Positions 1 to 64,000 of a DNA stretch of 64,000 nucleotides are shown here, piece after piece. Numbering within the stretch: position 1 is the stretch's first letter; each line of letters starts with the position of its first letter. Source of the DNA: Fimbriosthenelais zetlandica. Its lineage: Eukaryota. Location of the stretch: the NCBI GenBank assembly GCA_977030845.1, contig OZ365110.1, positions 35,216,001 through 35,280,000 of the forward strand. Reading direction: 5' to 3'. The notes below the pieces were generated by a model, which was given only the letters and a program-made list of their open reading frames with translations, was not told the origin of the DNA and did no database searches. A program made the translations under genes and the position numbers.

Positions 1-112
1 GTTCTTGCCATATTGTTCATTCGACCTTTTCATCAAGCCTCCCCAGGGAGCTGGAAGCATGAACTTGTAATCAGCTCTTTTTTTGTGACCCCATTGTCCG
101 GGTATGGAATAG
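1..112 (-). CDS. AKH/GnRH-like precursor gene D, coding exon 2 (runs off the window edge): (S)YSIPGQWGHKKRADYKFMLPAPWGGLMKRSNEQYGKN...
   Basis: Minus-strand acceptor ctattccatttcAG at 114-113, then an open frame to base 1. Spliced in phase 2 to exon 769-848 it gives QFSYSIPGQWGH-KKR-ADYKFMLPAPWGGLM-KR, collinear with the two-peptide layout of genes A and C. Confidence 0.88.
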
Positions 113-768
113 CTGAAATGGAATAGCGATCCTGTCAAACTATAACAAAGAACTGGCCAGCTATACTGGCCTCGCTCACTTTTTACTCCATAACAACTGC
201 ACTGCGAAGGCCGCAGTCCAGTCTGAATGTGATAAAACTCCTTATGACCTCCGAGTTGATAGGATAAAATGCGTTAGAAGGTATGTAATTCCGTGATAAA
301 AAATATCGTGAGGAGCCTCTACTGCTTTGGTGGTCAAGCCTCAAGACTCTTGGCACAGGTAGGCTGAGCCACGAATTTGGAAGGAAGTCATTGAAGCACG
401 ACTGATTTTAATTGGGGTGATTGGATGTCGAGGCAATCATAGTGGATTAGACTCGGACTTGAGTGTTTCCCTACTATTCTTAGAGCGGAAGGTGGATAGT
501 GTCGTGTATAAACGGGGTCAACACACTTGAGCTTTTCTTTTAGTTGTTTTGGGAAAACAACTGAGAAAAGCTCTCATGTGTTAACCCATAATTGACCTAG
601 CATAATATATTGTATGTCTGAAGAATTTGAGCTTCATTCGAAATAAAATAATAATGAGAAAATAATGTACAAATTGCTATATTCATGGGATAATATTTGT
701 AATTTTAACATTATAACAGAAAGAAATGGCTAATATTGAAGTCAAAGGAAAATGAAATTAAATCCCAC

Positions 769-848
769 CTGAATTGTGCGTCGGTACCTTGTAACTTGTA
801 AGCTAGGGCAATGCAGAGCACTAAAAGAACCAAAGTTGAGTTTTCCAT
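769..848 (-). CDS. AKH/GnRH-like precursor gene D, coding exon 1: signal peptide plus first residues of peptide 1 (MENSTLVLLVLCIALAYKLQGTDA|QF-)
   Basis: ATG at 848-846, hydrophobic signal-like stretch ending T-D-A before Gln. Donor AG|GTGGGA at 769/768. Upstream acceptor ttttattatttAG at 872-871. Confidence 0.85.
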
Positions 849-1019
849 TCCTTCAGCGAAACTAATGCGCCTAAATAATAAAATAGCATGTACATAATAA
901 CAAGGATACGGATGCATGTAAATACTATAATGAGTTATTAAGCCTATGCATCCCTATTTATAATTAAAACGGTATTAACCATGTAATGAATACAGAGATC
1001 TCGTTGGATTAACACTTAC

Positions 1020-1104
1020 CTAATAAACTTTGGGCACTGGATCTATATACTCACAACCTTACTTTTCATATGAACGCCCAACAAGCTGTTCGTCTTTTTA
1101 AATA
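1020..1104 (-). promoter_or_regulatory. Candidate core promoter and non-coding first exon of gene D
   Basis: TATTTAAAAA at 1104-1095 (minus) and donor G|GTAAGT at 1020/1019. Alternative donors lie at about 1034 and 1043, so the exon end is uncertain. Confidence 0.4.
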
Positions 1105-2727
1105 CCATCGAGAAGGGAACCTTTTCATAACAAAAGACATGAAGGAGAGATATACATGACTTCCCAGTGTGCATCATATAATTTTTGTGAAAAAGCCCCT
1201 CTGTATATTGTCATATTCATTCACCACCTACGCATGGGTCTTACGTCGGTGTTCTGATAAAAAATGTATGATGTCATCTCTTGTCCTCTTGAAGTCTCAG
1301 GCACCTTGATTGAAGGCGAACATGGGTCAGCCGTCTTGTAGGACCAAAAGGGGTTTAAGGAAACAGCTTGGCACACTGCTTGCTGTCCGTGGTTTGACTT
1401 CTTTTGACACTTAAAAACCCAAAGCGGCTGTAGTATTATCCCCTCATTTAATAACCATGGCCATAAGCATTGTTATACTAGGAGGGAGAAAAGTAGATTT
1501 TTTAACATAGGAATTGCCCGTGTAAAGACTAAATGTTCGAAATCCGAGTGGAATCTGCAAAAGAAATTTGTTTCATATTTTATCTTTGCCTCTGTATTTT
1601 TAACCCCTTCTTTTTTATATAGCTAGAAGTGTATTTCGATATGTGGAAATGGATATTAGAATATTCATATATTGGAGCAATTGCCTCTTTAGAGAATGAC
1701 AGATTGTGGTATTCATTTGCTTCATACCAAGAAACACCTGCATGCTGGGTGCTTTTACTATGGGCAATGCTAAGTGGGATCCAGTATAGGAAATGTATGA
1801 AATGATTCTACCTTACAAGTGCAGCAGGGGTGAAGCATCTGCAAGACAATTTGTTTTTCATCCACGTGATGAATTATGTAAAATGTGAGATTGGTACAAT
1901 AGTGGTATTTATAAGATTGATTGCTCATGTGTCAGTCATATCACATGTCTAATTATTATTCAGTGGAAGAATTGTACAAGTCTACATGTATTTCGTTCAA
2001 ATGAGACTGACACACTGTTAAACCAGAGTGGTGTCCCCTTACTATTTCTAAAGAAGATAGTGAAAAGAATGGTATTATCAAAAGTCAGTTATTTAGCTTT
2101 GTAAGGGTAAGAAATACTATATATATAGGAATAGTGTCATTTTAAGGTGTTCTATAATTACATGTAACAAGGTCTCTCTTAGGCCTATAAATCAGGAAAT
2201 ACAATCAACATATAGTATACATTATGTATAATTATCAGGATAGGAATAATCGGTTGGCAATAATCTTGTTTCACAGGCATCATTTATTTACTGCAGCTTT
2301 GGTAGTTGAAAATTGAAGAACCATTGAGTGTCCCCGTTTTAGCTAAAGCAGAATATCTGATGGAGTTCCCTGTGCTTCTTTCAAAGAGACCCAGGACTTT
2401 GAAACCGCTCTGACCAAGGGAAAATACCTCCATCCCTTTTAGGAAGGGAAGTGATCCCCTTTAATTATTCCTTACCACACTCGGTATATACATATCAGTA
2501 ATCGGGCACAAGATACGTATGCCATTGTACATTGGGCGCTCATGGCCTTCCGTAAAGGCCTCACTGATGGATTAGTAAGGATAAAAACGGACCGGAGACA
2601 TCATATGGAGGGGGACGTTTCCGTTCGCTGAGATCGGCCAGTTTTGTGAGTGATCATCATCTATAGAGCCTTGTGTAGAGGGGCATATTGAATGGCCCAG
2701 CGTCTCACAAAGTATCTTACCCTCATG

Positions 2728-2801
2728 TATATAAGGTATAGAACCCCAGCATCAGAGGCATCAGTGTCGAGGCTCAGCTGTTACCCACTACATCATAGAA
2801 G
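2728..2801 (+). promoter_or_regulatory. Candidate core promoter and non-coding first exon of gene A
   Basis: TATATAAG at 2728-2735, initiator-like TCAGT at 2761-2765, donor AAG|GTTAGT after 2801, and matching acceptor ttacttacAG at 3596-3597 upstream of the ATG. Confidence 0.55.
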
Positions 2802-3087
2802 GTTAGTCAGTCATTCTTTCTAAGATATTTCTAGTATTGAAATGGCATGAATTCCATGAATGCATAGTTTCGTTTTTTACAATCGTTTTTTTAAACTGCA
2901 TGGTGCATATATATATATATTACTAATACACATGAGGGGATTTGCACGATATATTTAGGATATTAAGCATGCTTTTGCTATAGAGTATAGCCCCTGGTAG
3001 TAATGAACAAACAAAATTAGAAATAAACTACATGTATATTTGACATATAAAGATCTATGTATCTTTTTACTGCACCAGATGGTCCAG

Positions 3088-3132
3088 TGGCCGTTTCAGC
3101 ACAACAATTTCCCATAGATTTAACATTGCTAA
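3088..3132. mobile_element. Partial copy of MITE family 1, interrupted by a family-2 end
   Basis: cag-TGGCCGTTTCAG...tttcccatagatttaacattgctaa matches the family-1 sequence, then breaks at TAA into AGCCTGG. Confidence 0.5.
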
Positions 3133-3175
3133 AGCCTGGGGAACATAGAGGCGATTCTCCAAACGATAGCGATAC
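3133..3175. mobile_element. Degenerate end of MITE family 2
   Basis: taa-AGCCTGGggaacatagaggcgattctccaaacg resembles taa-AGCCTGGaatacacccatccgattctccaatccg at 61576. Confidence 0.35.
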
Positions 3176-3632
3176 TCTATTTCTAATCACACCCAATGTA
3201 ATTTTGTCAGTGGTTAGTTAACCTTAGCTAGGTGTAAAGACTGTTAACATTACAAGCATTAGGTGTAACTGGAAATAGTATTACAATGATCGTTTGGAGA
3301 ATGTGCCCCAGGCTTAATCAGTTAATGCACAACTCACCATATGCAATCGTCAGCATTTTGGATATGACAAAAATATATATAATGTGTTTATAGAAATCAT
3401 CATGTCTATATAATTATCCATTAATTAACCGAAATAGAACTTAATTCTTGCCAAAACCTTATCAGATTCACAGCGCGGCTGTGTGGGATTCGGTATACAT
3501 GTATATTAAATAAGACTACGCTCAAATATCATGCTAGAGCAATATTACATTGGTTGCAAAAACTTTTCTTATGGAGGAATTGCCTTATTACTTACAGTGT
3601 GAAGGAGTCTAAATCTCCCTTTCTATTGCATC

Positions 3633-3854
3633 ATGAACAAGCTCTTCGTTTTCCTGCTTTTGGCCGCACTAATGGTCATCCACTGTAGCGCCAACCAATT
3701 CAGCTTCTCTCTACCCGGTAGCTGGGGTCAAACAGGCAAAAGGTCATTCAGCTTCGCCCTTCCTGGCAAGTGGGGAAATGTGAAGAGAGGAGGAAAGTTT
3801 GACTGCAGCGATCTCAATGAAGAAACGGTTCTGGCAATTTACAAATCTATCCAT
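3633..3854 (+). CDS. Akh: AKH/GnRH-like precursor gene A, coding exon 1: signal peptide, (N)QFSFSLPGSWGQT-GKR, SFSFALPGKWGNV-KR, start of Cys-containing associated peptide
   Basis: Signal peptide, Gln-initiated FSFSLPGxWG peptide with a GKR amidation/cleavage site, a second copy ending in KR, and donor CAT|GTAAGT after 3854 (74 codons, phase 0). Confidence 0.92.
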
Positions 3855-4117
3855 GTAAGTAGAATGAACTGTGCTGAAATATTGCGGCACTGTAAGACCA
3901 ATTCCCTGTGAAAGTAAACATAAATACTGTATTGCCAGAATATTTTAACATTACAAACATTGCAGGTTCTTATAGTGAACCAAAATTTTGTATCTTTTTA
4001 TTTTGCAGTGTGCTTATCTCCTATAATAAATTCGAATGTATACATGAGTTTATGTACACGTTGCTAAATCAAATATTAAATAAAGTATTATACTAAACTC
4101 CATTATTCTCGTTCCAG

Positions 4118-4189
4118 GAGGAAACAGCTCGTCTCAACTTCTGCTTCAATGAGGCAATGAAACTGGGGGAATCTACCAGCAAGCAATAA
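4118..4189 (+). CDS. Akh: Gene A coding exon 2: EETARLNFCFNEAMKLGESTSKQ*
   Basis: Acceptor ttctcgttccAG at 4116-4117. Phase-0 frame contains the ExxRLxxC motif typical of AKH/GnRH-associated peptides. Stop TAA at 4187-4189. Confidence 0.9.
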   Translation, partial: EETARLNFCFNEAMKLGESTSKQ

Positions 4190-4411
4190 CTACAACAAAG
4201 GCCATTACTTATACTGACAAAAATGCACAAATGTAAATCTGTTCATCTCGTTAATTTTGTAAACAGAAACTGAATGTTGCGAAACTCGAACGATAGAACG
4301 ATAGAATGAAGGCACAGGACGCAAGATTGGCGTCCAGACTGAACGTCTCTCCCCTTTGATTCTGTTCTAATGCAATCGATCTATCGTATATTTTATTTGT
4401 CAATATTATGA

Positions 4412-4417
4412 AATAAA
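4412..4417 (+). terminator. Candidate polyadenylation signal of gene A
   Basis: AATAAA about 220 nt after the stop; a second one lies near 4517. Motif match only. Confidence 0.35.
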
Positions 4418-4833
4418 TAGAAAACTGCGTTTGCATGTCTCCACTGTCATAACATTTATTTACTTTCAACTATTAACCCCATATATAATGCTGAATATGT
4501 AACGATAAAAGGATGCCAATAAAATTACTATGTATATATACTGGATCTTATATGACCTTTTACCTTCAGTCACACCACTGAGTATAATCGCTTGACCATT
4601 AGCCCAAATGAATGTTTTCCTGTAATAGAAAGTAATAAGCTAGCCTTGATAGGTGGAGACCCATCAGCAGAATGGGAACGTTCCTTCCCTTGTCCTTTCT
4701 GCACCCGCTGACATCCGTTCAAAACCCTAGCCTTTCTTTGCTACTATACATGGCATAAGTGTCTCTTTCCGGCTTAAATCATTGATGCAAATGACCATTT
4801 AGAGGCACATTCTAATTTCTTTGTTGAGGTCTC

Positions 4834-4908
4834 TATAAAAGGAGACTTGTGCTTGAGTTTAGAATCAATGAAGTGAGAGGTATATAACCAAGAACAAGCA
4901 AGTACAAG
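4834..4908 (+). promoter_or_regulatory. Candidate core promoter and non-coding first exon of gene B
   Basis: TATAAAAG at 4834-4841 and a weak donor AAG|GTATAC after 4908. The acceptor before ATG 5219 is not resolved. Confidence 0.4.
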
Positions 4909-5218
4909 GTATACATAGGCCTACATAAAATTTACATTCAAGGATTTTCTTCATTGGATTTCAATATCTAATTTCCTTAGGAGAATATAGGGTATAATAT
5001 ACATAATTGTCCCCTTTGTGAAGTACCCAGAAGCATGTTTCTGCATTAACAGCATTAAGTGCATTATGCACGAAACATCCTTATGCATACTATACATTAA
5101 GATCTACATGAAGGGTGTAAAAGTGATTTACAGTGGATTTGCCCCTATCACATCCAAATAATGTAATAAAATTTGCTTTTCTGGTAAGGACAGGATATAA
5201 AACAACACAATAATCGCC

Positions 5219-5404
5219 ATGAAGAATATATTCCTCTTCTTAGCAGTTATTGCCTTAGGGTTGACAACTTATGGACATCGCATCAAGTTTAAAAAGGATA
5301 GGTCCATTCTACCAGATACAGGGAAAAGTTATGAGAAAAAGTCTCATGGTCAGTGCTCAGATATTGACAGGAAAATAGTTATAGACCTTTATCTGACACT
5401 TCAG
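5219..5404 (+). CDS. Divergent AKH/GnRH-like precursor paralogue B, coding exon 1: MKNIFLFLAVIALGLTTYG|HRIKFKKDRSILPDTGKSYEKKSHGQCSDIDRKIVIDLYLTLQ
   Basis: Signal peptide. CSDID...LYLTLQ aligns with CSDLN...IYKSIH (A) and CNDLD...IYKTIQ (C). Donor CAG|GTGAGT after 5404, phase 0, at the same position as in A and C. Confidence 0.85.
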
Positions 5405-5619
5405 GTGAGTAAATTAATAAGTTGAATAATGATTAAATTGATTTGATTGGCTACATTATTTGATATACAATCGTATAATGTTTATGTATATGGATTAAGT
5501 ACAATTTCTGAAATAATGATATTACAGTGCATTATTATTGAGAATTAACCCTGAGTTGGGACAGCAGAACAAAAAGTTCACTTTTATCTATCAATTATGA
5601 TTTGTTTTGCACATCACAG

Positions 5620-5694
5620 CAAGAAGCCTGGAGGATTCAAAATTGCATGATGGATGTAACTAACTACGTGCACGAGGAAGCAGGACGTGCTTAG
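5620..5694 (+). CDS. Gene B coding exon 2: QEAWRIQNCMMDVTNYVHEEAGRA*
   Basis: Acceptor ttttgcacatcacAG at 5618-5619. QEAWRIQNC aligns with QEAVRIVSC (C) and EETARLNFC (A). Stop TAG at 5692-5694. Confidence 0.85.
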   Translation, partial: QEAWRIQNCMMDVTNYVHEEAGRA

Positions 5695-5770
5695 CATCAA
5701 ACTAAACATGGATGTATACGACTGTCAACAGAACGCGAAGAGCATACTTATTCTTACGATAAAAGAGACA

Positions 5771-5776
5771 AATAAA
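5771..5776 (+). terminator. Candidate polyadenylation signal of gene B
   Basis: AATAAA about 77 nt after the stop. Motif match only. Confidence 0.35.
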
Positions 5777-6694
5777 GGGTGTAACACTTTACAACTGAAT
5801 TATTATTAATATTTGCATTTAGTTTGAGCAGAAAAAATATTTTTACGGGAAAGTAACGTGGGTGGGTAGTGCCTATATACAATCTGTCCAAACAAGTTGA
5901 TCCGAAACTACCATACATATACATGTACATGTATTTGTACTGTGTAAGTTTGGACAGACTGTGTCGAGTTCCCTAAACATTCTTCCTCGGAATAACAAAT
6001 TGATAATAAACTCAGAATTAGACCTACCTATCTTGAGTTACAACAAATTTTAATGCTAATTAAAATTGGCACAGAAACATAAGGGCTGTTTAAATACGCA
6101 ATCAGCATCTGAATATTTCAGTGACTCTTCCTCTGCTTGGAGGCAGTTTCCAATCTGCGTTTTTATATTATATAAGATTGAAAAGTCCTATACAATCCTT
6201 TATGATGTCTATTACAACAGTTCCCCAGTAAACACCCTCTCTTGAGTGACATATGCCTCAAATGAAACATCCGCTCGTAAAGCTCACTCTTTTCGATGGC
6301 CCAGCCAGTCTCTGGCTAGGCAGGTGGATATTTCTTTGCGCATATCCGAGAAACAAACAACAAGAAAAATGGCTGACGTCCGCAAACGCTCTATAGCAAC
6401 GTCCAGTATGGTTTTGTCCGGCGGTCAACCACCTCTATGGGGCTCAGCGACCCACGTTCCTTTCTATTGTTGCGAAATCGCGAGCGGCATTTTCAGCAGA
6501 AAGGCTCAGGGAAAGACCGGACATAGAGGAAGGGAAGTTTAGGACTTTCCGGATGCTGAAGTCCTCTATTGTACCATATTGTCCACTAAGCTTCAAGTGA
6601 GGATAGGAAGTGTGGGAGCTCTGTGTTGTCATGTCACATGACGTAGGGTGTGTGACGTGTTGGACGTATGATAAGGTTGAGTTAGAGAGTGGGG

Positions 6695-6770
6695 TATATA
6701 AGAAGACCTTTCCGTTGGTCAGCTCTAAGTACAGATAAGGACAGAGAGAGAGAGGATCATCGTCAAACTG
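6695..6770 (+). promoter_or_regulatory. Candidate core promoter and non-coding first exon of gene C
   Basis: TATATAAG at 6695-6702 preceded by TGACG half-CRE motifs (about 6638-6670). Strong donor CTG|GTAAGT after 6770. Acceptor tattcctttcAG(cAG) at 7441-7445. Confidence 0.6.
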
Positions 6771-6875
6771 GTAAGTACCTTCTCTATTATTTTTTATTCA
6801 CCCTATCACTATAAGATCCACATAGGACGCATGTATACATGTAGTAGTTTTTCGCTTCATGCGGAATTGCTCCCG

Positions 6876-6942
6876 GAGCCTGTTTCAAAACAAATTTTAG
6901 CCATAGAATTAGCATTAATAATATTACCTTTGAAACAGGCCC
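6876..6942. mobile_element. MITE family 1 copy (67 bp)
   Basis: Terminal inverted repeats GAGCCTGTTTCA and TGAAACAGGCCC; interior similar to other copies. Confidence 0.65.
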
Positions 6943-6947
6943 ACCAG

Positions 6948-6995
6948 GAGCCTGTTTCAGAACAGTCATTAGCAATGCTAAGTCTATGGGAAATC
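6948..6995. mobile_element. MITE family 1, truncated copy
   Basis: cag-GAGCCTGTTTCAGaacagtcattagcaatgctaagtctatggg is nearly identical to the 10696 copy; the right TIR is missing. Confidence 0.6.
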
Positions 6996-7054
6996 AGGCG
7001 TGATGTGAAATCAAATAAGTTTCACGGCCAAATGGTGAATGGCTTACATTTCAG

Positions 7055-7372
7055 GGGCTTGTTTCAGCGGAAAAGAAATCCTATTTACTTAGCATTGCTA
7101 ATGGTTGTATAATAGTTTAAGGGTTCGACTTACTTCGTGGGTAATCTGTGAGAGGGAGTCGAGAGAATGGTACACACAGTCCAGTTCGTCCTTTGGAATC
7201 CTTGAGGGGAGCTGGGAGGGGTGTGTACATGCAAGTTTACATTCGAACGTCGACTGGTGACCTATTGTCAAACATAGGCTCATCAGGGAATCTCCCGGTC
7301 GGCCTGGGTTCCAATGACGTCACAGGGGAACCCCAGGTCAGCCGCCTATCACAGTTGTTCTGAAACAGGTCC
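7055..7372. mobile_element. MITE family 1 copy split by a 245-bp insertion
   Basis: CAG-GGGCTTGTTTCA...gttgt [7109-7353] gttgt-tc-TGAAACAGGTCC-CTG. Removing the insert and one GTTGT restores a 68-bp element. Confidence 0.65.
7109..7353. mobile_element. Unclassified 245-bp insertion flanked by a GTTGT direct repeat
   Basis: GTTGT at 7104-7108 and 7354-7358 flank GC-richer sequence that interrupts an otherwise intact MITE. Confidence 0.5.
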
Positions 7373-7467
7373 CTGGTATACGTAGGGTTCTTTGCCGTGT
7401 TTTCAAATAATGATTAAAAGTATTTCGGGTTATTCCTTTCAGCAGAGGGTTACAAGATCGAAACAAA

Positions 7468-7683
7468 ATGAATAAGGCCCTTATTATCTTGGTGGCTGCC
7501 GCCGTGCTTGCATTCCAATGCTCTCAGGCTCAGTTCTCCTTCTCCTTGCCTGGAAACTGGGGTAATGGTAAACGCGCCTTTAACTTCGCTCTGCCTGGCA
7601 GATGGGGAAATGTGAAGAGGAACAGTGTCAAGTGTAATGACCTAGACCGGGATACAGTAATGAACATCTATAAAACTATTCAG
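7468..7683 (+). CDS. Akh: AKH/GnRH-like precursor gene C, coding exon 1: signal peptide, QFSFSLPGNWGN-GKR, AFNFALPGRWGNV-KR, start of associated peptide
   Basis: Signal peptide ending S-Q-A directly before Gln, GKR site, second copy ending in KR, and donor CAG|GTATGT after 7683 (72 codons, phase 0). From memory, the predicted pQFSFSLPGNWGN-amide differs by one residue from the annelid pQFSFSLPGKWGN-amide (not database-checked). Confidence 0.93.
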
Positions 7684-7939
7684 GTATGTGTCTCCATAAT
7701 TATGTCCAGCCTATTTGACAAAAAAGAAATTCACAAATTATAATTTTCAGTTGCCTGTTTCAAAACCATAGGCTAAAGCTTTGTTATGAAACAACCCCCA
7801 GCCTATCATATCTTACTATATATACGATAAGTGCAAGGGATAGCCATTACTTAATAGGTCTAGGCCTACTTGACTCCATAAGGGAGAGTCCGCGACAAAA
7901 TATCATAACTAACATCATACATGGTCATCGATTTTTCAG

Positions 7940-8011
7940 CAAGAGGCAGTCCGGATTGTAAGCTGTTTCGGTGAGGCAGAATCGCAAGATGTGGAAAAGG
8001 ACAAACATTGA
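7940..8011 (+). CDS. Akh: Gene C coding exon 2: QEAVRIVSCFGEAESQDVEKDKH*
   Basis: Acceptor atttttcAG at 7938-7939. Gives the same C-x24-C spacing as A and B. Stop TGA at 8009-8011. Confidence 0.9.
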   Translation, partial: QEAVRIVSCFGEAESQDVEKDKH

Positions 8012-8437
8012 AAGCTTCATTTGTATTCTTTATAGTAAGTATTCCACCACTTTTGTGACATTTGAGTTCCTTCCCGTCAGATCTAATGCTTATATAAATA
8101 ATTATTTTAAAGGTCTTAGCAAGATTGGCCCAGACAGTAGCCATTTCAACGCACGTAGCAATTGAAACAGTCCCCAAGTGCACTGGATAAAGACATTCGA
8201 TTTCATTCAGTAAATTGCAAACTGCAAATCATGCTGAGCCCTATTATCACCCACTTTGACTTTATACTACTGTTCGGCCTATAGACAAAAATTCTACGCT
8301 AACAGATGTAATCCTGTTTTAATTTCAGAAAATGTTTCAAGATTGTATTGCATAGATGAAATCTCATCAGTGATATCTGCAGATCGAATCTCTTCATTTC
8401 AATGACAGTCAAGCTTACGTCAGGGTACCGTGACGTC

Positions 8438-8443
8438 AATAAA
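8438..8443 (+). terminator. Candidate polyadenylation signal of gene C
   Basis: AATAAA overlapping a TGACGTCA palindrome; another AATAAA lies near 8565. Motif match only. Confidence 0.3.
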
Positions 8444-10695
8444 GCCATGTGAGAAAGACAAGTTTTATTTTTACGTGTTCACCAACTCAAAATGACGGAT
8501 GTGAATAGCGATATAGGCCTACCAAATTCTGCCAGAATTGTTATCAATGTTTATACTTGTAGAAATAAAGGTATAGTTTTATTAAAATGAATGCCAATTA
8601 TATTCATTGCAATTGCAGTACAATTGATAGTATAAGTCTACCTGACTGTCTATCTAAGCATTATGATAACATAGTACAGGTACTTAATTCTGTTAAGTAC
8701 TGTAACTCTGCTGATCAACGCGTATCTAGCACATGGCACTGCACTAGGGCGCCCCTAGCATGGAAAACAGACAACTTTGTAGATTTAGTGTGTGTTAGTC
8801 CTACAAAAATCCACTAGATGTCACCATTATGGCAGATCATCAACCATGGCTTGTATGCCCAACGAGTATGCCAAAGCACTGCATGTCGCCTTTATATATT
8901 TATCTTAACCCTCCGTTGAAAATAATGATATTATTTGAAAGAATCTGTAACATATATTTGCATATATTTTCGAGGATTACGTAAAGTGTTGTTTATAATG
9001 ACAAAAAAATAATGACATAATGTTAAAAAAAATAGTATCCTAACTACGAAGACAGTCATAATCACGATTAAACATAATAGATCCGGAGCTGGTAGGCTAC
9101 ACCATTTAAATCCAATCTTAACTGTTCTGGAATATGTCCATAACTTCCACACAGAATGTAATAAAGACCCTTCTAATAATCCGGGTAAAGACTAAAGAAA
9201 TAAAAATGTTCGAGAATAAAATATAGGAACAGCTTTGGAAAATGAAAGATCGATTTCTTCCCATGTGGTTTGAAAAGTGGTTGTGAGTATACAAAGATAA
9301 ATTACAGTCATATCATATATGTACTTTACAACATAGGGCACATTTCTCGATATAGCCGCTGATTGACTTTAATGTACAAGGACGGTTTTCTTTAGTTCCC
9401 AAGCGATAAACAGCATTAAATAACACCCTTAAGAAGGTTGTTTATACTGCTTGTGTCAACATTTGTGAAAGTATCCTATTTTGTGGCTTATTCTATCCGT
9501 CAAATATTCACCTCACATAATCCAAAGAGTTATAACTCTCCATGACAAAGTGAACATAGAAAATCAGATTGTGTAAACAATTTATTATTGCATTTATTAA
9601 GTAAAAATTTGTTTCCTGCTGTTTAGATATAGACTTTATTCTCTTCAATTGGAAACGAAATGAAAAAAGACATAATTTCCGCCGTGTTAGGAGGTATACC
9701 TTGTTATTCTAACATCCCATTGAGGGAGCGATGCAAATCAATATACTTTGGACTATATTATTATGTATAGGCCTATATGTGACTATGAACTTACCAGTAT
9801 AGGCCTAATCTTCTCGAGGATCATTAATTTTTTTACGTCGTTCGTAATAGCTACTGATCCTTTCCACATTTAGCTCACTTTTAAAACGCATCAAACAGTT
9901 CAACTAAATGTTGTTGGCCGTATAGTTTATTTTAAATCTTTGGTCTGTCACAATTAATAGGCTCTGTCCTGACAGTAGGATGTATCGTTAAATAAAATCA
10001 ACTATTTGGACTTAAAGCCTATTATAGGAAGGCAGACCGCTCGGGACGAGGTCAAACTTGGCCGGGTAACAAGCCGGGGCCGCCGGCGAGCCCCCGGGGG
10101 CTGCTCCCACCCAGGTCCTATATGTACAGTACGTCCCTGATGTGGTGGGTGGTGGGAGGAGTGTGGTGGATGCAATAAACTTAAACTTGACATGGCAAGG
10201 TCAGGTGAGATGTGTCACAACGTCCGACTGACCATACATAGGCTATACCATGCGAAATGTACAGATCCCCTATACTGCAGGCTATATAGCCTATAGTTCT
10301 ATGCATAGGCTTATTAACAAAGTTAAAGTAAACTCAATTTACAGGATTTTCGTTTTTTCTGTGTTATCAGGGCACTTTAAACCTGGAATTATATCATTAA
10401 ATGGCTAGCCTATCTTTTGTTCATACAAATAATTTCCTTCCTTCTAAAACATGTTTGACTCTTCCATAATGGTCCTAATGGTTAATAAGGTAAACCGCAA
10501 ATAAGACTTCAAAGCTTTCTCCATTTTCACGCTTTTAGATTTAATGAACCTTGTCCTGATATCTATACCACTCATTTTCAAAAGAAGTAAAGTTAACAAG
10601 CAATGTATATCCTACATGTACACGTACATCTTCGCAAAGAGCATCCTCTTCCTCCTTTCGGCATTGCAAAAGCCCAAGTGTTTATCAGTCACCAG

Positions 10696-10762
10696 GGGCC
10701 TGTTTCAGAACAACCATTAGCAATGCTAAGTCTATGGGACATTTTTACGCTGAAACAGACCC
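10696..10762. mobile_element. MITE family 1, best-preserved copy (67 bp, CAG target-site duplication)
   Basis: CAG-GGGCCTGTTTCA...TGAAACAGACCC-CAG: 12-bp TIRs with one mismatch and an identical 3-bp flank. Confidence 0.75.
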
Positions 10763-11339
10763 CAGAAAGCATATCGATAATATATGAAACATGTGATTTT
10801 CAATCCTGGGTCTATAAATATATTAGATAAACAATAAGCCTGTTTAGGATTGATGGCTGAAGGAAAAAGCCTATAGGACATTTTGACATTGCCGATTGAC
10901 ATTCCCCCAACACAAAATCGCGTGCAACCTCATGCAGTGCACCACTAAAAGATTGCGTTATTTTCACCTTAAACTTGCCATCAGCAGTGATTTCCTGCTA
11001 GCCAGATGGCTGTGTGGGCCCACTTTAAGTGTCCATCACCGTTTCCTAGTTGACCGATTACCCCGTCCTGTTTGCCTGATGCATCAAACCTGTATCGCCA
11101 CCCAGCGATCATAATCGACCTGGCAAATGGATTTATGAATTTCCGTAACATCAAAACTCTATAAAGGCTATCGATCGGGGCTAATATATCTCATCTTAAG
11201 CCATCAGGTTTGAGCTGCTTCTCTAAAAGCTTCTGGGGGCTTCATCATTTCATATCATAATCCGTTATAATAAATAGACACCACTTCCGGCTGTGAGGTC
11301 TCACAACGCTGATTCCGACAGCGCCAAAACAGCAGCGAA

Positions 11340-11360
11340 CAGCGCCCCACCTGGTGGCGC
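11340..11360. promoter_or_regulatory. Bidirectional CTCF-like motif
   Basis: CAGCGCCCCACCTGGTGGCGC matches CCACCAGGTGGCGC with one mismatch in each orientation. Motif only. Confidence 0.35.
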
Positions 11361-14131
11361 GTGGATGATTTATTCTCAACACGTCGGCCGCGCGTTCCTC
11401 AAGACGTCACAGTGGACATGACAAACACGTCAGGGTGGTCAAGCTCAGGATATTGGGCTGATGATGAAGTCGGTTGGGAAACGCATGCATGATCGGCCGA
11501 GCGCAATAAAGCCGCGTTAATTGCAAAGCAAAAGAGACTGAGTGAAAGGGAGAGTTCCTGCTTCACAAGAGGATAGGCTGACAAGTTGATGGCATCCAAT
11601 TAAGTGAAGCATTTTGGCACGCTGTGATAACACTAGGTTTATCGGAGGTGTTCAGATGAGAGATACTCATTAGAAGTTGGTTCGGTATCGATTGGTACAA
11701 AACACTGAGCAGCTTAAAGATGTCCAATCAATTTTGTTTACTTCTCCATCCCCCTCGATCTTGCATTTCCTGTGTCATTAAACCCCAATGCATTGTAATT
11801 GCGATATATGATATGCATTTCCTTATAATTTAGGCTACTTTTCTAAGGGGTTTTTAATATATCACAGAATAGTTAATTATTCGTTTTAAATAGACAGGTG
11901 CCATGCATAATTAATTCTGTATTAAAATTTGACTCAGTGGATCGGAGGCTCCCTCTGTAGGGTATAACAGTGCAACCCTGACCGATGATATGCCCTCTGA
12001 CAGGAACCTGATGGTATGTTTCAATGTTTAGATGAGCCTGATATGAATAAGATACCACCTCTATTTGTGAGCTGTCATGGAATGATTCATTAGAAAGGTT
12101 GGCTTATAAAAATCACGAGTCCAGTTATGTAGCGAAGATTACACCATGATGTGTGTGGTATTCACATGTTCTTTCTCCATGTTTCACCCATGTGAAACCT
12201 GATAAACCTATCACTCATCTCTCTCGCTGTTTCTGGCTGATCTAAACTACTTCCAGTTAGGTTTTAACGGCATTGTACTTCATATTTGATTATAAACGAC
12301 TTTTCTCCTCTCTGGGAGGTCATTTCAGAACCTGTTTGTTCTTTCTATGAAGCATTCCATCCAGATTCACTAATCCTTCACTTCCAATAAGGCAGGATGT
12401 GTTGTGGTGTAACTTTAAGCAAGTTCAAACTTAAGGTAGGACTCAAATGCTGCGACAGAGCTTGCAACACGACAGCGACCAAGGTGATGCAGGTGTTGCA
12501 ATGAGAACTGTAGGTCTACCAGTGGAGGACCACCTTAAGGCCTTCGACATTTCAAATAAATTATTAAAATAAATTATTTTGTTGTGACACAAGCAAAACC
12601 TTTGTCGCTGTAGTGTCACAAACACTGTCGCAGTAGTGGAGTCCCACCTTTAGTATAGAGAAGGGTATGTACACTGCAAACATAATTGGAAAGTTCTGAG
12701 AATATGTAGAAAGTTCTCCGGGTTCGTTTTAATTCACAGTACCCCTGCTGTTGCCAAAATCCAATGTCGATTAAAGTAACTCTCTCTCGTATATGAATAG
12801 GTCATAATTAATCCATTCATTTCCGACATGTGGCGCTTGCGATAACATTGGTCGCTATGGCAATATTGTGTGCCTGAATATCTCAGTGACAAGTTGATCC
12901 ACGTTGACAACTTACAGGACATTGTGAGCCATAATTGGTGCCTGATATTGGTCCGGATAAAGGCAGCCAGCTTCATTATGGTCGTAATAGATCCTCGCCT
13001 TTCAGAAATGGCCCCCAGATCTGCGACCAATAAAGAAGTTGGCTATCATATTGCACGGCCATGAGAGAGCCTGCAGAGTTGCATAGTTAGTCGCTCCATT
13101 GACAGTCACAAAGCTCCTTCAATATGACCTCCGAGGCGGTATTCCCCCCACACAGAGGCATTATTCTCACCCAAAATACCTCTTTCCTTATATTATAATT
13201 AAGATATCAGCTGACAAAGCGAGGGGATTGACCATATCGTCCTGGCCTTATTATGATGAGTTTGGCGCCTAACATCACCAATCGGGCTTGAAGAAGCCGA
13301 CTATTGACCGCCTTTTGGCGCCACAATGGCATCAGGGCAATGGGGAGATGAAATGAAAACAAGCTAACAATAACGCATCGATTTCAATTCACGGAGAATT
13401 GAGCCCACGTCGAGAACCTAGTCATTCCTTAAGATTACGGTATCTAAAATGAAAGGAATTTTCCTTCATTTTTTAAAGCTAGAATGTACCTTGATGTAAC
13501 CTGATAAGCAGAGTGATATGTCTTTAGGCAAAATAACACGATAATACATAGCTGATCTTTTTCCCCCAAATTATTATCTTGGGATGCATAATCGTCGCTT
13601 CAAGGCAAACTGACAAATCTTTGCTAGCGACAAATCAAGTAAATAGCGTTTAACATTAGCATCCATTACGATAAGTATAATTATTATAAGAATTTTGACA
13701 ATGTAAGCAATTCTCTGCACGTCTGATGAACGTGTATAGGGCCTACAGCATTAGTAAAGTTGTTATAAATGCGTATTGGTAAGCGATTATATAGTAATTT
13801 ACCTATAATCTGAATAATGTATTAAATATAACGACAAATTATATTAGTCATACATTACGTGTTTTAGAGCTAATATAATCCAGTGATTCTGCCACCTAAG
13901 TACCGTAAACCAACGAGAAGAGTTTTTTAGTATTTCCCATCAGAGTACACAAATACAGTGGGAAATGCATTATAGAGAATAACCCCTGTGACAACCTCAA
14001 ACTATCCACATTTAGCGTGATTCATTGTGCGTTTTGTCAGCCAATCCATACCTCCATTGGTCTGGTTTTGAGTAGAGAAGACAATTTCATCATTTCTGAT
14101 CCTCGGGCCATTGTCACTTGGCTGGCGGTAG

Positions 14132-14152
14132 GATCAAAGGCAAAGATCAAAG
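14132..14152 (+). promoter_or_regulatory. Tandem TCF/LEF-type sites
   Basis: GATCAAAG at 14132-14139 and 14145-14152. Confidence 0.3.
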
Positions 14153-15452
14153 TGTCCTGCTCCAGGTACAGTGCCCAGGTATGTGGATCTTTCATGCTCG
14201 TCTCATCAAAAGTTAGGTCACTCCCAGTGGAAGTCCCCAATCAAGTCTATATACCGCGTATACCTCAATTTCAACCCTAATCTAGAGGAAAATTATTTGT
14301 TTTCATCAATAAAAAAAATCGTATTTTTACAATATAAGTTTACTTAAGAAATATAGCTGATGGATACTTAAATGTTGTTTTATATGCCTTGATTGGTAAA
14401 TAATTATCCGGGCCTCACTTATGTGAAACGGTCCCAGTGCTGGCATGTTGGGATGTGTTGACATCTCAGTATTGACACTTCCTCAAAGCCAGATCCCCAT
14501 ATTTGTGAATCATTCGCTTGTACTGTGTACCTTTGTGACAGAAGCTACAAAATAGATCCCCAACCAAATCCCTGTCAAGTGTCAGGTGTGTTGACAATAT
14601 AGTTGTGAATCCATTGCTGCTTTTTATACGGCCACTGGGATGGGGTGGCACCGTCCCGAACTGCAGCCATGTATGGCCCCAAGTGACAAGGCCATTTAAT
14701 GGGAGATTTATTCCATAGGTTATAATGACATGCACCATTGTGTAAGATACCTGGCGGTAGGGGAGAGAGTCAGACCAAAGGCCGTACAGTAAAATCATAT
14801 ACATTTGTATTGAGGTGATGTTCAACATATTATAGGGATGACCACATCCAAAATGGTCCTCATCATCTTTAAACCTTTCGTATATACATGTAATTATAAA
14901 TTAGTATGACCCATATTGTATGCTCATGCAGAGATTATAACAATATTGTACTTGTTTAGACCTCAATTAAATTGAAAGTTAGTAAATAAAAAGACATAAT
15001 TGCCTGTGTATAGGCCTAAAGATTTAAAGTCATTGGAAATTTATGGTAGGGTTTCTTATTTTGATGATGGAAAAGGGCGCATATGGGTCTATTTATCTTA
15101 CATATTTATCAGCCGTATGTTGTAAAATTTCGTCTTACACCCGAAAATAATAAAAGGTGTGCTTTATTTTGGAGTATCTCGATCAGACTTTAACATCTCA
15201 TAATAACTCATTATAAAGGAAATATCCGTGAATACAGGTTATAAAACATTTGCTTCTCGTTTTACAATGACTGATATTTATCGTCCACATACATTAGGTA
15301 TTTATCTATTTATATTAGTTCATATACCGAACACTAAATGTCATTAACTCAACTGTACTGGTAAACACAATGGCTTCTCAACTCAATAAAAGCTCATGAA
15401 AACGTCACTGTTGCTTTATTCCTCACCAGAAGGGTCAGAAATATCATGTTCA

Positions 15453-15469
15453 AGGTCAATACAAGGTCA
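15453..15469 (+). promoter_or_regulatory. Perfect DR5 nuclear-receptor element (AGGTCA-N5-AGGTCA)
   Basis: AGGTCA ATACA AGGTCA, with further half-sites at 15432-15437 and 15483-15488. Confidence 0.4.
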
Positions 15470-18400
15470 ATCTAGCAAAGGTTGACCTTTGTAAAGGCCA
15501 CGTGCTGGGAAGGCGGGACAATGATAATCTGGCCGAGATACAGGCAGGAAATCAGGAGGCGGGGTCATTACCTTGTTTCCCTCATTATCGCTCGGTGATG
15601 CATTTGGCTCCGTTAAACCTTCCACGATAAGCTATTTGACCGTTTACATTACTACAAAGGCATATTTGGGTCGTTTAAATGGATTCCATGCAGTCTCCTT
15701 ACCTGGTTTCTGGAAAAGATTTCTTACTAAATATGGCGTCTTATATATTATTGTCGTGTTGGAATGGCATTGTCGCCTTCCTAAAAGGGGTCAAAAAGAA
15801 ATTTTGTTTCAAAAGTGGTAGTAAAGTTTTAAGTGGTTCATTACTTTTTTCATTCACTTCATTGAGGGGCGGGTTCAGTTAGACACACAAAAGAGACCAA
15901 GACAACTATAGTTTGACATCCATACAATCTTTATTAATGTCAGCAGCTTCTGATTGAGGGCATGTCACAAGGGTGAGTGAACAGGGGGATATCATCAGCT
16001 CGGTAATCGGAGATTAAGTGGAAACGTTGTCCACCCTTTTAAAGCGATCCGTGGCTTCAAAAACAATTTGTTTGCAATCGACAGATTGAATATTATTTGG
16101 GCCCCATGTTGGCGGTACTTTTAGATTGGTTTGGGAAATGACATATTCACTGTTTATCGGGAGATATAAATATTAGTAGCCCATAGACAATAATCAAGAT
16201 TTGTTTATAGATTTCCAATCTTGCAACAAATAAATTTTATGAAAATAATTATTACTGGAATAATCACAGAACACGAATCCACTGTATTGTAAAAAGTTAA
16301 TAATTTCATTTTCATTGCTCCTGTTTGTTTTTTATAATGTTTGGACAAATATAAACACAGCTAATCACTGTAATTTAACTGTGAATTAGAGCTACAGAAT
16401 GTACAGGATATCCGCTCATGTATACAGGTAGCGATTGATAATTATTATATGTCCTTTGCTTTGAGCAAAAGACCCTTTGTCACGGCATTAAATCAACCTT
16501 TTGATATCAACTATACATATCTGATTACAAGTGTCTGATAGGCTTTTTTCTGAACATGAAAGGAATGGTTGGGATTCAATACTGACAGTTTACAATGTAG
16601 TCACAATTCTTTAGGGGTCTTTTCTCTAAGTATACGGCTCCTATATATACGGCTCGCACACTTGTCTCCCTGCTCCATCATCGCCCTCTCATTCTTAGTG
16701 CCCGCCATCCTAGACTTGGGACTGACTCGGTCGCGCTCAGCTGCTTCTTAATTTTGAAAAGTTAATTACTCATTTAAGATAAATTGGTCGCCCGAGGGCC
16801 ATTCTTGTTTTGAATTGTAGTATGAGCTTACGGGTCTCCTTGGGGTCTGTCGGGTCAACTCTTGAAAGAGGAGGCAGCTTGAAAGCTAGTACGATACATA
16901 GAGTTATAAACGGCTATAAGATCCACATGACAGTCATGGAATTCGCCGATGAAATATGTGTAATCCCCTCACATCCGCCAGTCCAATGATGAATGAGAAA
17001 GAATTTGGATCTTTTCTTGAAGGAATAAGCCATGTGCGTTGAAAAAGCAGGACAAGTTTTATTTAGCTGCATTGGCAGAAATCTTCATAAATATTTAGAT
17101 CTCATTTATTATGTAAGCCTACATTACATTAGATTACATATTGTTAGGCCTTATGTTATTTTACATAAAGGATGGTAAACCACTGTTTAGTGGGTCTATA
17201 ACATTAGACTGTGTTTACTGGTTTAATTTAGAACTCACTCTAAATTAGGAAAGATGCGCATCATGCGATCAAATGTGTTGAAGCATATGATTGTGTACAT
17301 ATAAGTTATAATATATATCATTACAATTAACAGGTTTGATTTTTGTATGGACATAGGTGAATACCGCAATTGAATGTAGAAATTAATATGAAAGATGAAG
17401 CTATAACTGGGGAATTTAAAGTGCCACTTAACTGGAATTAGCATGCTGCTGATGTGTCACTGGCAAAACATCTCAGTGCAACCATTACCATTTTTTTGAG
17501 ACAGAAAAGCTGCAACACTGTGTATCTCACTAAAATGAATTAACAGAGTAATTGAACTCGATAGTGAAATCCGGAAATCTAACGGGAAGTTGGTGGGGAG
17601 TGAGCAGTATTTTGTCGTTATGACGTCACTTCACAGAATTGAAGTGAGTGAAATTATAAGTACAATGTAATGTAATGTACATGGATTTGTAATGTACAGA
17701 TGGATTTAGCATGGCAAAACGTAGAACTCGGGATATAATTATAATTGACTTAAGTTTATTACCTCCTATATTCCTTATACATGTACATTTCTGTGGGGTA
17801 CATGTATACACGCTACTTAAGTAATGAATTACATAATCATGAGTTGGGAGATAACCGTCCACAATGTATTTATTGTAAGCTGAATTAAGGACCCAAATAT
17901 TAGTTCAATAGGGGGCCAAACAGTTCATTACGAATAGAATAATTTGACCTTCAACCACCAGCTTCAGAACAAGACAGATACATTACTTGATGGGCACACA
18001 AGTGGGATGATTTAGTTGAAAAGGGAGGAGAAAGTTATTAGCTTCCTGCCGAGCAAGGCTTACCACTAATCGACCCCCTGCAGATGACACTGTGCACGGC
18101 AAAAGGCCGCAACGTTCGGGGGGCCTGTCGCAGGAAAAGAAGGCGCTACATTTTTAGTTTGTTTACTGGATGTAGCACATCTTTTCCCTGAAACAGACCC
18201 CGGGTCAGCTTAGCTGTGATAGAGTGACGAGTGAACAGCAGGTGTTTTTTGTGGTCAGTGGGCCAATTGTGATGCTACTTGAATAGTCCTCAACTATCAC
18301 CATTCAATGGCCTTCCCTTTGTGAAAACCGTAGTCCCTTCACGGGGGGCCTTCCGTGCAACCCTTGTTAGCAACCCATCCCAACAGACTTTGGAATTTTT

Positions 18401-20934
18401 CTCCTTCCAAACATAACATTATTTCATAACCCTCAAAAACTTAGCCCCCGATGGAAATTGGCTCAAAACATTTTTCCTTGTCGATGGGAATCGCCTAGCC
18501 GTTTTACACTGGTGATAAGGCGGGATGGTATTCAGATTATGCCAACATGAATCAGTCTGAGATGGGAAAGTTGATTCTCTAAAGAATTAAACACGACATA
18601 CAGCGGTAATGGTAGTTAGTCTTGTCTCTTTCTTATCGCCGACCTGTCACAAGCGTCGGCCAGTCTGGGGAGACCAATGAAATCGATCCTGACGAATGTT
18701 CTAATTCGTCACAATTATAAAGTAAATGGCCTTCATTATAAGACTCGGCTCTAGCTGTGATAACCATATTAAGGCTTGGATGATCTACACCACAATACCA
18801 TGCTTGCGCCTCAGGCTTGTGGATCGCCTTTCAGACCACTTGGAGCAAATGTCGGTGTTACCCGACACCAAATAGTGTATGAGGTACCTCTACAATGGGA
18901 TCTATTTACCGGTCATGACATACAGTTTCCAGATGTTGCCAATGTATCAACCTGAGCAGGCCCAACCCTGGAGGCAGTTTTCCCCCTTTTTATTTTCGTT
19001 TTTCCCTCTTTATAGCGGGTCTGAAATATTGATAACAAGGGTAGGTCTAACCACAACCAACACCCTTTTATACGTGTTCTAACCTCTCCCACAGTTCTTC
19101 CTCCGAGGAGGGTCCAGACCCTAGAAATATATTCATTAGCCATTCCATGGTCCCTAGAGGACTAACTTACAATACGCAGAAGGATGTATAGTCTCTCTGC
19201 AATAAGTCATCGACTCCAAGTTCTACAGGGGAAACTTGGCAACTAATCGACTACTCTTTTCACGGCCGCATGTCAATAATTATATTAATCGGGAATATTA
19301 ACACAGTTTATTAGTTCATAAGTTCAGAAACATTATTATAATTAGCACGCAGATTCAGAATATTTATGATTGTTCTGTCATAGACCAAGGTATAATATTT
19401 TGTCTTTGATTAGTCAACATATTTCTTTGCTCCGTCCAAATTCACATTATTTATATCATGATAATTATAATACTACTGTACAGAAACGGAAATATGTTTG
19501 TTCAAGGTGTCAGATATATGAATGACAAATTGTGTATACCTAGATATTGGCAGAGAGACTTGAGTCTCCTACCTTCTTGGGTCAGCAGACAAGGGCAGCT
19601 GCCCTGGACTAGAAATCTAAAACTGTTTAAATTGACCTAATGATTTGGCCCGAGGGAAGGAATGTCAGGTCTCGGACGCGCGTCCTACCACTGTCAGACT
19701 GGACTGGGAGAGGGGGGCGTGTAGCATGTCCAAATACACCCATATGCTCCTCTCATCTTCCTACCCATAAACCTACACACAGACCCTAATCACCGTAACA
19801 GGATATATAAAAGGCTTTGATCAAAACAACAAATACCATGCCTGCCCCTCTCACAAGTGCAGCATAAACCACTTGTTTATAGCAAGCCCTATATATGTCC
19901 CTCATGTTGACAATCATGCAAAATGACATGAATTGCCTACTACATGTATAGTCCTACTCAGAAGTTCCAAGAAATTGTTATATTGTGCGGAACTGCCAAA
20001 AAATAAGTCCATAATTCTATATCCATTGGCTGTGTGTACATGTTACTACACTGATATAGGCCAGCTTGATATTTTGGATGGTAGTTTCCTTTCCACGAAG
20101 GAATTCATGGGAAATTTATCTTGTTTCCTTTACCAAGCAAGAATATTTTACATTGTCCATCGGAATGTAAAATAATTATATGCACAATTAATGCACGAAA
20201 GGTTCCCTAATTATCGCCCAGTTCGTACTAAATGGGATATCCCCAATTATCGCCCAGTTTACAGTGGATGACATTTGAGTCAAATTTCCGTGCAAGTTCA
20301 ATTGCAAGATATCTAGGAGTATATCTATAGGCCGTGTTCCGTATGGAAGGATAGTGGTTTGGGAATTAATGAAAACAGCAACGTCAGAATATCATACGTA
20401 GGTAATAAAAAGGCGTACCCATAAAACGCAAAAAAAACATATGGCATACACTGCTTACAATTTCACTGCTGACGTTCTTCATCTTAACATTTACCCTCCA
20501 ATTTGCAACGCAAGTTGAATTCGTGAGGACTGAAATGATATTAATTCGTTAAGTAACATCTGTACATGTTTATAGCAAGTCATAATACAGGCAATAGATA
20601 ACACATGTAGTTCATAGATGAGGGGATTGTTTAATAGAATACGATAGCCTACCTTCGCACAGACTGTACATTAAATATGTTGTCAGATATAGCGATTATT
20701 ATTATGAAACCGACCCCAAGTTGAGGGAGGTGAGAAGAGCAACACTTCTCGGCAATAAAGAGGAAAGATGAGTGGGTTGATTCCATCAAGATCCATAAAA
20801 TATTCCCCCTCTGGATCAGGTCGCTACTCACACGTTTCCAACTCTACTTACCATGACATTTTAGCTAAAAGCCCTAACCGCTGGAGGGTGTTTCCTACCG
20901 CCCGGGAGGAGGGCAGACGCAGGAGCGATGTGGA

Positions 20935-21000
20935 TGGGGATGGGGATGGGGATGGGGATGGGGATGGGGATGGGGATGGGGATGGGGATGGGGATGGGGA
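20935..21000 (+). repeat. (TGGGGA)11 perfect hexanucleotide microsatellite
   Basis: Read directly from the sequence. Confidence 0.95.
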
Positions 21001-24000
21001 TGGGGGAAGGTGGAGGAGGTTGTGGGGCTCCATGGCCTGGGTGTCACCACGCCGGTATGCTCTAAGAGCCCGCCACACGGAGTCGGGTCTCAGCCGCCAG
21101 CCTAGCGCCTGTCTCCGGCCCACTCATGCAACACTAATAGGCATCACATGTGTTGTATACTCCCAACAAAATGTCCCACACAACAGTCACAACAGTCAAT
21201 GGAAAGATTAGAAAAATGCTAGTAAAACACACCATTAAACCTGAAAACTTATGTCAATGATTCTGGAAATAACGTATGCCATTTGTTCCAATAGATTTAG
21301 GTCCACTCCTTAGTTCATGTCTAATGGTTATTTTTATTCTTCATTGATTGAATGGATGTACTATTCATATAACATAAAAGTCATTATTTTCGCCTTTCTA
21401 AAGGAGACTGTTGGGTGGTCTCTTCCCGAAACATTATAAAGGGGATATCGAAGTTTTTTCTATAGGCCTTCTACGTATGAAAGCCCTTATAAAACTATTC
21501 ATTCAAATGAATTGTTATCATATACATTCAGGTCTATAGCTACAGTTTTAGAGATAACAATTCTCACTTTCCTAAATACATGTAGTCTCGTAACATATAT
21601 CCATCCTAAAATATCCTTTCACTGTAGACACAAGTTCTCTAAATTAACCTTAAACGAGATCGATTGCTCGGTAAATGGTCTCAAAATGAACACATAAATA
21701 ACGCCATATAGGAGGTGGATATGTTCATTCTGCCACCCATGCATCTCTCTGCATCAATTTACATGCATGCTTTAAAAGAAAAAGCCCAGTAATTTCCCAA
21801 TAACCACGCGCCTTTATCTATAACCGGGTCCCGACCTGGTGCGCTCACTTCGCATGTATTTTCATTGATAATAAAAGCCAATAAAATGGTCGCGGAAGGA
21901 GCAATTGCGCGACGCGGGCCCTTTTTCTGCCGCGGCGTCCTTGCCATATCCACAGAGCTTTATAGCTAAATTGATGAGACCGTATCAAAGCACATGCCAT
22001 GATTGGAGGGACAATTCCAGCCTAGCCACTTTGGTCTGTCCTTGGGTTAATCTCTAGGTAATCTTTGTTTTTATCGCCAATCACCGCCACAAAAAGCCTC
22101 ACGCGAGGCGCCCATCAAGAGATCATTTTCTCCATTATCCTCCGACCACCGCCGCCAGGCCCAACTCCTCCAAACGACACACTGATTCATCAAGATCCCT
22201 GCCACGGCGAGCCGCGCCCCTACCGGCCAAAGATGTGTGTAAATGGACGTGGATGATATAATTTATCTAGTACGCCCACTTCTGATTAGACTGACCATTA
22301 AAAGAGACGGTGCCAGTGGAAGGCATCAAATGTAGTGGTCATGAAACATCATCAGGCCCTCTCTGATGGTTTAATTAGGCGTCTTTGTTTTAATTAGCCA
22401 TGGCTTTATCAATGTGCAGGCGACACGTCAGTCTGAGACAAGTCATCGTTAATACAATGTTGGCCTTGTTATGGGCCTCATTGGCTGCATTAGAGATTAA
22501 TGTACTTCTGATTTACTGGTCGACGCTTCGGGGGCCACTTGACAAGTGGGGGGAAACAGGCCGCAAACGGGCATTAATGCCCTTGAACGACTGGGCCGAG
22601 GCTGAAACGCATGCAACAGAAAGTGTTTCGCTCTGCCACACACTGGGGGCAGCAGTGTAGCAGGAGGGATCTAGATTTTAGCCTGAGGCACTGGAGGTAG
22701 TGCGATGCTACAAGCGTGGTGATAATTACCACTGATTTTCATCATTACCCGTTTCCATTCTTCAACAGATCCACGGGCTAAAAGGGTATATCATATATCT
22801 CTTACATAATATAGCTTTTCATATGAATTTAAACCCCAAAGATGTAACTATGCTTTGATATCGTGTTATGGCATACTTAATATCAGTGAAAGGGATCATT
22901 CTGGTTGGGTTTTCTTTACTTTTTTGTCTTTGGTTATATTTTGTCAAGTAAAAATAAACACACAATCTCTGCCTCCTGTGGGATGACTAAATGTAATGCA
23001 TGTATCTCATGCATTACATATTTCACCCCCGATGGAAAATATGTAATGCATGATACAACATTCCCTAATTGTTTGATGCGATACACCTTGCTTGGTATTA
23101 TAGAGAAGGATTTTGGAGTGGCTTCTTTGAGGCTATACAATGTGGCTTCATTCAAACAGCTTGGTTCTGCGTAGAATAATAAGACCCGGCTCCTAACGTC
23201 TCCCCACCCTGGTCCATCACCCCAGACACCCTTCACCTCCACAAACAGCCTCTCGCCATCACCTCACCACCCATCCTCTTACGCCTTGTTGCCATTCCCG
23301 ATCATTTCCTGAAGCCCCCTCGCCCCTGGAGCGCCCCATGAATGCAGTTTTTACGGGCGCCACAATGAGATTATGATGTATTCCTAATTCACCCTGATCG
23401 CATTAATATCCCCGGGCCGTGGACGTTATGTCCACTGGGGTGTGCCGCGTCCACTTAATGTATGATCCTTAGCTTTCGTTCACAACCCCCAGCCCATCCA
23501 TCACCAACCAACCGGATTGGGAGGCCGAGCGCATATCGAGGCAATTGTTCCACTTAGCCCCTCACTACCATCTATTGTATGGTAAAATGTGCTACAGCAT
23601 ATTCCCCATATGATAATCAATGTGAGGATTTCATACAATACATTGGTATTTACGTATGTGCTTGTATAAATACGTTCACCTTTTGGCAGGGGTGTTCTTT
23701 ATTTCCTTTATAGTTTGGATCATCCGGGCTGTCTTGAACATATTTATGCGCCTGACCCTCGGGCCCTCACAGGCCGGACCATAATTGTATAATGTGCCCA
23801 AGGCACGCGCTACACAAGGCGCCCCTAATCCCTTCCTTGGCGACCGGGCACGGCAGAATTAAATAATATTTATACATCATCAATTTCGTAATAAAGCAGG
23901 CATGGAAAGGCAAATGGAGGCCGGACGAAGGCCGGAGTGGGCGCGTGCACCGATCAATCATAGGGTTAAAAAGCCCGCGGAGGTCGAGCCAGTTGGCAAA

Positions 24001-26810
24001 ATGGCCGCAGGCAGGGGAACAACTTACAAACTCTTTGTTTCTAGCACATCCTCAAAATACATATCATATAGAAGCCAAGCTGTATAGAGAGACATGGAAC
24101 CATAATGCATGACATGCAGTGGTTCCTGTAAATATTCAACAATAACCTGCATAATTGAGCATTGTCATTTTAATGAAAACAATGTTTGCAAATCATAAAC
24201 AGTACAAAAAGCAATCAATCTGGCAAGATTTATCGTTAATTGAGTGGTGATTGCCATGTGTTATCCATTATGTTTAAGTGCTACATTGTTCTGGTAAAAT
24301 CACCATATCAGGATTCAGCCCCCGCCCAACATTCATCATAGACTTTATGACCTCAACTCAGGTTACACAAAATAGGTTTTTACATCGAGGAACAAATGGA
24401 GTTTTTCTAAATTGACTTGTTCATTACATTAAACACATCAGATTATTCATTCATTGTCATTAGAATAATAATGACATTACCTGATTAAAACATGACTCGT
24501 TCTGAAAGATTGAATAGAATCATTTAATTCTTCAATCATTAATCAAGTAATGAATGTTTCTTAAACCGGAAGTATGGACGCATTTTGTAATAAATATCAA
24601 ATTGAGTTCAATGTCAATTCAAAATGACATAATGAAATGAGTCTATTATTAAAGAGGAATTCCGAAGATATCTTTGCTTCTCAAAGGGAACAGCAAAACC
24701 AGGGGCCGATTAATTCATAACCCAGATGCCCTTGACCATTGGCTTTAAATAATGGCCCTGGAGACAACAGTTTTTCTCCTTAACTCGGTAATTCAACCTC
24801 CCCACCCCACTGTCCCTACTGATTTGCATTTAAGGCAAATGGGTGAGATATTGAGTGATTTAAATGTAGGGGGTTGGTAGTTAAACAGCTTATAACTCCC
24901 CTTCACACCCTAACTATCAACCATCCCAACTAAGTAGCCCTACCTTTAAAGATGACGACGTTGCTTCACGTGTCGCTGTTTATTTATATTCACATTAACG
25001 ATCCGTTATGACATTTGCCTGGTCCTTGACGTCAGTTCTCATGCCATTGCCAGACCACACACATTGAAAACTTTGCCCATTTTCAAACCGGATCAATATA
25101 ATTGCGGTCTAACTGCGCGTTTTACCCACTAATGGGTGCTAAATTTCCCCTGGACCGCCGTGGTGTGGCGCCGCAGTAGCCTAGGGTTCCAAATCATCCG
25201 CTTCCCCCGATCTATGTTTATCGACAAAGAGCCCAGCAGGAATTTCATTTGAATAATGTAGGCACCTGCCAGGCCATATAGCCCACCAGGGGGAGGGACA
25301 TGATTTCTCCATGATGCAATAGATTATATATTTTAGTGATACCTGTCAAGCCTAATGATGCCCTAATGTGGCATAACCTATTAGGACATGAAATGTTGGC
25401 CTCGGTAATGCACTCACCATTCAAATGTGACGGTTAAACGAGCCCCACAAGTGCAACCTTTCAATAACCCATATAGGAAAAACTAGGAGTGAATAAAATG
25501 TTTCTAAATAATGCAATGACAGTTATATAATAATTCATCTGGGATTTTTTTTTCCAACTTGCATTGTTGCATTGAAGACAAATGTGTTGAGGTATAGATT
25601 AAATTTATAGTTTTTTCTCTCTGTATTTAATTTTCTAAAGTGCTGTAAAGTGCTGTGTGGAATCCATTTATATATTCATCGGGGAGTGTAATGGCCATGC
25701 GTGGCTTTCAATACGTAATTGTCATGCAAACTGTGATAGACTACAATGGCTAGTGCTCATACTGTGACAATTTCATCTGTAATCAACCGCCAATGATGGT
25801 ATTTAACACATAACCAGACCAGCATTGGAAACGCCAAGCCATCTTGATCTAGAGAGACATGTGATTCAGAAAGATGCTTATAACCTGTGTTGCTGGAGAT
25901 GCCTTCTTCAAACGTTCATTCCCATACTACTTACGAGGTGAAATGGCTTCACCGACACACTGTTCATTTGAAATGACGTGTAGGTCATTTACTTATGGGT
26001 ACCAGGCGTGTTTTTTAAGTGGGCATTATATTTTTTATTCACTTTCTGGTACATTCTAAAATTGTGGATACGTGTGCAGCATTTTATTTCAGACTCTACT
26101 CACAGATGTCCATGAAGTTTGGCATTTGTCCAGTACGCTTGAATTAATGTATCATCCCCACATGCATTTGCGGAGTTTAAAGGGCCGTTATATATACATT
26201 CAATCCTATCATGTTCTTGGCACTTTTCCCTTAACCCTTGCCTCGCGGGGTCAGTGCCATCATCACCAGCCCACCCACCTTCCTATTCTATGCGCTTATT
26301 TACCAAAATTACCCTCCACAATCAATAGCCTGCCTGCCATGCTTGCCTTCAGCCCACACGTTCGCTTCACGGCGACGACCAAGTCTGCAAATCTGTCCTG
26401 ACGTGTTTCTCCATACAGAATGGCCAAAGTAGCCATAATGACCCATAGGAGGCGTTTACCGTTTAAAATGCCCCCTGTTTGATGTGCCGCTCCCAGAGTC
26501 CTCACGCGGCGAGGTGTGAAACGAAAGCTGACAGTCGCCCGATCGACGATAATGAAACAAAAACATAGAGGGGATTACTCCAATGGAGACAGCAATCGGA
26601 CGCGTTGATCTAAATAGTAGCCTCTTATGGGCCCGGGTTTTCATTTTCCCAAGCATCCATGCAGTTTTGTCCATTCAGTCATGTATGTGTTAAATTCAAG
26701 ACGACCGAAGTAATCAAGCCCCATTAAAAGATGTGCTATAAATGAGATCCATGCAGAGCCTGTTTCACAATAAATATGCGCTACATTAGCCAATGGAATG
26801 TCTATAACAG

Positions 26811-26905
26811 GGACCTGTTTCAGAACAAGAATTTAGCAATACTAAGTCTATGGGACATTTTAACCCTTTCTGAGACCCTCTGACCGCAAAAGGGTTAAAG
26901 GGTCC
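26811..26905. mobile_element. MITE family 1 copy with its right part replaced by a short TTAA-flanked inverted-repeat element
   Basis: CAG-GGACCTGTTTCAG...gggacattt[TTAACCCTTT...AAAGGGTTAA]agggtcc-CAG. Confidence 0.55.
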
Positions 26906-29105
26906 CAGAAGTAGCCAGATATATATATATAGGATAATGCATTAAAAACAGGATCCTTTTTTGAAATGGGACGTCTGAAAGGAGAATGTATAGGCCCCAA
27001 AAAGCATTTCAAAAAGCAGACGACCAATTCGCGAACGTGTTAAAGGGTCGAGGGAACATTGAGGGATCAAGAAGGAAAACAAAACGAATCTTGGCGTCAA
27101 AGCCCTCAAACTCCGCCGAAGCACAGACGATGCTCTGTCGGATGTTTGCGATGAGATTTTCTCGGGAAATTGCTAGATGGAAGGGGACGATAGGGTGACG
27201 TTATGTGTCCGCCATTGGCGGCCATGTTAGGAGTCAGTGTGTGGATTACGTGAGGCGTTCTGTATCCCTCCGCGCCCAAAGAGTCCGGCCGGGCGTGCCT
27301 GATTCGGGTAAATTGACTCATTTCCAGTCGATTATTTGAATGCGGTGTGTCAGCGGCCGCACATTAGCGCGTTTGAAGCGGCCGGATCTCTAACCAATTA
27401 CCAGAAATGACTGGTGGACACTGTGGGCGAGATTGTGTGTGTATTATGGCGCGAGAGAGTGGCATTGTGGGTGGTTTACAGGGGCGGCCAGGCTGGGCAG
27501 GCGCTCCGTTCTATATTGTTCTGCCAAGCAAACAAACCCGCTCATTGGTGCCAAGATATTGACTAGAATGACCACGAAAACAGAGATTATAAAAGGCTGT
27601 GCTTTATCACCCACGCAAAAGCTACCAATAATAATGCATAGAACGCATGGCGATATGAAAGAATATCGATTCCCATTGGGGCTGCCACCTATGCATGGAA
27701 GAAATTACATTTTTTCTCGGACCAATGTTTCTAAATGGCACCTTTTTAAGCCGTGTAAAATGTTAGGGTGAACATGGATGAAAGCTTTACACATGCGTGT
27801 ATAGGGGCGAGCGGCCACATTGACATCTGTAAAATTATAGAGTGCTGTTTTCTGACCTGGGACAATTCACACAAAAGTTCTCTTTATCGCGCCTCGCGAA
27901 AAGAGTCCAGACAATGACCGGGTCCTCGGAAGCCATTTTTCATTTGCTAATTACACATTTGACTTTGACTGTCAGATGAAATTGAACCTAACCCCCTACT
28001 GAGGGGGACACCATCTTCTGAGGGAAGAAGGTATTAAATTATGCACGCACACTCAACTGCTTGAACGCCCAGCCGTCATATGAACATGCAATTATAGGCC
28101 GAGAAATCCCATCCAGCAGACGGGTGAAGAACTTCTTAAGAATGTTGAATGATTTGTTATAAACATATGGTATCCATAATACGGGCTAGTCATGGCAGTC
28201 GATATACATGACTGGAAATAGAGTCCTTGTCTCGACATTTTCCTCGGTTATTTACACTAGTGAGTGAAAAATATTACAAAAAGTACTTGACCTGGTTTTG
28301 ATATGACTGATTTATTTTACAGCAATGTTAAATTATAGAAACAAGAGGTTCTATCCTCACCACAGAGCATAAACGAACCAATATTCATTTATCCCCTATA
28401 CTTCATGGAGTACATTATTGTATCCAACATATTGCACACATATCTCTGATACACTTTACATAACATAGTTTATTTGATAAACTTAGAGACTGCAACGAGG
28501 TTGAAGTCATTTTTATACTATTATTATAGCTGCATGGATTCGCAAACACCACTGATACACGATACCGTTTACACACTATATTGTATAATATACAGGACTA
28601 TTATAACTTTTTAAGTACATAGACGATTTTCTCATACAAAAACAATCCTGTGGATTCGATACACGATCTAATCGGCAAACATTGATATAGTATGTATTCT
28701 ATAGGATTATTTACAATGAACCAAAGGAAACTTGATGTTAATAACTGAGCTATTTTGTACGTACGCCTATAACTGATATTAAGTTACACTGTTGGGGAGG
28801 TGGACATTGTAGGAGAAAGCCAAGAGGTAACATGTAAGTATAAAGTATTATAGACACAGTGATGGGGGTTTACCCACCAGGGAGACTGGGCTGGAGACAG
28901 GAATATTGCAGTCCCAATCATTTAGCGATACTTTTCAGCAGACCGATTACGACTAAAGGGCGTCAGTAACGCCCTATTATCGCTCACGCAGCGCCTGCGT
29001 TTGGACGGCCGATTCGATTCGCTTTATCTTCGTAATACCTGTACCCTATAGCGTCCATATAGAAACTGGATTTATATTATAATTTTTCCCATCTTATATG
29101 GCCAA

Positions 29106-29111
29106 TTTATT
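29106..29111 (-). terminator. Candidate proximal polyadenylation signal of Emx
   Basis: AATAAA on the minus strand about 640 nt after the stop. Motif match only. Confidence 0.3.
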
Positions 29112-29745
29112 TGAGTCCAGTGGTCCAACAAATGTTTGTTGAAGAGGTATTTAGCATGGCCTAAATATTATAGCAATGAATGAAGAACGGGGTTATAATA
29201 GGCCTACCCTACCTTTTCCCTCTTACTAATGCTACCCCCTCCCAATATTGTACCTTATTCTCGGATATTAATACTTAAACTGGAAAGACGTGCGTGACGT
29301 AGCATGACGCAAAAACATACGATGTCCTCTCGAGTCTACTCTCGAGCCCGATGCAGAAGTTCATTAGAGTCTCAAGATTACAAAATAGGCCTAGCCATAT
29401 AGGATAGCAACACATATGGTTATAGTTATAGCATTTCGTCAGAAATTTATATAATTTAATAGTATAGAACGGCTACCACAATAATTAATGCTAGGATTGT
29501 CCTATAATGCTGAAGGTAACTCCTTAATTTAGGGGACTTCTTGAACATTTTCCTATTGAGTACCTGTACATTTTAACTCATACCTTTTACACAGTTTTAA
29601 TTGTGTTTATATAAAGTATCTGATACACATAATATATGAACAATGATTTGTTAAAGACATATTGCATCATGGATTTGCTTTGACTAACATTTGGAAACAA
29701 CAATCGCAAGTTTATAGATTCACCATAATGTACATGTTTACATAA

Positions 29746-30258
29746 TCATACTACTTGAACTTGGCTCGTTTCGGTCCGCCATCTTTCCACGTGGTGCGCC
29801 GTTTTGGCGGTAGAGGGCGATGGCGATCGCGATGGCCGACTTTGTTCTATATGGTGGTGACTTTGACCTTGAAATTGAACATGGCCTTGACTACTGCTAC
29901 TGTGACCTTGACTACTGTGACCTTGACCTACATGTTGATGGTCGAGGAGGTGTTTCTGGTGTTGGAGTGATTCCATGGCCAAACTATTCCTCATCAAGTT
30001 CACCTCCTCGTCCGTGTTTGTCACACAGTCTATTTCCTCGTCTTCGTCATCTATGAGTTCCATTTCTAGCTCCTCCTCTTCCTCCTCAGCATTGGAGGAC
30101 ATGTCTAAAGGTTTGTCCTCACCGTCAGACCTGACAGAGCCGCCATCTGGTGAGCCGGGATCTTTACTATGTCCACTGCCATCTCCTCTCTGGTTCTCCG
30201 CTTCTTCAGCTTTCATCCGCTTGTATTTGGTACGTCGGTTCTGGAACCATACTTTAAC
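29746..30258 (-). CDS. Emx: Emx homeobox gene, coding exon 3 (homeodomain helix 3 VKVWFQNRRTKYKR, acidic and His/Ser-rich C-terminus)
   Basis: Acceptor gtatttttcAG at 30260-30259, phase 0. VKVWFQNRRTKYKR continues exon 2. Contains the Emx-type HHVERWR motif. Stop TGA at 29748-29746. Confidence 0.95.
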   Translation of the reverse strand, partial: VKVWFQNRRTKYKRMKAEEAENQRGDGSGHSKDPGSPDGGSVRSDGEDKPLDMSSNAEEEEEELEMELIDDEDEEIDCVTNTDEEVNLMRNSLAMESLQHQKHLLDHQHVGQGHSSQGHSSSSQGHVQFQGQSHHHIEQSRPSRSPSPSTAKTAHHVERWRTETSQVQVV

Positions 30259-33205
30259 CTGAAAAATACAAAATACAATTTCATTATTGTGATGTCAATT
30301 GAATTACATCCTGAATTGCATAGCGGTTTTTTGCTTATTGGATCTGTTTACATGACAACTCCTTCAGCTGATCAATTGGCAAATTTCATAAGGAGCAATG
30401 CAATTTCCGTCAGAGCTGTATTACTTTAGCTATATAAGTGAAAAGTTTGCATTATAATGAAGCGGAACTTCACTTCCTCGTAGAAAGGCTTCGCACAATT
30501 GGCTTCCCCGCCCCACCCGAACTTGTTCAGGCCCACCAAAAGTCATAAATATTAGAGGAAAAGTAGATAATCATGCGCCACAAATTGTGGGTAATAGAGC
30601 CGATAGCGCAGTTCTCTTGCTGCCAAGGAAAAGATTGGTGACTTTGAAGCTTATCAGCTTGGGGAAAGAGGCGTGTGTTTTATTAGAGCTTCTTCTTCAC
30701 TCGCTCTCAGACGGCTTCATATCTGGAGGCAGATAAGGCAGCAAGACAAGACTGATAGAACGCGAGGATGTGCCAACCCCAATCATCGCCCATCATCTAT
30801 TGCCTACTCAGGGGGCAGCACGTAGCTCACTTATTTAGCCTCCAAATCTCTCGACATAATATTCGTCATTCTTATCAGCATTGGGGTAAAAGGAGGGACT
30901 AAGCAAACTAATTCTTCCCAAGATTGCTGCAAATCGCCTTCGACGCCATGTCTGGGTGAGTGCCATCTTGCCTAATTATTGCCCACATTTTTCAGATATC
31001 GTTGGGCTGTGGGTCAGGGGAGGAGTTAGGGGAGCCACCTGGTGTGAGCCAATAAAACGCTATATTTACATTGCAAATGGCACTAGTGCTGAATGCATTG
31101 GACATGGGGTATGTAAGATGGTGCACTGCCTTGGAGATAAGGGGCAGCAAATTGGTGCGCAATGAATGAAGTGGATGAAACACGTTTCGCTTGTCATTGC
31201 TGATTCAACAAGCTATTTTTTCAATCTAGATGGCCGCGATAAGAGCCAAATGGAAACGCTAAGTTTCATTTGAAATGCCCCTCCAAAGGAGATGCTACAT
31301 ATTTACTGCCTACTCCCTTATCAGTGGAGGCTGTTAGTTGTGGACGTTCCAAATTAAATCTCAGCCAAATTGTGAACACATGCTTCTGTCTCCTCAATAG
31401 TGAGAAGTGTATAAACAGACAACAGACAACAAACAAATCAGAGAGGAGAGAAAAGAAATGCATTTCAAGTGGGCAGTGTGTTTATTTGAAAGCGGACACA
31501 ATAAATATGTCACAACGCAAAGGCCATAGGACTGGACGTTCGAGTTTAGGCTTTTTAAAATGTCAACCACTTCAGAAGATCGCCTATTTTATAGCTCTTT
31601 CCAGCGCTAGCTGTCGTGGCCGTGGAATGGACGATCCACTATAGCTTTATGGATTAGGCCCAAGTCTCTGTCAAACTGTCCTCGCTATCTTGGCTTATGG
31701 TAAACTCGAGTGAGCCTCACGCAGTCAGTGACCGGTTTAAGGTCGTCCTTGGTTTTGATTTGAAGGTAAAAGGTCACCGTGTTACATCATAAAACGACTA
31801 CTGTCTGTGCCAGCATTCCCTGGCTGCCTTCCAGCCTTGATCTGAAAATGATGATTTGTTGGGCGAATTAAGCTAAATTAATGAGTCCTCGTCCAACTTT
31901 TTATGCAAAATTGTTAATGATATTGACGGTGAAACGTCCAAGGTCACGCTTTCTTTGTGCCACCCAAGAACATTAAGCTCATTTCCTTGCATGTCGATCC
32001 TAATTTTCCGGATCTCTGTCTACTTTTTCGGCCGGATTACCTTGTAAGGGCAGGCAGACCTCCATGAATTTAGTCCATTTTACACTGAAGTGGCTTGTAC
32101 ACCTCGGAGAATTCGCACACATGCCTGTTTACATGCCAAGACACTATTTAGGACATAATATCATTTGGGGTCCATACATCTGTCGCTCAAGCATAGCCAA
32201 CATATCTGAGAAGGGTACAAAAAATCATGAAATGCTTGCCCATATGGAAACATTTTAGCTGGAGTCATTTACATTGCTTAAATAACCCAGGAAGGCACAT
32301 GTTTGGAATATCAATTGATGTGATATACAATATCGAAGTGTCACTTTAAATCTGCACATGGGAATCCTTCTGTTATCTGATAGTTTAATATCTGTCACAT
32401 GAAGGTTGGCCCTGCTCACCCCAGACACTTGGAGAGAGGAGGCCTGACGGAGACCAGGGAACATAGCCCGCGGCTAAAGTCTCGCTAAGACCGACTTCCA
32501 ACTGTCTCCAGCCTACATCACAAACCAACACAGCTCAGCCCCAACCTCTCAGCTTATCAGGGAACCTCTCGTTTAAGTCATCTTTTAACTCAAATGGTCC
32601 TACTTTTTTAGATAAACTCCTTCATATCCCTGATAAAGGCCAGCCGTAAGTTTAATTCCACCCCACAGCTTGTCTGATCTTAGTGGGCAATGTTCTCTAG
32701 ATAGACAGGGAATCAAAGATGCAAATCTCTGGGGCCAAATAAAAACAGAAATGTCGTGTGTAATTTCCCTGTGGAACATTTGTCTCAGAGTCTTGTGTTT
32801 GGAATGCCTCAGTGTTGGGCGATATATACACAGTTTGTCAAGTGGTCGCCAGAGGGGCTTGTCCGTTAGCACTCGAGGTCGCCTTATCTGCTGCGAAGAC
32901 TGGGCGATAAAACAAGCTTGAGGGAAAAAGTTAGCTGGGGCAATTACCACAAATTAACTGTAATCTCACTTTGTGTTTCATCTGTTAGGCGCCGGGAAGG
33001 GATCCAAGTTGTGAAGGCCTTAAGTGGATGACTGAGAGTAAAGTTTATTCAGGCATGTGTCGGAGAAAGTATAGAAGCTGTAGACGCCATAGAATTACAG
33101 TACATGTATATACAGTTGGAATCAAAACGTATTCACTCCCAACTAGACAATTGGTTCATAATATAAATAGATCAGTATTTTATATTCATTGGAATCATAC
33201 TTGAG

Positions 33206-33350
33206 GGGCCTATTTCAAAAGAATAATTAGCAATGCTTAGTCTATGGCTAATTTTTGTTTTGGAATGCATGGGCGCCAGCTAGAGGACTGTTTCAAAAGG
33301 AATATTATAGCAATGCTAAGTCTATGGCTAATTTTGTTTTGAAACAAATG
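33206..33350. mobile_element. Two adjacent degenerate MITE family 1 copies
   Basis: GGGCCTATTTCA...tagcaatgcttagtctatggcta and ggactgtttca...tagcaatgctaagtctatggcta...ttgaaaca. Confidence 0.55.
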
Positions 33351-33904
33351 GAATATTATCAATGCCAAATGTGTGGCTACTTTTCATTTTGAAACGGGTT
33401 CCTGGACCTAAAGTAACTAATTTAGCTCCCATCAGTATGATATCCAATGTTGTACGTCCTCTGTGTGTTCCCTCAGATAAACTCCCACACATGCATGTCC
33501 ATGGCGGTCCATACGGGTCAAAAGAAAACCACAAATCATGAGCTGGCAAGCGAAACGCAACAACAAGGGGCTGAAGAGAAAGACCAAGCCCCGACCACAT
33601 GTTCGTGGCATGATAAATGTGAATCTATATCTTAAAGGGTAATATGAGTACGGGAAAGTGTCGCGAAAGAATGGCAAATGCATCTCAAAGCCAAATGTAA
33701 TATAAAGGGTGTTGACATTCGCGGCAATACATCTCAGTGTAACTAACATATTGGTATCAGACGGGTGAGCAGGTTATTTCCGAAAAAGACCACCAAGTGA
33801 AAGTTATACACAAGGTATGCGTATTCTGAATGTAATTTTCATCTTATTTGAACCGGGTGATTTTTTACACCCTTAAGTGTTCTGCCTTAAATCAATGACC
33901 TCAG

Positions 33905-33981
33905 GGGCCTGTTTCAGAACAACCAAAAAAGTATTAGCCATATAGACATAACATTACTAATATTCCTCTTGAAACAGGTCA
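33905..33981. mobile_element. MITE family 1 variant copy (77 bp, CAG TSD)
   Basis: CAG-GGGCCTGTTTCA...TGAAACAGGTCA-CAG. Confidence 0.65.
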
Positions 33982-36900
33982 CAGATCTATCACATTTCAA
34001 GAACTGTATTTCCTAAAATGTATATTATAATTATGTCCCCTTCTTGTATAAGGTATAGTTCATGCGTATTTCTTCGTAAGGCAGAGCAAATCGGTCAGAA
34101 AATCCATTTCACAAAGGTCTAGGCCAATAGGAAAAAAACTAAAAATGTATTTTAACTCCCTGAGAACAGTACTGTATCGTATCGCAGCAAATAATTATCC
34201 CCTTTGTATTTCCACTGCCCCCTCTCCTGATCCCAATTCAATGGATTGTGAATACTCATGAGTATAGACGGGATGTTGTATTGTCATGACCCTCTTCACC
34301 CTGGAGTGCCTCTGCCCATGCCTACAGATCCCCAGGTCGCAGCTTTGGGCATTGGTAGAAGCCGTGCGGGAGGAAGGCTCCCAGAGCTGGGCAATGTTAG
34401 ATTAGTTTGACAAATCGAATGATCCGTTCCCTAGGGACGGAGACAGTTTACCGAGCGGCCGCGATCATGTCCCCTTCATTTGGTCGGTAATGTGTTTTAA
34501 TGCCACATTGATGTGTGGTATTAGTTGATAGCAAAGACGAGCCTGCCAGCCCACTGCAGGAGGTGCGCGGTCTTTGATTTGCCATTGGCGCGCCGTGTCC
34601 CTCCCGGGACGTCCAGTAATACCTAGACGATGGCGGTCGCGAGCGGCAGCGAAACTACCATGGGGCTTTAGCGCGACCAGGCGATATTTGAGGGGCGTGT
34701 AACAAACAATTATCGCCGCGAATCAATCACATTTTGCTGGCGAATTGGGATTTGTTGCTGGATTGATTTCCTCGCTAATACAATAAATGTTGACATTTAA
34801 TTCCAGGGACACATGGCAGAGGGGCTAATCCAATGCCTTGGTTCAATAACACCCACATTTATCTCGGGATGCGGATACATCAAAAGGAGCCTGTGGTGAA
34901 CTTGGGGGAGTTGTGGAACAGTATGATAACTCTGCTCCCAGATTAAGTCATCAAAAACGAGGAACAAATGAGAAAGGACTATAACAATGATTGGAAGGGC
35001 GGTCGGTCGGGTGGGGGGCAGTGTTCATCAGGGGGCTTTAGCTGGGTATATACAGTGTCCCACATGTAATGTGATTTTAATGTCCATTGATTGTTTTTTA
35101 TGGAAGTTGTATTTATCACTACTATATGTATTTTTAAATACAATATAAACAATATTTAGATACAATAAAGTACCTCCATTTGATTCTAAATATTTTATTA
35201 TTTTCAATCAAAACAGGAAATTTTGCTTATTTCCAATCAAATGGGGGTAAAATAGGTCTTGCTTATTCCCAATCAAATGGAGGTATTTTACACGTTATTT
35301 ACCTATCTTCTATATATATGATTCCTCATGATGTCCTACCTACCCTAATATTGGTAGGTCTCATACAATATAGAAGGTGCCTATAAGTCCAATGATGGCG
35401 TACATAATTGATCTAAATCAAACTGTTGAATCGCAACAAAGCTCAGATTTCCACACGCAATTGACTAATGGTCGAATTGGAGAGCCTGAAGCGAGCATTT
35501 AAAGCGTCCCCGGAGGAGGGCCCATTCCGGGTGGAAAGGAGGACATGGCGAGATGTGAAATGACAGGCAAAAAAGGGCCTGAGGTCCCAGGTGTAGGCAA
35601 CGCCCATAGAACAACATATTATGCTCATATGGGGTGGAAAAGAAAACATTTTGAAGAATATTGCCCGCGGTATAATTGGTAGGCGGGTGAGGCATGGTTG
35701 ATAGGGTTGATGCATTGGTCGGATGTGGGTGAAATTTAAGGTGAAGGCTTCCCCCATACAGAGGTCAGGGTCATAGAGGATGTCCAATCTAAGAATACAG
35801 TGTATTGTTTATAGTTTGATCTTTATATGGACCTATATACATGTATAGATATGGAAATGTCCGAACTGTGCATAGATACATACCCATAGGAATGCATTCT
35901 TTGCAAAATGTCAATTTCATATTTTGTAAGGTCGATAATTACTGGTATTAACAGATCATTTTTAAAATGATACAATCCTTCATGAGCACCAAAAGGGTAC
36001 AATAAAAGATCATTTCATGCGCGATTGAAAAAAAAATAACCAACGCCATGATTCAACGTCCCATCAATGGTAGAATCGCGCGACTGTTGGATCTTGGACG
36101 CTCAATGTTTGCAAGTGTTTGTGAGAAAGCATTGGAGCTCGCGCTACTAGCTCCACCAGTAACCGAAGCCGAGGCTTTGTGAGATCCCATTAGCGGCCAC
36201 TGTAGCCAGTGTTGACTGAAGCCTCCAATCAGCTGGTAAAATGTGTAATTTCTCGATATAAGGCATTCATCTGGCGACAATCGATCGTGCCTGTCGTTTG
36301 GTTTTCTTGCCTGGGTCTATTGGGAAATTATTAAATTAAACCGCCATTAAGTGGCTAAACGCTGGTCGGCCGCATGTGCGACGCGCACTCAATCACGTAA
36401 TGCAAACGATGCTCTCAATTTCCACCGTGCCGCCCTCCATAATTATGAAAAATTAATCTAAACAGTGTCAACATAATTTAGAAGTAATGCTCTTAAAATA
36501 ACATAGATAATTTCCGTGTATTTGAGAGGCACGAAATTGCTACGTGGTCGCCTGAATGGAAGCGGGGCGGCCCATCAGGCGCGGGCGCGGCAGGGCGGGG
36601 GACGCGCGTTTACAAACCAAGCTAAAATTTCGCAGGAAATTCTCCGTGCGGACAATGGCGGGCAGAAAGGAGGGGAGGCAATATTTCAGGCAATAAAAAG
36701 GCGGGACGGGAGTGAATTAACGGCCCGGGGACTGTTTATCTTGGGGCGGGAGTGGAGAAGGGAAGAGGCGGTTTGGTGAGGGGCTGAAGAGACATGGGGA
36801 GGTGGAGTGAGAGTGGAGAGAAGGACAAGAGGAACCGCTGGAGGTTATGGGGGTATGGTCTTGTTTTTCTAACCGCTGGTCGCAGACCACAATAGGTCGT

Positions 36901-39900
36901 GAGGAGATAATGGAAACACCCAAAACGTCCTACAAGAATAATTGGCGAAATCAATATTACCAATGGTTTGAGAGACAATGCTGAATTTTCTTTATCTGAC
37001 GCGGTGCTGAATTCTATAAATTAAAAATATATGATGCAAATCGAACATACATAAGATTTCATGTTTATGATATGACTATAGAGAGTGGGGTTCATTTGTG
37101 CGATTTTATGATAATTATGTCAAAATTAAAAGCTATACAGAATCAGAAACGCTTAAGACATGAATCGTAACACCAAAAAACGAAGGAAATGACGGCCTGT
37201 TTTTGTTTAAAAGATATACAGCTCTAGATACACATGTCGCCATGGCAGCGCGGAGTGTACAAATTTCATTCTATCTATAGAGCCAGCTCACATGATCCCA
37301 TTCCAATGAGATCCAGTCACCGGATCTGTGGAGTGGAAGTCAGTGGACCTGTAAATGAGGTATTTACAAAGTCAACGAGACTCTACCTTGTCCCTCATTA
37401 GCTCTGCCATTTGTTTCCTAATTAGTGTGTGATCGATCTGTGGTACTGTAGGCCACGAAATAATGTAAACTTAAAACCACAGTCAAGGGAGGAAAGGCTG
37501 TTTTACTAAGGTGTGTCATGAATACTTCATGTACAATGACAGCTTCTCGTGGCTGACTGATACAATTATTTCTAACTGTGTAACCCGTTGTTTGGACGTA
37601 GCCTATACGTCGTCCACGTGCAGTCCTATATATCCAAAATGGCGGACACATGAGACGCCACATGAAAAACCGCTAAATTAAATCTTCAAAATATCCTATA
37701 GTTATAGGAAATTTAATAATATATACACAGAATATTGACTAATTTATGTTCGTTCTATAGCCATTGGCGTTATTGCGTTAGTGAGACGGTTTAGCCGAGG
37801 CAGCAACTATAGGTTTGGTTCGTTGTCGCGGTCCAGCTATAATCAGGGGACGTGTGTTGGGTTAGGGCATGACAAGGCATCCGAGGCCGGGATTAAACCT
37901 TCCCGGTCATGAAGCAGGGTTAATATTGTGTGTAAAACAAGATTTCACACTGTTTCCTTCTCCAAACTATTGATGCTAACACTATCACACACCCTGCCCC
38001 GTCCACAACGTTTTCCAGATGGTCAATCAGCAACAGATGTTCCAAATTCTCACAAAAATCATAGCAAAAAATATAAAGCAACAAATTAGCTCACTTTTTA
38101 ACCATGTTTTGAACCGCGGATTAGATTGTGATTTATGGGTATTGGGTGGTTAATTATACAACATGGTTGTCCATGGCCTCGTGTCAGTCAAGGTGGACTT
38201 GATTCTGATAAGCTTGGTTCTGATAAGTTAGGTTAAAGCTGGCAGAGGCACGTAACCAATTAGCAATAATTAGTCTGTATGTAGCTTATCATCATATGTT
38301 CGCATGAGGGGCAGAACAGGTTAAGGAGGTAATCTGGACAATCTTATACGTATCCATATATTTCCTATAACCCCAATATCTCCATATACAAAGATACATG
38401 TCGATTAGATTGAATAGCGGATCGTGATCCATAACACGATTGCTTATTCACGACAAATTAATACCTGATTCAGATTTATCGCGGGGTTCATGGTCCGTTT
38501 AACAAATTGACCCCCTTCTAATTGATGGCATTCTTATGTTCATTACTCCGACGAAATACTATCTGCATGATATCTGACACACACGTACGCACGATCATAT
38601 TAATTTTGTGAGTTGTGGCGGTTACTTGACGGTGTATATTCGAAGTCTTGTAGAACCTTATTTTCCGCCATAATTTTCTTTTTCGCATATGGAAATACAA
38701 TGTTCAGCATACATGTACATTATATTATGTATAATTTCAAATTTGTACGGCAACAAGTTTCAAGCTTTTCAATTCAACGCAGAGGCATGTCCGTAATAAA
38801 GCGTCCTTTAGTCATATACTAAGTAATGAAATCAAAGATTCTTAAGGCTGATCCTACTGTATTAAGCACGTAATCGTTTGAGATAAAACCAGTTGTAATC
38901 AGCTTCAAATTCTCATGACACTTGGCTGCCTAAATAGGCTTTTAGCATGTTGGATCACTATTTACCTCGATTAATGACATGTAGTTGGCGCGACGGGCAT
39001 GATTTGTGAAATAAAGGAGAGTTTGACATGTGATGGGAACATATTTTCATGGCAAGCCTTGAAGGAAAACATCAGTCTCGAGGAACATGCCAATTAAGAA
39101 TGGAGGAAAAGAAAGGCAAGATGACAAGACATTACTTCTGCTGCAGAGCTCTGGATATATTTCAAGATAATCTTAATATGGCCCCCATATGATTACATTG
39201 TTAGGGAAGTGAAACCAATGACATGTACAACTTCAAGGTTGGCAACATCAGCCAATTGTTTGTCTGTTGTGAATTATTGCATATTTGGTCCAACATTGTA
39301 AAGCAACTATCTACAAACCTAGCCTTGAATGCTTGTACACAAATTTAACTTCATTTGGGATGATCATAGATCTCTGAGTGTAGTATGTTTATATAGGGTA
39401 GAGACCACCTCACGAGCCACATCTTATCCAAATGTGTCCCGTGCATTTAAACATCTCCAATTTAGGAGCCTGTGGATTGTGTCCTTGCGAGTGTGAGATA
39501 GTGAGTTTGTATAGAAAATAGACCACGATTTTAAGAGAAAAAATAACACCCAAAGCAAAGAGGTTCACTAAATCTTCCATTCTGACGCAAACAAGGACAT
39601 TAACACAAACAGGACGGTCTCTGGGCCTAACAAAACCTGTTGAAAGACAGGAGTGATCTGCATGGACCCAGCAAGAAAGGGGAGAGCAGGAATCTGGGGG
39701 TACAACCTTGTATTGTAAGCATTAATGGCGCTAGATTGCAGAATTAAAGTGTCAATTAACCAGAGAAAAGGCAGGGACTACTTTGCTTGGGTGGATTCTG
39801 ACAGACGCGGAGTGATATTCCTGCAGGCTATGTAGGTCTGGCAGAGTGGTGTCACAATGCACAGGATAGAATGACACCTTAATGCAGTACAGGCCTCTGA

Positions 39901-42900
39901 TTGGCTCCTCACTAACATGTGACAGGCCAGAAACTAACAATGTGAATTAGCCAAGAAAGAAGAACAATGCATGTATAGAAGCTACAATCCACATTACATA
40001 TTTCATGGGATGATTTGTATACATATATGGAGAGATTAAGGTGTTTCCGTTCTTGGTCGATTGACAGACCTATACACGTATACAAAAGCACGTACGAAAC
40101 TTAATTATTATTTCGCTCAAATATATGGGATGGTATTTCCCCTACAACAAAAAGCTATTTATATTTTACCAGCATAACGAGTGGGTACAACGTTAAATAG
40201 ACGGTTGTAAGATTACCAAGTCTGGTTGTATATATCCTGTCTATATATTTGACACCCAGCAATAGATAGACTAAACGTCCTATTTAGACATAATGCTAAT
40301 ATATGGAGTCTAATGTTAGTGATTGATTCAAGTGTCTATACTGTTAGTGATCCCATGGCTAGAGGCTAAGAAGTTGAATCATTTTGTGAACAAAATATCT
40401 GTAATATGCATTAGTGCGAGCAGGTCCATGATTTAAACAAGCAGAATGGGCGATAATAAGGGACTTTCGATTTCTACAGTATTATTGTTCAGTGACATTC
40501 ATTCCAAAGCGTGTATAAACACATGGAATATAAATGATCACTATTCAGTAAGTCATAGTCCAAAAAATATAACCCCAATGTGTGAAAGAAATGTTCTTAA
40601 AAATGTATGTTAATACAAAAATTGGCATCCCATGGGCCATGTTCTTGTGGCCAATTTGACTTTGAGTGCAACTCCCCCTGGTGGCAAGCATAGATAGTGG
40701 GGCATGTTTTTCGCCAGGAGTAACCAATACTCCAAGTTAAGTGTGTTTCACCTGTTCTCCAACGTCCTATACTTGTACTACTGTCATCTGTCATTGGCCA
40801 AGCCTGTCAGAATCCAGTCACACTTTTTCGTTTGCTCTAGCCTATTTAAGTATAATTTATATTCCAGCTAGACACCCCACCTCATCGGCAACAACGCGTG
40901 TCCCCACCCTGAGAAATCCCGAGAACGTGGCAAGAGTTTACCGAACGTGGTCCGAACAATGGCCAACTTCTTGACTGAAGAGTTCCAAATATTTTCCCTC
41001 CATTCCCAACGAAGGTTGGGACAAGCAGACGACAAACAAGTCGTGGCCCGGGCACATGTTTGGGGAGGTGGCCGCCATAGGTACTTGTGACGCAACCTGT
41101 GGGGGCAGTTGTAATAAGTTTGAAGGGGTTTGGAACGCTAAGTTGGGGCAGACAACATTTCTTGGGTGTGAGTAATCCTTGTTTGTTCATGTCATGTCAC
41201 GCCGGTCTTTCCCATTCACTGTGCCATCCCTGATTAGATGACAAAGCATTGTTTCTATTCCTCCACACGAACACATTGTTTCGATGGTACTTAAGGCAAC
41301 ATTGAAGGACAATCGAGGCAACCTAAAGACCCCCTTTAGCACCCGACATGCTGTTCCAAAGCACGTTCCCGCAGACGAGAAGCCCTTTCCCATTGAGCTT
41401 CCCGCCAAAAGTCCCACTGTTGGAGGGCTCTTCCTTCCCTCCTCCCCTCGCCCAGAGTGGGCCTCCATTATGCATTGGCGCGTCCCAAGGCTCCTGTGCT
41501 TTTCTCAATGACGCAAAAACCAGGTCGATTTACATGTCAATTTGGGCTTCAAATTCCCGATTAGGTGATCCTAAGTGGGCATAAAGGAACGTAATACGTG
41601 GAAATAGGTCTCCTGGCATAATCCACTTCCGTTCAACACGCTCTACAAATGCAAATTTCTAAAACTAATTTCCCTGCCTCGTGCCTTTAGTTACCAAGCG
41701 CAAACAGAGGCGAAATTCCAAATCTTTTCAAGTGGTAAGAATTTTAAATTATATGTTAATGGGGAGATCTATGCCACACTTTTCAATATTATTCCATCGA
41801 TTTCGTGACAGCGGTATCAGTATAAGCGGCTACTAACTTGTTTCAATACACTGACAATGTAGACTGTATACGATGATGCATCTCTCTTAAACGCAGATAG
41901 GCACTCGTTGCCAAATATTCAACATAAGCTTCATTTTTAACTGTTAGTACAGTACTAAAGGTCTCCTTGTACAACTTCTATGCTGTAAAATTTAATCTGG
42001 AATGAGTATAATGTTCATCATTTCTTAGAGGAGAGCTAGATCTCCATTCATGGGTGAAACAATTAGATAATGAACTTCACTAAATAACTTATTCTCCTAC
42101 CATACAATAGAGAACAGTTACTTTAATAAAGAAGCCATTTTCGTATAATAAAAGCCCACAGGAAATAAGAAAGACTGTGGCTTGATGTCAATTAAGCTTG
42201 TAGATGAATGGGAGGGCTAATATTACCCGTTCATCGTCCATCCCATCTCCAGGCTTACACATTACCCTCCACTATTACCCGCTGATTCCCCTCCCTGGGT
42301 GAGGAATAAATCATGTTCATTTCCTCCCATGTTGACTTAGTTGTCAGGCCGGGCAAAAGATGAGAAGTACTTACATAATTCTAATGACGAGGCCCCCAGA
42401 CAATGCTGCATGCTCCTCTCTCCCAGCACCATATCATAATCTGTCACAGTTATCTAATGCCAAAATTCATTTTGCTGCCAAATCAAAGTCAATCGATTCC
42501 CGACTCATATTTAGCGCTGGGGCGACCAACTGACAAGAGCGGGCAATATTGACTCATTTGACATCGCCATTTAGCCGATAACCAGCCATTGGGGGACTTT
42601 TTTTCAAAGGACTTTTTGTGGGTTCGGGAGGGATTGTGTTTTTTAAACAGATTTCTCAGCGTTAGGAGTTCAATAGTGGATATGCTTTGCATATTGGCAG
42701 GAGTGCTGGGAGTGAATGGTCAAAATAATGGCATGAAATGAACGTGAAATAAACCTATCGATATTTCCATTATGCCATATGACCACAGGTTATGGAGTAA
42801 TTTATTGGGGTCCCCGGTGAAAGGCTATGAATTAGATCACAATTAGATAATGACATCCCCATATCGACCCCTTACATCAGATGTTTAAGTTGAAAGCCTA

Positions 42901-45900
42901 TTTATCTACCTCATGTCCAATGCACACCCAACACAATGCCCACAATTTCGATGGCTTTCTAAAAATGTTTCTGCTTTCACAAAAACACATTAAGTTTAAG
43001 TACTGCCGGATCAGCGTGTACATTAAACATTATCACATTTATTTACAAGTGCATTAGTGCAAATAATATCTGATTATATTTTCCATAAAGGAAGTCATCT
43101 CCCATAGTAAACAATTTGTGCTTTCAATGGTTTATTTGTAGACTCTGATTTCCTAATGGTATTGCACCGAGTGGTGTGCTTTTTTCTGAAGACAAGCACG
43201 ATTAAACATCAATGCCTCGCTAAAATCACCATATTCATATCTATGTATGGGTAAAGTGGGGAAAAAGTGATATACAGATTTTAATCACATTTGCCAGCTA
43301 ATTTTAGACATATCCCAGGCGTCCGTAATGTAATCCAACATATGGACTGGTTGCGCCACCTCGTGCCTTATCGGACCATCAGACTCGTGTTGGGCTTCGC
43401 TGGAATTAGACTTGCCCAAGTCTTTGATACTTTTTGCCTTTCAAAATTAATTTACCAAATTTGAGTCACTTTCCATTCTCTATATATGGATGAATTAACC
43501 AGCCATGGCATAGAGTAGGAGAGTGAAATGTGTTGGTGATGGGTTAGTGTATAAATGTCATACGGTCCACCGCTAGTCTAGGTTTGAATTGGAAGCCCCT
43601 TTTTAACCCTGACCTCGCACCTGACAAAACTAATAGAGATAGTTGGTAAAGCTTTTTGTTCCATGCCATGCCTCATCAGATAAGGTCTGAAAGCGCCTGA
43701 GATTGTTTAGATAAGCCTTAGAAAATGAATGATGAACCGATGTTTTTTGGGCACGGTAGCTGCAAAGGCTTGGCTAAGGTAACAGATCATTCTACCAAAC
43801 CGTGACACAGGGAACTCTGATCGGTAACAAAATGGATGACGTGCCTGTGTTCAAAATTTCGAAGTCCAATGAAAGGCATGAAACGGGATATTTTCTGATA
43901 GGTAGGATGAATCAAATATTCAATTTGATTGGATATTTTTTGGGCTACAATTTCGAAACTATCTCTCTGCATGCATGCTGCTTGAATTGGATGTTGCGTC
44001 AGTCAGCGTCATTCGAGATGTTTGCAATTAGGATAATGAGAAAGGTGTTTAAAAGGTGTGCAAATTATGATAAAATGGGCACTGGCCGTAAGATCATAAA
44101 CATATATGCTTTAACCTAAAGTGGTCTATAAGCATTGGTTCGGAGGAAGACCTCAATTCAATTTGTAATGCTGGCAATGCATTGCAGTCATTCTTTTGTA
44201 TTTGCTTTGACAAGCGTGCAACTTCATTGATCTTTTATCGTGAAATATAGGCAACCTGCCTGTCGCAGACCCCATGTCCCAATCAACAAACCGAGCGATG
44301 ATTGAAGCTATTTAGACCCATTATTAATCGCCAATAAATAGCGTGTCTGCAAATTTCAACAATCAATAATGAATGCGTGGTATTATTATACATTGACGGT
44401 CGTTTGTTACATTTCTAAAGCTCATGGCATTAAAGTAGGTTTGTTACATACATATGTACGTTACCTTTAGAACTATATTGTTTAGGGATCTGATTAAAAT
44501 GATAATTGTGGTTGATCTTTTCAGATGACTGTTAAGCATTCAATAGTATACATAGGAAGACCTTAAGTAAATATGTGAAGAACGTCAGAACACATTTATA
44601 AAGACAGCCAACTCTTGGCTAGAGACTAATGATAAATGGCCTGATATTTAGTATAGGCATTAGCACGCCCGATCTGGATCGGAGAAAGAGTCGCCCTCTA
44701 TTTTTTTCACGTATCGAATTTCAAGAAAGAGATATATTGAGCAAATGCAAGACTCATTTATATCCCTTTGTGTGATAAATTATGTGATTTTCATCGCTCC
44801 TCTGCACAACATCACAGAATTTTCGGATTTATTTTTCTCTCATATATATCAATGATGTGCAAGAGATGAATTTATCTTATCTTATCTTGGAACTACTGCC
44901 TATACTGCTATAGGCGACCAATTTTAAACAGTAAATGCATGCATGTGTTAAAGCACTAAAGCTATATCTCTCTGGAAATTAGATTTTTTTCCGTCGGAGA
45001 AAAGTATCCAATTTGAACGTTTTTCTATTCATCCTTGTCTATCATAACAATTTCCTTCGCCTTAGAAAGTTTTAATCGCATAGCCAGCTTTGTTGACAAG
45101 TTAGCAACTCGCTGCAGCCGGGGGCAGGTGAGGGTGTCTAATATAGTAGTCCCTTACACCTGGGTATGCGCTGGGCTGTTTCCATGGGAACTCTACTATA
45201 TAATTCACATCATAATTACAGGTGTCCATGTACAGCGGGGGGAGAAAAAGCAGCGGAAGCACTTTACCATGTGGAAACATCACAAAGGAGTTTGAAAAGG
45301 AAGAAATATGTTAGAAATCCGCCTAATAGCTGGTGTAAGCTATTGATGACTGCGACTCAAGCCAAGCATAAGGTGATGTGGACATTAGAGAGAATGACCC
45401 CGATAAAAGGTAGCCAGCTTTTAAATGCGGAAAACTCCTATCGGGTTTCGACTTTACGGACTAATGTATCCGGTAAAACGAGTCGATGATTATGATATAG
45501 AGTCATGATTTATAATCTTTTACAATTGCTATTCACCATGGGGGAGGGCAACTTGAGATCAAGTCTCTGTTAAAAGAAGGCATGTCTTTTATGCAATGTT
45601 GTCCTGATCAGAGTCAGACAGACGCAAGTTATGTGTAAACTTCAGTCACCTATAAGACATCAACATTATACTGATAGGTTGATACCATTTATGTCTGTAT
45701 TTTATGCCGGCATTTTAATCTCGTCAGCAGAGAAGGATGCTGGTGTTGTGAATGGACTTCATTTATGTGCAAAATGGCGCCGGGGTTTTTTTTTAATTTG
45801 GTGGGAATTAATCTACAATTGAAATATATTTCCCTCATGTTTATCAATTACAGAGCAAGATAAGGATGGTCTTGCTACCTCTTTGTCTCAATTTGCATAA

Positions 45901-46552
45901 ACGCATGATAGGAAAGCATCAGATACAGGACCGCCAAAAGCAGGTATATAATTTATGTCCTAATAAAAAGGCTAATCATCATTAGCGAGTTAATAAGGAG
46001 GTAAATCCTGCTTTATTGCACCTCAAGTGACTGCTCCTACAAAATCTGTCACCTTTCAAGCAAAAAGGCCATGACCCCAGCCCTTCCCAAATCACATGCT
46101 TTCCTTCCTACACCGACCTCTTACAAGAGACCATTCATTAGCGTAAAGTGGCCTTGATCATGGGGCAAAATAATGAAGGTGTCAATAACACGTAGATAAA
46201 ATAATAATTCGTGTAATTAATGCAGTAAAAGTAGTCATTTGAGCAGGTTAATTATACACAAGAGTGTAGTTTGCATTTTATAAAATATGAAAGCGTTGTA
46301 GGACTTAACGCTATCCATAATTTATCTATACTGAAAGTAATATCCACGTTCATGATACATTATACAAATATAGACACATCCAACCTTTACCTTTCAATCA
46401 TGCTACATTTTAATCTAATTGTTACTTTTATTTTCCACTGCTAGAGAAAACTGGGAATTAGGTGTAAAATCCTCATGGGATTTTGGGACAAGTGTGGAAA
46501 TCGTATCGATCCTCATGTGCTCTTGCATATACAGTAGTCTAAAAGGCCTCAC

Positions 46553-46722
46553 CTGTGTCTCTGTTAAACTTAAGTTGATAGCTAGGTCTTTCCTCTCTTG
46601 GCCAACCACATAGTGATTCTTCTCAAAGGCGTGCTCTAACCGTAGCAACTGGGACGGAGAAAAGGCGGTTCGGATCCGCTTGGGCTTCCGGAATGGCTGC
46701 AGTAAAAGTCCTGCGTCTGGAC
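46553..46722 (-). CDS. Emx: Emx homeobox gene, coding exon 2 ([57 protein letters not shown])
   Basis: Acceptor tttattttcAG at 46724-46723 (phase 1) and donor CAG|GTGAGG at 46553/46552. [30 protein letters not shown] is diagnostic of the Emx/ems family. Confidence 0.97.
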
Positions 46723-48567
46723 CTGAAAATAAACAATTACAAATAGTATATAATGTGGAAAGAAAACATTAAAAGTTTGAATTTGTATCTGAAGCAACTT
46801 GAACGTATTCCGAATCATTTTGGAATGTATTCAACAGAACGTGAACACCGCGGGCAGTTGATTATTTTAAATGCATACATTTATCGTTGTTGATGCATTA
46901 GAAACTGTTACATATTTTTCACTGGTGCCGTTTTTGTATGCAACATTCATTGGATACATACATGTATAAAAGGTCGTCGTCGGCACTAACAATAGACATG
47001 TGACAAGGTGGTCCCGTACCCCACAGCGAACCTATTTAAGATATTATCATCTCATGATTAGTTTGTTTCTATTTATTATGTTCCGTGCGAGTTGATGAGC
47101 TTCACGCCAATAGTTGGAGACAATAATGAGGTGTGACATTGCACGAAAGGCCCTATTATCGCCCATATAGACAACACCAGTTCTGACGCCCTCACGCTAT
47201 CCTCCCACTGGGGGAAAGTTCACCTGCCTGGTCACTTGGACTAAAAAGCCTCCCAGTGTCCACTCTAATCCCGATAGACTTGATAAACTCACACACGCGG
47301 TTACACTTTACACTCACACTCGGACGCAGTCAAGTGTGTGGCTTCCATTTAATCACGTTCTGGACGCTTCATTTTATAATTGAAATTGGGCAAAATAAGC
47401 AACACCCCTCACAACAGGGGTCCTTATCATTCCGAGGTTTTTGAATGGGATCCCCATCTTAACTTACTTCAGAAGATACACAAAAGGAAGGGGGAAACGC
47501 AGAATCCTCGATTGTATTTGATATTAAGCAGGTTATAAATGATTCTGGGTGGTAAGTTCACACCCTATATTATGGAAAGATCCACTGAAAAATGTCTCAT
47601 TAGCATAGATTGTCATCCCCTGTTTAAGCAGTCAAATAATGTTGGTTTTAGATAACTGATAGCAGGCGGGTTAATTGCCCATCAGCTCTATGTATTTAGT
47701 AAGGTCTCCTGCTGTTTGTCTCACCTGCGTTCGTCTCACCTGGCCCCTGTATTTCTGAATGTTGGTGGTCTATATATGTAGCCAGTCTACTGTAGCCCTC
47801 CTATTACCTGTTATAGGCCTATCTACGTAACAAGGGCTTCTATAAATTTATGATACATGTAATTTAATAAAACATCTGAATAAATTATAGCTTATTTTAG
47901 AAGTTCTTCTGACTCATTACGTCATGCGACCAATCAATCAATGATATAAATAAAGCGTAATACGCCAATAAATTAGAGTAGTAGATAAGTTACATTTTTC
48001 ATTTCCATTTATAGATTTGTAGGTTTTCATGTGAAAATAATTGATTATTTGATTATGCATCTCGGTTTCGGACTGGAAATGTGTTGCCGTTGGCGTTGCA
48101 GTGGCTTCCATGGCCCCAATGGCTACAGAATGACAACAAACCCAAAACTTTCTTTGTTCCGGTGATAAACAAACAAAACATGTAATAATTCCACATCGAT
48201 TTATTCTGCAACTCTTCATATGCCATGTCCTGAAGTGGCATATGGAGTGAAACGCCCAATTTATACACACACTAACAAGCTGAAAACGTCGGGATTCAGT
48301 ATCAAAACCAGCAGAAATCAATTCAGGGAATTCCAGCCCTATTCGACCCATGGCTCCCTAATATCGCCCAGAATGATTTTGCTGGCGCTGGGGAGGCAGG
48401 CTGGCGCCAAATTCTGGGCTCCTGCCCAGTGCCCCTTGCTCTGACACCTATTGTCATGTTTTCTACCACAGTAGTATCGCCAGAAAACTGGTAAGTGGCA
48501 GTATGTGTGTATTGAGGGACGTGTGCATTTCCTATATATTATAATTCTGCCGCCGTAATAAGTGACT

Positions 48568-48626
48568 AAATTTGTCTGCATTGGGTCAATTTGTATGCAG
48601 TGGGTTAAATTTGTATGCAATGGGTT
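48568..48626. repeat. Three degenerate tandem copies of a ~20-bp unit (aaatttgtatgcaatgggtt)
   Basis: Read directly from the sequence; a related fragment lies near 52530. Confidence 0.6.
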
Positions 48627-50927
48627 ACATTTTTATTCAGCGAATAAAAAATATTGAAACACATTTTAAGTAATATCCATTTGGATTCAAACAAGCGTTC
48701 TATGTATTCTTCTTCCGTCAAGGTAGATGAAGGAAGGACCTTTTTACGTGTTTGTAAATGACAAGTTAAGTGCATTCCACAGCACACCGAGACCTCAACT
48801 ATGTTCCACTAGAAAGTGAGTGTCACTGATTGCGGTTTGCCATCACCTCTAGTCCCTCTCTCCTCACCCTCCCACCCATTTGGTGCGGTCACTATGGTGA
48901 CCTGTTGGTGACCGTGGAAACCTCCAGGGTGTTGTCTGTCCTTCATACCCCCTGCCACACTGGAGGCCTTCCCTGACAGACGCCTCTCAAACAATAAGCA
49001 TGAAGAGGCCATTGATCAAGCCAAACCCTTCCATTATTTATCTACAGCTACTGATAACTCATCCCTCAAACGACAGGCTAATTATCACCATTGGGACTGG
49101 CCACCATAAATACAGAGAACCATTAATAATAGGAACGGTTATTCCATTTAACCATTAGCCAATTATCTAGTTGTTCTTCTGGCTTCCTCCGTAGATAAAC
49201 AGGTTTGTAGATCTATCTTCTGTATACTTTATTAGCTTGAGAAGTGTAAATTCTGTCTACATAATGACAAAGAGGGTACAATATGAATAGATATATGAAT
49301 CTCACACTGAGATGCTCTGAGAGTGATCGATTGGGTTGAAGAGACACAATTTCCCTATTATCAAACTGGACCTATTCAAGAGAATGTCCCAGTCGTTGCC
49401 AATTACTTGGTGAATTGGATGGTGGGGGATATAACCAAATTATAAGGTGAAACTGCAGTCCGCTACTCCTCAGTGAGTAATAGAGAGTCCTCATAGATTT
49501 TCCATTTATAAATATAGTTCCCCGTGGCTGTGTCTTTATCGCTAATAATTACTTTATTGCCTCCAATCACCCGGGAGCCCGAGGCCAGACTTTCAATGAA
49601 GGAAGATGGGTATAAACTTCCAACATAAACGAGATAGGCGAGCCTTGGTTTGGAATTCAGGTCGTTTGCAGCAGCTGGCTTTGAGCCGTGCATGGACTGC
49701 TGCTGACCTTCTATGGGGGAAAATCTACCACTCAGGCAAGTGAGACAAAGTTGACGTATTACACGCTAAATTGTATTGATATTGACTTTTTTATGTTTTG
49801 TTTATGATGTTCTGTTAAGGTTACAACCGGTTTTAGTGTGTGACTGTGATGCCAACGTCACGGGGGTAAAATGTCATAGAATAAAAAGAAGAGTGTGGTT
49901 CGTTACATGCATGAAAATAAGCTTTTTTTAAATGAGACTTTTTAACGGTCGGTGCACAGCGATCCTAGGCAATTAGTCCGCCGTGAAAATGGGACATGGC
50001 TTCTGAGTTTGTTTAGAGCTTATTACATGTAGTATTTCATGAGAAATGTCTTCAGGAAGCCTGGTGTCTCATCTTGCTTTCACTGTAGCAGATTCCTCCC
50101 CAATGATTACGTGATAAAAGTGATAATGAGGGAGTGAAGACCTCGATATAAAGAGCAACCTTCACTATTTGCCACCAATACAAAAAGGGGCCGTTCCAAA
50201 GTCTAATTCCAACAACCCATATCAGTTACAAACCAAAATAGTATACAGTCGACTAAAGGATATAGTCCTTTTAAATGCATAATGGAGCTTTTTGGTCCTG
50301 GACTCTCGATGCTAAACACCAGTTCTGAATCATAGCTATGGATATACATTTATAAGTAGGTAAAACTATAACCCTTTTCTAGAGCCATTTATAGGGATTG
50401 TACTGTACATAGAGATATGCTATTAGGGGATGGACTTTGGCATTACGGGGGTACAAGCGTGGCATTAGGTTGCAGGTGTTCACAAATGTAACACTTTTCT
50501 CGCCTTGAGCATGATAATTTGCTGTCACATCCCCATCCTACACTTCTAGCTGGCTTTCTTTACAAGGTACCGCAGTGGTGAGGAGGGTATATACTTTGCT
50601 ATCGTCCGGGCTGTCATTAGGGCAAGGCAGTGCACCTCTGAGGTGTATACTTAAATGTAACAGAGTTGAGCCCCTAGCCCGGGGTGCTTCAGGTGTGTGT
50701 CTTTTTAAACCCAGACAAGAAGTACATATATACACCCTGCATGGACTCTTCCTTCATAATAATAAAGCAATGAGATGTTACTTGGGGACATTTCCTACAA
50801 TTTTAATTTAAAACAGCAATTTGCAGCTTTGAAAAAGTGTCTTATATTTGCTCAAGGTGTTCAGAAGGGGAGCTGTCACTGCTAATATAAATTATAGTGT
50901 ATTTTGATAACTCTGATTGCTCTCACC

Positions 50928-50934
<7 letters not shown>

Positions 50935-50984
<50 letters not shown>
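50935..50984 (+). repeat. (CT)25 / (GA)25 microsatellite in Emx intron 1
   Basis: Read directly from the sequence. Confidence 0.95.
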
Positions 50985-50988
<4 letters not shown>

Positions 50989-51933
50989 ATCTTTCTGTCT
51001 CTCTCTCCGCTCTGTCTTTATTTATTAAGGATGCCCAGGGAATGTAAAAGGAGAATGGGGATTGTTGCTTGGTGGAGACCCAGCAGGACAAAGACTGGCT
51101 TGTTGGTGGGAGAGTTGACGGAGGTGAGAGCACGAGGCCCCGGAGAAGTGTTTCGCCGGCGGGGGTAGAGGCGTGCTCGGTTCGTACATGATGGAGCGGC
51201 CGATACCTGCTCCTCTAGCACCAGGTCGGGCCCCCTTAGCCCCCTGACAAATTACAACCACCATAACTCATCGCCAACTACAAACCTGGAATAACAATCA
51301 CACGGCTTATACTCACGAGGCCAACATTTGAGGCATTTCATCTTTTAAAAAGTTGCCAATGCCTTGCAGTCATTTTGGCAGAAAGTCTAACAAACAGCCC
51401 CATAAATCCTTATTAAAAGCAGTTTTTCAAGATCAAATACAAGAATAGTTTAGTCTTACTGTAATGAGAATGCCAATAGAGTTACTGGCACTTTAGGGCA
51501 TTTAAGAGGAAAAATTCAAATTTAAAATACATTTTTCGGATATAAATTCCGTAATTTTCTATTTCAAAGGAAGGTGCTTTCCAAATAAACTCGCTAATAT
51601 TGAAGTCTAACCATAAACACCGAAGATGTACATTCACGAAATTAAACGTTGCTAAGTAATATATCAAGGCATTCTCGACTACAAACAAAAGTTGGTCTCC
51701 GCCCTTTCAAAAAGGAATAACTCATGATCGGGTTAGCAATTAGCAAGCAAGATGTTTGTCTGCTGGGGTGTCTTCGGGCCTAAACTCTACTTTATTTGCC
51801 TGTCTTTTCCTTTCTTTATTCCCGGCACATAAACACCGTTCTCTCTATCCCTCTGTCCATGTCCAGGACCTGTTTCATGTTAGAACAATGTGCTACATTA
51901 TCCAGTAGTACGTGTAATTCTAGGGGATATCTG

Positions 51934-52000
51934 GTGCCTGTTTCAATGCAAAGATTTCCCATAGACTTAGCATTGCTAATGGTTGTTCTGAAACAGATCC
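51934..52000. mobile_element. MITE family 1 copy (67 bp, CTG TSD, opposite orientation to the 10696 copy)
   Basis: CTG-GTGCCTGTTTCA...cccatagacttagcattgctaatggttgttc-TGAAACAGATCC-CTG. Confidence 0.75.
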
Positions 52001-55000
52001 CTGGTGGACAGCTTAACTTTGAATCAACCCCCAGAATGGCTAGACTTGATATGGTAACAGTCAAAGTCCAGCACAGGACCTAGGCCAGGTTTGCATGTGA
52101 AACAATCTGTTTCAATAGCATGAGATAGCATTCATTAAATCCTTACACGACCCCCCATCCCTCCATCACCGACACCCAAACCCACCCCACATCCATCCCA
52201 GCCACCGACCACACAACCAAACAGTGCGCCGACTCATGCCAGGTGCCTGCCTCCATGTGCCAAGTGGATCACCCCAACTGATCACATTACGCTGGACTTT
52301 AGATCATTAAAGCCACAAAAACAAGCCTAAATGACAATAAGAAGGCATTCCAGGCTGTTGTTAGTGGTTCTATTGCGTGATACGCTTCCAGAGGTCCACC
52401 TGGCCAAACTGAAAACTAATTTCTCAAGCTAGTCTCCCAGGAAGCCACTTTTTGCAGAAGGCCTGCCTCATGCACAGACCCAATATCAATGATTTCCAAC
52501 CTTTTTACTTCATTCTTTATACAAAAGTCCAATGGGTTAAATTTGTGCATCTTCTTGATACCAAGTAGAGACCCTCCAGAATTTGTAGGATTCCTTGAAC
52601 AAAATTAATATAAGTCATCACAAATAAATACTTTCAGCGAGGTATAGCACACAGATTTTCAAGACAGGGACTGCATGATTTGAACACTGAAGCCACTTGC
52701 ATAATGCTATGGCTGCAACGAAGCCATGGTATACTTCCAACGTGGCCTCAACCGCCCAAAACAATCAAACGTGCCTTAAATCTGGACCAGGGCGTCAGTA
52801 TAGACAGAAAACTTCATGACCCAGCAGCTCAGTTTTAAGAGAATGTATATATCTAGCCAATGCACCCATACAATTCCCAGGAAGCTGGCCATCTCGATAC
52901 ATGACACTTTAGTTGTCAGTATGGAAAGATAGCCTGGGGACGAAACTGGCCCTCAATGTCCAACGAGGAGGTTTACGCCTCGGGCAGTCCAAAACCAAAT
53001 TGGTGGAGAGAAACAGCGATTATATAGAGATTTTTAGGGAGTATTGGCACTGGGAAACTTCAATTGGAAGGTCTCGCCTCTTGCTAAACACATGGCTTGA
53101 CTTGTTTTAAAACTTGACCAGTCTGCCATGACAAGCATGTGGCGCCTCACTCAATCCTTGGCATGCAGGGAAAAGTCGTAAAATGGCTTCCCGTTTAATA
53201 TAAGTATACAGCTAATTAGTAACTCTACTTTAAGCAAAATGAGTCTTTAATTGGTGTAGCACCTGCATAACCCATCAGATTGTTTGTATACAAATAGAAC
53301 CCAATGGACAGTGTTATCAAAATAATTACTTGGGTTAAAAAAAATTGGGTTCAATTGGATAGATGTTGTTTGATGCAGTGGCTGAAGTTTTAACGCGCGA
53401 AGCGAACACCTCGACCAGGCATTGAGACCATTTATCATCGTTATAATTAGCCCCCTCTGTCCTGTCAGTGAAATTAAAAACAATTAAAGCCGGCCATATG
53501 CCATAGCAGGCTGCCCACCCGAGTCACATCCTTATTAACTTACTCAGCACAGTTGTGACTGTGTTTGTTGACATGAATTTAATATCGATGAGTCGTGGAA
53601 AATGGAATTGGTTGCATCCCACTCATGTCATGATATAAACGAGGTATAAATGGGCACTCGGAGCCAAATCTTAGTGATATATCAAACCATAGAAAAAGTT
53701 GTATGATACTCGTCATTCCAGCTTCAAAATTTGATTCTTATCGTTCATTTTATTTGTATGCATAGCCATGTATGCATGATTATCAACGACCTTATCGTAT
53801 ACCATGTGCATCAATGCACAATCGACATTATAATGGAAGCCCATATTTGGATTAATCTGTGCTGGAATATAGGCGCTTTTATGCATTGGAAAGTGGTTTA
53901 GGGGGAGAGGTAAATTTGCTGTGTATATCGTAGGGGCGTTAGGTCCATACTGGGAAGCATTGTATTTGGGGCGGGGGTAAGTTGTATACTAGGCTATCTA
54001 CACTGGCATTAGAAAAGGAGCAGCAGTCGCGCCACTCATTGTTGGTGTCACTGTCCCCCTAGCGTGATTTGAATACAAGGCGTCTCGGTGGAAAATTAGT
54101 TTTGACAGGATGCCTATGGTTGGTTATCCACGTCTCCCATGTGGCCCAGCCCTGCATCTTAAACCCTAATATGTCCTACCTCCAGAAATCTAGATATCCA
54201 AAGATTGCACAAAACTGCTAAGAATATACTCTCATTCCCCGAGGAATGGGGAAAAAAGAAATTAATAGTTTTATTGCGAAAACCTCACAGCAGTTCTACG
54301 GAAATATACAATAGAAGGGCAGAGTGTGATTTTCCTTGATGTGCCCTTCTTCTTTAGCTCGTTAATCATAGAGGTATTTAATCATGTTTGAAGTAAACAT
54401 GACTGTACTTTGGTCCCCTACTCTGCTTCAAACAAGCATATACAATTCATATGTATGTACATACAATGCATTGTGTAGCAAAACAATTAGGGGGGCGCCC
54501 TTATTCCAGTCCTTCCAGTATGAATGGAATAATACACCTCGGGATTGTGCAGGGAGGGGAATTGTATGTATTGGCACAACCAATTTGCATTTCAAACGCC
54601 GTGTGTATTTTATGCACATTGAATGTTTCCAACACGGTGGTCGGCCGGCTGATAGCCCCTGAAAAATATTCACTTGAACATATATATGATGTACATCTTT
54701 GATAAATAAGGATTGTTGACATACATGATCCCGAGTCTTCAATATGTATGTCAGCTTATAAGCCATCATCAGCTCACATGAAAGTGTGTGTCGGCCTGCA
54801 CGTGGGCCTCTGCTATCACACCTTCATGGGGGCTACCCTGGTGTTTACCTGAGAACCAGGTGAGGAGCGAAAATCATTCCACAAATGGCTACAAATACCA
54901 AAACTCTATTAGTTGGCAGTTACCGAGCTTATAGCTCTCAATAGCCTTGTATCATTGAGACAGCTTTTCCAAGCAGGCCCCTGTTTGCAGAGGGAATAGG

Positions 55001-56934
55001 CTCGGCTGAAAATGAATCCGGGCTGAATTATGTTGCATGCCTGTCATATTTACCCGGCTATAATTGAGGGTGGGAGGCGCTATGGACCGAAAATCCAGGT
55101 GAATGGAGCTGGGATCGATGCAAGTGCTGCGACTATTTAGCACACCCCGATGGCGCTGGAGATGTTAAACACCTTAATTTTGTCCCTCTGCTTGAGTCAA
55201 CCATGCCAGCCTTTCACTGCCGTGGAAAGGTAACATTAAATGCATATATAAAGATGTGGTAGCGTAGGGGAATTGAATAGAAAGCCAGGGTTAGCCCTGT
55301 ATACAGCTCAGGCAGTGTTAGCATTTGCCGAGGTGAGCTCGATTCCTTTACCCGACCCCAGATCGTTGTATACGGTTCGTGTAGAGCATTGAAGCGGGTT
55401 CCCTCTTTTACTGATAACATCAGTACCGACAAAATGGGGAGTGAGCTGGGGACCACCTAGACGCTCATATTCAAGTCAGCGTTAGACATTTCACAACAAA
55501 TTACTCAGCCCTCTGTGTGAAAATTTGCCTGTCATTTGAAATAAAAACCCCATGGTAAAGTATAAGCCATATTTATGGGGTGAACAAGTATAAACGATGC
55601 GTTTAGAGTATAGGTTCCCTCTCAACTAAACCTAAGCCGATTTTGGAGGCATCTATATATGATAATTTTCTCGACTCTACAACCACAAAGAGTCTATCAA
55701 AACATAAAGATATGACCACACAAATGGTAAAAACACAGCCGATTACTGGATTCTGCGATATAGTAATGAATTACAATTGGGATAAAAGGCCTTTGGCTTT
55801 GGGATGCCTTTAACTACAATTTGGATCTGACGAGATAAAAAGTGGTGCTCTCCAATGTGACTCTAAACTCGTTGCTCTAAATGCAGATGCACCACGACCA
55901 CCCTGCTTCATATCTATCTACAATATTAATTGTGTATACTTCTGTGGCAACATTGTGATAAAATCACGGAAGAACGTGAAAAATGTCATTGAAAATACAG
56001 TGGTGTCTAATGGGGATAGATGGGAGTTTTATCAGATTCGTCCCATGCAAAGTAAAACTTTAAGAAGGGAATCTAGTTCCTTCTTGTGTTCTTTTAATTC
56101 ATAAAATGATCAAACATTTCCAGCCATGCTTGTAAGCAAGGTATATATAGGGACAGGGATGCAATCACCTTTTACAGGATAAATTGCTTGAATTTTCAGC
56201 GTTGGTCTTTAAGATTGCCATGCCCTCCTCATCCAAGGTGAAACTGAGCATTCGGCAGTATCCGTTTGATTCCAACGTTCTATAGAATCCCGGATTCTTA
56301 GAAGTGATAACCTAACGTTCAGTGCTTCATAAGCTATAGGATTTGGTCACGGGGCGTTTACTGTCATGATGACCATGCATGTATGATGTCTTATGACGAT
56401 TCAGGGATCTGTTCTCAGAAGTCAAGTCTTACGAGTCATTGTAAGGAAAACAATCTTAGTATCCAAAGACATAGATCTAGGTCTATTATACTTGGCAGAT
56501 CTGGGATTTCAAGTCATCCAATAAAGCTTGATTTCAGTTTAATTGGAGCAGCACGAAAAGTTCTTTCAATATAATATCTTTAGTATATCTAATTGTCAAT
56601 CAATATATGAGGTGCATACTCTAAAATGAATTTCGATTGGGGTGTGAACATAGTGCAAGTGCGTGAAGTTCAAATTTACCTTAGAATCTACATCCAATCA
56701 CACAATAATAATTATGAAGAATGTATCCAGCACTATGGCACTACAGATATAAATCTGATGTTCCCGGTCTTGCTCCAAGATATTTTGCCTATTCATTCTG
56801 TGCTTTCAATAACATTGAAAAATACTCTTAGAATAATTATTTTAGTTTGACTTCTAAATTACATGCCTATAAATTGTGTTAAGAATTATTTACACACAAG
56901 TGTAGATAAGATATGTGAAGCTTTCCATACATAC

Positions 56935-57487
56935 CTGGAAATCGTCCATGACTAAAGTAGCCCCCGTGTCTGGACATTAACCATGGGTAGAGACTAAAAT
57001 GTTCCCTGTGACCAGTAGCTGCCCCTAACAACATAGGATGAGCGGCGCCCAGTCCGGGATGGCCGGGAGTGAATCCGGCGGGAAGTCCATGAGGACTAGC
57101 CGCCATGGGTATTGGGAAACCTAGCGCCGCGGCGGCCGTCAAACTGTCAGGATACGCGGTATGTTCACTAGGCCCACAGTTGTACAAACCTTTCATACTG
57201 TTCAATAATAAAGGATTGTTATGGAGAGGATGGAAGCCGGTATTGTGAGGGTGGCCGAAAAGCACTCCTTCCCGGTTGGGCACTGTAGCAGCCTCGGCTG
57301 AAGCGGTGAGGTTGATCGGCGTGGTCGAGGAGTTACTCCTGGGGCTCGGGTCTGGGGAGGAGGTGGAGGGCGGGCGTAAGCGGGACGCTGGTGGAGAGCG
57401 AGACCGGGAACGCGGTCGGTCCTTCGACATGAGCGAGTCAATGGTAAATCCATGGGAGCGTTTGGCAGTCGGCACCACCGGCATCAT
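56935..57487 (-). CDS. Emx: Emx homeobox gene, coding exon 1 (eh1 motif FTIDSLM; YPW hexapeptide-like motif; ends ...GRFP-G)
   Basis: accATGATG start. MMPVVPTAKRSHGFTIDSLMSKD resembles the Emx N-terminus (KRxFTIESL). LYPWL...RFPG precedes donor CAG|GTATGT at 56935/56934 (phase 1, compatible with exon 2). The joined CDS is 1236 nt, 411 aa. Confidence 0.93.
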
Positions 57488-58553
57488 GGTAGAGGCTGCT
57501 AGCTTGACTTCCAAGACAATTGGGAGACGCTCCTGTGTGAAGCGCAGATGAGTTCTTATAAGGAGTAGCTCAAGTTTTGTCCAGAGCAGCTCCTTAAAGG
57601 TCCATGCAGTCTATCAAAGCAATCCCTGAACAAATAACAAGTCACTGCTCAATGCACAGTGCACTATATTTATTCTTCATATCGTGTTTTAAATGAATCA
57701 ATAATTGATAATCAGCTCCAACACAAATCATCCCTCATAAAATGCACATTTAATTATATCGCTAGTATGAGTCATTTAAGTTAAAACACCACAAGGTATA
57801 GGTCAATGAAACTGCTGGTGCCACTTATTGTCCTCGAGTGAATTGAGTAAAAGTTTTATCAAGTGTCCATTGATAATTTATACCTTTGAAATGCTATACA
57901 GCAAGTGTATTTGTGCAGTCCAAAGTTGAAGAGGAATCCTTTATAGTTTATCCACTAATGGTACCTTTAAATCCGTGAGGGTAGAAAGTCTTGGAGAGAC
58001 TTATGTATAGCAGTGATAAAGGTGGAACTTTTGTCAGTCTATGTAGAATGTGGATATGTCACTCCAGTGTCTCAGTGCATCCTCTCTACCACATTTTAGG
58101 TCATGTGAGGGTATGTAGCGATGTCTGAACCTCCTGGGGATCAGATCTGCAGCATGATACACTATCTAGTTATTATATAGCTCAGGGCATCCAAGCTTGA
58201 TATGAATGTGTTGCTGGTGCTCTCAGAGAGTGTGTGTGAGTGAATATGCGTGTGTGACAACGCAGCTCGCGTCTTTCCAACAACTGGTGTCAGTCACTGT
58301 TCACTGCTGTGGCCTATTCCTCCACGCTTCTCTACACTGCCACTATAGTCTCTCCGCTCTCTCTCCCCTCTCTCTCCCTTCTATGCATCCACCTCTCATC
58401 ACACACTCATAAAGTCTGTATGCTTCACCCAAGTGGCCTCTGTCCAAACCAACTCCTTTCAGACTGAAAATACCTGGATCCTTCTGCTTCTGCAGGAGTG
58501 ACGCTCTCTCGGTTTAAGACTCAGAGATCAGCCCTGTTTGGGATCCAGATTCA

Positions 58554-58683
58554 ATCTGATAGGATAATTACGGCCATCATTACCCTATTATAGAGACCAG
58601 CTGGTAGGCTTACATTGTAAGGTCCACGCTCATTGGTCCGCCGCGGTATCAGAGAAGGCAGGTGAAAGGCATCCTCTGATTGG
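58554..58683 (-). promoter_or_regulatory. Candidate Emx core promoter
   Basis: On the minus strand: CCAAT boxes at 58683-58679 and 58636-58632, TATAATA at 58592-58586 and initiator-like TCAGAT at 58559-58554. A possible donor (CAG|GTATTT, 58474) and acceptor (ttgttcAG, 57627-57626) suggest a 5'UTR intron. No transcript evidence. Confidence 0.4.
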
Positions 58684-61575
58684 ACGCGAACTCATATGGA
58701 ACTCTTTCCAATGTTGCGACCGCAATTTGTTAAGTTATTTGGCTGACAGGGAGAACATCAAATTGTGAGTGATGCCATGCCAATTATCAGGTTCCAGAGA
58801 CTGTGTCCACATAAATAGGCAATCTCGTTTAATATCAGAGTTGCAAACCAGAAAATGATTTTCCATTGACTGAACCAGGGGATGATCTTAATATAATTGC
58901 AGCATTCGACGAGTAGTGAGAATTAAAGAATGTATATACTTTTGTTGTAATTCTAGAAACTAGTGAAAATTTCAATAATCTTTGCCAATTTTTGGACGTG
59001 GTCTTGCATAAAGTTAGATTAAATATTGTGACTATTAAACGCACCATAATTGATCTGTAGTAGATCTCTATACAATTAAAGAAGATAGCTCATATTTTAT
59101 AACTTTTAACATTAGTCATGCATAATGTAGAACAAGTCATTACACTAAGACAGGGGTCCCAATATTCATAAAGAATATTTTCTATGCTTCACATATTTAC
59201 TTAATAAAATTCAGATGTCTGGCGAATCAGTTAAAAGACCTGTCATAGAAATGATAGTCAATAAATAAAAGGCATTCTGAATTCATTTCGTCTGTATAGC
59301 GAGTGGTGCCAATTTGACTGACGTCTGCTTTCTGAGTGCGTACCCAACCATGCATGCCAACTAAAACAAGATGTGAGTAGTACATACAAATGGCACAACT
59401 AATGAGGTTCATTGACCTAATTTAAGAGGAGGGGTTTGATACTTCTACAGTGAGAAGATCTATACGTTTAGTTGGTCCACATGTAGCTATTTAGACATGT
59501 ATATATGGGTCTATAGGATGTCCCATGCATTGAGACCAAAGGACGATATCAATGCATATTAATTTTGTGGAAGAAAGAGACTGAGGTCATTGAAGTATAT
59601 CTTCTTCCACAAATTTCTGCAACTGCATTAGACAGTTTATGTAGATATCTATTTATTAATAGCAATGTCATAAGAAACCTTGAAATAATATTGAATAATG
59701 ACTAAACCAAAGTAATGAAAAGTGAAGTAAGAAACACTAATTCAAGTCATGGAATATTATGTGAAAAGCATATCTATCAGAATCAGTGAGGCATATCGAG
59801 CATGTCACGACCCTGATGGAGGAGTGGCATGTACATGCTAGTATGTCCCTGTATACCACTACAGCCAGCCTCCTCCTGTCCCTCCCCCTGTCCTGCTCCT
59901 GTCTGTCCATGTTGGCATAGAATGAAGTCCGCTGATTGCCACCGGACACACCATAAAGAGACCGCCACTTAGCGACGATCGAAGACATGCGCCCGCGCGG
60001 TCTAGAGTTTCGCATCTTTGTCGTCTGCACCGTCCAAATATTAGCCAAGCAATTTGTCGTGCGCGACAAGCCATCATTGCCTCTTTAACTCACTTAATAT
60101 TTCTCCATCGCCTCATTGAAAGCAAAACAGACATGATACCGAACCAATTAGGCCTCATCTGGAAAATACACAACAAAGGAGCGCGCTCATCCGGTCTGGA
60201 GATGATGGCGTGTTTAGCTTACATGCGTTTCGCCGCGTTTTCGCGGCCCCTGTCGCCTGCTTTGTCCACTAGGCGCTGGTGTATTGTGATCATGGCCTTG
60301 CTGGGAATCACCCAGCAAGAGAGGGAAAAGCGTGTAAACTGTTGGCCTTGCCATACCATACAAACGCTCCTACTTCCCTCCGCCCCTCTACCACTAGCAT
60401 ATTCAGGAACCTGTCGCCCTTTTCATTGCATCGTGTTTGTTTTCTTCTGGCTTTTTGTAGCCAATATATGGCTAAACATGCGCACCTCCTCGTGGTGCAT
60501 CAATGCAGGCCAGAGGCGGGGATTCATCTGCATGAGACCATGTAAAACTATCCGGCTTGTCCGACACAGCCTCGATTACTCGACAAATATGCACACCCGC
60601 CACTATTGGTGTTTTGGAAAGCCAACATCTGTCAAACGGGCCCTGGTACTTGTCCCCACAGAGCGACTTTAGTCGAGAAAACCCCTCTCCAACGCCCCAC
60701 TGTCATAGACCTGTGAAGTACCTCCCTGTCTAACGTAAAACATGTCTGAATTAATTCAGTTCCCCACACTAAAAAGTCCCTTATAAGATCGTCAATAGTG
60801 GTGTCCTCACAGCAATGTATTCAAAACGATCTGGGTGGTACGGATACAAATTTGTGTGGATATGATAAAGTATTCACGGCAACACCCATGATATAAGCAA
60901 ATATTATGATTAATTCAATATAATGTATATTGATCCAATGTTTCAAATGAAATATTGATAAGACACCAAACCATCAGAAGGCTAATCCATCTCATTTGTC
61001 GTTCATAGTGACAACTTTGACGTTTTCCCTATCTTTGTCTCGCAACCATTACCATCCATATACCTCGATCGGTTCATTAAAGATTAATATGATATTGGGA
61101 AAAAGGCGATCAATCAAACGCTAAACTTATGAAATATCGCCCCAGGCTCCTTACATAGAATTCTGCTTGAACATTTTTGCAGGAAGAATGGCGCCAACTT
61201 TTCTATTTCTAATATATGGCTATAGGAGCTCATGAAATATAGAGTGAATGCTTCAATGCTCCTAATATCGCCCGTATACAGACTCACACTATAGTGTGAT
61301 TTATCTCACAGTGTCTTTACAAGTGTCAATAATTGGTGTTGAGAGGTGTTAGAGTTCATGTCTTTAGCCACCACCTGCGAGTAATATCCCTTCCTTCTAC
61401 CCCACAAGATTACAGAAACACATTAAGGTAAAAAGTACTCAAGAAGGAAGAGTACAGTCACTCTATGACAGAGTGGAAACAGCTGATGACACTCATATAC
61501 AAGACATGCAGGTGTCTCTACATGCCTTTGGTAGGCGTCTTGGGAGCAGTGAGGTCTGGGACTGAGTTCTCCTAA

Positions 61576-61787
61576 AGCCTGGAATACACCCATCCGATTC
61601 TCCAATCCGTCGCCATCCGAACCTCCATTTCTAATGGCATCCAATGATGTAAATTGTGTCAGTGTTTAGCCTTACCTAGGTATAATTGACTGTTGAAAAT
61701 TACAAGCATTTGGTGTGAATAGAAATATAGTTTCGGACACATATCGGATGGATCCGGATGGAGAATCGGATTAGTGTGTTCCAGGCT
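61576..61787. mobile_element. MITE family 2 (about 212 bp, about 45-bp imperfect TIRs, TAA at the left flank)
   Basis: AGCCTGGaatacacccatccgattctccaatccg...ccatccga pairs with tcggatgg...cggatggagaatcggattagtgtgttCCAGGCT. Confidence 0.6.
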
Positions 61788-62145
61788 TCCTGCTTTATTA
61801 ACACCAGTCAGCCGTTTAGACTGAATATGTGCCATAATGACAACGATTAGTATTAACGTCTCTCAAATGCAATGGTTCTTTTGTTGCTCGGGTCAGTGCG
61901 CGCGGTAAGTGTATTGAGCAAATACTTCGGGGTGGTAAATTTTACATTACATTTTACATACAATACATATACAAGTGTCATTATATACTCCTAACGTCCC
62001 TTCAAACGCAGTTCAATAAACTTCACATAAGTGTTTTTATGACCGATTTTTATAAAACTCTTTTATTCAGTTAAAGCACAGGGGATAGTAGCAATACACA
62101 AGTATGAAGTACTTATGGGTTCATCTAATTCTCATCAGTTAGACA

Positions 62146-62176
62146 TCCCCCTTCATTGAATATCAATGAAGGGGGA
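62146..62176. repeat. Perfect 14-bp inverted repeat with a 3-nt loop
   Basis: TCCCCCTTCATTGA-ATA-TCAATGAAGGGGGA. Confidence 0.9.
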
Positions 62177-64000
62177 CTTTTTATTAGTGTTTATTGCCTG
62201 CTAAATTCTGTCTAGATTTCCCTTAGGACGAAGCAGAGCTATTAAGAAGAACAAATATTTGCAGCTTCCGTGCGGCTCCTCATTAATTTGACGTCAGTTC
62301 ACACAGAAGTCTCGGCAAATCTCGGCGGTACGAGACGTAACGTCAGCTAACGTCACAGCAGGAGTTGACACCTTCTGGTTTACCAACAGCAAGCTAGTCG
62401 GTGTTCAGAAGTAACTCAGGTTTTATTCAGAGGTGTTTTGGTAGCAAAGGTTTACAAAGGTAGATTGGTCGTATTATGAGACACACTGACAGGCATTAAG
62501 TGTAGCACAAGGCAATGATGTCCCATTGACAAGGGGAGCAGGGGGAGCCAATAGGGAAGGAAGTTCAATATATTATCGATGATTAGACCATAGTGGGTAT
62601 TCAGCCTTCGCTTTATGGGTTTCAATGGGCAAGGGGAGTGGGGAGGGACAGTTGGAATTATTGGCTCCGCAGGGGGGCTTCTTCACACGATGGGTATACC
62701 ATAGCAAACTCCACCCTGGCCAGTAGGGGGTATCAAAAGGGGCTTACAGGTTACACGAGATACGACCCAAGACACATTCACTACCAAACCAAGGGCAAGC
62801 CTTGGGAGGGCTTACCTGTTGCCCCTCCAACAGTTGGCCCGGGAAGGCGTTTCATGCAGAAACGCATTGGCAAAACCATATGATTACAAGGGGGTTGCAA
62901 CCTGTTCCAACAATGTATCAATGTATACTACCCTTCAAGTATTTCCTCCGATGTGTGTTCATTTCACAATTAATATCACACATAAAGGGCTGTAAGGGCA
63001 TGTTCCTGACTTGTCCGACACACAAGTGGTCTATTCTTAGTAGCAATTTTCTATAGGGAACTGTCAGAGGCATTACAAAGGCTACATTATCCCACCGGAA
63101 AAGGTCGAAGAAAAATGTTAATATTGTGTCAGAAAGACAGATAAGGACACTCTTAAAGACCTTTACTACTTGCCTTACTCGCAATCTTCACTCACAATGT
63201 TTAATAAAGAAAGAACTTGATTTCATTGTAAGGGATTTTCTAAAGGCCTTGCCTTAGATTATTTGCAAACAAACAGGAGCTTTTGAAGCAGTGCCAAGAA
63301 TGAGGACCCATATACAGACAAGGACATATATAACCACCCGGTAAGGTGGCCATTAATAAATGTCTTGAGGAGATGGCGATTCGCATGCAAGAAGCAACAC
63401 TTTATACCTCAATTTGGGAGGCCTGTGCACCTGAGTAGTGGAGGGGAGACAATTTGGACACCCTCATGTAAGGCTGACAGAAAAATTATCTTCATTCCTC
63501 AGTGAGTTGACACTAAAGACTTGAGAACACAATGAGAGGTAGCCAGTCCATCTAGATGGGTCTGATAGGTAGCAGGGGAGGGGAGCAAGATAGTGGTAGG
63601 TCGGGAGTGGTGTGTGTGTGGGGCAGCCTTAGACTGTTTGTATCATATTGCCTGGGGATATGAAAGCTTTAGACAAGGCTAAACAAATACCTCTCAGCTC
63701 TGATGTAGGGGCCACCGGGTGATGAGCTTTGCAGACATTTCTTGACTTCCACGTTGACAATAACCCTGTTTTCCTTCAAATTCCAGCAATTTTCTGTCTC
63801 AAGTAATCATGTAGCACTAGGATTTCATGACAACAATATTCATAGAACATCTTCAACTTCTTTTAAGCTCTGACAATGAGTGAACATGCCTGAAACTTGA
63901 GCAAACACCACCCACATGTCAACAACATGCGGTCATCCCCTTCCTTAAGGATTAACAGACTTAAGTTTATCTCATCAGATGGTTTAAGAGGCTTTCAGAG

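What the first reader, a model, noticed from the sequence alone, without database searches (positions are those of the whole stretch)
1..8011. Tandem cluster of four diversified AKH/GnRH-type neuropeptide precursor genes
Seen: four small spliced genes within 8 kb (D on minus; A, B, C on plus). A, B and C share the same phase-0 intron and a C-x24-C associated peptide. A, C and D each carry two related FxxP(G/A)xWG-type peptides. Predicted products are QFSFSLPGSWGQT-amide (A), QFSFSLPGNWGN-amide (C), QFSYSIPGQWGH (D), three second-copy peptides, and the divergent B products. Known: AKH/ACP/corazonin/GnRH form one superfamily, and AKH-type genes are usually present in low copy. Inference: this is a local expansion that varies sequence, length and end-modifications, possibly a multi-ligand signalling system for one or several GnRH/AKH-type receptors. 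Novelty for this species is unverified.
Basis: partly seen in the sequence, partly recalled or inferred. Interest (0 to 1): 0.85.

Follow-up and report, generated by a model that had tools for sequence, protein, structure and literature searches.

The report
Conserved four-gene GnRH/AKH-like hormone cluster
Four neighbouring genes for small secreted hormone precursors of the known annelid "AKH1/GnRH type 1" family are really there; a distant relative also has four such genes in a row, so this is an old family expansion, and one copy has lost its hormone but kept the rest of the precursor.

Summary
Window 1-8011 carries four small spliced precursor genes: D on minus, A, B and C on plus. All have open frames, GT-AG introns, signal peptides and TATA boxes, and A-C have poly(A) signals. 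The peptide motif occurs nowhere else in the 64 kb.

They belong to a described family, the annelid "proto-AKH-1 / GnRH type 1 / GnRHL3" preprohormones. Capitella GnRH-2 already shows the two-peptide layout, the C-x24-C associated peptide and the phase-0 intron.

It is not a recent local expansion. Synonymous sites between paralogues are saturated. A distant relative (one ENA contig) has four family genes in the same orientation pattern, including a clear D orthologue with the identical phase-2 intron inside the mature peptide. A third species shows the divergent D-like/A-like pair.

C, D and A are under purifying selection (pN far below pS). B keeps only the associated peptide (30.5 bits to a family profile), and I found no orthologue. 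Whether B is functional or decaying is open.

No RNA runs could be listed, so no transcript was checked. I found no paper describing such a cluster. The scan's other notes on this same stretch say the same things. Verdict: real, a new variant of a known kind, moderate interest.

The parts
1..112 (-). Gene D, second coding exon (continues beyond the left edge). It encodes ..YSIPGQWGH-KKR-ADYKFMLPAPWGGLM-KR-SNEQYGKN..
   Evidence: Acceptor AG at 114-113. The joined frame rebuilds QFSYSIPGQWGH. The sp2 orthologue has its acceptor at the same codon position.
113..768 (-). Gene D, 656-nt phase-2 intron that splits the Ser3 codon of the mature peptide
   Evidence: GT at 768-767 and AG at 114-113. 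The same place and phase are seen in sp2 D' (AG|T versus AG|C), after an 80-nt exon in both.
769..870 (-). Gene D, first coding exon. ATG at 848; MENSTLVLLVLCIALAYKLQGTDA | QF(S). The acceptor at about 872-871 is inferred.
   Evidence: 68% identical over 25 residues to the sp2 D' signal peptide MQNTTLLLLVLGVVLAYRLQGADAQ.
1020..1104 (-). Gene D, inferred promoter (TATTTAAAA at 1104) and short non-coding first exon ending at the donor G|GTAAGT (1020|1019)
   Evidence: Sequence signals only. No RNA.
2728..2801 (+). Gene A, TATATAAG box and inferred non-coding exon of about 45 nt, donor AAG|GTTAGT at 2802
   Evidence: The TATA-to-donor spacing is 74 nt, against 75 in B and 76 in C.
3598..3854 (+). 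Gene A, coding exon 1 (ATG 3633). Signal peptide, (N)QFSFSLPGSWGQT-GKR, SFSFALPGKWGNV-KR, then the first half of the associated peptide.
   Evidence: phmmer against Capitella GnRH-2 gives 61 bits.
4118..4189 (+). Gene A, last coding exon (EETARLNFC..., stop at 4187-4189). AATAAA at 4412.
4834..4908 (+). Gene B, TATAAAAG box and inferred non-coding exon, donor AAG|GTATAC at 4909
   Evidence: The acceptor before the ATG is uncertain (exon start 5134 or 5194).
5219..5404 (+). Gene B, coding exon 1. Signal peptide MKNIFLFLAVIALGLTTYG, then HRIKF-KK-DRSILPDTGKSYE-KK-SHGQC.. There is no AKH/GnRH motif.
   Evidence: Only LP and the dibasic sites align to the second-copy peptide of C.
5620..5694 (+). 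Gene B, last coding exon (QEAWRIQNC...). AATAAA at 5771.
   Evidence: A family HMM built without B matches B residues 37-80 at 30.5 bits.
6695..6770 (+). Gene C, TATATAAG box and inferred non-coding exon, donor CTG|GTAAGT at 6771
   Evidence: Similar TATA-plus-donor pairs lie upstream of sp1 C, sp2 C' and sp2 E'.
7443..7683 (+). Gene C, coding exon 1 (ATG 7468). Signal peptide, QFSFSLPGNWGN-GKR, AFNFALPGRWGNV-KR, then the first half of the associated peptide.
   Evidence: 94% identical to P0001 of a related species. pN 0.04 against pS 0.75.
7940..8011 (+). Gene C, last coding exon (QEAVRIVSC...KH, stop at 8009-8011). First AATAAA at 8438.

Best explanation
This is an old, conserved tandem cluster of four preprohormone genes of the annelid-type 'GnRH type 1' family. 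The family has also been called AKH1, proto-AKH-1 and GnRHL3, and Capitella GnRH-2 belongs to it.

Each gene has a TATA promoter, a short non-coding exon and a coding exon for the signal peptide plus peptides. A phase-0 intron follows, then a last exon that completes a two-cysteine (C-x24-C) associated peptide. D has one extra phase-2 intron inside its first peptide.

Processing is inferred from the standard route. Signal peptidase cuts first, then prohormone convertases cut at KR/KKR and carboxypeptidase trims the basic residues. Amidation happens where a Gly precedes the basic pair, and an N-terminal Gln is cyclised.

This gives the following predicted products:
- C: pQFSFSLPGNWGN-amide and AFNFALPGRWGNV.
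- A: (N)QFSFSLPGSWGQT-amide and SFSFALPGKWGNV.
- D: pQFSYSIPGQWGH and ADYKFMLPAPWGGLM, probably with more beyond the window edge.

B has lost the first peptide, and its second is degenerate. It keeps an intact signal peptide, splice sites, promoter and poly(A) signals, and the associated peptide. It most likely still encodes a secreted protein whose conserved part is that associated peptide.

The peptides presumably act on GnRH/corazonin-superfamily GPCRs, as the Platynereis homologue does weakly. That step is inferred, not shown.
For: Gene models.
Motif confined to 1-8011.

Family identity: the exact core QFSFSLPG is published for Capitella GnRH-2 and Platynereis proto-AKH-1. The Capitella precursor has the same two-peptide layout and C-x24-C. 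phmmer of A, C and D against these gives 42-82 bits. Both published precursors pass Pfam PF06377.

Wide family: an exhaustive profile search gave 33 hits, many with two or three peptide copies.

Conservation: the C orthologue in sp1 has both exons and splice sites kept, with pN 0.04 against pS 0.75. The sp2 contig has D', E', A' and C' in the pattern D<- ->x ->x ->C. In sp3 a D-like ORF lies 5 kb from an A-like ORF on the opposite strand.

Trees and selection: the C clade is starred (99/96 and 96/90) and D+D' gets 99/96 and 94/97. pN is far below pS for C, D and A.

Second-copy peptides: FSFALPGKWGNVKR is identical in the window, sp2 and sp3. FNFALPGRWGNVKR is identical in the window, sp1 and sp2.

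B: the family HMM hits only its associated peptide, at 30.5 bits. Its TATA-to-donor spacing of 75 nt matches 74 in A and 76 in C.
Against: No transcript evidence: no RNA or DNA run could be listed. The non-coding first exons and all splice junctions therefore rest on sequence signals and cross-species conservation.

B has no detected orthologue. Its pN against any relative is high, 0.48-0.58, so selection on it is not demonstrated.

The 3' part of D lies outside the window.

Orthology of the middle genes (A, B against E', A') is unresolved. The AU tests reject nothing.

Pfam PF06377 on C exon 1 alone is below threshold: 14.7 against 22.9 bits.

Receptor pairing is unknown even in Platynereis.
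Confidence: 0.8

Rival explanations
1. B is a decaying duplicate, that is, a non-functional or nearly non-functional pseudogene-in-waiting. The cluster then has three working genes.
For: B has lost the first peptide entirely and has no Trp or Gly-amide signal in the remnant of the second. No orthologue was found in the protein databases or in 68 kb of the sp2 cluster. It has the longest branch in every tree. Its pN is 0.48-0.58.
Against: The duplicate is old: pS against A and C is 0.83-0.86, which is saturated. Even so, 86 codons across two exons stay open. The consensus GTGAGT donor, the acceptor, the hydrophobic signal peptide with a good cleavage site, both cysteines at exactly 24 residues, a consensus TATAAAAG box at the family's spacing and an AATAAA 77 nt after the stop all survive. 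The associated-peptide part still scores 30.5 bits to the family profile.
Confidence: 0.35
2. The cluster is a recent, species-specific local expansion.
For: The genes lie within 8 kb, and A, B and C share one exon-intron plan.
Against: Synonymous sites between paralogues are saturated. The D and C lineages each have orthologues in a species that is itself saturated at synonymous sites against the window. A four-gene cluster with the same orientation pattern exists there.
Confidence: 0.04
3. Only the first, N-terminal peptide of each precursor is a hormone. The second-copy peptides (no pGlu, no amide) are spacer remnants of an internal duplication.
For: They lack both protective end modifications typical of the family. 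In Platynereis the corresponding stretch has decayed to AALGWG.
Against: FSFALPGKWGNV-KR and FNFALPGRWGNV-KR are invariant across three species each, while flanking linker and signal-peptide residues change. Dibasic sites flank them on both sides. Capitella's second copy is amidated.
Confidence: 0.2

Closest known systems
Capitella teleta GnRH-2 preprohormone (with GnRH-2a); Veenstra 2011, sequence in the supplement of Li et al. 2016, PMC5024129
   Same: A signal peptide is followed directly by QFSFSLPGxWGN-GKR. A second FxFxLPGxWG copy ends in a dibasic site. The associated peptide is C-x24-C, with a phase-0 intron after ..IQ. Window C scores 82 bits against it.
   Different: Capitella's second copy is amidated (..WGAQ-GKR), whereas here it ends ..WGNV-KR without Gly. 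The two Capitella genes of this type are listed from different WGS contigs. Here four genes sit within 8 kb.
Platynereis dumerilii AKH1 = GnRH1 = GnRHL3 (Conzelmann 2013; Andreatta 2020, PMC6969523; Thiel 2021, PMC8557429)
   Same: The same first peptide, with one substitution (K9 to N in C). The same cysteine spacing and the same precursor plan.
   Different: Platynereis has one gene of this type with a decayed second copy. Its peptide activates the corazonin receptors only at high concentration, and no dedicated receptor is known.
Arthropod and mollusc AKH sensu stricto (Pfam PF06377)
   Same: pGlu start, an aromatic residue at position 2, FS at positions 4-5, a W-G-x-amide end and a cysteine-bearing precursor-related peptide.
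   Different: The peptides here are 12-13 residues with Trp at position 10, not 8-10 residues with Trp at position 8. Li et al. 2016 therefore call the annelid peptides 'proto-AKH'.

Membership tests
Annelid/trochozoan GnRH type 1 ('proto-AKH-1', AKH1, GnRHL3) preprohormones | A signal peptide is followed directly by Gln and the core [F/I]S[F/Y]S[L/I]PGxWG | tested here: met
   Met by C and D. A is met except for an extra Asn before Gln. B is not met: the motif is absent.
Annelid/trochozoan GnRH type 1 ('proto-AKH-1', AKH1, GnRHL3) preprohormones | A Gly amidation donor plus a dibasic site after the first peptide | tested here: inconclusive
   Met by A (..QT-GKR) and C (..GN-GKR). Not met by D (..GH-KKR), and D' in sp2 also lacks Gly (..GH-KR). 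Not applicable to B.
Annelid/trochozoan GnRH type 1 ('proto-AKH-1', AKH1, GnRHL3) preprohormones | An associated peptide with two cysteines 24 residues apart, split by a phase-0 intron 16 residues after the first Cys | tested here: met
   A, B and C meet it, as do the published Capitella and Platynereis precursors. This part of D lies off the window. The sp2 D' has the first Cys and the intron at the expected place.
Annelid/trochozoan GnRH type 1 ('proto-AKH-1', AKH1, GnRHL3) preprohormones | Significant sequence similarity to described members | tested here: met
   phmmer against Capitella GnRH-2 and Platynereis AKH1: A 61/43 bits, C 82/67, D 50/42. B scores 20 bits against Platynereis, and 30.5 bits against a family HMM, over the associated peptide only.
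Pfam PF06377 Adipokin_hormo | Score at or above the gathering threshold (22.9 bits) | tested here: inconclusive
   C exon 1 alone scores 14.7 bits. A, B and D exon fragments give no hit. Full-length Capitella GnRH-2 (27.2 bits) and Platynereis AKH1 (23.9 bits) pass. The spliced window proteins were not submitted, because they have no reference form.
AKH sensu stricto (arthropod/mollusc) | Mature peptide of 8-10 residues with Trp at position 8 | tested here: not met
   The predicted peptides are 12-13 residues with Trp at position 10. The criterion is as stated in PMC5024129.
GnRH/AKH/corazonin ligand superfamily | Activation of a GnRH/AKH/CRZ-type GPCR | not testable with these tools
   This needs synthetic peptides and receptor assays. 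In Platynereis the homologous peptide activates CrzR only at high concentration.

The most novel reading that the evidence does not exclude
B is a transcribed, selected gene whose only conserved product is the disulfide-bearing associated peptide. This would show that the GnRH/AKH 'associated peptide', so far without a proven role in invertebrates, is a signalling molecule in its own right. In parallel, the invariant unmodified second-copy peptides and the non-amidated D peptide would be ligands of a receptor other than the known GnRH and corazonin receptors. That would answer the open question of the missing receptor for GnRHL3-type peptides.
Probability: 0.2. Interest if true: 0.65.

Novelty: new variant of a known kind. 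Interest (0 to 1): 0.4.

Why it matters
The peptide family is known, but its biology is unsettled. In Platynereis the single peptide of this type has no high-affinity receptor.

This lineage has kept four diversified genes side by side over a long time. They include strictly conserved peptides with neither pyroglutamate nor amide, a peptide split by an intron, and a copy reduced to the associated peptide. Together they offer a natural series of ligands for finding that receptor, and for asking whether the associated peptide has a function of its own.

It also shows that precursors with two or three copies of the peptide are widespread in this family, not a Capitella oddity.

Tried and rejected
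RNA support: the look-up of sequencing runs on 1-8100 (rna) and on gene A (any) listed nothing, so read laying was never usable.

Word-indexed protein searches: the searches with A exon 1 and B exon 1 found no candidate. The search with C exon 1 found only P0001.

Literature: a full-text search for the six exact peptide cores of this window found no paper. A search for annelid GnRH tandem clusters found none.

ESM Atlas look-up of B exon 1: best score 0.76, only bacterial and viral hypothetical clusters, so uninformative.

Promoter conservation: blastn-short between paralogues and against relatives found nothing beyond the TATA box.

B orthologue in sp2: tblastn, regular expressions for exon ends and ORF listing between A' and C' and across the whole 68 kb found none.

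Orthology of A and B: the trees left them unresolved, and seven AU tests rejected nothing. I therefore do not claim A=A', A=E' or B=A'.

Contigs of P0004 and P0007 were too short to show neighbours, and P0009 was not on record. The sp3 contig's DNA could not be fetched.

Species identity was not established. 'Annelid' rests on the family's closest published members and on an earlier unchecked note. Thiel 2021 reports near-identical peptides in a nemertean and two brachiopods as well.
Full report
**What is in the sequence**

Reading 1-9000 and listing ORFs gives three plus-strand genes with the same plan.
- A: CDS 3633-3854 and 4118-4189, 97 aa.
- B: CDS 5219-5404 and 5620-5694, 86 aa.
- C: CDS 7468-7683 and 7940-8011, 95 aa.

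All three have GT-AG introns in phase 0 after ..I[QH] or ..LQ.

D lies on the minus strand. An 80-nt exon (848-769) encodes MENSTLVLLVLCIALAYKLQGTDA-QF plus two bases of a Ser codon. A 656-nt intron follows. Exon 112-1 continues ..YSIPGQWGH-KKR-ADYKFMLPAPWGGLM-KR-SNEQYGKN and runs off the window.

A six-frame scan finds P[GA]xWG six times in 1-8011 and nowhere else in the 64 kb.

Each gene has a purine at -3 of its ATG. Each plus-strand gene has a consensus TATA box followed 74, 75 and 76 nt later by a splice donor (A 2728/2802, B 4834/4909, C 6695/6771). An AATAAA lies 223, 77 and 427 nt after the stop. This points to a short non-coding first exon in all three.

D has a comparable TATTTAAAA (1104) and a donor at 1020|1019. 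These 5' exons are inferred from signals only.

**Which family**

The core QFSFSLPG is published. Li et al. 2016 (PMC5024129) list pQFSFSLPGKWGNamide for Capitella GnRH-2 and Platynereis proto-AKH-1.

Their supplement gives the Capitella precursor. It has two peptide copies (QFSFSLPGKWGN.., AFSFSLPGRWGAQ-GKR) and a cysteine pair 24 residues apart.

Thiel et al. 2021 (PMC8557429) call this lineage trochozoan GnRH type 1. They note duplications in some annelids.

phmmer of the spliced window proteins against Capitella GnRH-2 and Platynereis AKH1 gives 61/43 bits for A, 82/67 for C and 50/42 for D. The two published precursors pass Pfam PF06377. C exon 1 alone scores 14.7 bits, below the 22.9-bit threshold.

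**Relatives and synteny**

A profile of A and C exon 1 plus P0001 was searched against 1.84 billion representatives. It gave 33 hits at E<=0.001. Most are exon-1 ORFs from genome or metagenome assemblies. Several carry two or three peptide copies.

Three sources are close to the window.
- sp1 (Logan ERR14368245, L001) has a C orthologue with both exons. It is 94% identical over exon 1 (92% over all 95 codons), with 80% nucleotide identity in exon 1 and no detectable similarity in intron or flanks.
- sp2 (ENA ERZ25767047, one 3.6-Mb contig) was walked over record positions 2,599,779-2,667,519.
- sp3 (ERZ26222911) gave no DNA.

The sp2 contig holds four family genes.
- D' sits on one strand. Its signal-peptide exon is 80 nt long, as in the window. 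It ends ..DAQI+AG|GT, and its next exon starts T TTC TCG.... This is the same phase-2 intron in the same Ser codon.
- E', A' (P0003) and C' sit on the other strand.

The pattern D'<- ->E' ->A' ->C' mirrors D<- ->A ->B ->C here, but it spreads over about 50 kb instead of 8 kb.

In sp3, a three-peptide D-like ORF without a signal peptide (P0008) lies 5 kb from an A-like ORF (P0002) on the opposite strand. A further 91-aa ORF lies 4.4 kb downstream of P0002.

**Age and selection**

Between paralogues in the window, pS is 0.83-0.86, which is saturated.

| Comparison | pN | pS |
|---|---|---|
| C vs sp1 C | 0.04 | 0.75 |
| C vs sp2 C' | 0.14 | 0.68 |
| D vs sp2 D' | 0.26 | 0.95 |
| A vs sp2 A' or E' | 0.27-0.34 | about 0.75 |

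C, D and A are therefore under purifying selection, and the cluster predates the split from a distant relative.

Trees give a starred C clade (99/96 and 96/90) and D+D' support of 99/96 and 94/97. The places of A, A', E', P0002 and B are unresolved, and the AU tests reject no grouping.

By position, A would pair with E' and B with A'. By the second-copy peptide (SFSFALPGKWGNV), A resembles A'. I leave this open.

**The peptides**

First peptides:
- C gives pQFSFSLPGNWGN-amide, one substitution from the published peptide.
- A gives QFSFSLPGSWGQT-amide. An Asn sits where relatives have the -1 Ala of the signal peptide (..HCSA-N-Q.. against ..CADA-Q..). The N-terminus may therefore be NQ.. without pyroglutamate.
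- D gives pQFSYSIPGQWGH without an amidation Gly. D' also ends ..WGH-KR.

The second-copy peptides have neither an N-terminal Gln nor a Gly. Even so, FSFALPGKWGNV-KR is identical in the window, sp2 and sp3. FNFALPGRWGNV-KR is identical in the window, sp1 and sp2, while linkers and signal peptides vary. That argues they are products, not spacers.

D' has three copies, so D probably continues beyond the window.

**B**

B aligns to the family only from residue 37 on. A family HMM built without B scores 30.5 bits over the associated peptide and nothing over the hormone region. Of the second copy, only ..LP.. and the dibasic sites remain. Its C-to-C loop is closest to C's, at 14 of 26 positions.

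No orthologue was found anywhere.

Against simple decay: the duplicate is old, yet the frame, the splice consensus, the signal peptide, the exact cysteine spacing, the TATA box at the family's spacing and the poly(A) signal are all intact.

I rate a functional B at about 0.6 and a decaying copy at about 0.35. Only RNA or closer relatives can decide.

**Mechanism**

- Shown: gene structures, family membership, conservation and constraint.
- Inferred from established prohormone processing: cleavage at KR/KKR, amidation at Gly and pyroglutamate at Gln.
- Inferred from Platynereis (PMC6969523): neuronal expression, and action on GnRH/corazonin-superfamily GPCRs. There the homologous peptide activates the corazonin receptors only at high concentration, and its own receptor is still missing.

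**Novelty**

I found no paper with these peptide sequences and none describing a tandem cluster of this family in annelids.

Duplicates of this type (Capitella GnRH-2 and GnRH-3) and two-copy precursors are known. The new points are three: the conserved four-gene cluster, the D lineage (an intron inside the peptide, no amide, two to three copies), and the hormone-less B.

This is a new variant of a known kind.

The scan's other notes on this same stretch (D's intron, B's loss, the unmodified second copy, the Emx linkage) say the same things. They come from the same readers and are not independent.

**Limits**

- No transcript data could be obtained.
- The 3' part of D is outside the window.
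- The species is not identified.

Noticed in passing
window 29746-57514, minus strand: An Emx-type homeobox gene lies next to the cluster. One ORF (56879-57514) has an eh1-like FTIDSLM motif and ..LYPWLMSRHGGYF... A last exon encodes ..QVKVWFQNRRTKYKRMKAEE.. (homeodomain helix 3 at 30232-30249, continuing into ORF 29746-30216). Its 3' end is about 21.7 kb from the stop codon of gene C.
   Followed up: partly
L006 995-1650 (= L009 10126-10639, minus): In the relative sp2, the last exon of the paralogue E' (EEAARITYCVSEMKEEKH*) is present three times. At least the first two copies lie in a 176-bp tandem repeat. Each copy has its own polypyrimidine tract and AG acceptor. The first copy has diverged (EEVACITDCVLEMKEEKH*).
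   Followed up: partly
window 6872-7377, 7748-7766, 10695, 26810, 33904: A dispersed short repeat with the end motif GGAGCCTGTTTCARAAC has 7 matches against 0.02 expected. Inverted copies at 6943-6964 and 7356-7377 bracket about 430 bp, which looks MITE-like. Four copies sit in the two introns of gene C.
   Followed up: partly
window 6630-6670: Two TGACGT (CRE-like half-site) motifs lie 30-65 nt upstream of gene C's TATA box. No equivalent was looked for systematically in A, B, D or the orthologues.
   Followed up: no
Proteins P0007, P0012, P0024 and sp2 A' (P0003): Several family members from different species start the first peptide with Lys instead of Gln (..EA|KFSFSLPG.., ..DA|KFSFALPG..). 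Loss of the pyroglutamate start has therefore happened more than once in this family.
   Followed up: no

What the first reader, a model, noticed from the sequence alone, without database searches (positions are those of the whole stretch)
1..870. Hidden fourth paralogue D, with a phase-2 intron inside the mature peptide
Seen: the ORF track reads through the intron (QFRWDLIS...). Splicing AG|GTGGGA (769/768) to tttcAG|C (113/112) rebuilds a Ser codon and yields signal-QFSYSIPGQWGH-KKR-ADYKFMLPAPWGGLM-KR-SNEQYGKN. The 656-bp intron lies in codon 3 of the hormone, and A and C have no intron there. Inference: either D gained the intron or it keeps an ancestral intron lost before the A/B/C duplications, which would polarise the history of the cluster. 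Automated annotation would probably miss this gene.
Basis: partly seen in the sequence, partly recalled or inferred. Interest (0 to 1): 0.8.

Follow-up and report, generated by a model that had tools for sequence, protein, structure and literature searches.

The report
Conserved split-hormone AKH/GnRH-like gene
A fourth, divergent copy of an annelid AKH/GnRH-like neuropeptide gene sits at the window's left edge, and a distant species has the same intron at the same spot inside the hormone-coding codons, so the gene is very likely real, though no RNA data could be found.

Summary
On the minus strand, exon 848-769 encodes a signal peptide plus Gln-Phe and ends AG|GTGGGA. A 656-bp GT-AG interval (768-113) follows. 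Exon 112-1 then rebuilds Ser and reads YSIPGQWGH-KKR-ADYKFMLPAPWGGLM-KR-SNEQYGKN before running off the window.

No sequencing run could be listed, so junction reads could not be checked. The window's left flank could not be fetched either.

The main evidence is comparative. A search with exon 2 found one orthologue in a deeply diverged species (ENA assembly ERZ25767047, two contigs). Its signal exon ends CAG ATC AG|GTAAGG. After 2.66 kb comes ccttccag|T TTC TCG..., giving QISFSLPGKWGH-KR. This is the same phase-2 intron in the Ser3 codon. The Gly needed for amidation is also missing, and the gene is intact with the expected C-x24-C tail.

Synonymous sites between the two genes are saturated while dN is about 0.27. 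The two genes form a clade (98-100% support).

D is therefore an old paralogue lineage rather than a recent sibling of A/B/C, and the intron marks that lineage. Intron-less relatives and outgroups favour a gain. Paralvinella has a different hormone-splitting intron. The scan also noted this stretch from an overlapping window.

The parts
769..848 (-). Coding part of the signal-peptide exon of gene D: MENSTLVLLVLCIALAYKLQGTDA | Q F + AG (first two bases of the Ser3 codon), followed by the donor AG|GTGGGA at 769/768
   Evidence: It is 62.5% identical over 32 aa to exon 1 of the Paralvinella gene (E 9e-11) and 68% over 25 aa to exon 1 of the D-type orthologue in L003/L004 (E 5e-8).
849..870 (-). 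Probable 5' untranslated start of the same exon, preceded by an acceptor-like ttattatttag at 880-871. This suggests a leader intron as in paralogues A and C. Inferred only.
   Evidence: Acceptor-like sites also lie just upstream of the ATG in A and C and in L003 (ttctgtcag|AGGTCAACATG). There is no transcript evidence.
113..768 (-). 656-bp GT...AG intron, phase 2, inside codon 3 (Ser) of the predicted hormone. It has a pyrimidine-rich 3' end (ctattccatttcag) and a possible branch site (tttgac) about 25 nt upstream.
   Evidence: The same position and phase occur in the orthologue (2662 bp in L003, 2705 bp in L004). No other copy of the interval is in the window or the fetched loci. No terminal inverted repeats.
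1..112 (-). First 112 bases of the peptide exon: (S)YSIPGQWGH-KKR, ADYKFMLPAPWGGLM-KR, SNEQYGKN..., open to the window edge
   Evidence: phmmer with this piece finds only the D-type orthologue ORFs P0008 and P0009 as true relatives (E 2e-7 and 1e-6 against 1.84 billion proteins).
515..587 (-). 73-nt near-perfect hairpin inside the intron. Its meaning is unknown and it is not required by the gene model.
   Evidence: -42 kcal/mol, z -8.7 on the sense strand. No Rfam match. Not conserved in L003/L004.

Best explanation
Gene D is a real member of the annelid FSFSLPG-type AKH/GnRH-like preprohormone family (Capitella GnRH-2/-3, Platynereis proto-AKH-1 = GnRHL3). It belongs to an old, divergent paralogue lineage, called D-type here.

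Transcription runs on the minus strand. One exon encodes the signal peptide plus Gln-Phe and two bases of Ser. A 656-bp phase-2 intron is then removed. The next exon supplies the rest of the hormone, a K-K-R site, a second related peptide and a K-R site.

Signal peptidase would expose Gln1, which can cyclise to pyroglutamate. Prohormone convertase and carboxypeptidase would release pQFSYSIPGQWGH with a free, non-amidated C-terminus, and ADYKFMLPAPWGGLM.

Shown here: the sequence anatomy, the homology, the conserved intron position and phase in a second species, and protein-level constraint between the two species. Inferred: that the intron is spliced in this animal, the processing steps, the leader exon, and that the gene continues left of the window into a Cys-containing tail as its orthologue does. 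The intron was most likely gained once on the D-type stem, after that lineage split from the intron-less canonical genes.
For: (1) Removing exactly 113-768 restores QFSYSIPGQWG, colinear with QFSFSLPG.WG in A and C and with canonical GT and AG.
(2) Orthologue in ENA assembly ERZ25767047, on two contigs (L003, L004). Exon 1, MQNTTLLLLVLGVVLAYRLQGADAQI+AG|GTAAGG, lies 2.66 kb upstream of ccttccag|T TTC TCG CTG CCC GGC AAA TGG GGC CAC AAA CGG. The intron is at the same codon and phase, and there is likewise no Gly before the basic site.
(3) The orthologue splices by homology into an intact 125-aa precursor with three peptides, the family's phase-0 intron and a C-x24-C tail, in both contigs.
(4) D versus orthologue: 34/64 residues identical, pS 0.93 (saturated), dN 0.27 over codons 1-56, GC3 0.48 versus 0.77. 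No nucleotide-level alignment survives even in exons. The shared reading frame, dibasic sites and splice sites have therefore been kept by selection.
(5) D and the orthologue form a clade with 100/99 and 98/92 support. AU rejects grouping D with A and C to the exclusion of the orthologue (p 0.002).
(6) D's signal peptide is closer to the canonical annelid genes (Paralvinella 62.5%) than those of A and C are.
(7) Family relatives P0003 and P0004 pass Pfam PF06377 Adipokin_hormo (28.9 and 24.7 bits against a cut-off of 22.9).
(8) Intron-less hormone exons occur in window A and C, L001 and the metagenome contig L005. Li et al. 2016 report a single shared phase-0 intron in Capitella, oyster and most insect genes.
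Against: There is no transcript evidence of any kind. No sequencing run could be listed for this stretch. No spliced D protein is in the 5.8-billion-protein collection, but the spliced product of the plainly functional paralogue A is absent too, so that blank means little.

Only 64 codons of D are visible. The Cys-containing tail, the next intron and the stop codon lie outside the window, so a disabling change downstream cannot be excluded.

D lacks the amidation Gly that nearly all AKH/GnRH-type hormones have. After the second KR it shows SNEQYGKN where the orthologue has a third, amidated peptide.

The donor GTGGGA is not the strongest type. Only one orthologous species was found, and a metagenome scan found none. 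The orthologue's own splice is also inferred from homology, not from RNA.
Confidence: 0.8

Rival explanations
1. The intron is ancestral to the whole FSFSLPG-type family (or older). D-type genes retained it, and the canonical lineage, including A/B/C, lost it.
For: If D-type is sister to all canonical genes (midpoint-rooted tree), one loss is as parsimonious within the family as one gain. Another family member, Paralvinella, also has an intron inside the hormone. The placement of D-type within the family is unresolved (AU p 0.086 and 0.29).
Against: The Paralvinella intron is at a different site and phase: Gly8, phase 1, 22 nt after the start of the Gln codon, against 8 nt in D. Li et al. 2016 describe the Capitella, oyster, insect AKH and corazonin genes as sharing only the phase-0 intron in the associated peptide, and show human GnRH for comparison. 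That leaves no outgroup support for an old intron at Ser3.
Confidence: 0.15
2. In this genome D is a decaying or dead copy. Its lineage was functional, but the local copy is no longer expressed or is disrupted outside the window. In the extreme form, the 656 bp is an insertion that merely looks like an intron.
For: The amidation Gly is lost. The region after the second KR does not match the orthologue's third peptide. The gene cannot be followed past the window edge. There is no RNA evidence. The eight bases before the donor (CAATTCAG) and before the acceptor boundary (CATTTCAG) agree at 7 of 8 positions, which could be read as a target-site duplication.
Against: The ATG, signal peptide, both splice sites, both basic cleavage sites and all 64 visible codons are intact. 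The missing Gly is shared with the intact orthologue, so it is a lineage trait and not local decay. The interval sits exactly where the orthologue has its intron, has no terminal inverted repeats and has no other copy in 64 kb. The 7-of-8 match is largely what the consensus acceptor TTTCAG and a Phe-Ser(AG) exon end produce, and it is absent in the orthologue.
Confidence: 0.1
3. Chance: two unrelated short ORFs that happen to resemble a signal peptide and a peptide repeat.
For: The pieces are short (26 and 37 codons).
Against: Exon 1 gives E 9e-11 to Paralvinella and 5e-8 to L003. Exon 2 gives E 8e-8 to paralogue A and 2e-7 against 1.84 billion proteins. Order, strand, frame and splice sites are all correct.
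Confidence: 0.01

Closest known systems
Annelid FSFSLPG-type AKH/GnRH-like preprohormones: Capitella teleta GnRH-2 and GnRH-3, and Platynereis dumerilii proto-AKH-1 (= AKH1 = GnRHL3). Sources: Li et al. 2016, PMC5024129; Andreatta et al. 2019, PMC6969523.
   Same: A signal peptide is followed directly by Gln. The hormone core is Q-[FI]-S-[FY]-S-[LI]-P-G-x-W-G, followed by a basic cleavage site. A second related peptide sits on the same precursor, as in Capitella GnRH-2, Paralvinella, P0002 and P0003. In the orthologue there is an associated peptide with two Cys and the family's phase-0 intron.
   Different: There is no Gly before the basic site (WGH-KKR, and WGH-KR in the orthologue), so the peptide cannot be amidated. 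The second peptide has a [YF]KF[MA]LP core and a hydrophobic two-residue tail. An extra phase-2 intron splits codon 3 of the hormone. None of the published annelid sequences read is of this type. Platynereis GnRHL3 activates the corazonin receptor only at higher concentration; nothing is known for D-type peptides.
Paralvinella palmiformis LSH36_23g08083 (P0004; locus L002)
   Same: It is a family member that passes Pfam PF06377. Its signal peptide is very like D's. It also has an intron inside the hormone-coding segment, in addition to the phase-0 intron.
   Different: Its intron is 200 bp, phase 1, in the Gly8 codon (CCA G|GTTAGT...GATAG|GC). That is 14 nt downstream of the D-type site. Its peptides keep the amidation Gly.
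Nematode AKH-GnRH-like peptides
   Same: They are members of the same superfamily that lack C-terminal amidation (stated in Li et al. 2016).
   Different: They differ in phylum, peptide length and motif. There is no evidence of common descent of the non-amidated state.

Membership tests
AKH/GnRH-superfamily preprohormone, annelid FSFSLPG (GnRHL3/proto-AKH-1) type | N-terminal signal peptide with the predicted cleavage site directly before Gln (future pyroglutamate) | tested here: met
   The sequence is MENSTLVLLVLCIALAYKLQGTDA|QF, with small residues at -3 and -1. It aligns with the signal peptides of Paralvinella, Capitella and the orthologue. No signal-peptide predictor was available, so this rests on the rule of thumb and the alignment.
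AKH/GnRH-superfamily preprohormone, annelid FSFSLPG (GnRHL3/proto-AKH-1) type | Hormone core Q-aromatic/aliphatic-S-[FY]-S-x-P-G-x-W-G | tested here: met
   The spliced product is QFSYSIPGQWG, against QFSFSLPG[KNS]WG in relatives. This depends on the inferred splice.
AKH/GnRH-superfamily preprohormone, annelid FSFSLPG (GnRHL3/proto-AKH-1) type | Gly amidation donor followed by a dibasic site (G-K-R) | tested here: not met
   D has WGH-KKR and the orthologue has WGH-KR. The basic site is present but Gly is absent. Canonical members have G-K-R.
AKH/GnRH-superfamily preprohormone, annelid FSFSLPG (GnRHL3/proto-AKH-1) type | Associated peptide with two Cys (C-x24-C here), interrupted by a phase-0 intron | not testable with these tools
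   It lies left of base 1 of the window, if present. It is met in paralogues A, B and C and in the D-type orthologue (exon 3 found by pattern and homology).
Pfam PF06377 Adipokin_hormo | Whole-protein score at or above the gathering cut-off (22.9 bits) | tested here: inconclusive
   The 64-aa D fragment and the orthologue's exon 2 give no match. A's first exon scores 14.7. Full-length relatives P0003 (28.9) and P0004 (24.7) pass, and their matches lie mainly over the associated peptide, which D's visible part lacks.
AKH/GnRH-superfamily preprohormone | The mature peptide activates a GnRH/AKH/corazonin-type receptor | not testable with these tools
   This needs a receptor assay. In Platynereis the canonical peptide GnRHL3 activates CrzR at higher concentration.
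Spliceosomal intron (as opposed to an insertion) | GT...AG borders, correct frame on removal, and position and phase conserved in an orthologue | tested here: met
   The junction is AG|GT...AG|C here and AG|GT...AG|T in L003/L004, both phase 2 in Ser3.
Spliceosomal intron (as opposed to an insertion) | Junction-spanning RNA reads | not testable with these tools

The most novel reading that the evidence does not exclude
D-type genes are a previously undescribed, conserved annelid neuropeptide lineage. Its first peptide is a non-amidated pQ[FI]S[FY]S[LI]PG.WGH, possibly with its own receptor preference. Its defining phase-2 intron is a datable intron gain inside a 12-residue hormone. Together with the separate Gly8 phase-1 intron in Paralvinella, this would mean two independent intron gains within 14 nt of each other, in a short pyrimidine-rich ...CAG-containing coding segment. 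That would be a small natural test case for proto-splice-site intron gain and a rare-genomic-change marker for annelid gene and species trees.
Probability: 0.3. Interest if true: 0.55.

Novelty: new member of a known kind. Interest (0 to 1): 0.4.

Why it matters
This adds a fourth, structurally distinct gene to the AKH/GnRH-like cluster. It shows that the cluster mixes an old paralogue with younger tandem copies. It also gives annotators a concrete three- or four-exon model that ORF-based or homology-only pipelines would break at the hormone.

For neuropeptide evolution, it provides a conserved non-amidated relative of the annelid GnRHL3/proto-AKH peptide, whose cognate receptor is still unclear in Platynereis. 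For intron evolution, it provides a conserved intron inside a mature peptide that relatives lack. It does not change the general picture of the GnRH superfamily.

Tried and rejected
- RNA evidence: two searches for sequencing runs holding window 1-900 (RNA, then any kind) listed none. Read laying could therefore not be used.
- Spliced D protein against the 5.8-billion-protein collection: no hit. This is uninformative because A's spliced product is also absent.
- Transposon or introner origin of the intron: there is no second copy in the 64-kb window or in five fetched loci, no terminal inverted repeats and no direct repeats. The 7-of-8 match between the exon end and the intron end is explained by the acceptor consensus and is absent in the orthologue. 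The idea was dropped.
- Intronic RNA gene: no Rfam match. The hairpin is not conserved.
- More D-type orthologues: a metagenome scan with D-type patterns found none. The other phmmer hits, P0005-P0007 and P0010, are unrelated repeat proteins.
- Conserved synteny: there is no canonical paralogue within 16.5 kb upstream of the orthologue and no other shared genes in the fetched loci.
- Left flank of the window: no tool could fetch it, and earlier notes of the scan gave only titles.
- Rooting and placing D-type within the family: about 105 columns are too few. Only the D+orthologue clade and the rejection of an A+C+D clade are solid.

Full report
**What is in the sequence**

On the minus strand an ATG at 848-846 opens MENSTLVLLVLCIALAYKLQGTDAQF. 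The exon ends ...CAA TTC AG at 769 and is followed by GTGGGA. Left unspliced, the frame runs into ...QFRWDLISFSFDFNISHFFLL and a stop; this is ORF 711-917.

At 113/112 a pyrimidine-rich tract ends in tttcag|C. Joining 769 to 112 makes AG+C = Ser. The product then reads YSIPGQWGH-KKR-ADYKFMLPAPWGGLM-KR-SNEQYGKN, open to base 1. The interval is 656 bp.

Three paralogues lie on the + strand:
- C: 3633-3854 plus 4118-4189.
- B: 5219-5404 plus 5620-5694. It has no recognisable hormone.
- A: 7468-7683 plus 7940-8011.

Each has one phase-0 intron in the associated peptide. A and C encode the signal peptide and both peptides in one uninterrupted exon.

**Which family this is**

The string FSFSLPG occurs in one paper of the library, Li et al. 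2016 (PMC5024129). That paper gives pQFSFSLPGKWGNamide as Capitella GnRH-2 and Platynereis proto-AKH-1. Its supplement lists the precursors.

A profile of A, C and D found four proteins:
- an A orthologue in a Logan assembly (P0001, 94% identical);
- a metagenome ORF (P0002);
- a Tara metatranscriptome protein (P0003);
- Paralvinella palmiformis LSH36_23g08083 (P0004).

P0003 and P0004 pass the Pfam cut-off for PF06377 Adipokin_hormo. In Platynereis this peptide was renamed GnRHL3. It activates the corazonin receptor only at higher concentration (PMC6969523).

**Direct evidence for splicing could not be obtained**

Two searches for public sequencing runs holding window 1-900 listed none, so no reads could be laid. 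The spliced D protein has no match among 5.8 billion predicted proteins. The spliced product of paralogue A is missing as well, so that blank carries no weight.

**Comparative evidence**

phmmer with D's exon-2 piece against 1.84 billion representative proteins returned two true relatives, P0008 and P0009 (E 2e-7 and 1e-6). The other hits are unrelated repeat proteins.

Both relatives are genomic ORFs from two Mb-sized contigs of one ENA assembly, ERZ25767047 (L003 and L004). They read from intron sequence into SFSLPGKWGH-KR-SGFKFALPGKWGSIL-KR-NSAFGFSLPGQWAG-KR-...C DVDTLSIVLQMYDFIK, followed by gtaggg.

tblastn with D's exon 1 found MQNTTLLLLVLGVVLAYRLQGADAQ about 2.7 kb upstream in both contigs (68% identical, E 5e-8). 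The DNA reads ...GCC CAG ATC AG|GTAAGG, and then ...ggttccttccag|T TTC TCG CTG CCC GGC AAA TGG GGC CAC AAA CGG.

This is an intron in phase 2 inside the Ser3 codon, exactly as in D. There is again no Gly before the basic site.

A last exon, (E/Q)RAPLLDRCVPHLGGDSSATDRN*, follows a strong acceptor in both contigs. It completes a 125-aa precursor with the family's C-x24-C spacing.

**Depth of divergence and constraint**

Between D and this orthologue, 34 of 64 residues are identical. Synonymous differences are saturated (pS 0.93) and dN is 0.27 over the first 56 codons. Third-position GC is 0.48 against 0.77.

No nucleotide alignment survives, not even in the exons. In sequence this diverged, chance would not keep the start codon, the signal peptide, GT and AG at the same codon position, the reading frame and the basic cleavage sites. 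The gene model, including the intron, has been under selection.

This covers the history of the lineage. It cannot exclude a very recent loss of function in this genome. However, no disabling change is seen in the 64 visible codons or at the splice sites.

**Place in the family**

In maximum-likelihood trees, D and the L003 gene form a clade with 100/99 support (8 sequences) and 98/92 support (14 sequences, including published Capitella, Platynereis and Helobdella precursors).

A tree that holds window A, C and D together without the L003 gene is rejected (AU p 0.002). A clade of A, C, D and the L003 gene is not rejected (p 0.086). A link of D-type to Capitella GnRH-3 is neither supported nor rejected (p 0.29).

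D is therefore an old paralogue that predates the split of the two species. It is not a recent product of the A/B/C duplications, although here it lies head to head with C, 2.8 kb away. In the other species no canonical paralogue lies within 16.5 kb upstream of the D-type gene.

**Gain or retention**

The hormone exon is uninterrupted in window A and C, in the A orthologue L001 and in the metagenome contig L005. Li et al. describe the Capitella, oyster and most insect genes as sharing only the phase-0 intron in the associated peptide. This favours a single gain on the D-type stem.

Paralvinella does have an intron inside the hormone, but at another site: 200 bp, phase 1, in the Gly8 codon, 14 nt downstream. 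I read that as a second, independent event and not as the same intron. Retention of an ancestral intron remains possible at about 15%.

**Origin of the intron**

The eight bases before the donor (CAATTCAG) and the last eight bases of the intron (CATTTCAG) agree at seven positions. That could suggest a target-site duplication. Against this:
- the match is what a consensus acceptor and a Phe-Ser exon end give;
- it is absent in the orthologue;
- the interval has no terminal inverted repeats;
- there is no other copy in the window or the fetched loci.

No mechanism of gain can be named.

**How it most likely works**

The signal peptide is removed before Gln1. The convertase cuts at KKR and KR, and carboxypeptidase trims the basic residues. 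This yields pQFSYSIPGQWGH with a free C-terminus and ADYKFMLPAPWGGLM. These steps follow from the established processing rules of the family and were not tested.

Both D-type genes lack the amidation Gly. The two differ by one residue at the site (KKR against KR), so a shared loss is likely but not proven. Li et al. note that nematode AKH-like peptides also lack amidation.

**Limits**

- There is no RNA evidence in either species.
- Only one orthologous species was found, and a metagenome scan found none.
- The position of D-type within the family is unresolved.

**Verdict**

The gene and its intron are well supported by conservation. The evolutionary reading needs the correction given above. 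D-type is a new, divergent member of a known neuropeptide family with two unusual but modest features. The same stretch was also noted by the scan from an overlapping window.

Noticed in passing
window 515-587 (inside the D intron): A 73-nt near-perfect hairpin: -42 kcal/mol, z -8.7 on the gene's sense strand, and -36.7 on the other strand. No Rfam match, no other copy in the window, and not conserved in the orthologue's intron. It could be a lineage-specific intronic small-RNA precursor or a palindromic remnant.
   Followed up: partly
L002 10095-10294 (Paralvinella palmiformis JAODUP010000023.1): The canonical Paralvinella gene has its own 200-bp intron inside the hormone, phase 1 in the Gly8 codon (CCA G|GTTAGT...GATAG|GC). 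This is 14 nt from the D-type site. It is a second, apparently independent hormone-splitting intron in this family.
   Followed up: partly
L003 10136-10183 and window 1-24: The D-type orthologue carries a third peptide, NSAFGFSLPGQWA, with a Gly-Lys-Arg amidation/cleavage signal. At the matching place D reads SNEQYGKN and then leaves the window. D may have lost this copy, or the orthologue may have gained it.
   Followed up: no
window 5219-5404 and 5620-5694: Paralogue B keeps the signal peptide, the phase-0 intron and the two Cys. It has no recognisable AKH-like peptide (HRIKFKKDRSILPDTGKSYEKK in its place).
   Followed up: no
window 6351-6422 versus L001 657-728: A 72-nt non-coding block about 1.05 kb upstream of A's start codon is 72% identical in a species where only exons otherwise align. 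It is a candidate regulatory element or leader exon of gene A.
   Followed up: no
L003 10277-12323 versus L004 10355-15208: The two contigs of the other species are identical in the D-type coding sequence except for three bases. They differ by a 2.8-kb indel in intron 2. They may be haplotypes or a very recent duplicate. A reverse-transcriptase ORF lies at L003 14866-16539.
   Followed up: no
window 871-1100 (minus strand): Upstream of D's coding exon there is an acceptor-like ttatttag (880-871), a strong donor-like TTATTAG|GTAAGT (1020/1019) and a TATTTAAAAA motif near 1090. Together these would fit a short non-coding leader exon, as in paralogue A.
   Followed up: no

Follow-up and report, generated by a model that had tools for sequence, protein, structure and literature searches.

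The peptide pQFSFSLPGKWGNamide is known from two annelids, Capitella teleta, where it was called GnRH-2, and Platynereis dumerilii, where it was called proto-AKH-1 (PMC5024129). The Platynereis peptide has been renamed GnRHL3, and a corazonin-type receptor is activated by it only at high concentration (PMC6969523). In insects, the associated peptide APRP has been described as "functionally orphan" (PMC8733639; likewise PMC7940354), and the C-terminal parts of the annelid propeptides exhibit no sequence conservation with GAP, the associated peptide of vertebrates (PMC6969523). For decades, no function has been assigned to the associated peptides of AKH/GnRH-superfamily precursors. To our knowledge, such associated peptides (APRP, GAP) are co-encoded with a hormone in every known gene, so that selection on the associated peptide is inseparable from that on the hormone. 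Here we analyse a gene of this family, designated B, within a 64-kb window (the whole stretch of DNA that was analysed). Judged from its sequence, B is probably a maintained, hormone-less secretory gene.

A cluster of annelid GnRHL3/proto-AKH genes

Gene B is located on the plus strand of the window, which is free of N, with two coding exons (5219-5404 and 5620-5694) that yield an open frame of 86 aa after splicing. A tblastn search of the window with the B protein returned two weak relatives, at 3759-3854 and 7934-7966, and led to two further genes on the plus strand: paralogue A (97 aa, exons 3633-3854 and 4118-4189) and paralogue C (95 aa, exons 7468-7683 and 7940-8011). B lies between A and C in the identical orientation. 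A fourth copy, D, has its ATG at 848 on the minus strand and runs off the window. In a related species (ERZ25767047) we found A' (L003, 9340-9561 and 10890-10961) and C' (L001, 10106-10324 and 14233-14307), and another orthologue of C, designated C'', is carried by the Logan contig L002. The introns of A and C are GT-AG introns of phase 0, inserted in the same alignment column as the intron of B; A', C' and C'' agree in phase and column.

Both A and C bear peptides of the type QFSFSLPGxWG..GKR. In C, a first peptide QFSFSLPGNWGN-GKR is followed by a second, AFNFALPGRWGNV-KR. Against the Pfam family Adipokin_hormo (PF06377, cut-off 22.9 bits), C scores 26.2 bits, above the threshold, and A scores a sub-threshold 15.4 bits; B has no match to this family, even at E<=10. 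A profile search revealed the same two-peptide precursors in Paralvinella palmiformis and in annelid-like contigs, with homologues carrying QFSFSLPGKWGN-GKR. The PF06377 match of C, the annelid homologues and the published peptide together mark the window as annelid DNA and identify the A/B/C cluster as an annelid GnRHL3/"proto-AKH" cluster.

Several features of the other family members were observed along the way. The first peptide of A (3693-3743) is also drifting, and reads ..CSA-N-QFSFSLPGSWGQT-GKR. The first peptide of A' (L003, 9403-9450) exhibits Lys in place of Gln and ends with ..WGSGS-KR, its amidation Gly being gone; the first peptide likewise begins with KFSFA.. in the Logan contigs P0010 and P0012. 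The second copy, of the form [SAG]F[SN]FALPG[KR]WGNV-KR (3744-3791 in A, 7576-7620 in C), is nearly invariant in A, C, A', C', C'' and P0003, in all of which it permits neither pyroglutamylation nor amidation. The second copy of more distantly related annelids (P0007-P0009), by contrast, has a G-KR end, so that amidation would be expected. Between species, the phase-0 intron of the C orthologues covers a 15-fold range of length: 3908 nt in C' (L001, 10325-14232), 1195 nt in C'' (L002, 2337-3531) and 256 nt in the window (7684-7939). The Paralvinella palmiformis gene (L004, 10096-10290) has its first peptide interrupted by an additional intron, which follows ..QFSFSLPG, and gene D (770-848, minus strand) contains a phase-2 intron after ..AQF, a place where A, B and C have none. 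The window holds just two stop-free stretches of more than 200 codons, at 56882-57610 on the minus strand and at 59926-60669 on the plus strand.

Structure of gene B and its degenerate hormone region

B extends from the ATG at 5219 to the TAG stop at 5692-5694, and its spliced product can be written as MKNIFLFLAVIALGLTTYG / HRIKFKKDRSILPDTGKSYEKK / SHGQC..x24..C..GRA. Residues 1-19 (5219-5275) form a predicted signal peptide, MKNIFLFLAVIALGLTTYG|H, with small residues at positions -1 and -3 of the predicted cleavage site. Its hydrophobicity equals that of A and C (best 10-residue Kyte-Doolittle mean 3.38, against 3.24 for A and 3.42 for C), and AlphaFold2 (AF2) models residues 3-17 as a helix. 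The degenerate hormone region follows as residues 20-41 (5276-5341), composed of HRIKF, KK, DRSILPDTGKSYE and KK, and is recognised as such by the alignments, tblastn, the absence of a hormone-HMM score and a pLDDT below 50. The first part of the associated peptide, residues 42-62 (5342-5404) with Cys46 at 5354-5356, ends at the splice donor (CTTCAG|GTGAGT). A phase-0 intron of 215 nt (5405-5619, GC 0.27) leads to the acceptor (CACAG|C), and the second coding exon (5620-5694) supplies residues 63-86 (QEAWRIQNC..), with Cys71 at 5644-5646, and the stop codon. A candidate AATAAA polyadenylation signal is found at 5771-5776, 77 nt 3' of the stop. The original prediction of an open frame, a signal peptide, canonical splice sites and AATAAA is therefore correct in each of these elements, and the string HRIKFKKDRSILPDTGKSYEKK, the C-x24-C spacing and QEAWRIQNC that it had read in B are likewise all present. 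The exons of B (39.5% GC) retain a contrast in composition with its intron (26.5%), and the GC3 of B (0.41, vs 0.56 in A and 0.52 in C) is near the local background. Exact-product look-ups with the spliced B product and with the ORF of its exon 1 found neither; the control gene C was absent as well, and these blanks carry no information on expression.

The 5' end of the gene was less well placed in the original prediction. The TATA box that had been taken as the promoter does exist as a motif (TATAAAA, 5196-5202), but it starts only 23 nt before the ATG of B. TATA boxes usually lie about 30 nt from the transcript start, so that a typical transcript from this motif would have its start at the ATG or beyond it, and B has no other in-frame Met until residue 72. 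On these grounds of spacing we rejected the motif at 5196 as the promoter of B. It is contained in a stretch of the plus strand (5181-5218) that comprises a polypyrimidine-AG acceptor (..TTTGCTTTTCTGGTAAGGACAG|) and, behind it, 24 nt of putative 5' UTR. A better candidate for the TATA box is TCTATAAAAGG at 4834-4841 on the plus strand, about 75 nt upstream of a putative 5' donor, G|GTATACAT (4908|4909), which would close a putative non-coding first exon at 4864-4908, with an approximate start. For comparison, A has a TATA-like motif, TCTATATAA, at 3405-3413, 86 nt before its own donor. Polypyrimidine-AG acceptors are found 25-35 nt 5' of the ATG in A, B, C, C' and C'', and donor-like sequences G|GTATAC(A/G)T upstream of the ATG in A (3492), B (4908), C (7375) and C'' (L002:1759). 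On its plus strand the 64-kb window contains only six copies of GGTATAC; A, B and C each have one of them 93-311 nt 5' of the ATG, and in L002 it lies at -362 from the ATG of C''. These shared acceptors and upstream G|GTATAC donors suggest that the genes throughout the cluster probably possess a non-coding first exon. A perfect cAMP-response element (TGACGTCA, 7315-7322) was also observed 153 nt upstream of the ATG of C, just before its putative first exon; neither A nor B exhibits such an element within 450 nt.

The hormone region of B gave no reportable score against an HMM constructed from the hormone regions of eight family members. The residue following the predicted signal cleavage site is His20 (HRIKF..) and not a pGlu-forming Gln. 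Only F24 and L31-P32 align with family residues, FSF and W-G being absent. The positions homologous to the KR sites read KK25-26 and KK40-41, with no Gly before either and no Gly-Lys-Arg. Each feature that the original prediction had reported missing (the Gln start, WG and GKR) was thus tested, and none was found. In the alignments, a gap of 11 residues (about 11 codons) falls within the first peptide copy and leaves HRIKF; KK25-26 then corresponds to the first KR, DRSILPDTGKSYE to xFxFALPGxWGNV and KK40-41 to the second KR, in a stretch so diverged that the alignment is uncertain. An ungapped tblastn match, LPDTGKSYEKKSHGQC... (LPDTGKSYEKK..C), links B to the second copy of A. The distance from L-P to the first Cys in B equals that from the L-P of A's second copy, and the LP remnant accordingly belongs to the second, non-amidated copy. 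The LP described earlier as a remnant of the hormone is therefore real, but it does not come from the canonical hormone, which is mostly deleted. A compensated frameshift was considered as the cause of the hormone loss and rejected, the other frames of 5271-5378 showing no family motif.

Since the pharmacophore is missing, we infer that B would be unable to act on AKH/GnRH/corazonin-type receptors through the usual pGlu...W-amide pharmacophore, and receptor activation by B is predicted to be negative. It had further been anticipated that hormone-based searches would miss B. Indeed, Adipokin_hormo of Pfam matches C and not B, and two very large protein searches returned nothing real. B shows that neuropeptide annotation based on hormone motifs and on Pfam misses such genes.

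Constraint on the associated peptide and competing readings of gene B

An HMM of the associated peptide was constructed from the eight other members, excluding B. The associated region of B scores 33.4 bits against this profile, whereas the best of 5000 shuffles of the same region reached 14.7 bits. Twenty-four residues lie between Cys46 and Cys71, the spacing found in each of the eight other members, and B carries the family motif [QE]E[AT]xR[IL]xxC. The profile score, the C-x24-C spacing and the shared motif agree with the earlier statement that the associated peptide of B aligns with those of A and C. Within the 30-residue core (from the first Cys to four residues beyond the second), B is identical to each of C, C' and C'' at 14 positions, A and C being identical at 15; with A and with A', the core of B has only 8/30 residues in common, which puts it closer to the C lineage (14/30). 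In a core-only tree, itself unresolved, the branch of B (1.24) is shorter than those of the bona fide A' (2.42) and of the Paralvinella member P0009 (2.27). The whole-protein tree is also unresolved, and places B on a very long branch of 8.5 substitutions. Twelve core positions are hydrophobic in at least seven of the eight other members, and B is hydrophobic at all twelve (P of about 9e-5 for random codons). The family-hydrophobic positions are spaced by 3-4 residues, which fits an amphipathic helix.

The pattern of nucleotide substitution points in the same direction. For the three codon positions of the associated region, identity is.51/.58/.40 between B and C and.60/.63/.23 between A and C, highest at the second position and lowest at the third. 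For several of the conserved residues the codons differ (GAA/GAG, GCC/GCA, AGG/CGG, TGC/TGT), indicating that they have been kept through saturating synonymous change. AF2 was run on a shallow alignment of six sequences, and its models are taken as supporting evidence only. It predicts the same architecture for B and C: the signal peptide is helical, the hormone region is disordered (pLDDT <50), and a single long helix continues through the second Cys (residues 51-85 of B, with pLDDT >90; residues 61-92 of C). The suggestion that selection may act on the Cys-containing domain itself is supported by the profile score, the 14/30 core identity, the 12/12 hydrophobic positions, the codon-position pattern and the helix predicted as in C.

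Estimates by NG86 gave dS undefined or above 2 in nearly all pairs, including C and its own orthologues, to which its amino-acid identity is 92% (C'') and 82% by BLAST or 76% over the full aligned length (C'). Non-coding DNA gives no alignment whatsoever. With dS saturated, dN/dS is not estimable, and other tests of constraint were therefore used. Neutral decay was simulated by replacing sites of C or A with draws from the local non-coding composition. When decay had proceeded to B's identity to C (about 0.46), the frame was open in about 0.4% of trials and both the frame and the ATG were preserved in about 0.04%; even at an identity of 0.70, an open frame with ATG was obtained in about 1%. 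Over the divergence of B, the probability of an open frame with ATG is 0.0004-0.012, and requiring also a hydrophobic signal core, both Cys and GT/AG gives 1e-3 to 1e-7. The coding frame of B contains no stop codon or frameshift, and neither the ATG nor a splice site has been lost. Given this intact frame, the improbability of neutral decay and a substitution pattern that is non-neutral in the associated region, the view that B is not an obvious pseudogene stands, with the hormone region alone looking unconstrained. The constraint so measured is cumulative over the history of B, and present function is not thereby proven.

The best-surviving alternative is that B is dying or recently dead. The gene would have been functional for most of its history, would have lost its hormone, and would now be unexpressed or neutral, its frame being open as too little time has passed. 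Such a fate would suit a gene in which the hormone, the most conserved part of every other member, is unrecognisable, in which both KR sites are weakened to KK and GC3 is near the background, and which has a very long branch in the whole-protein tree and no orthologue detected at syntenic loci, in proteins or in metagenomes. However, the hormone was lost long ago, identity in that region being at a random level at all three codon positions, and yet the frame, the ATG, the signal peptide, the splice sites, both Cys and the 12/12 hydrophobic positions persist. Had constraint ended with the hormone, their joint probability would be the 1e-3 to 1e-7 given above; B has also retained its 5' donor motif and the difference in GC between exons and intron. 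We consider this reading rather unlikely.

The search for relatives of B bears on the same question. At the syntenic loci no orthologue was detected: there is no B-like exon between A' and C', 8.7 kb apart, in the related species (ERZ25767047), none in L002 over the 2.1 kb that precede C'', and a single gene within 20 kb at the Paralvinella locus. A word-index search with the B protein found nothing. An HMMER scan of 1.84 billion representative proteins with B returned three matches, none of them real: two were inspected and proved to be repeat proteins, and the third, of 2,213 aa with 10 matched stretches, looks like another. Two metagenome scans with B were blank, and a search of the ESM-Atlas with exon 1 of B alone returned nothing above noise. 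As all relatives found lie beyond synonymous saturation, B may be lineage-restricted, lost elsewhere, or too diverged to detect.

Another reading makes B the precursor of new peptides: HRIKF and DRSILPDTGKSYE, or a variant of it, would act on a different receptor, with the associated peptide as a mere folding or sorting scaffold. Dibasic pairs do occur at exactly the two positions homologous to the family KR sites, in a region that is strongly basic (the net charge of the N-terminal region is about +5) and for which disorder is predicted, as it is for the hormone regions of A and C, and the frame has remained open there despite random-level divergence. Against this, neither homologous site has a Gly-dibasic amidation signal, and KK, which is cleaved less reliably than KR, is a weak site. 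Monobasic cleavage usually needs an upstream basic residue at P4, P6 or P8. The G-K of B (residues 35-36) has no basic residue at any of these positions, making a product DRSILPDT(G), or DRSILPDT-amide, unlikely. Moreover, the identity of B and C over the three codon positions of the hormone region is flat (.50/.32/.45), with no sign of constraint relative to the paralogues, no orthologue was found in which the peptide could be seen to be conserved, and no similar peptide family was found in the word-index, HMMER or ESM-Atlas (exon 1) searches. New peptides as the selected product of B thus appear improbable. Finally, that B is not a gene but a chance ORF with chance splice-like motifs, as the want of a database homologue with B as query might suggest, is hardly credible in view of 33.4 bits against at most 14.7 in the 5000 shuffles, an intron phase, an intron position and a C-x24-C spacing identical to those of the flanking paralogues, and the mere 0.2-0.3% of trials in which a random 86-codon frame of local composition is open.

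Proposed history of gene B and comparison with known systems

We favour, with moderate confidence, the reading of B as a selectively maintained tandem paralogue: a secretory gene, the selected product of which would be the associated peptide and not an AKH/GnRH-type ligand. B originated by local duplication, as shown by its place between A and C and by the orientation, the phase-0 intron and the C-x24-C spacing that it has in common with them, and its divergence since then has left no non-coding DNA that can be aligned. The canonical first peptide lost about 11 codons to deletion, giving HRIKF, and the second, non-amidated copy (xFxFALPGxWGNV) drifted to DRSILPDTGKSYE. Constraint was kept on the signal peptide, on both dibasic positions (now KK), on the splice signals and on the amphipathic-helix associated peptide with both Cys. 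Transcription may start from the TATA box near 4834 and proceed via a short non-coding exon, and the product would enter the secretory pathway. Its functional part would be the Cys-containing associated peptide, the equivalent of insect APRP, either freed by KK cleavage or left within a 67-residue basic-tailed protein. Cleavage at both KK sites may release HRIKF and DRSILPDTGKSYE from the N-terminal region, or this region may stay attached.

In the AF2 model, about 25 residues separate Cys46 from Cys71, both of which lie on or beside one straight helix (pLDDT >90), and an intramolecular Cys46-Cys71 bridge is unlikely in this predicted conformation. AKH precursors of locusts dimerise through the Cys of their associated peptides. 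The distance between the two Cys in the predicted helix, together with the locust precursor dimers, renders a disulfide-linked dimer of B plausible; B would probably form such a helical dimer, possibly mixed with A or C. More tentatively, B might be a natural "associated-peptide-only" gene, in which the Cys-containing helical domain would be selectable independently of the hormone. It could serve as a secreted factor, or it could be a disulfide partner that carries no hormone. As such a partner, B would heterodimerise with the prohormone of A or C where the two are made in one cell, and would tune hormone output. This possibility we hold as doubtful.

The family itself and the tandem diversification of such genes are already known, and drift of the first peptide is also found in other annelid copies. 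In the literature searched, we found no description of a family copy from which the hormone is removed and in which the associated peptide is conserved. With its hormone deleted but its Cys, helix pattern, secretion signal and splicing kept, B amounts to a natural dissociation experiment. If B is expressed, a knock-out of B would test the associated peptide alone.

The closest described systems are the annelid preprohormones of GnRHL3, "proto-AKH-1" and Capitella GnRH-2 (PMC5024129, PMC6969523). B resembles them in its signal peptide, two dibasic sites, phase-0 intron, C-x24-C spacing, sequence motif and predicted helix, but differs in having no pGlu-forming Gln, FSF, W-G or Gly-Lys-Arg, in the deletion of about 11 residues of the first copy and in giving no Pfam match. 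Within the same family, A' of the related species and the KFSFA.. copies P0010 and P0012 also have a first peptide that lacks the Gln needed for pGlu, and A' is missing the Gly for amidation as well. From the drift of these predicted peptides it is evident that the canonical hormone has been relaxed more than once in this cluster. These copies nevertheless keep a recognisable FSFALPGxWG in both peptides, whereas B has none.

Vertebrate GAP is, like the conserved part of B, a C-terminal by-product of a GnRH-superfamily precursor, with a debated function. We know of no C-x24-C pair in GAP. Dimerisation is established for the locust precursors and is here only proposed for B. The annelid and insect associated peptides are likened by position, their link in sequence being limited to the Pfam match of C. 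The conserved part of B is thus the positional equivalent of insect APRP (PMC8733639, PMC7940354), a Cys-containing C-terminal part of an AKH-superfamily precursor with no known receptor; APRP, however, is always co-encoded with a hormone, whereas B would encode the associated peptide only.

What the first reader, a model, noticed from the sequence alone, without database searches (positions are those of the whole stretch)
8012..29745. Tight linkage of an AKH/GnRH-type cluster to Emx may be ancient synteny
Seen: the cluster lies about 21 kb downstream of Emx, tail-to-tail for A-C, with no recognisable gene between them. Known (from memory, to verify): vertebrate GnRH genes map to the paralogon that also holds the NK-linked homeobox genes; EMX2 is at human 10q26, the region syntenic with teleost gnrh3, and EMX1 is at 2p13. 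Emx2 is expressed in the nasal/olfactory epithelium where GnRH1 neurons arise. Inference: Emx-GnRH/AKH linkage could date to the bilaterian ancestor and might reflect shared enhancers (a genomic regulatory block).
Basis: partly seen in the sequence, partly recalled or inferred. Interest (0 to 1): 0.7.

Follow-up and report, generated by a model that had tools for sequence, protein, structure and literature searches.

The report
Emx next to AKH hormone genes
In this worm genome a cluster of AKH/GnRH-type hormone genes lies 21.7 kb from the Emx homeobox gene. Only the chromosome-scale linkage looks ancient, and it was largely expected; the gap itself is mostly conserved non-coding DNA on the Emx side.

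Summary
Position 8012 follows the stop codon of AKH-like gene C, and 29745 precedes the stop codon of a three-exon Emx gene on the minus strand. The two genes lie tail to tail, and I found no gene in the 21,734 bp between them.

Contig C10 (57 Mb) carries:
- all six AKH-type genes found in this genome;
- the only vasotocin gene;
- the only COE/EBF gene;
- about 16 NK-linked homeobox genes, including Msx, Lbx, Tlx, NK4, NK3, NK1, Hmx, Vax, Noto, Nk6, Hhex and two Emx genes.

This content mirrors human 10q23-26 and the published GnRH and NKL paralogons. The GnRH/corazonin-type gene is on another chromosome.

The tight adjacency is not shown to be old:
- The two genes encoding the pan-annelid peptide pQFSFSLPGKWGNamide lie 10 and 17 Mb away from Emx.
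- One relative keeps Emx and AKH genes on what appears to be the same 726-kb contig.
- Another annelid has no AKH gene within 20 kb downstream of Emx.
- The AKH loci of Dimorphilus and Lamellibrachia have no homeobox within 10 kb on either side.

The Emx-proximal 8.7 kb is packed with conserved non-coding blocks, whereas the AKH genes have none. Shared enhancers are therefore unsupported.

Earlier notes of this scan described the AKH cluster itself.

The parts
1..850 (-). AKH-like gene D. Exon 1 lies at about 714-850. Exon 2 starts at about 120 and runs off the left edge of the window.
   Evidence: Six-frame motif scan and tblastn. Coordinates are approximate.
3633..4189 (+). AKH-like gene A, exons 3633-3854 and 4118-4189. 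It encodes pQFSFSLPGSWGQT-amide plus a second peptide that is not amidated.
   Evidence: Sequence reading; A-type orthologues P0006 and P0011.
5219..5694 (+). AKH-like gene B, exons 5219-5404 and 5620-5694. It has no recognisable hormone.
   Evidence: Sequence reading; weak tblastn similarity to C in the associated-peptide region.
6700..8011 (+). AKH-like gene C. Probable 5' UTR exon at about 6700-6771, then CDS 7468-7683 and 7940-8011. It encodes pQFSFSLPGNWGN-amide.
   Evidence: Sequence reading. Orthologue P0001 is 94% identical. Only the coding exons are conserved in L044 and L040.
8012..29745 (.). The interval between the stop codons of AKH gene C and of Emx, 21,734 bp, with no detectable gene. 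It is unique sequence apart from small MITE-like repeats.
12430..12653 (.). A palindromic MITE-like repeat of about 220 bp, present in many copies across the genome.
   Evidence: Own-genome DNA search: dozens of scored copies at 78-84% identity, matching on both strands.
21033..28565 (.). Array of nine conserved non-coding blocks downstream of Emx: 21033-21154, 21776-22772, 23270-23589, 23770-24493, 24925-25807, 26211-26591, 27012-27588, 27831-28360 and 28525-28565. They are most likely Emx cis-regulatory elements.
   Evidence: Collinear blastn blocks to relative L041 at 72-93% identity, covering about 61% of the stretch. Four-fold sites of Emx exon 3 are only 54% identical. No 3-base periodicity, and gap lengths are not multiples of three.
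29746..30258 (-). Emx exon 3: third helix of the homeodomain plus the C-terminal tail and stop codon.
   Evidence: Sequence reading; Pfam Homeodomain positions 44-57; codon-periodic divergence from L041.
30541..39030 (.). Conserved non-coding blocks in Emx intron 2.
   Evidence: Ten collinear blocks at 72-86% identity to L041, with no codon periodicity.
46553..46722 (-). Emx exon 2: homeodomain residues 1-44 and the upstream arm.
   Evidence: Sequence reading; Pfam Homeodomain E=1.2e-6; 71% DNA identity to the Emx gene of a distant annelid.
56935..57487 (-). Emx exon 1: N-terminal GFTIDSLM motif and YPWLM motif.
   Evidence: Sequence reading; orthologous ORFs P0002 (61% identity) and P0004 (36%).

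Best explanation
The 21.7-kb interval is mainly the 3' regulatory landscape of the Emx gene. It is a gene-free stretch, and its Emx-proximal third or more is filled with non-coding elements under purifying selection, most likely Emx enhancers or insulators.

The AKH-type cluster (D, A, B, C) sits at the outer edge of this landscape. It carries no conserved non-coding DNA of its own.

The two gene families share a chromosome because that chromosome descends from the ancestral bilaterian linkage group that became the vertebrate GnRH and NKL ('MetaHox') paralogons. In this genome it holds AKH-type genes, vasotocin, COE/EBF and the NK-linked homeoboxes.

The tight adjacency is a later event, restricted to part of the annelids. 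AKH-type genes duplicated along this chromosome, giving three loci, and one copy expanded in tandem beside Emx.

Shown here: the anatomy, the chromosome-scale co-location, the conserved non-coding blocks, and the lack of AKH-Emx linkage within the flanks reached in three other annelids. Inferred: that the conserved blocks regulate Emx, that the cluster arose by intrachromosomal duplication, and that the chromosome-scale linkage is ancestral.
For: Anatomy.

All AKH-type exon-1 matches in the genome are on C10:
- the cluster at 35.22 Mb;
- single genes at 18.36 and 45.81 Mb. These encode pQFSFSLPGKWGNamide, identical to Capitella GnRH-2 and Platynereis proto-AKH-1 (PMC5024129).

Other markers on C10:
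- the only vasotocin-neurophysin gene, at 43.43 Mb;
- the only COE/EBF gene, at 31.2 Mb;
- one of two DOCK_N genes;
- homeoboxes read as Hhex, Lbx, Msx, Nk6, two Emx, Tlx, Vax, NK4, NK3, Noto, Hmx and two NK1.
C10 is 12.8% of the genome. Three independent markers landing there by chance has a probability of about 0.002.

Literature: the GnRH paralogon comprises human chromosomes 8, 20, 10 and 5, with EBF1-4 and NKX2-3/5/6 as members, and GnRH is linked to vasotocin. EMX2 is at 10q26.11 and the NKL paralogon is 2p/8p, 4p, 5q, 10q.

Conserved non-coding blocks: 72-93% identity over about 61% of 21033-28565, against 54% identity at four-fold sites. They show no codon periodicity.

No conserved non-coding DNA was found around gene C or across the cluster in two equally distant relatives.

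The A/C duplication and their order are conserved in another species (L040). Emx exons and AKH genes appear to share a 726-kb contig in a further species.
Against: - No expression, accessibility or contact data exist, so the target gene of the conserved blocks is inferred by analogy with other developmental homeobox genes.
- The AKH-proximal 13 kb (8012-21033) could not be compared with any relative, apart from about 1.1 kb next to gene C.
- The negative cross-species tests reach only 10-20 kb. The AKH genes of Dimorphilus and Lamellibrachia may be orthologues of the dispersed copies, not of the cluster.
- Two-peptide AKH precursors are widespread in annelids, so the cluster type is not obviously young. 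The gene tree is unresolved.
- Homeobox family names rest on my reading of homeodomain signatures, not on a named reference set.
- The amphioxus peptide gene that lies next to vasotocin acts on a corazonin-type receptor (PMC3969558). This complicates a simple match of AKH to GnRH by position.
Confidence: 0.62

Rival explanations
1. One reading: Emx and a GnRH/AKH-type gene have been immediate neighbours since the bilaterian ancestor. They are held together because they share enhancers, or because enhancers of one gene lie within the other (a genomic regulatory block).
For: - Tail-to-tail adjacency with no gene between.
- A dense array of conserved non-coding blocks in the gap.
- Linkage apparently kept on one contig in a relative whose Emx exon 1 is 61% identical.
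- Human EMX2 and the 'ghost' GnRH3 region both lie on 10q.
Against: - Only one of three AKH loci is near Emx. The genes with the pan-annelid peptide lie 10-17 Mb away.
- There is no AKH gene within 10 kb upstream or 20.5 kb downstream of the compact 7.3-kb Emx gene of another annelid, although the HMM used recovers AKH genes of distant annelids.
- There is no homeobox within 10 kb either side of AKH in Dimorphilus or Lamellibrachia.
- No conserved non-coding DNA lies around or inside the AKH cluster.
- Neither GnRH-paralogon paper read here (PMC3969558, PMC3265131) mentions Emx, and no paper in the searched library holds EMX2, GnRH and 'paralogon' together.
Confidence: 0.08
2. The AKH cluster is a true bystander inside the Emx regulatory block, but only within this annelid clade. 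Emx enhancers lie beyond or among the AKH genes, so rearrangements that separate the two are selected against in the family or order, though not across phyla.
For: - The cluster's order and orientation (A then C) are conserved in species 3.
- AKH and Emx appear to lie on one contig in species 2.
- The conserved blocks extend at least 8.7 kb towards the cluster, up to the end of the available contig.
Against: The 10 kb upstream of the A-like gene, the A-C spacer and about 1 kb downstream of C show no non-coding conservation at the same evolutionary distance. Nothing is known about the region left of gene D.
Confidence: 0.18
3. The juxtaposition has no evolutionary meaning at any scale. AKH genes are on the NK/Emx chromosome by chance, and the resemblance to vertebrate paralogons is coincidental.
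For: - One chromosome is 12.8% of the genome, so a single family landing there is not rare.
- The GnRH/corazonin-type gene is on a different chromosome.
- Only a handful of markers were tested.
Against: Vasotocin, COE/EBF and AKH were chosen in advance from published paralogon lists, and all three map to C10 together with NK4 and NK3. The joint chance is about 0.002. AKH-vasotocin linkage was also reported in a limpet.
Confidence: 0.07
4. The interval is not empty. It holds an unannotated gene (small-exon coding gene, lncRNA or miRNA host), so Emx and the AKH cluster are not true neighbours, and some conserved blocks are exons.
For: - No RNA data could be obtained.
- Some conserved blocks are up to 1 kb long at about 82% identity, which is long for enhancers.
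- ORF-based tests miss short exons.
Against: - No block shows codon periodicity or gaps in multiples of three, unlike Emx exon 3.
- No Rfam family matches.
- No ORF exceeds the chance expectation, and there are no credible Pfam hits.
Confidence: 0.1

Closest known systems
Vertebrate GnRH paralogon (human 8p, 20p, 10q 'ghost GnRH3', 5q 'ghost GnRH4'; Kim et al., Tostivint, Roch et al. 2014, PMC3969558 and PMC3265131)
   Same: One chromosome combines a GnRH-superfamily gene, vasotocin/oxytocin-type, EBF/COE, a DOCK gene and NK4/NK3-type homeoboxes. AKH-vasotocin linkage was already reported in the limpet Lottia.
   Different: - Here the GnRH-superfamily members are annelid 'proto-AKH' genes in three loci.
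- Distances are megabases, except for the Emx-adjacent cluster.
- Emx was not listed among paralogon members in the papers read.
- The GnRH/corazonin-type gene lies on another chromosome.
NKL / 'MetaHox' homeobox linkage group (human 2p/8p, 4p, 5q, 10q; Holland, Booth and Bruford 2007, PMC2211742)
   Same: Emx, Vax, Noto, Hmx, NK1, Nk6, Tlx, Lbx, NK4, NK3, Msx and Hhex are all on one chromosome, as on human 10q23-26 and its paralogues.
   Different: The genes are dispersed over about 50 Mb rather than tightly clustered. There is a tandem Emx pair, and neuropeptide genes are interspersed.
Genomic regulatory blocks around developmental transcription-factor genes (CNE arrays with bystander genes; named from my own knowledge)
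   Same: A gene-free flank of a developmental homeobox gene and its large intron are dense in conserved non-coding elements.
   Different: The candidate bystander (the AKH cluster) shows no interdigitated conserved elements in the parts that could be compared. Its synteny with Emx is not seen in more distant annelids.
Annelid proto-AKH / 'GnRH-2' precursors (Veenstra 2011; Li et al. 2016, PMC5024129; Urechis AKH QUP52003.1)
   Same: - A signal peptide is followed directly by pQFSFSLPG-W-G.
- A Gly plus dibasic processing site follows.
- The associated peptide contains cysteine.
- A phase-0 intron lies in the associated peptide.
   Different: - The cluster genes differ from the invariant pQFSFSLPGKWGNamide at one to three positions.
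- They carry a second peptide that is not amidated.
- One copy (B) has lost the hormone.

Membership tests
Emx (empty spiracles) homeobox family | A 60-residue ANTP/NKL-class homeodomain | tested here: met
   Pfam PF00046 matches exon 2 (E=1.2e-6, profile positions 14-45) and exon 3 (positions 44-57). PDB homeodomain chains match at up to E=1.9e-13.
Emx (empty spiracles) homeobox family | Emx-diagnostic homeodomain residues ([27 protein letters not shown]...SLTETQVKVWFQNRRTK) | not testable with these tools
   The sequence reads this way, and by my memory it matches human EMX2 at about 53 of 60 positions. No named Emx reference could be retrieved: PDB holds none, the Atlas names only 'Homeodomain', and a literature string search found nothing.
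Emx (empty spiracles) homeobox family | N-terminal GF(T/S)I(D/E)S(L/I) motif and a YPW(L) motif upstream of the homeodomain | tested here: met
   GFTIDSLM and LYPWLM are present in exon 1. The same motifs occur in the orthologue of another annelid (L037), and GFSIESI occurs in the tandem paralogue Emx-b. That these motifs define Emx is from my own knowledge.
Emx (empty spiracles) homeobox family | Intron splitting the homeodomain between residues 44 and 45 | tested here: met
   Exon 2 ends ...TETQ followed by a gtgagg donor. Exon 3 starts VKVWFQNRR after a ttttcag acceptor.
AKH/GnRH-type (annelid proto-AKH) precursor | A signal peptide followed directly by Gln, an FS pair, Trp near the C-terminus, then Gly plus a dibasic site | tested here: met
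   Genes A and C. An HMM built from them finds 38 relatives, including Urechis 'AKH' QUP52003.1 and the Dimorphilus and Lamellibrachia proteins. The paralogues on C10 encode exactly the published Capitella/Platynereis peptide.
AKH/GnRH-type (annelid proto-AKH) precursor | The peptide activates an AKH/GnRH-type receptor | not testable with these tools
   This needs receptor pharmacology.
Genomic regulatory block joining Emx and the AKH cluster | An array of conserved non-coding elements around the developmental target gene | tested here: met
   There are 19 collinear non-coding blocks at 72-93% identity in the intron and the 3' flank, against 54% identity at four-fold sites. None shows codon periodicity.
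Genomic regulatory block joining Emx and the AKH cluster | Conserved elements extend into or beyond the bystander gene(s) | tested here: not met
   Only AKH coding exons align in L044 (from 2.1 kb upstream to 1.1 kb downstream of gene C) and in L040 (from 10 kb upstream of the A-like gene to 1 kb past the C-like gene). The stretch 9.2-21 kb and the region left of gene D remain untested.
Genomic regulatory block joining Emx and the AKH cluster | Target-bystander synteny conserved over deep phylogeny | tested here: not met
   Apparently kept in one relative (same 726-kb contig). No AKH gene lies within 10 kb upstream or 20.5 kb downstream of Emx in another annelid. No homeobox lies within 10 kb either side of AKH in Dimorphilus or Lamellibrachia. 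The reach of these tests is limited.
GnRH / NKL ancestral linkage group | A GnRH-type gene, vasotocin, EBF/COE and NK4/NK3-type homeoboxes on one chromosome | tested here: met
   All are on C10. One of two DOCK_N genes is also there. A genome-wide orthologue test was not possible.

The most novel reading that the evidence does not exclude
Position could help settle the GnRH/AKH/corazonin orthology question. In this annelid every proto-AKH gene lies on the chromosome that matches the vertebrate GnRH paralogon (vasotocin, EBF, NK4/NK3, Emx, Vax, Hmx). The 'GnRH-like'/corazonin-type gene (pQAYHFSKGWGA-amide) lies on a different chromosome, one that carries an 11-gene homeobox array that is probably Hox.

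If this split holds across phyla, annelid and mollusc AKH-type genes are the positional orthologues of vertebrate GnRH. In addition, the Emx-flanking AKH cluster might be a clade-wide bystander locked into the Emx regulatory block.
Probability: 0.2. Interest if true: 0.55.

Novelty: new member of a known kind. Interest (0 to 1): 0.33.

Why it matters
The case shows how a striking local adjacency can be separated from real deep synteny. The old feature is the chromosome: an annelid counterpart of human 10q23-26 and its paralogues, carrying hormone genes (AKH/GnRH-type and vasotocin) together with NK-linked homeoboxes.

This gives a cheap positional argument that annelid proto-AKH genes, rather than the corazonin-like gene, correspond to vertebrate GnRH. 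It also supplies a defined set of Emx-flanking conserved elements for enhancer tests. It does not reveal a new kind of system.

Tried and rejected
- Rfam and tRNA scans of the window found nothing.
- Pfam on the ten longest ORFs of the interval gave only a low-complexity match (TrAA12 on a Gly-Asp repeat) and a sub-threshold RGM_C match. I rejected both.
- A search for public sequencing runs listed none.
- Own-genome searches with the CCAP and stanniocalcin Pfam models found nothing. These are uninformative because the controls were also silent.
- I tested whether the Dimorphilus AKH neighbours (a PWI/RRM gene and a sulfotransferase) flank any AKH locus here. The PWI genes are on other chromosomes and the sulfotransferases are a large family, so there is no microsynteny signal.
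- Walking downstream of the C-like gene in species 3 failed because the ORF is not on record.
- Species 2 (ERZ26222911) gave no DNA or coordinates. Only neighbour lists were available, and they do not overlap. The Emx-AKH distance there is therefore more than about 17-20 kb and less than 726 kb.
- An AKH gene tree was mostly unresolved beyond the A-type and C-type orthologue groups.
- PDB and ESM Atlas searches could not tell Emx from other homeodomains.
- Paper searches found nothing for EMX2 + GnRH + paralogon, for an Emx homeodomain string, or for the fly corazonin map position.
- The supplement of Roch et al. is not held.
- A search for copies of the conserved blocks near the second Emx gene found none.

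Full report
**What is in the window**

The window is G000:C10:35,216,001-35,280,000 of a 447-Mb assembly; C10 is 57.1 Mb. Earlier notes of this scan call the organism an annelid. This fits the relatives I found: Urechis, Lamellibrachia and Dimorphilus proteins in the same peptide family.

On the plus strand lie three two-exon neuropeptide precursor genes:
- A: 3633-3854 and 4118-4189;
- B: 5219-5404 and 5620-5694;
- C: 7468-7683 and 7940-8011, with a probable 5' UTR exon near 6700-6771.

A fourth gene, D, is on the minus strand at the left edge.

A and C begin with a signal peptide followed directly by pQFSFSLPG(S/N)WG. A Gly plus dibasic site, a second peptide that is not amidated, and a cysteine-containing tail follow.

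On the minus strand is a three-exon homeobox gene:
- exon 1: 57487-56935;
- exon 2: 46722-46553;
- exon 3: 30258-29746.

Pfam Homeodomain matches exons 2 and 3. The homeodomain is split between residues 44 and 45. Its sequence, together with the GFTIDSLM and YPWLM motifs of exon 1, is what I know as the Emx signature. No named Emx reference could be fetched to test this formally.

**The observation**

The finding's coordinates are exact. Position 8012 is the first base after the stop codon of C, and 29745 is the base before the stop codon of Emx. The interval is 21,734 bp and the genes lie tail to tail.

I found no gene in the interval:
- The longest stop-free frame is 150 aa. Shuffles of the interval give a mean of 136 and a maximum of 190.
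- Ten ORFs gave no credible Pfam hit.
- There is no tRNA and no Rfam family.
- The interval is unique within 204 kb, apart from a small repeat and a MITE-like element.
- RNA evidence was unobtainable; no run was listed.

**The chromosome**

A six-frame homeodomain scan of the genome, with my reading of the C10 hits, places these genes on C10:

| Gene | Position (Mb) |
|---|---|
| Hhex | 5.4 |
| Lbx | 7.7 |
| Msx | 8.7 |
| Nk6 | 25.8 |
| Emx-a (this window) | 35.26 |
| Emx-b | 35.33 |
| Tlx | 38.6 |
| Vax | 50.0 |
| NK4 | 51.46 |
| NK3 | 51.48 |
| Noto | 52.9 |
| Hmx | 54.2 |
| NK1 (two genes) | 54.3, 54.4 |

Emx-b is a second Emx gene on the same strand; its 3' end lies about 49 kb upstream of the Emx-a start. 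C10 is therefore the NK-linked homeobox chromosome.

Other markers:
- The only neurophysin match in the genome is a vasotocin gene encoding CFVRNCPPG-amide, on C10 at 43.43 Mb.
- The only COE/EBF gene is on C10 at 31.2 Mb.
- One of two DOCK_N genes is on C10.
- A protein search with AKH exon 1 finds five places in the genome, all on C10: the cluster, plus single genes at 18.36 and 45.81 Mb.
- Both single genes encode pQFSFSLPGKWGNamide. Li et al. 2016 report this peptide as identical in Capitella ('GnRH-2') and Platynereis ('proto-AKH-1') (PMC5024129).
- A pattern search for the lophotrochozoan GnRH/corazonin-type core found one gene, encoding pQAYHFSKGWGA-amide. It is on C13, which also carries an 11-gene same-strand homeobox array that I take to be Hox (not verified).

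**Comparison with the literature**

- Roch et al. 2014 place the human GnRH genes and their 'ghosts' on chromosomes 8, 20, 10 and 5. They also report GnRH-vasotocin-NPS linkage in amphioxus and AKH-vasotocin linkage in a limpet (PMC3969558).
- The Front Neurosci 2012 review, citing Kim et al. 2011, lists EBF1-4, PPP2R2, DOCK1/2/5, NKX2-3/5/6 and PTPRA/E as paralogon families (PMC3265131).
- Holland et al. 2007 give EMX2 at 10q26.11 and EMX1 at 2p13.2. They define the NKL paralogon as 2p/8p, 4p, 5q and 10q. They place HHEX, NKX2-3, LBX1, TLX1, VAX1, EMX2, NKX1-2, HMX2/3 and NKX6-2 on 10q23-26, and NKX2-6 and NKX3-1 at 8p21.2 (PMC2211742).

C10 thus matches this vertebrate content closely. C10 is 12.8% of the genome, so the chance that AKH, vasotocin and COE all land on the Emx chromosome is about 0.002. 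I conclude that chromosome-scale linkage of GnRH/AKH-type genes with NK-linked homeoboxes, Emx included, is probably ancestral. This extends known paralogon and linkage-group results. The specific pair Emx-GnRH was not mentioned in the papers I could search.

**Is the tight adjacency old?**

Only one of the three AKH loci is near Emx, and it is not one of the two that encode the invariant annelid peptide.

A profile search of 1.8 billion proteins found 38 relatives. These let me reach other genomes:

1. A close relative (Logan runs ERR14368249 and ERR14368245). Emx exon 3 and 10 kb downstream are collinear with the window as far as position 21033, where the contig ends.
2. ENA ERZ26222911. Emx exon 1 (61% identity), Emx exon 3, an A/C-type AKH gene and a D-type AKH gene all sit on a contig of 726,029 bp. 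No DNA or coordinates were served. The neighbour lists do not overlap, so the genes are more than about 17-20 kb apart. That they share one contig is inferred from the identical sample, contig length and label.
3. ENA ERZ25767047. A-like and C-like genes lie in the same order and orientation. Emx was not reached.
4. ENA ERZ24900295. This annelid's Emx shares the N- and C-termini of Emx-a but spans only 7.3 kb. No AKH gene lies within 10 kb upstream or 20.5 kb downstream. The test used an HMM that recovers the Dimorphilus and Lamellibrachia genes at E=9e-13 and 3e-9.
5. Lamellibrachia satsuma, AKH KAI0242089.1. EF-hand genes lie downstream, and no homeobox lies within 10 kb on either side.
6. 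Dimorphilus gyrociliatus, AKH CAD5121804.1, in a very compact genome. The neighbours are a sulfotransferase, a PWI/RRM gene and other peptide precursors. No homeobox lies within 10 kb on either side.

The adjacency therefore looks conserved within a group of fairly close relatives and absent where I could look further out. These negative tests are short-range and cannot exclude linkage at 20-100 kb.

**What the interval is**

Between this genome and the close relative, four-fold degenerate sites of Emx exon 3 are only 54% identical (n=48) and third codon positions 59%. The introns and flanks of AKH gene C do not align at all.

Nevertheless, nine collinear blocks between 21033 and 28565 are 72-93% identical and cover about 61% of that stretch. 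Ten more lie in Emx intron 2, between 30541 and 39030. None shows three-base periodicity of mismatches, and gap lengths are not multiples of three. Emx exon 3 does show periodicity, with 23/16/64 mismatches by codon position.

These are conserved non-coding elements, as expected around a developmental homeobox gene. By contrast, only coding exons are conserved from 2.1 kb upstream to 1.1 kb downstream of gene C. The same holds across the A-C region and the 10 kb upstream of A in a second relative at a similar distance.

The simplest reading is that the gap belongs to the Emx regulatory landscape and the AKH cluster lies at or beyond its edge. Nothing indicates shared enhancers. The stretch 9.2-21 kb and the region left of gene D could not be compared, so a clade-limited 'bystander' arrangement remains possible.

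**Verdict**

There is ancient linkage at the scale of the chromosome or paralogon, which was largely predictable from published work.
- There is no evidence that the 21-kb adjacency or a joint regulatory block is ancient.
- Novelty is modest: a new instance of a known kind of conserved linkage, plus a usable positional argument on GnRH/AKH/corazonin orthology.

Noticed in passing
G000:C10 about 35,322,700-35,339,600 (loci L032-L033; window coordinates about 106.7-123.6 kb, outside the window): A second Emx gene (Emx-b) lies on the same strand as Emx-a. Its homeodomain exon is nearly identical, and exon 1 carries GFSIESI. Its 3' end is about 49 kb upstream of the Emx-a start, so the two form a tandem Emx pair.
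   Followed up: partly
G000:C13:5,588,982-5,589,008 (locus L036): A single GnRH/corazonin-type precursor: signal peptide followed by QAYHFSKGWGAGKR. It lies on a different chromosome from all AKH-type genes. The same chromosome carries an 11-gene same-strand homeobox array at 13.6-14.5 Mb, which is probably Hox.
   Followed up: partly
G000:C10:43,432,989-43,436,201 (locus L019): The only vasotocin-neurophysin gene (CFVRNCPPGGKR plus neurophysin). It lies 8 Mb from the AKH cluster and 2.4 Mb from the AKH gene at 45.81 Mb.
   Followed up: partly
G000:C10:45,807,866 (L020) and C10:18,357,089 (L021): Two dispersed single-peptide AKH genes encode pQFSFSLPGKWGNamide, the peptide published for Capitella and Platynereis. 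Each has its own orthologue in other species (P0026, P0007).
   Followed up: partly
L043:5075-5359 (minus), Dimorphilus gyrociliatus CAJFCJ010000015.1: An unannotated ORF with a signal peptide followed by QLTQTLGWGSAGSPGKR and a Cys-containing tail that ends at a likely splice donor. It lies 5 kb from the AKH gene, head to head with it. It may be a divergent GnRH/AKH-superfamily paralogue.
   Followed up: no
L043:14171-15910 (plus), Dimorphilus: The gene next to AKH encodes many short W-amide-type peptides (RGWGKR, SWGKR, AMGWGKR). Its C-terminal Cys-containing domain gives a marginal match to the AKH profile (E=0.017), hinting at common ancestry with AKH precursors.
   Followed up: no
window 3744-3790 and 7576-7620; proteins P0001, P0006, P0011: The second peptide of the cluster genes (xFxFALPG(K/R)WGNVKR) lacks an amidation glycine. 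It is nevertheless conserved in the A-type and C-type orthologues of three other species.
   Followed up: partly
window 12430-12653: A palindromic MITE-like element of about 220 bp. Dozens of scored copies (78-84% identity) occur on many chromosomes, and the first look found 3124 candidates.
   Followed up: no
window 20890-21010: A (GAC/GGT)n microsatellite produces a Gly-Asp repeat ORF. That ORF gave the only Pfam 'hit' in the interval, and it is spurious.
   Followed up: yes
G000:C10 about 35,178,500-35,180,040 (L024:2488-4038, minus): A 517-codon open frame about 36 kb left of the window has no Pfam match. It may be the first non-AKH gene on that side.
   Followed up: no
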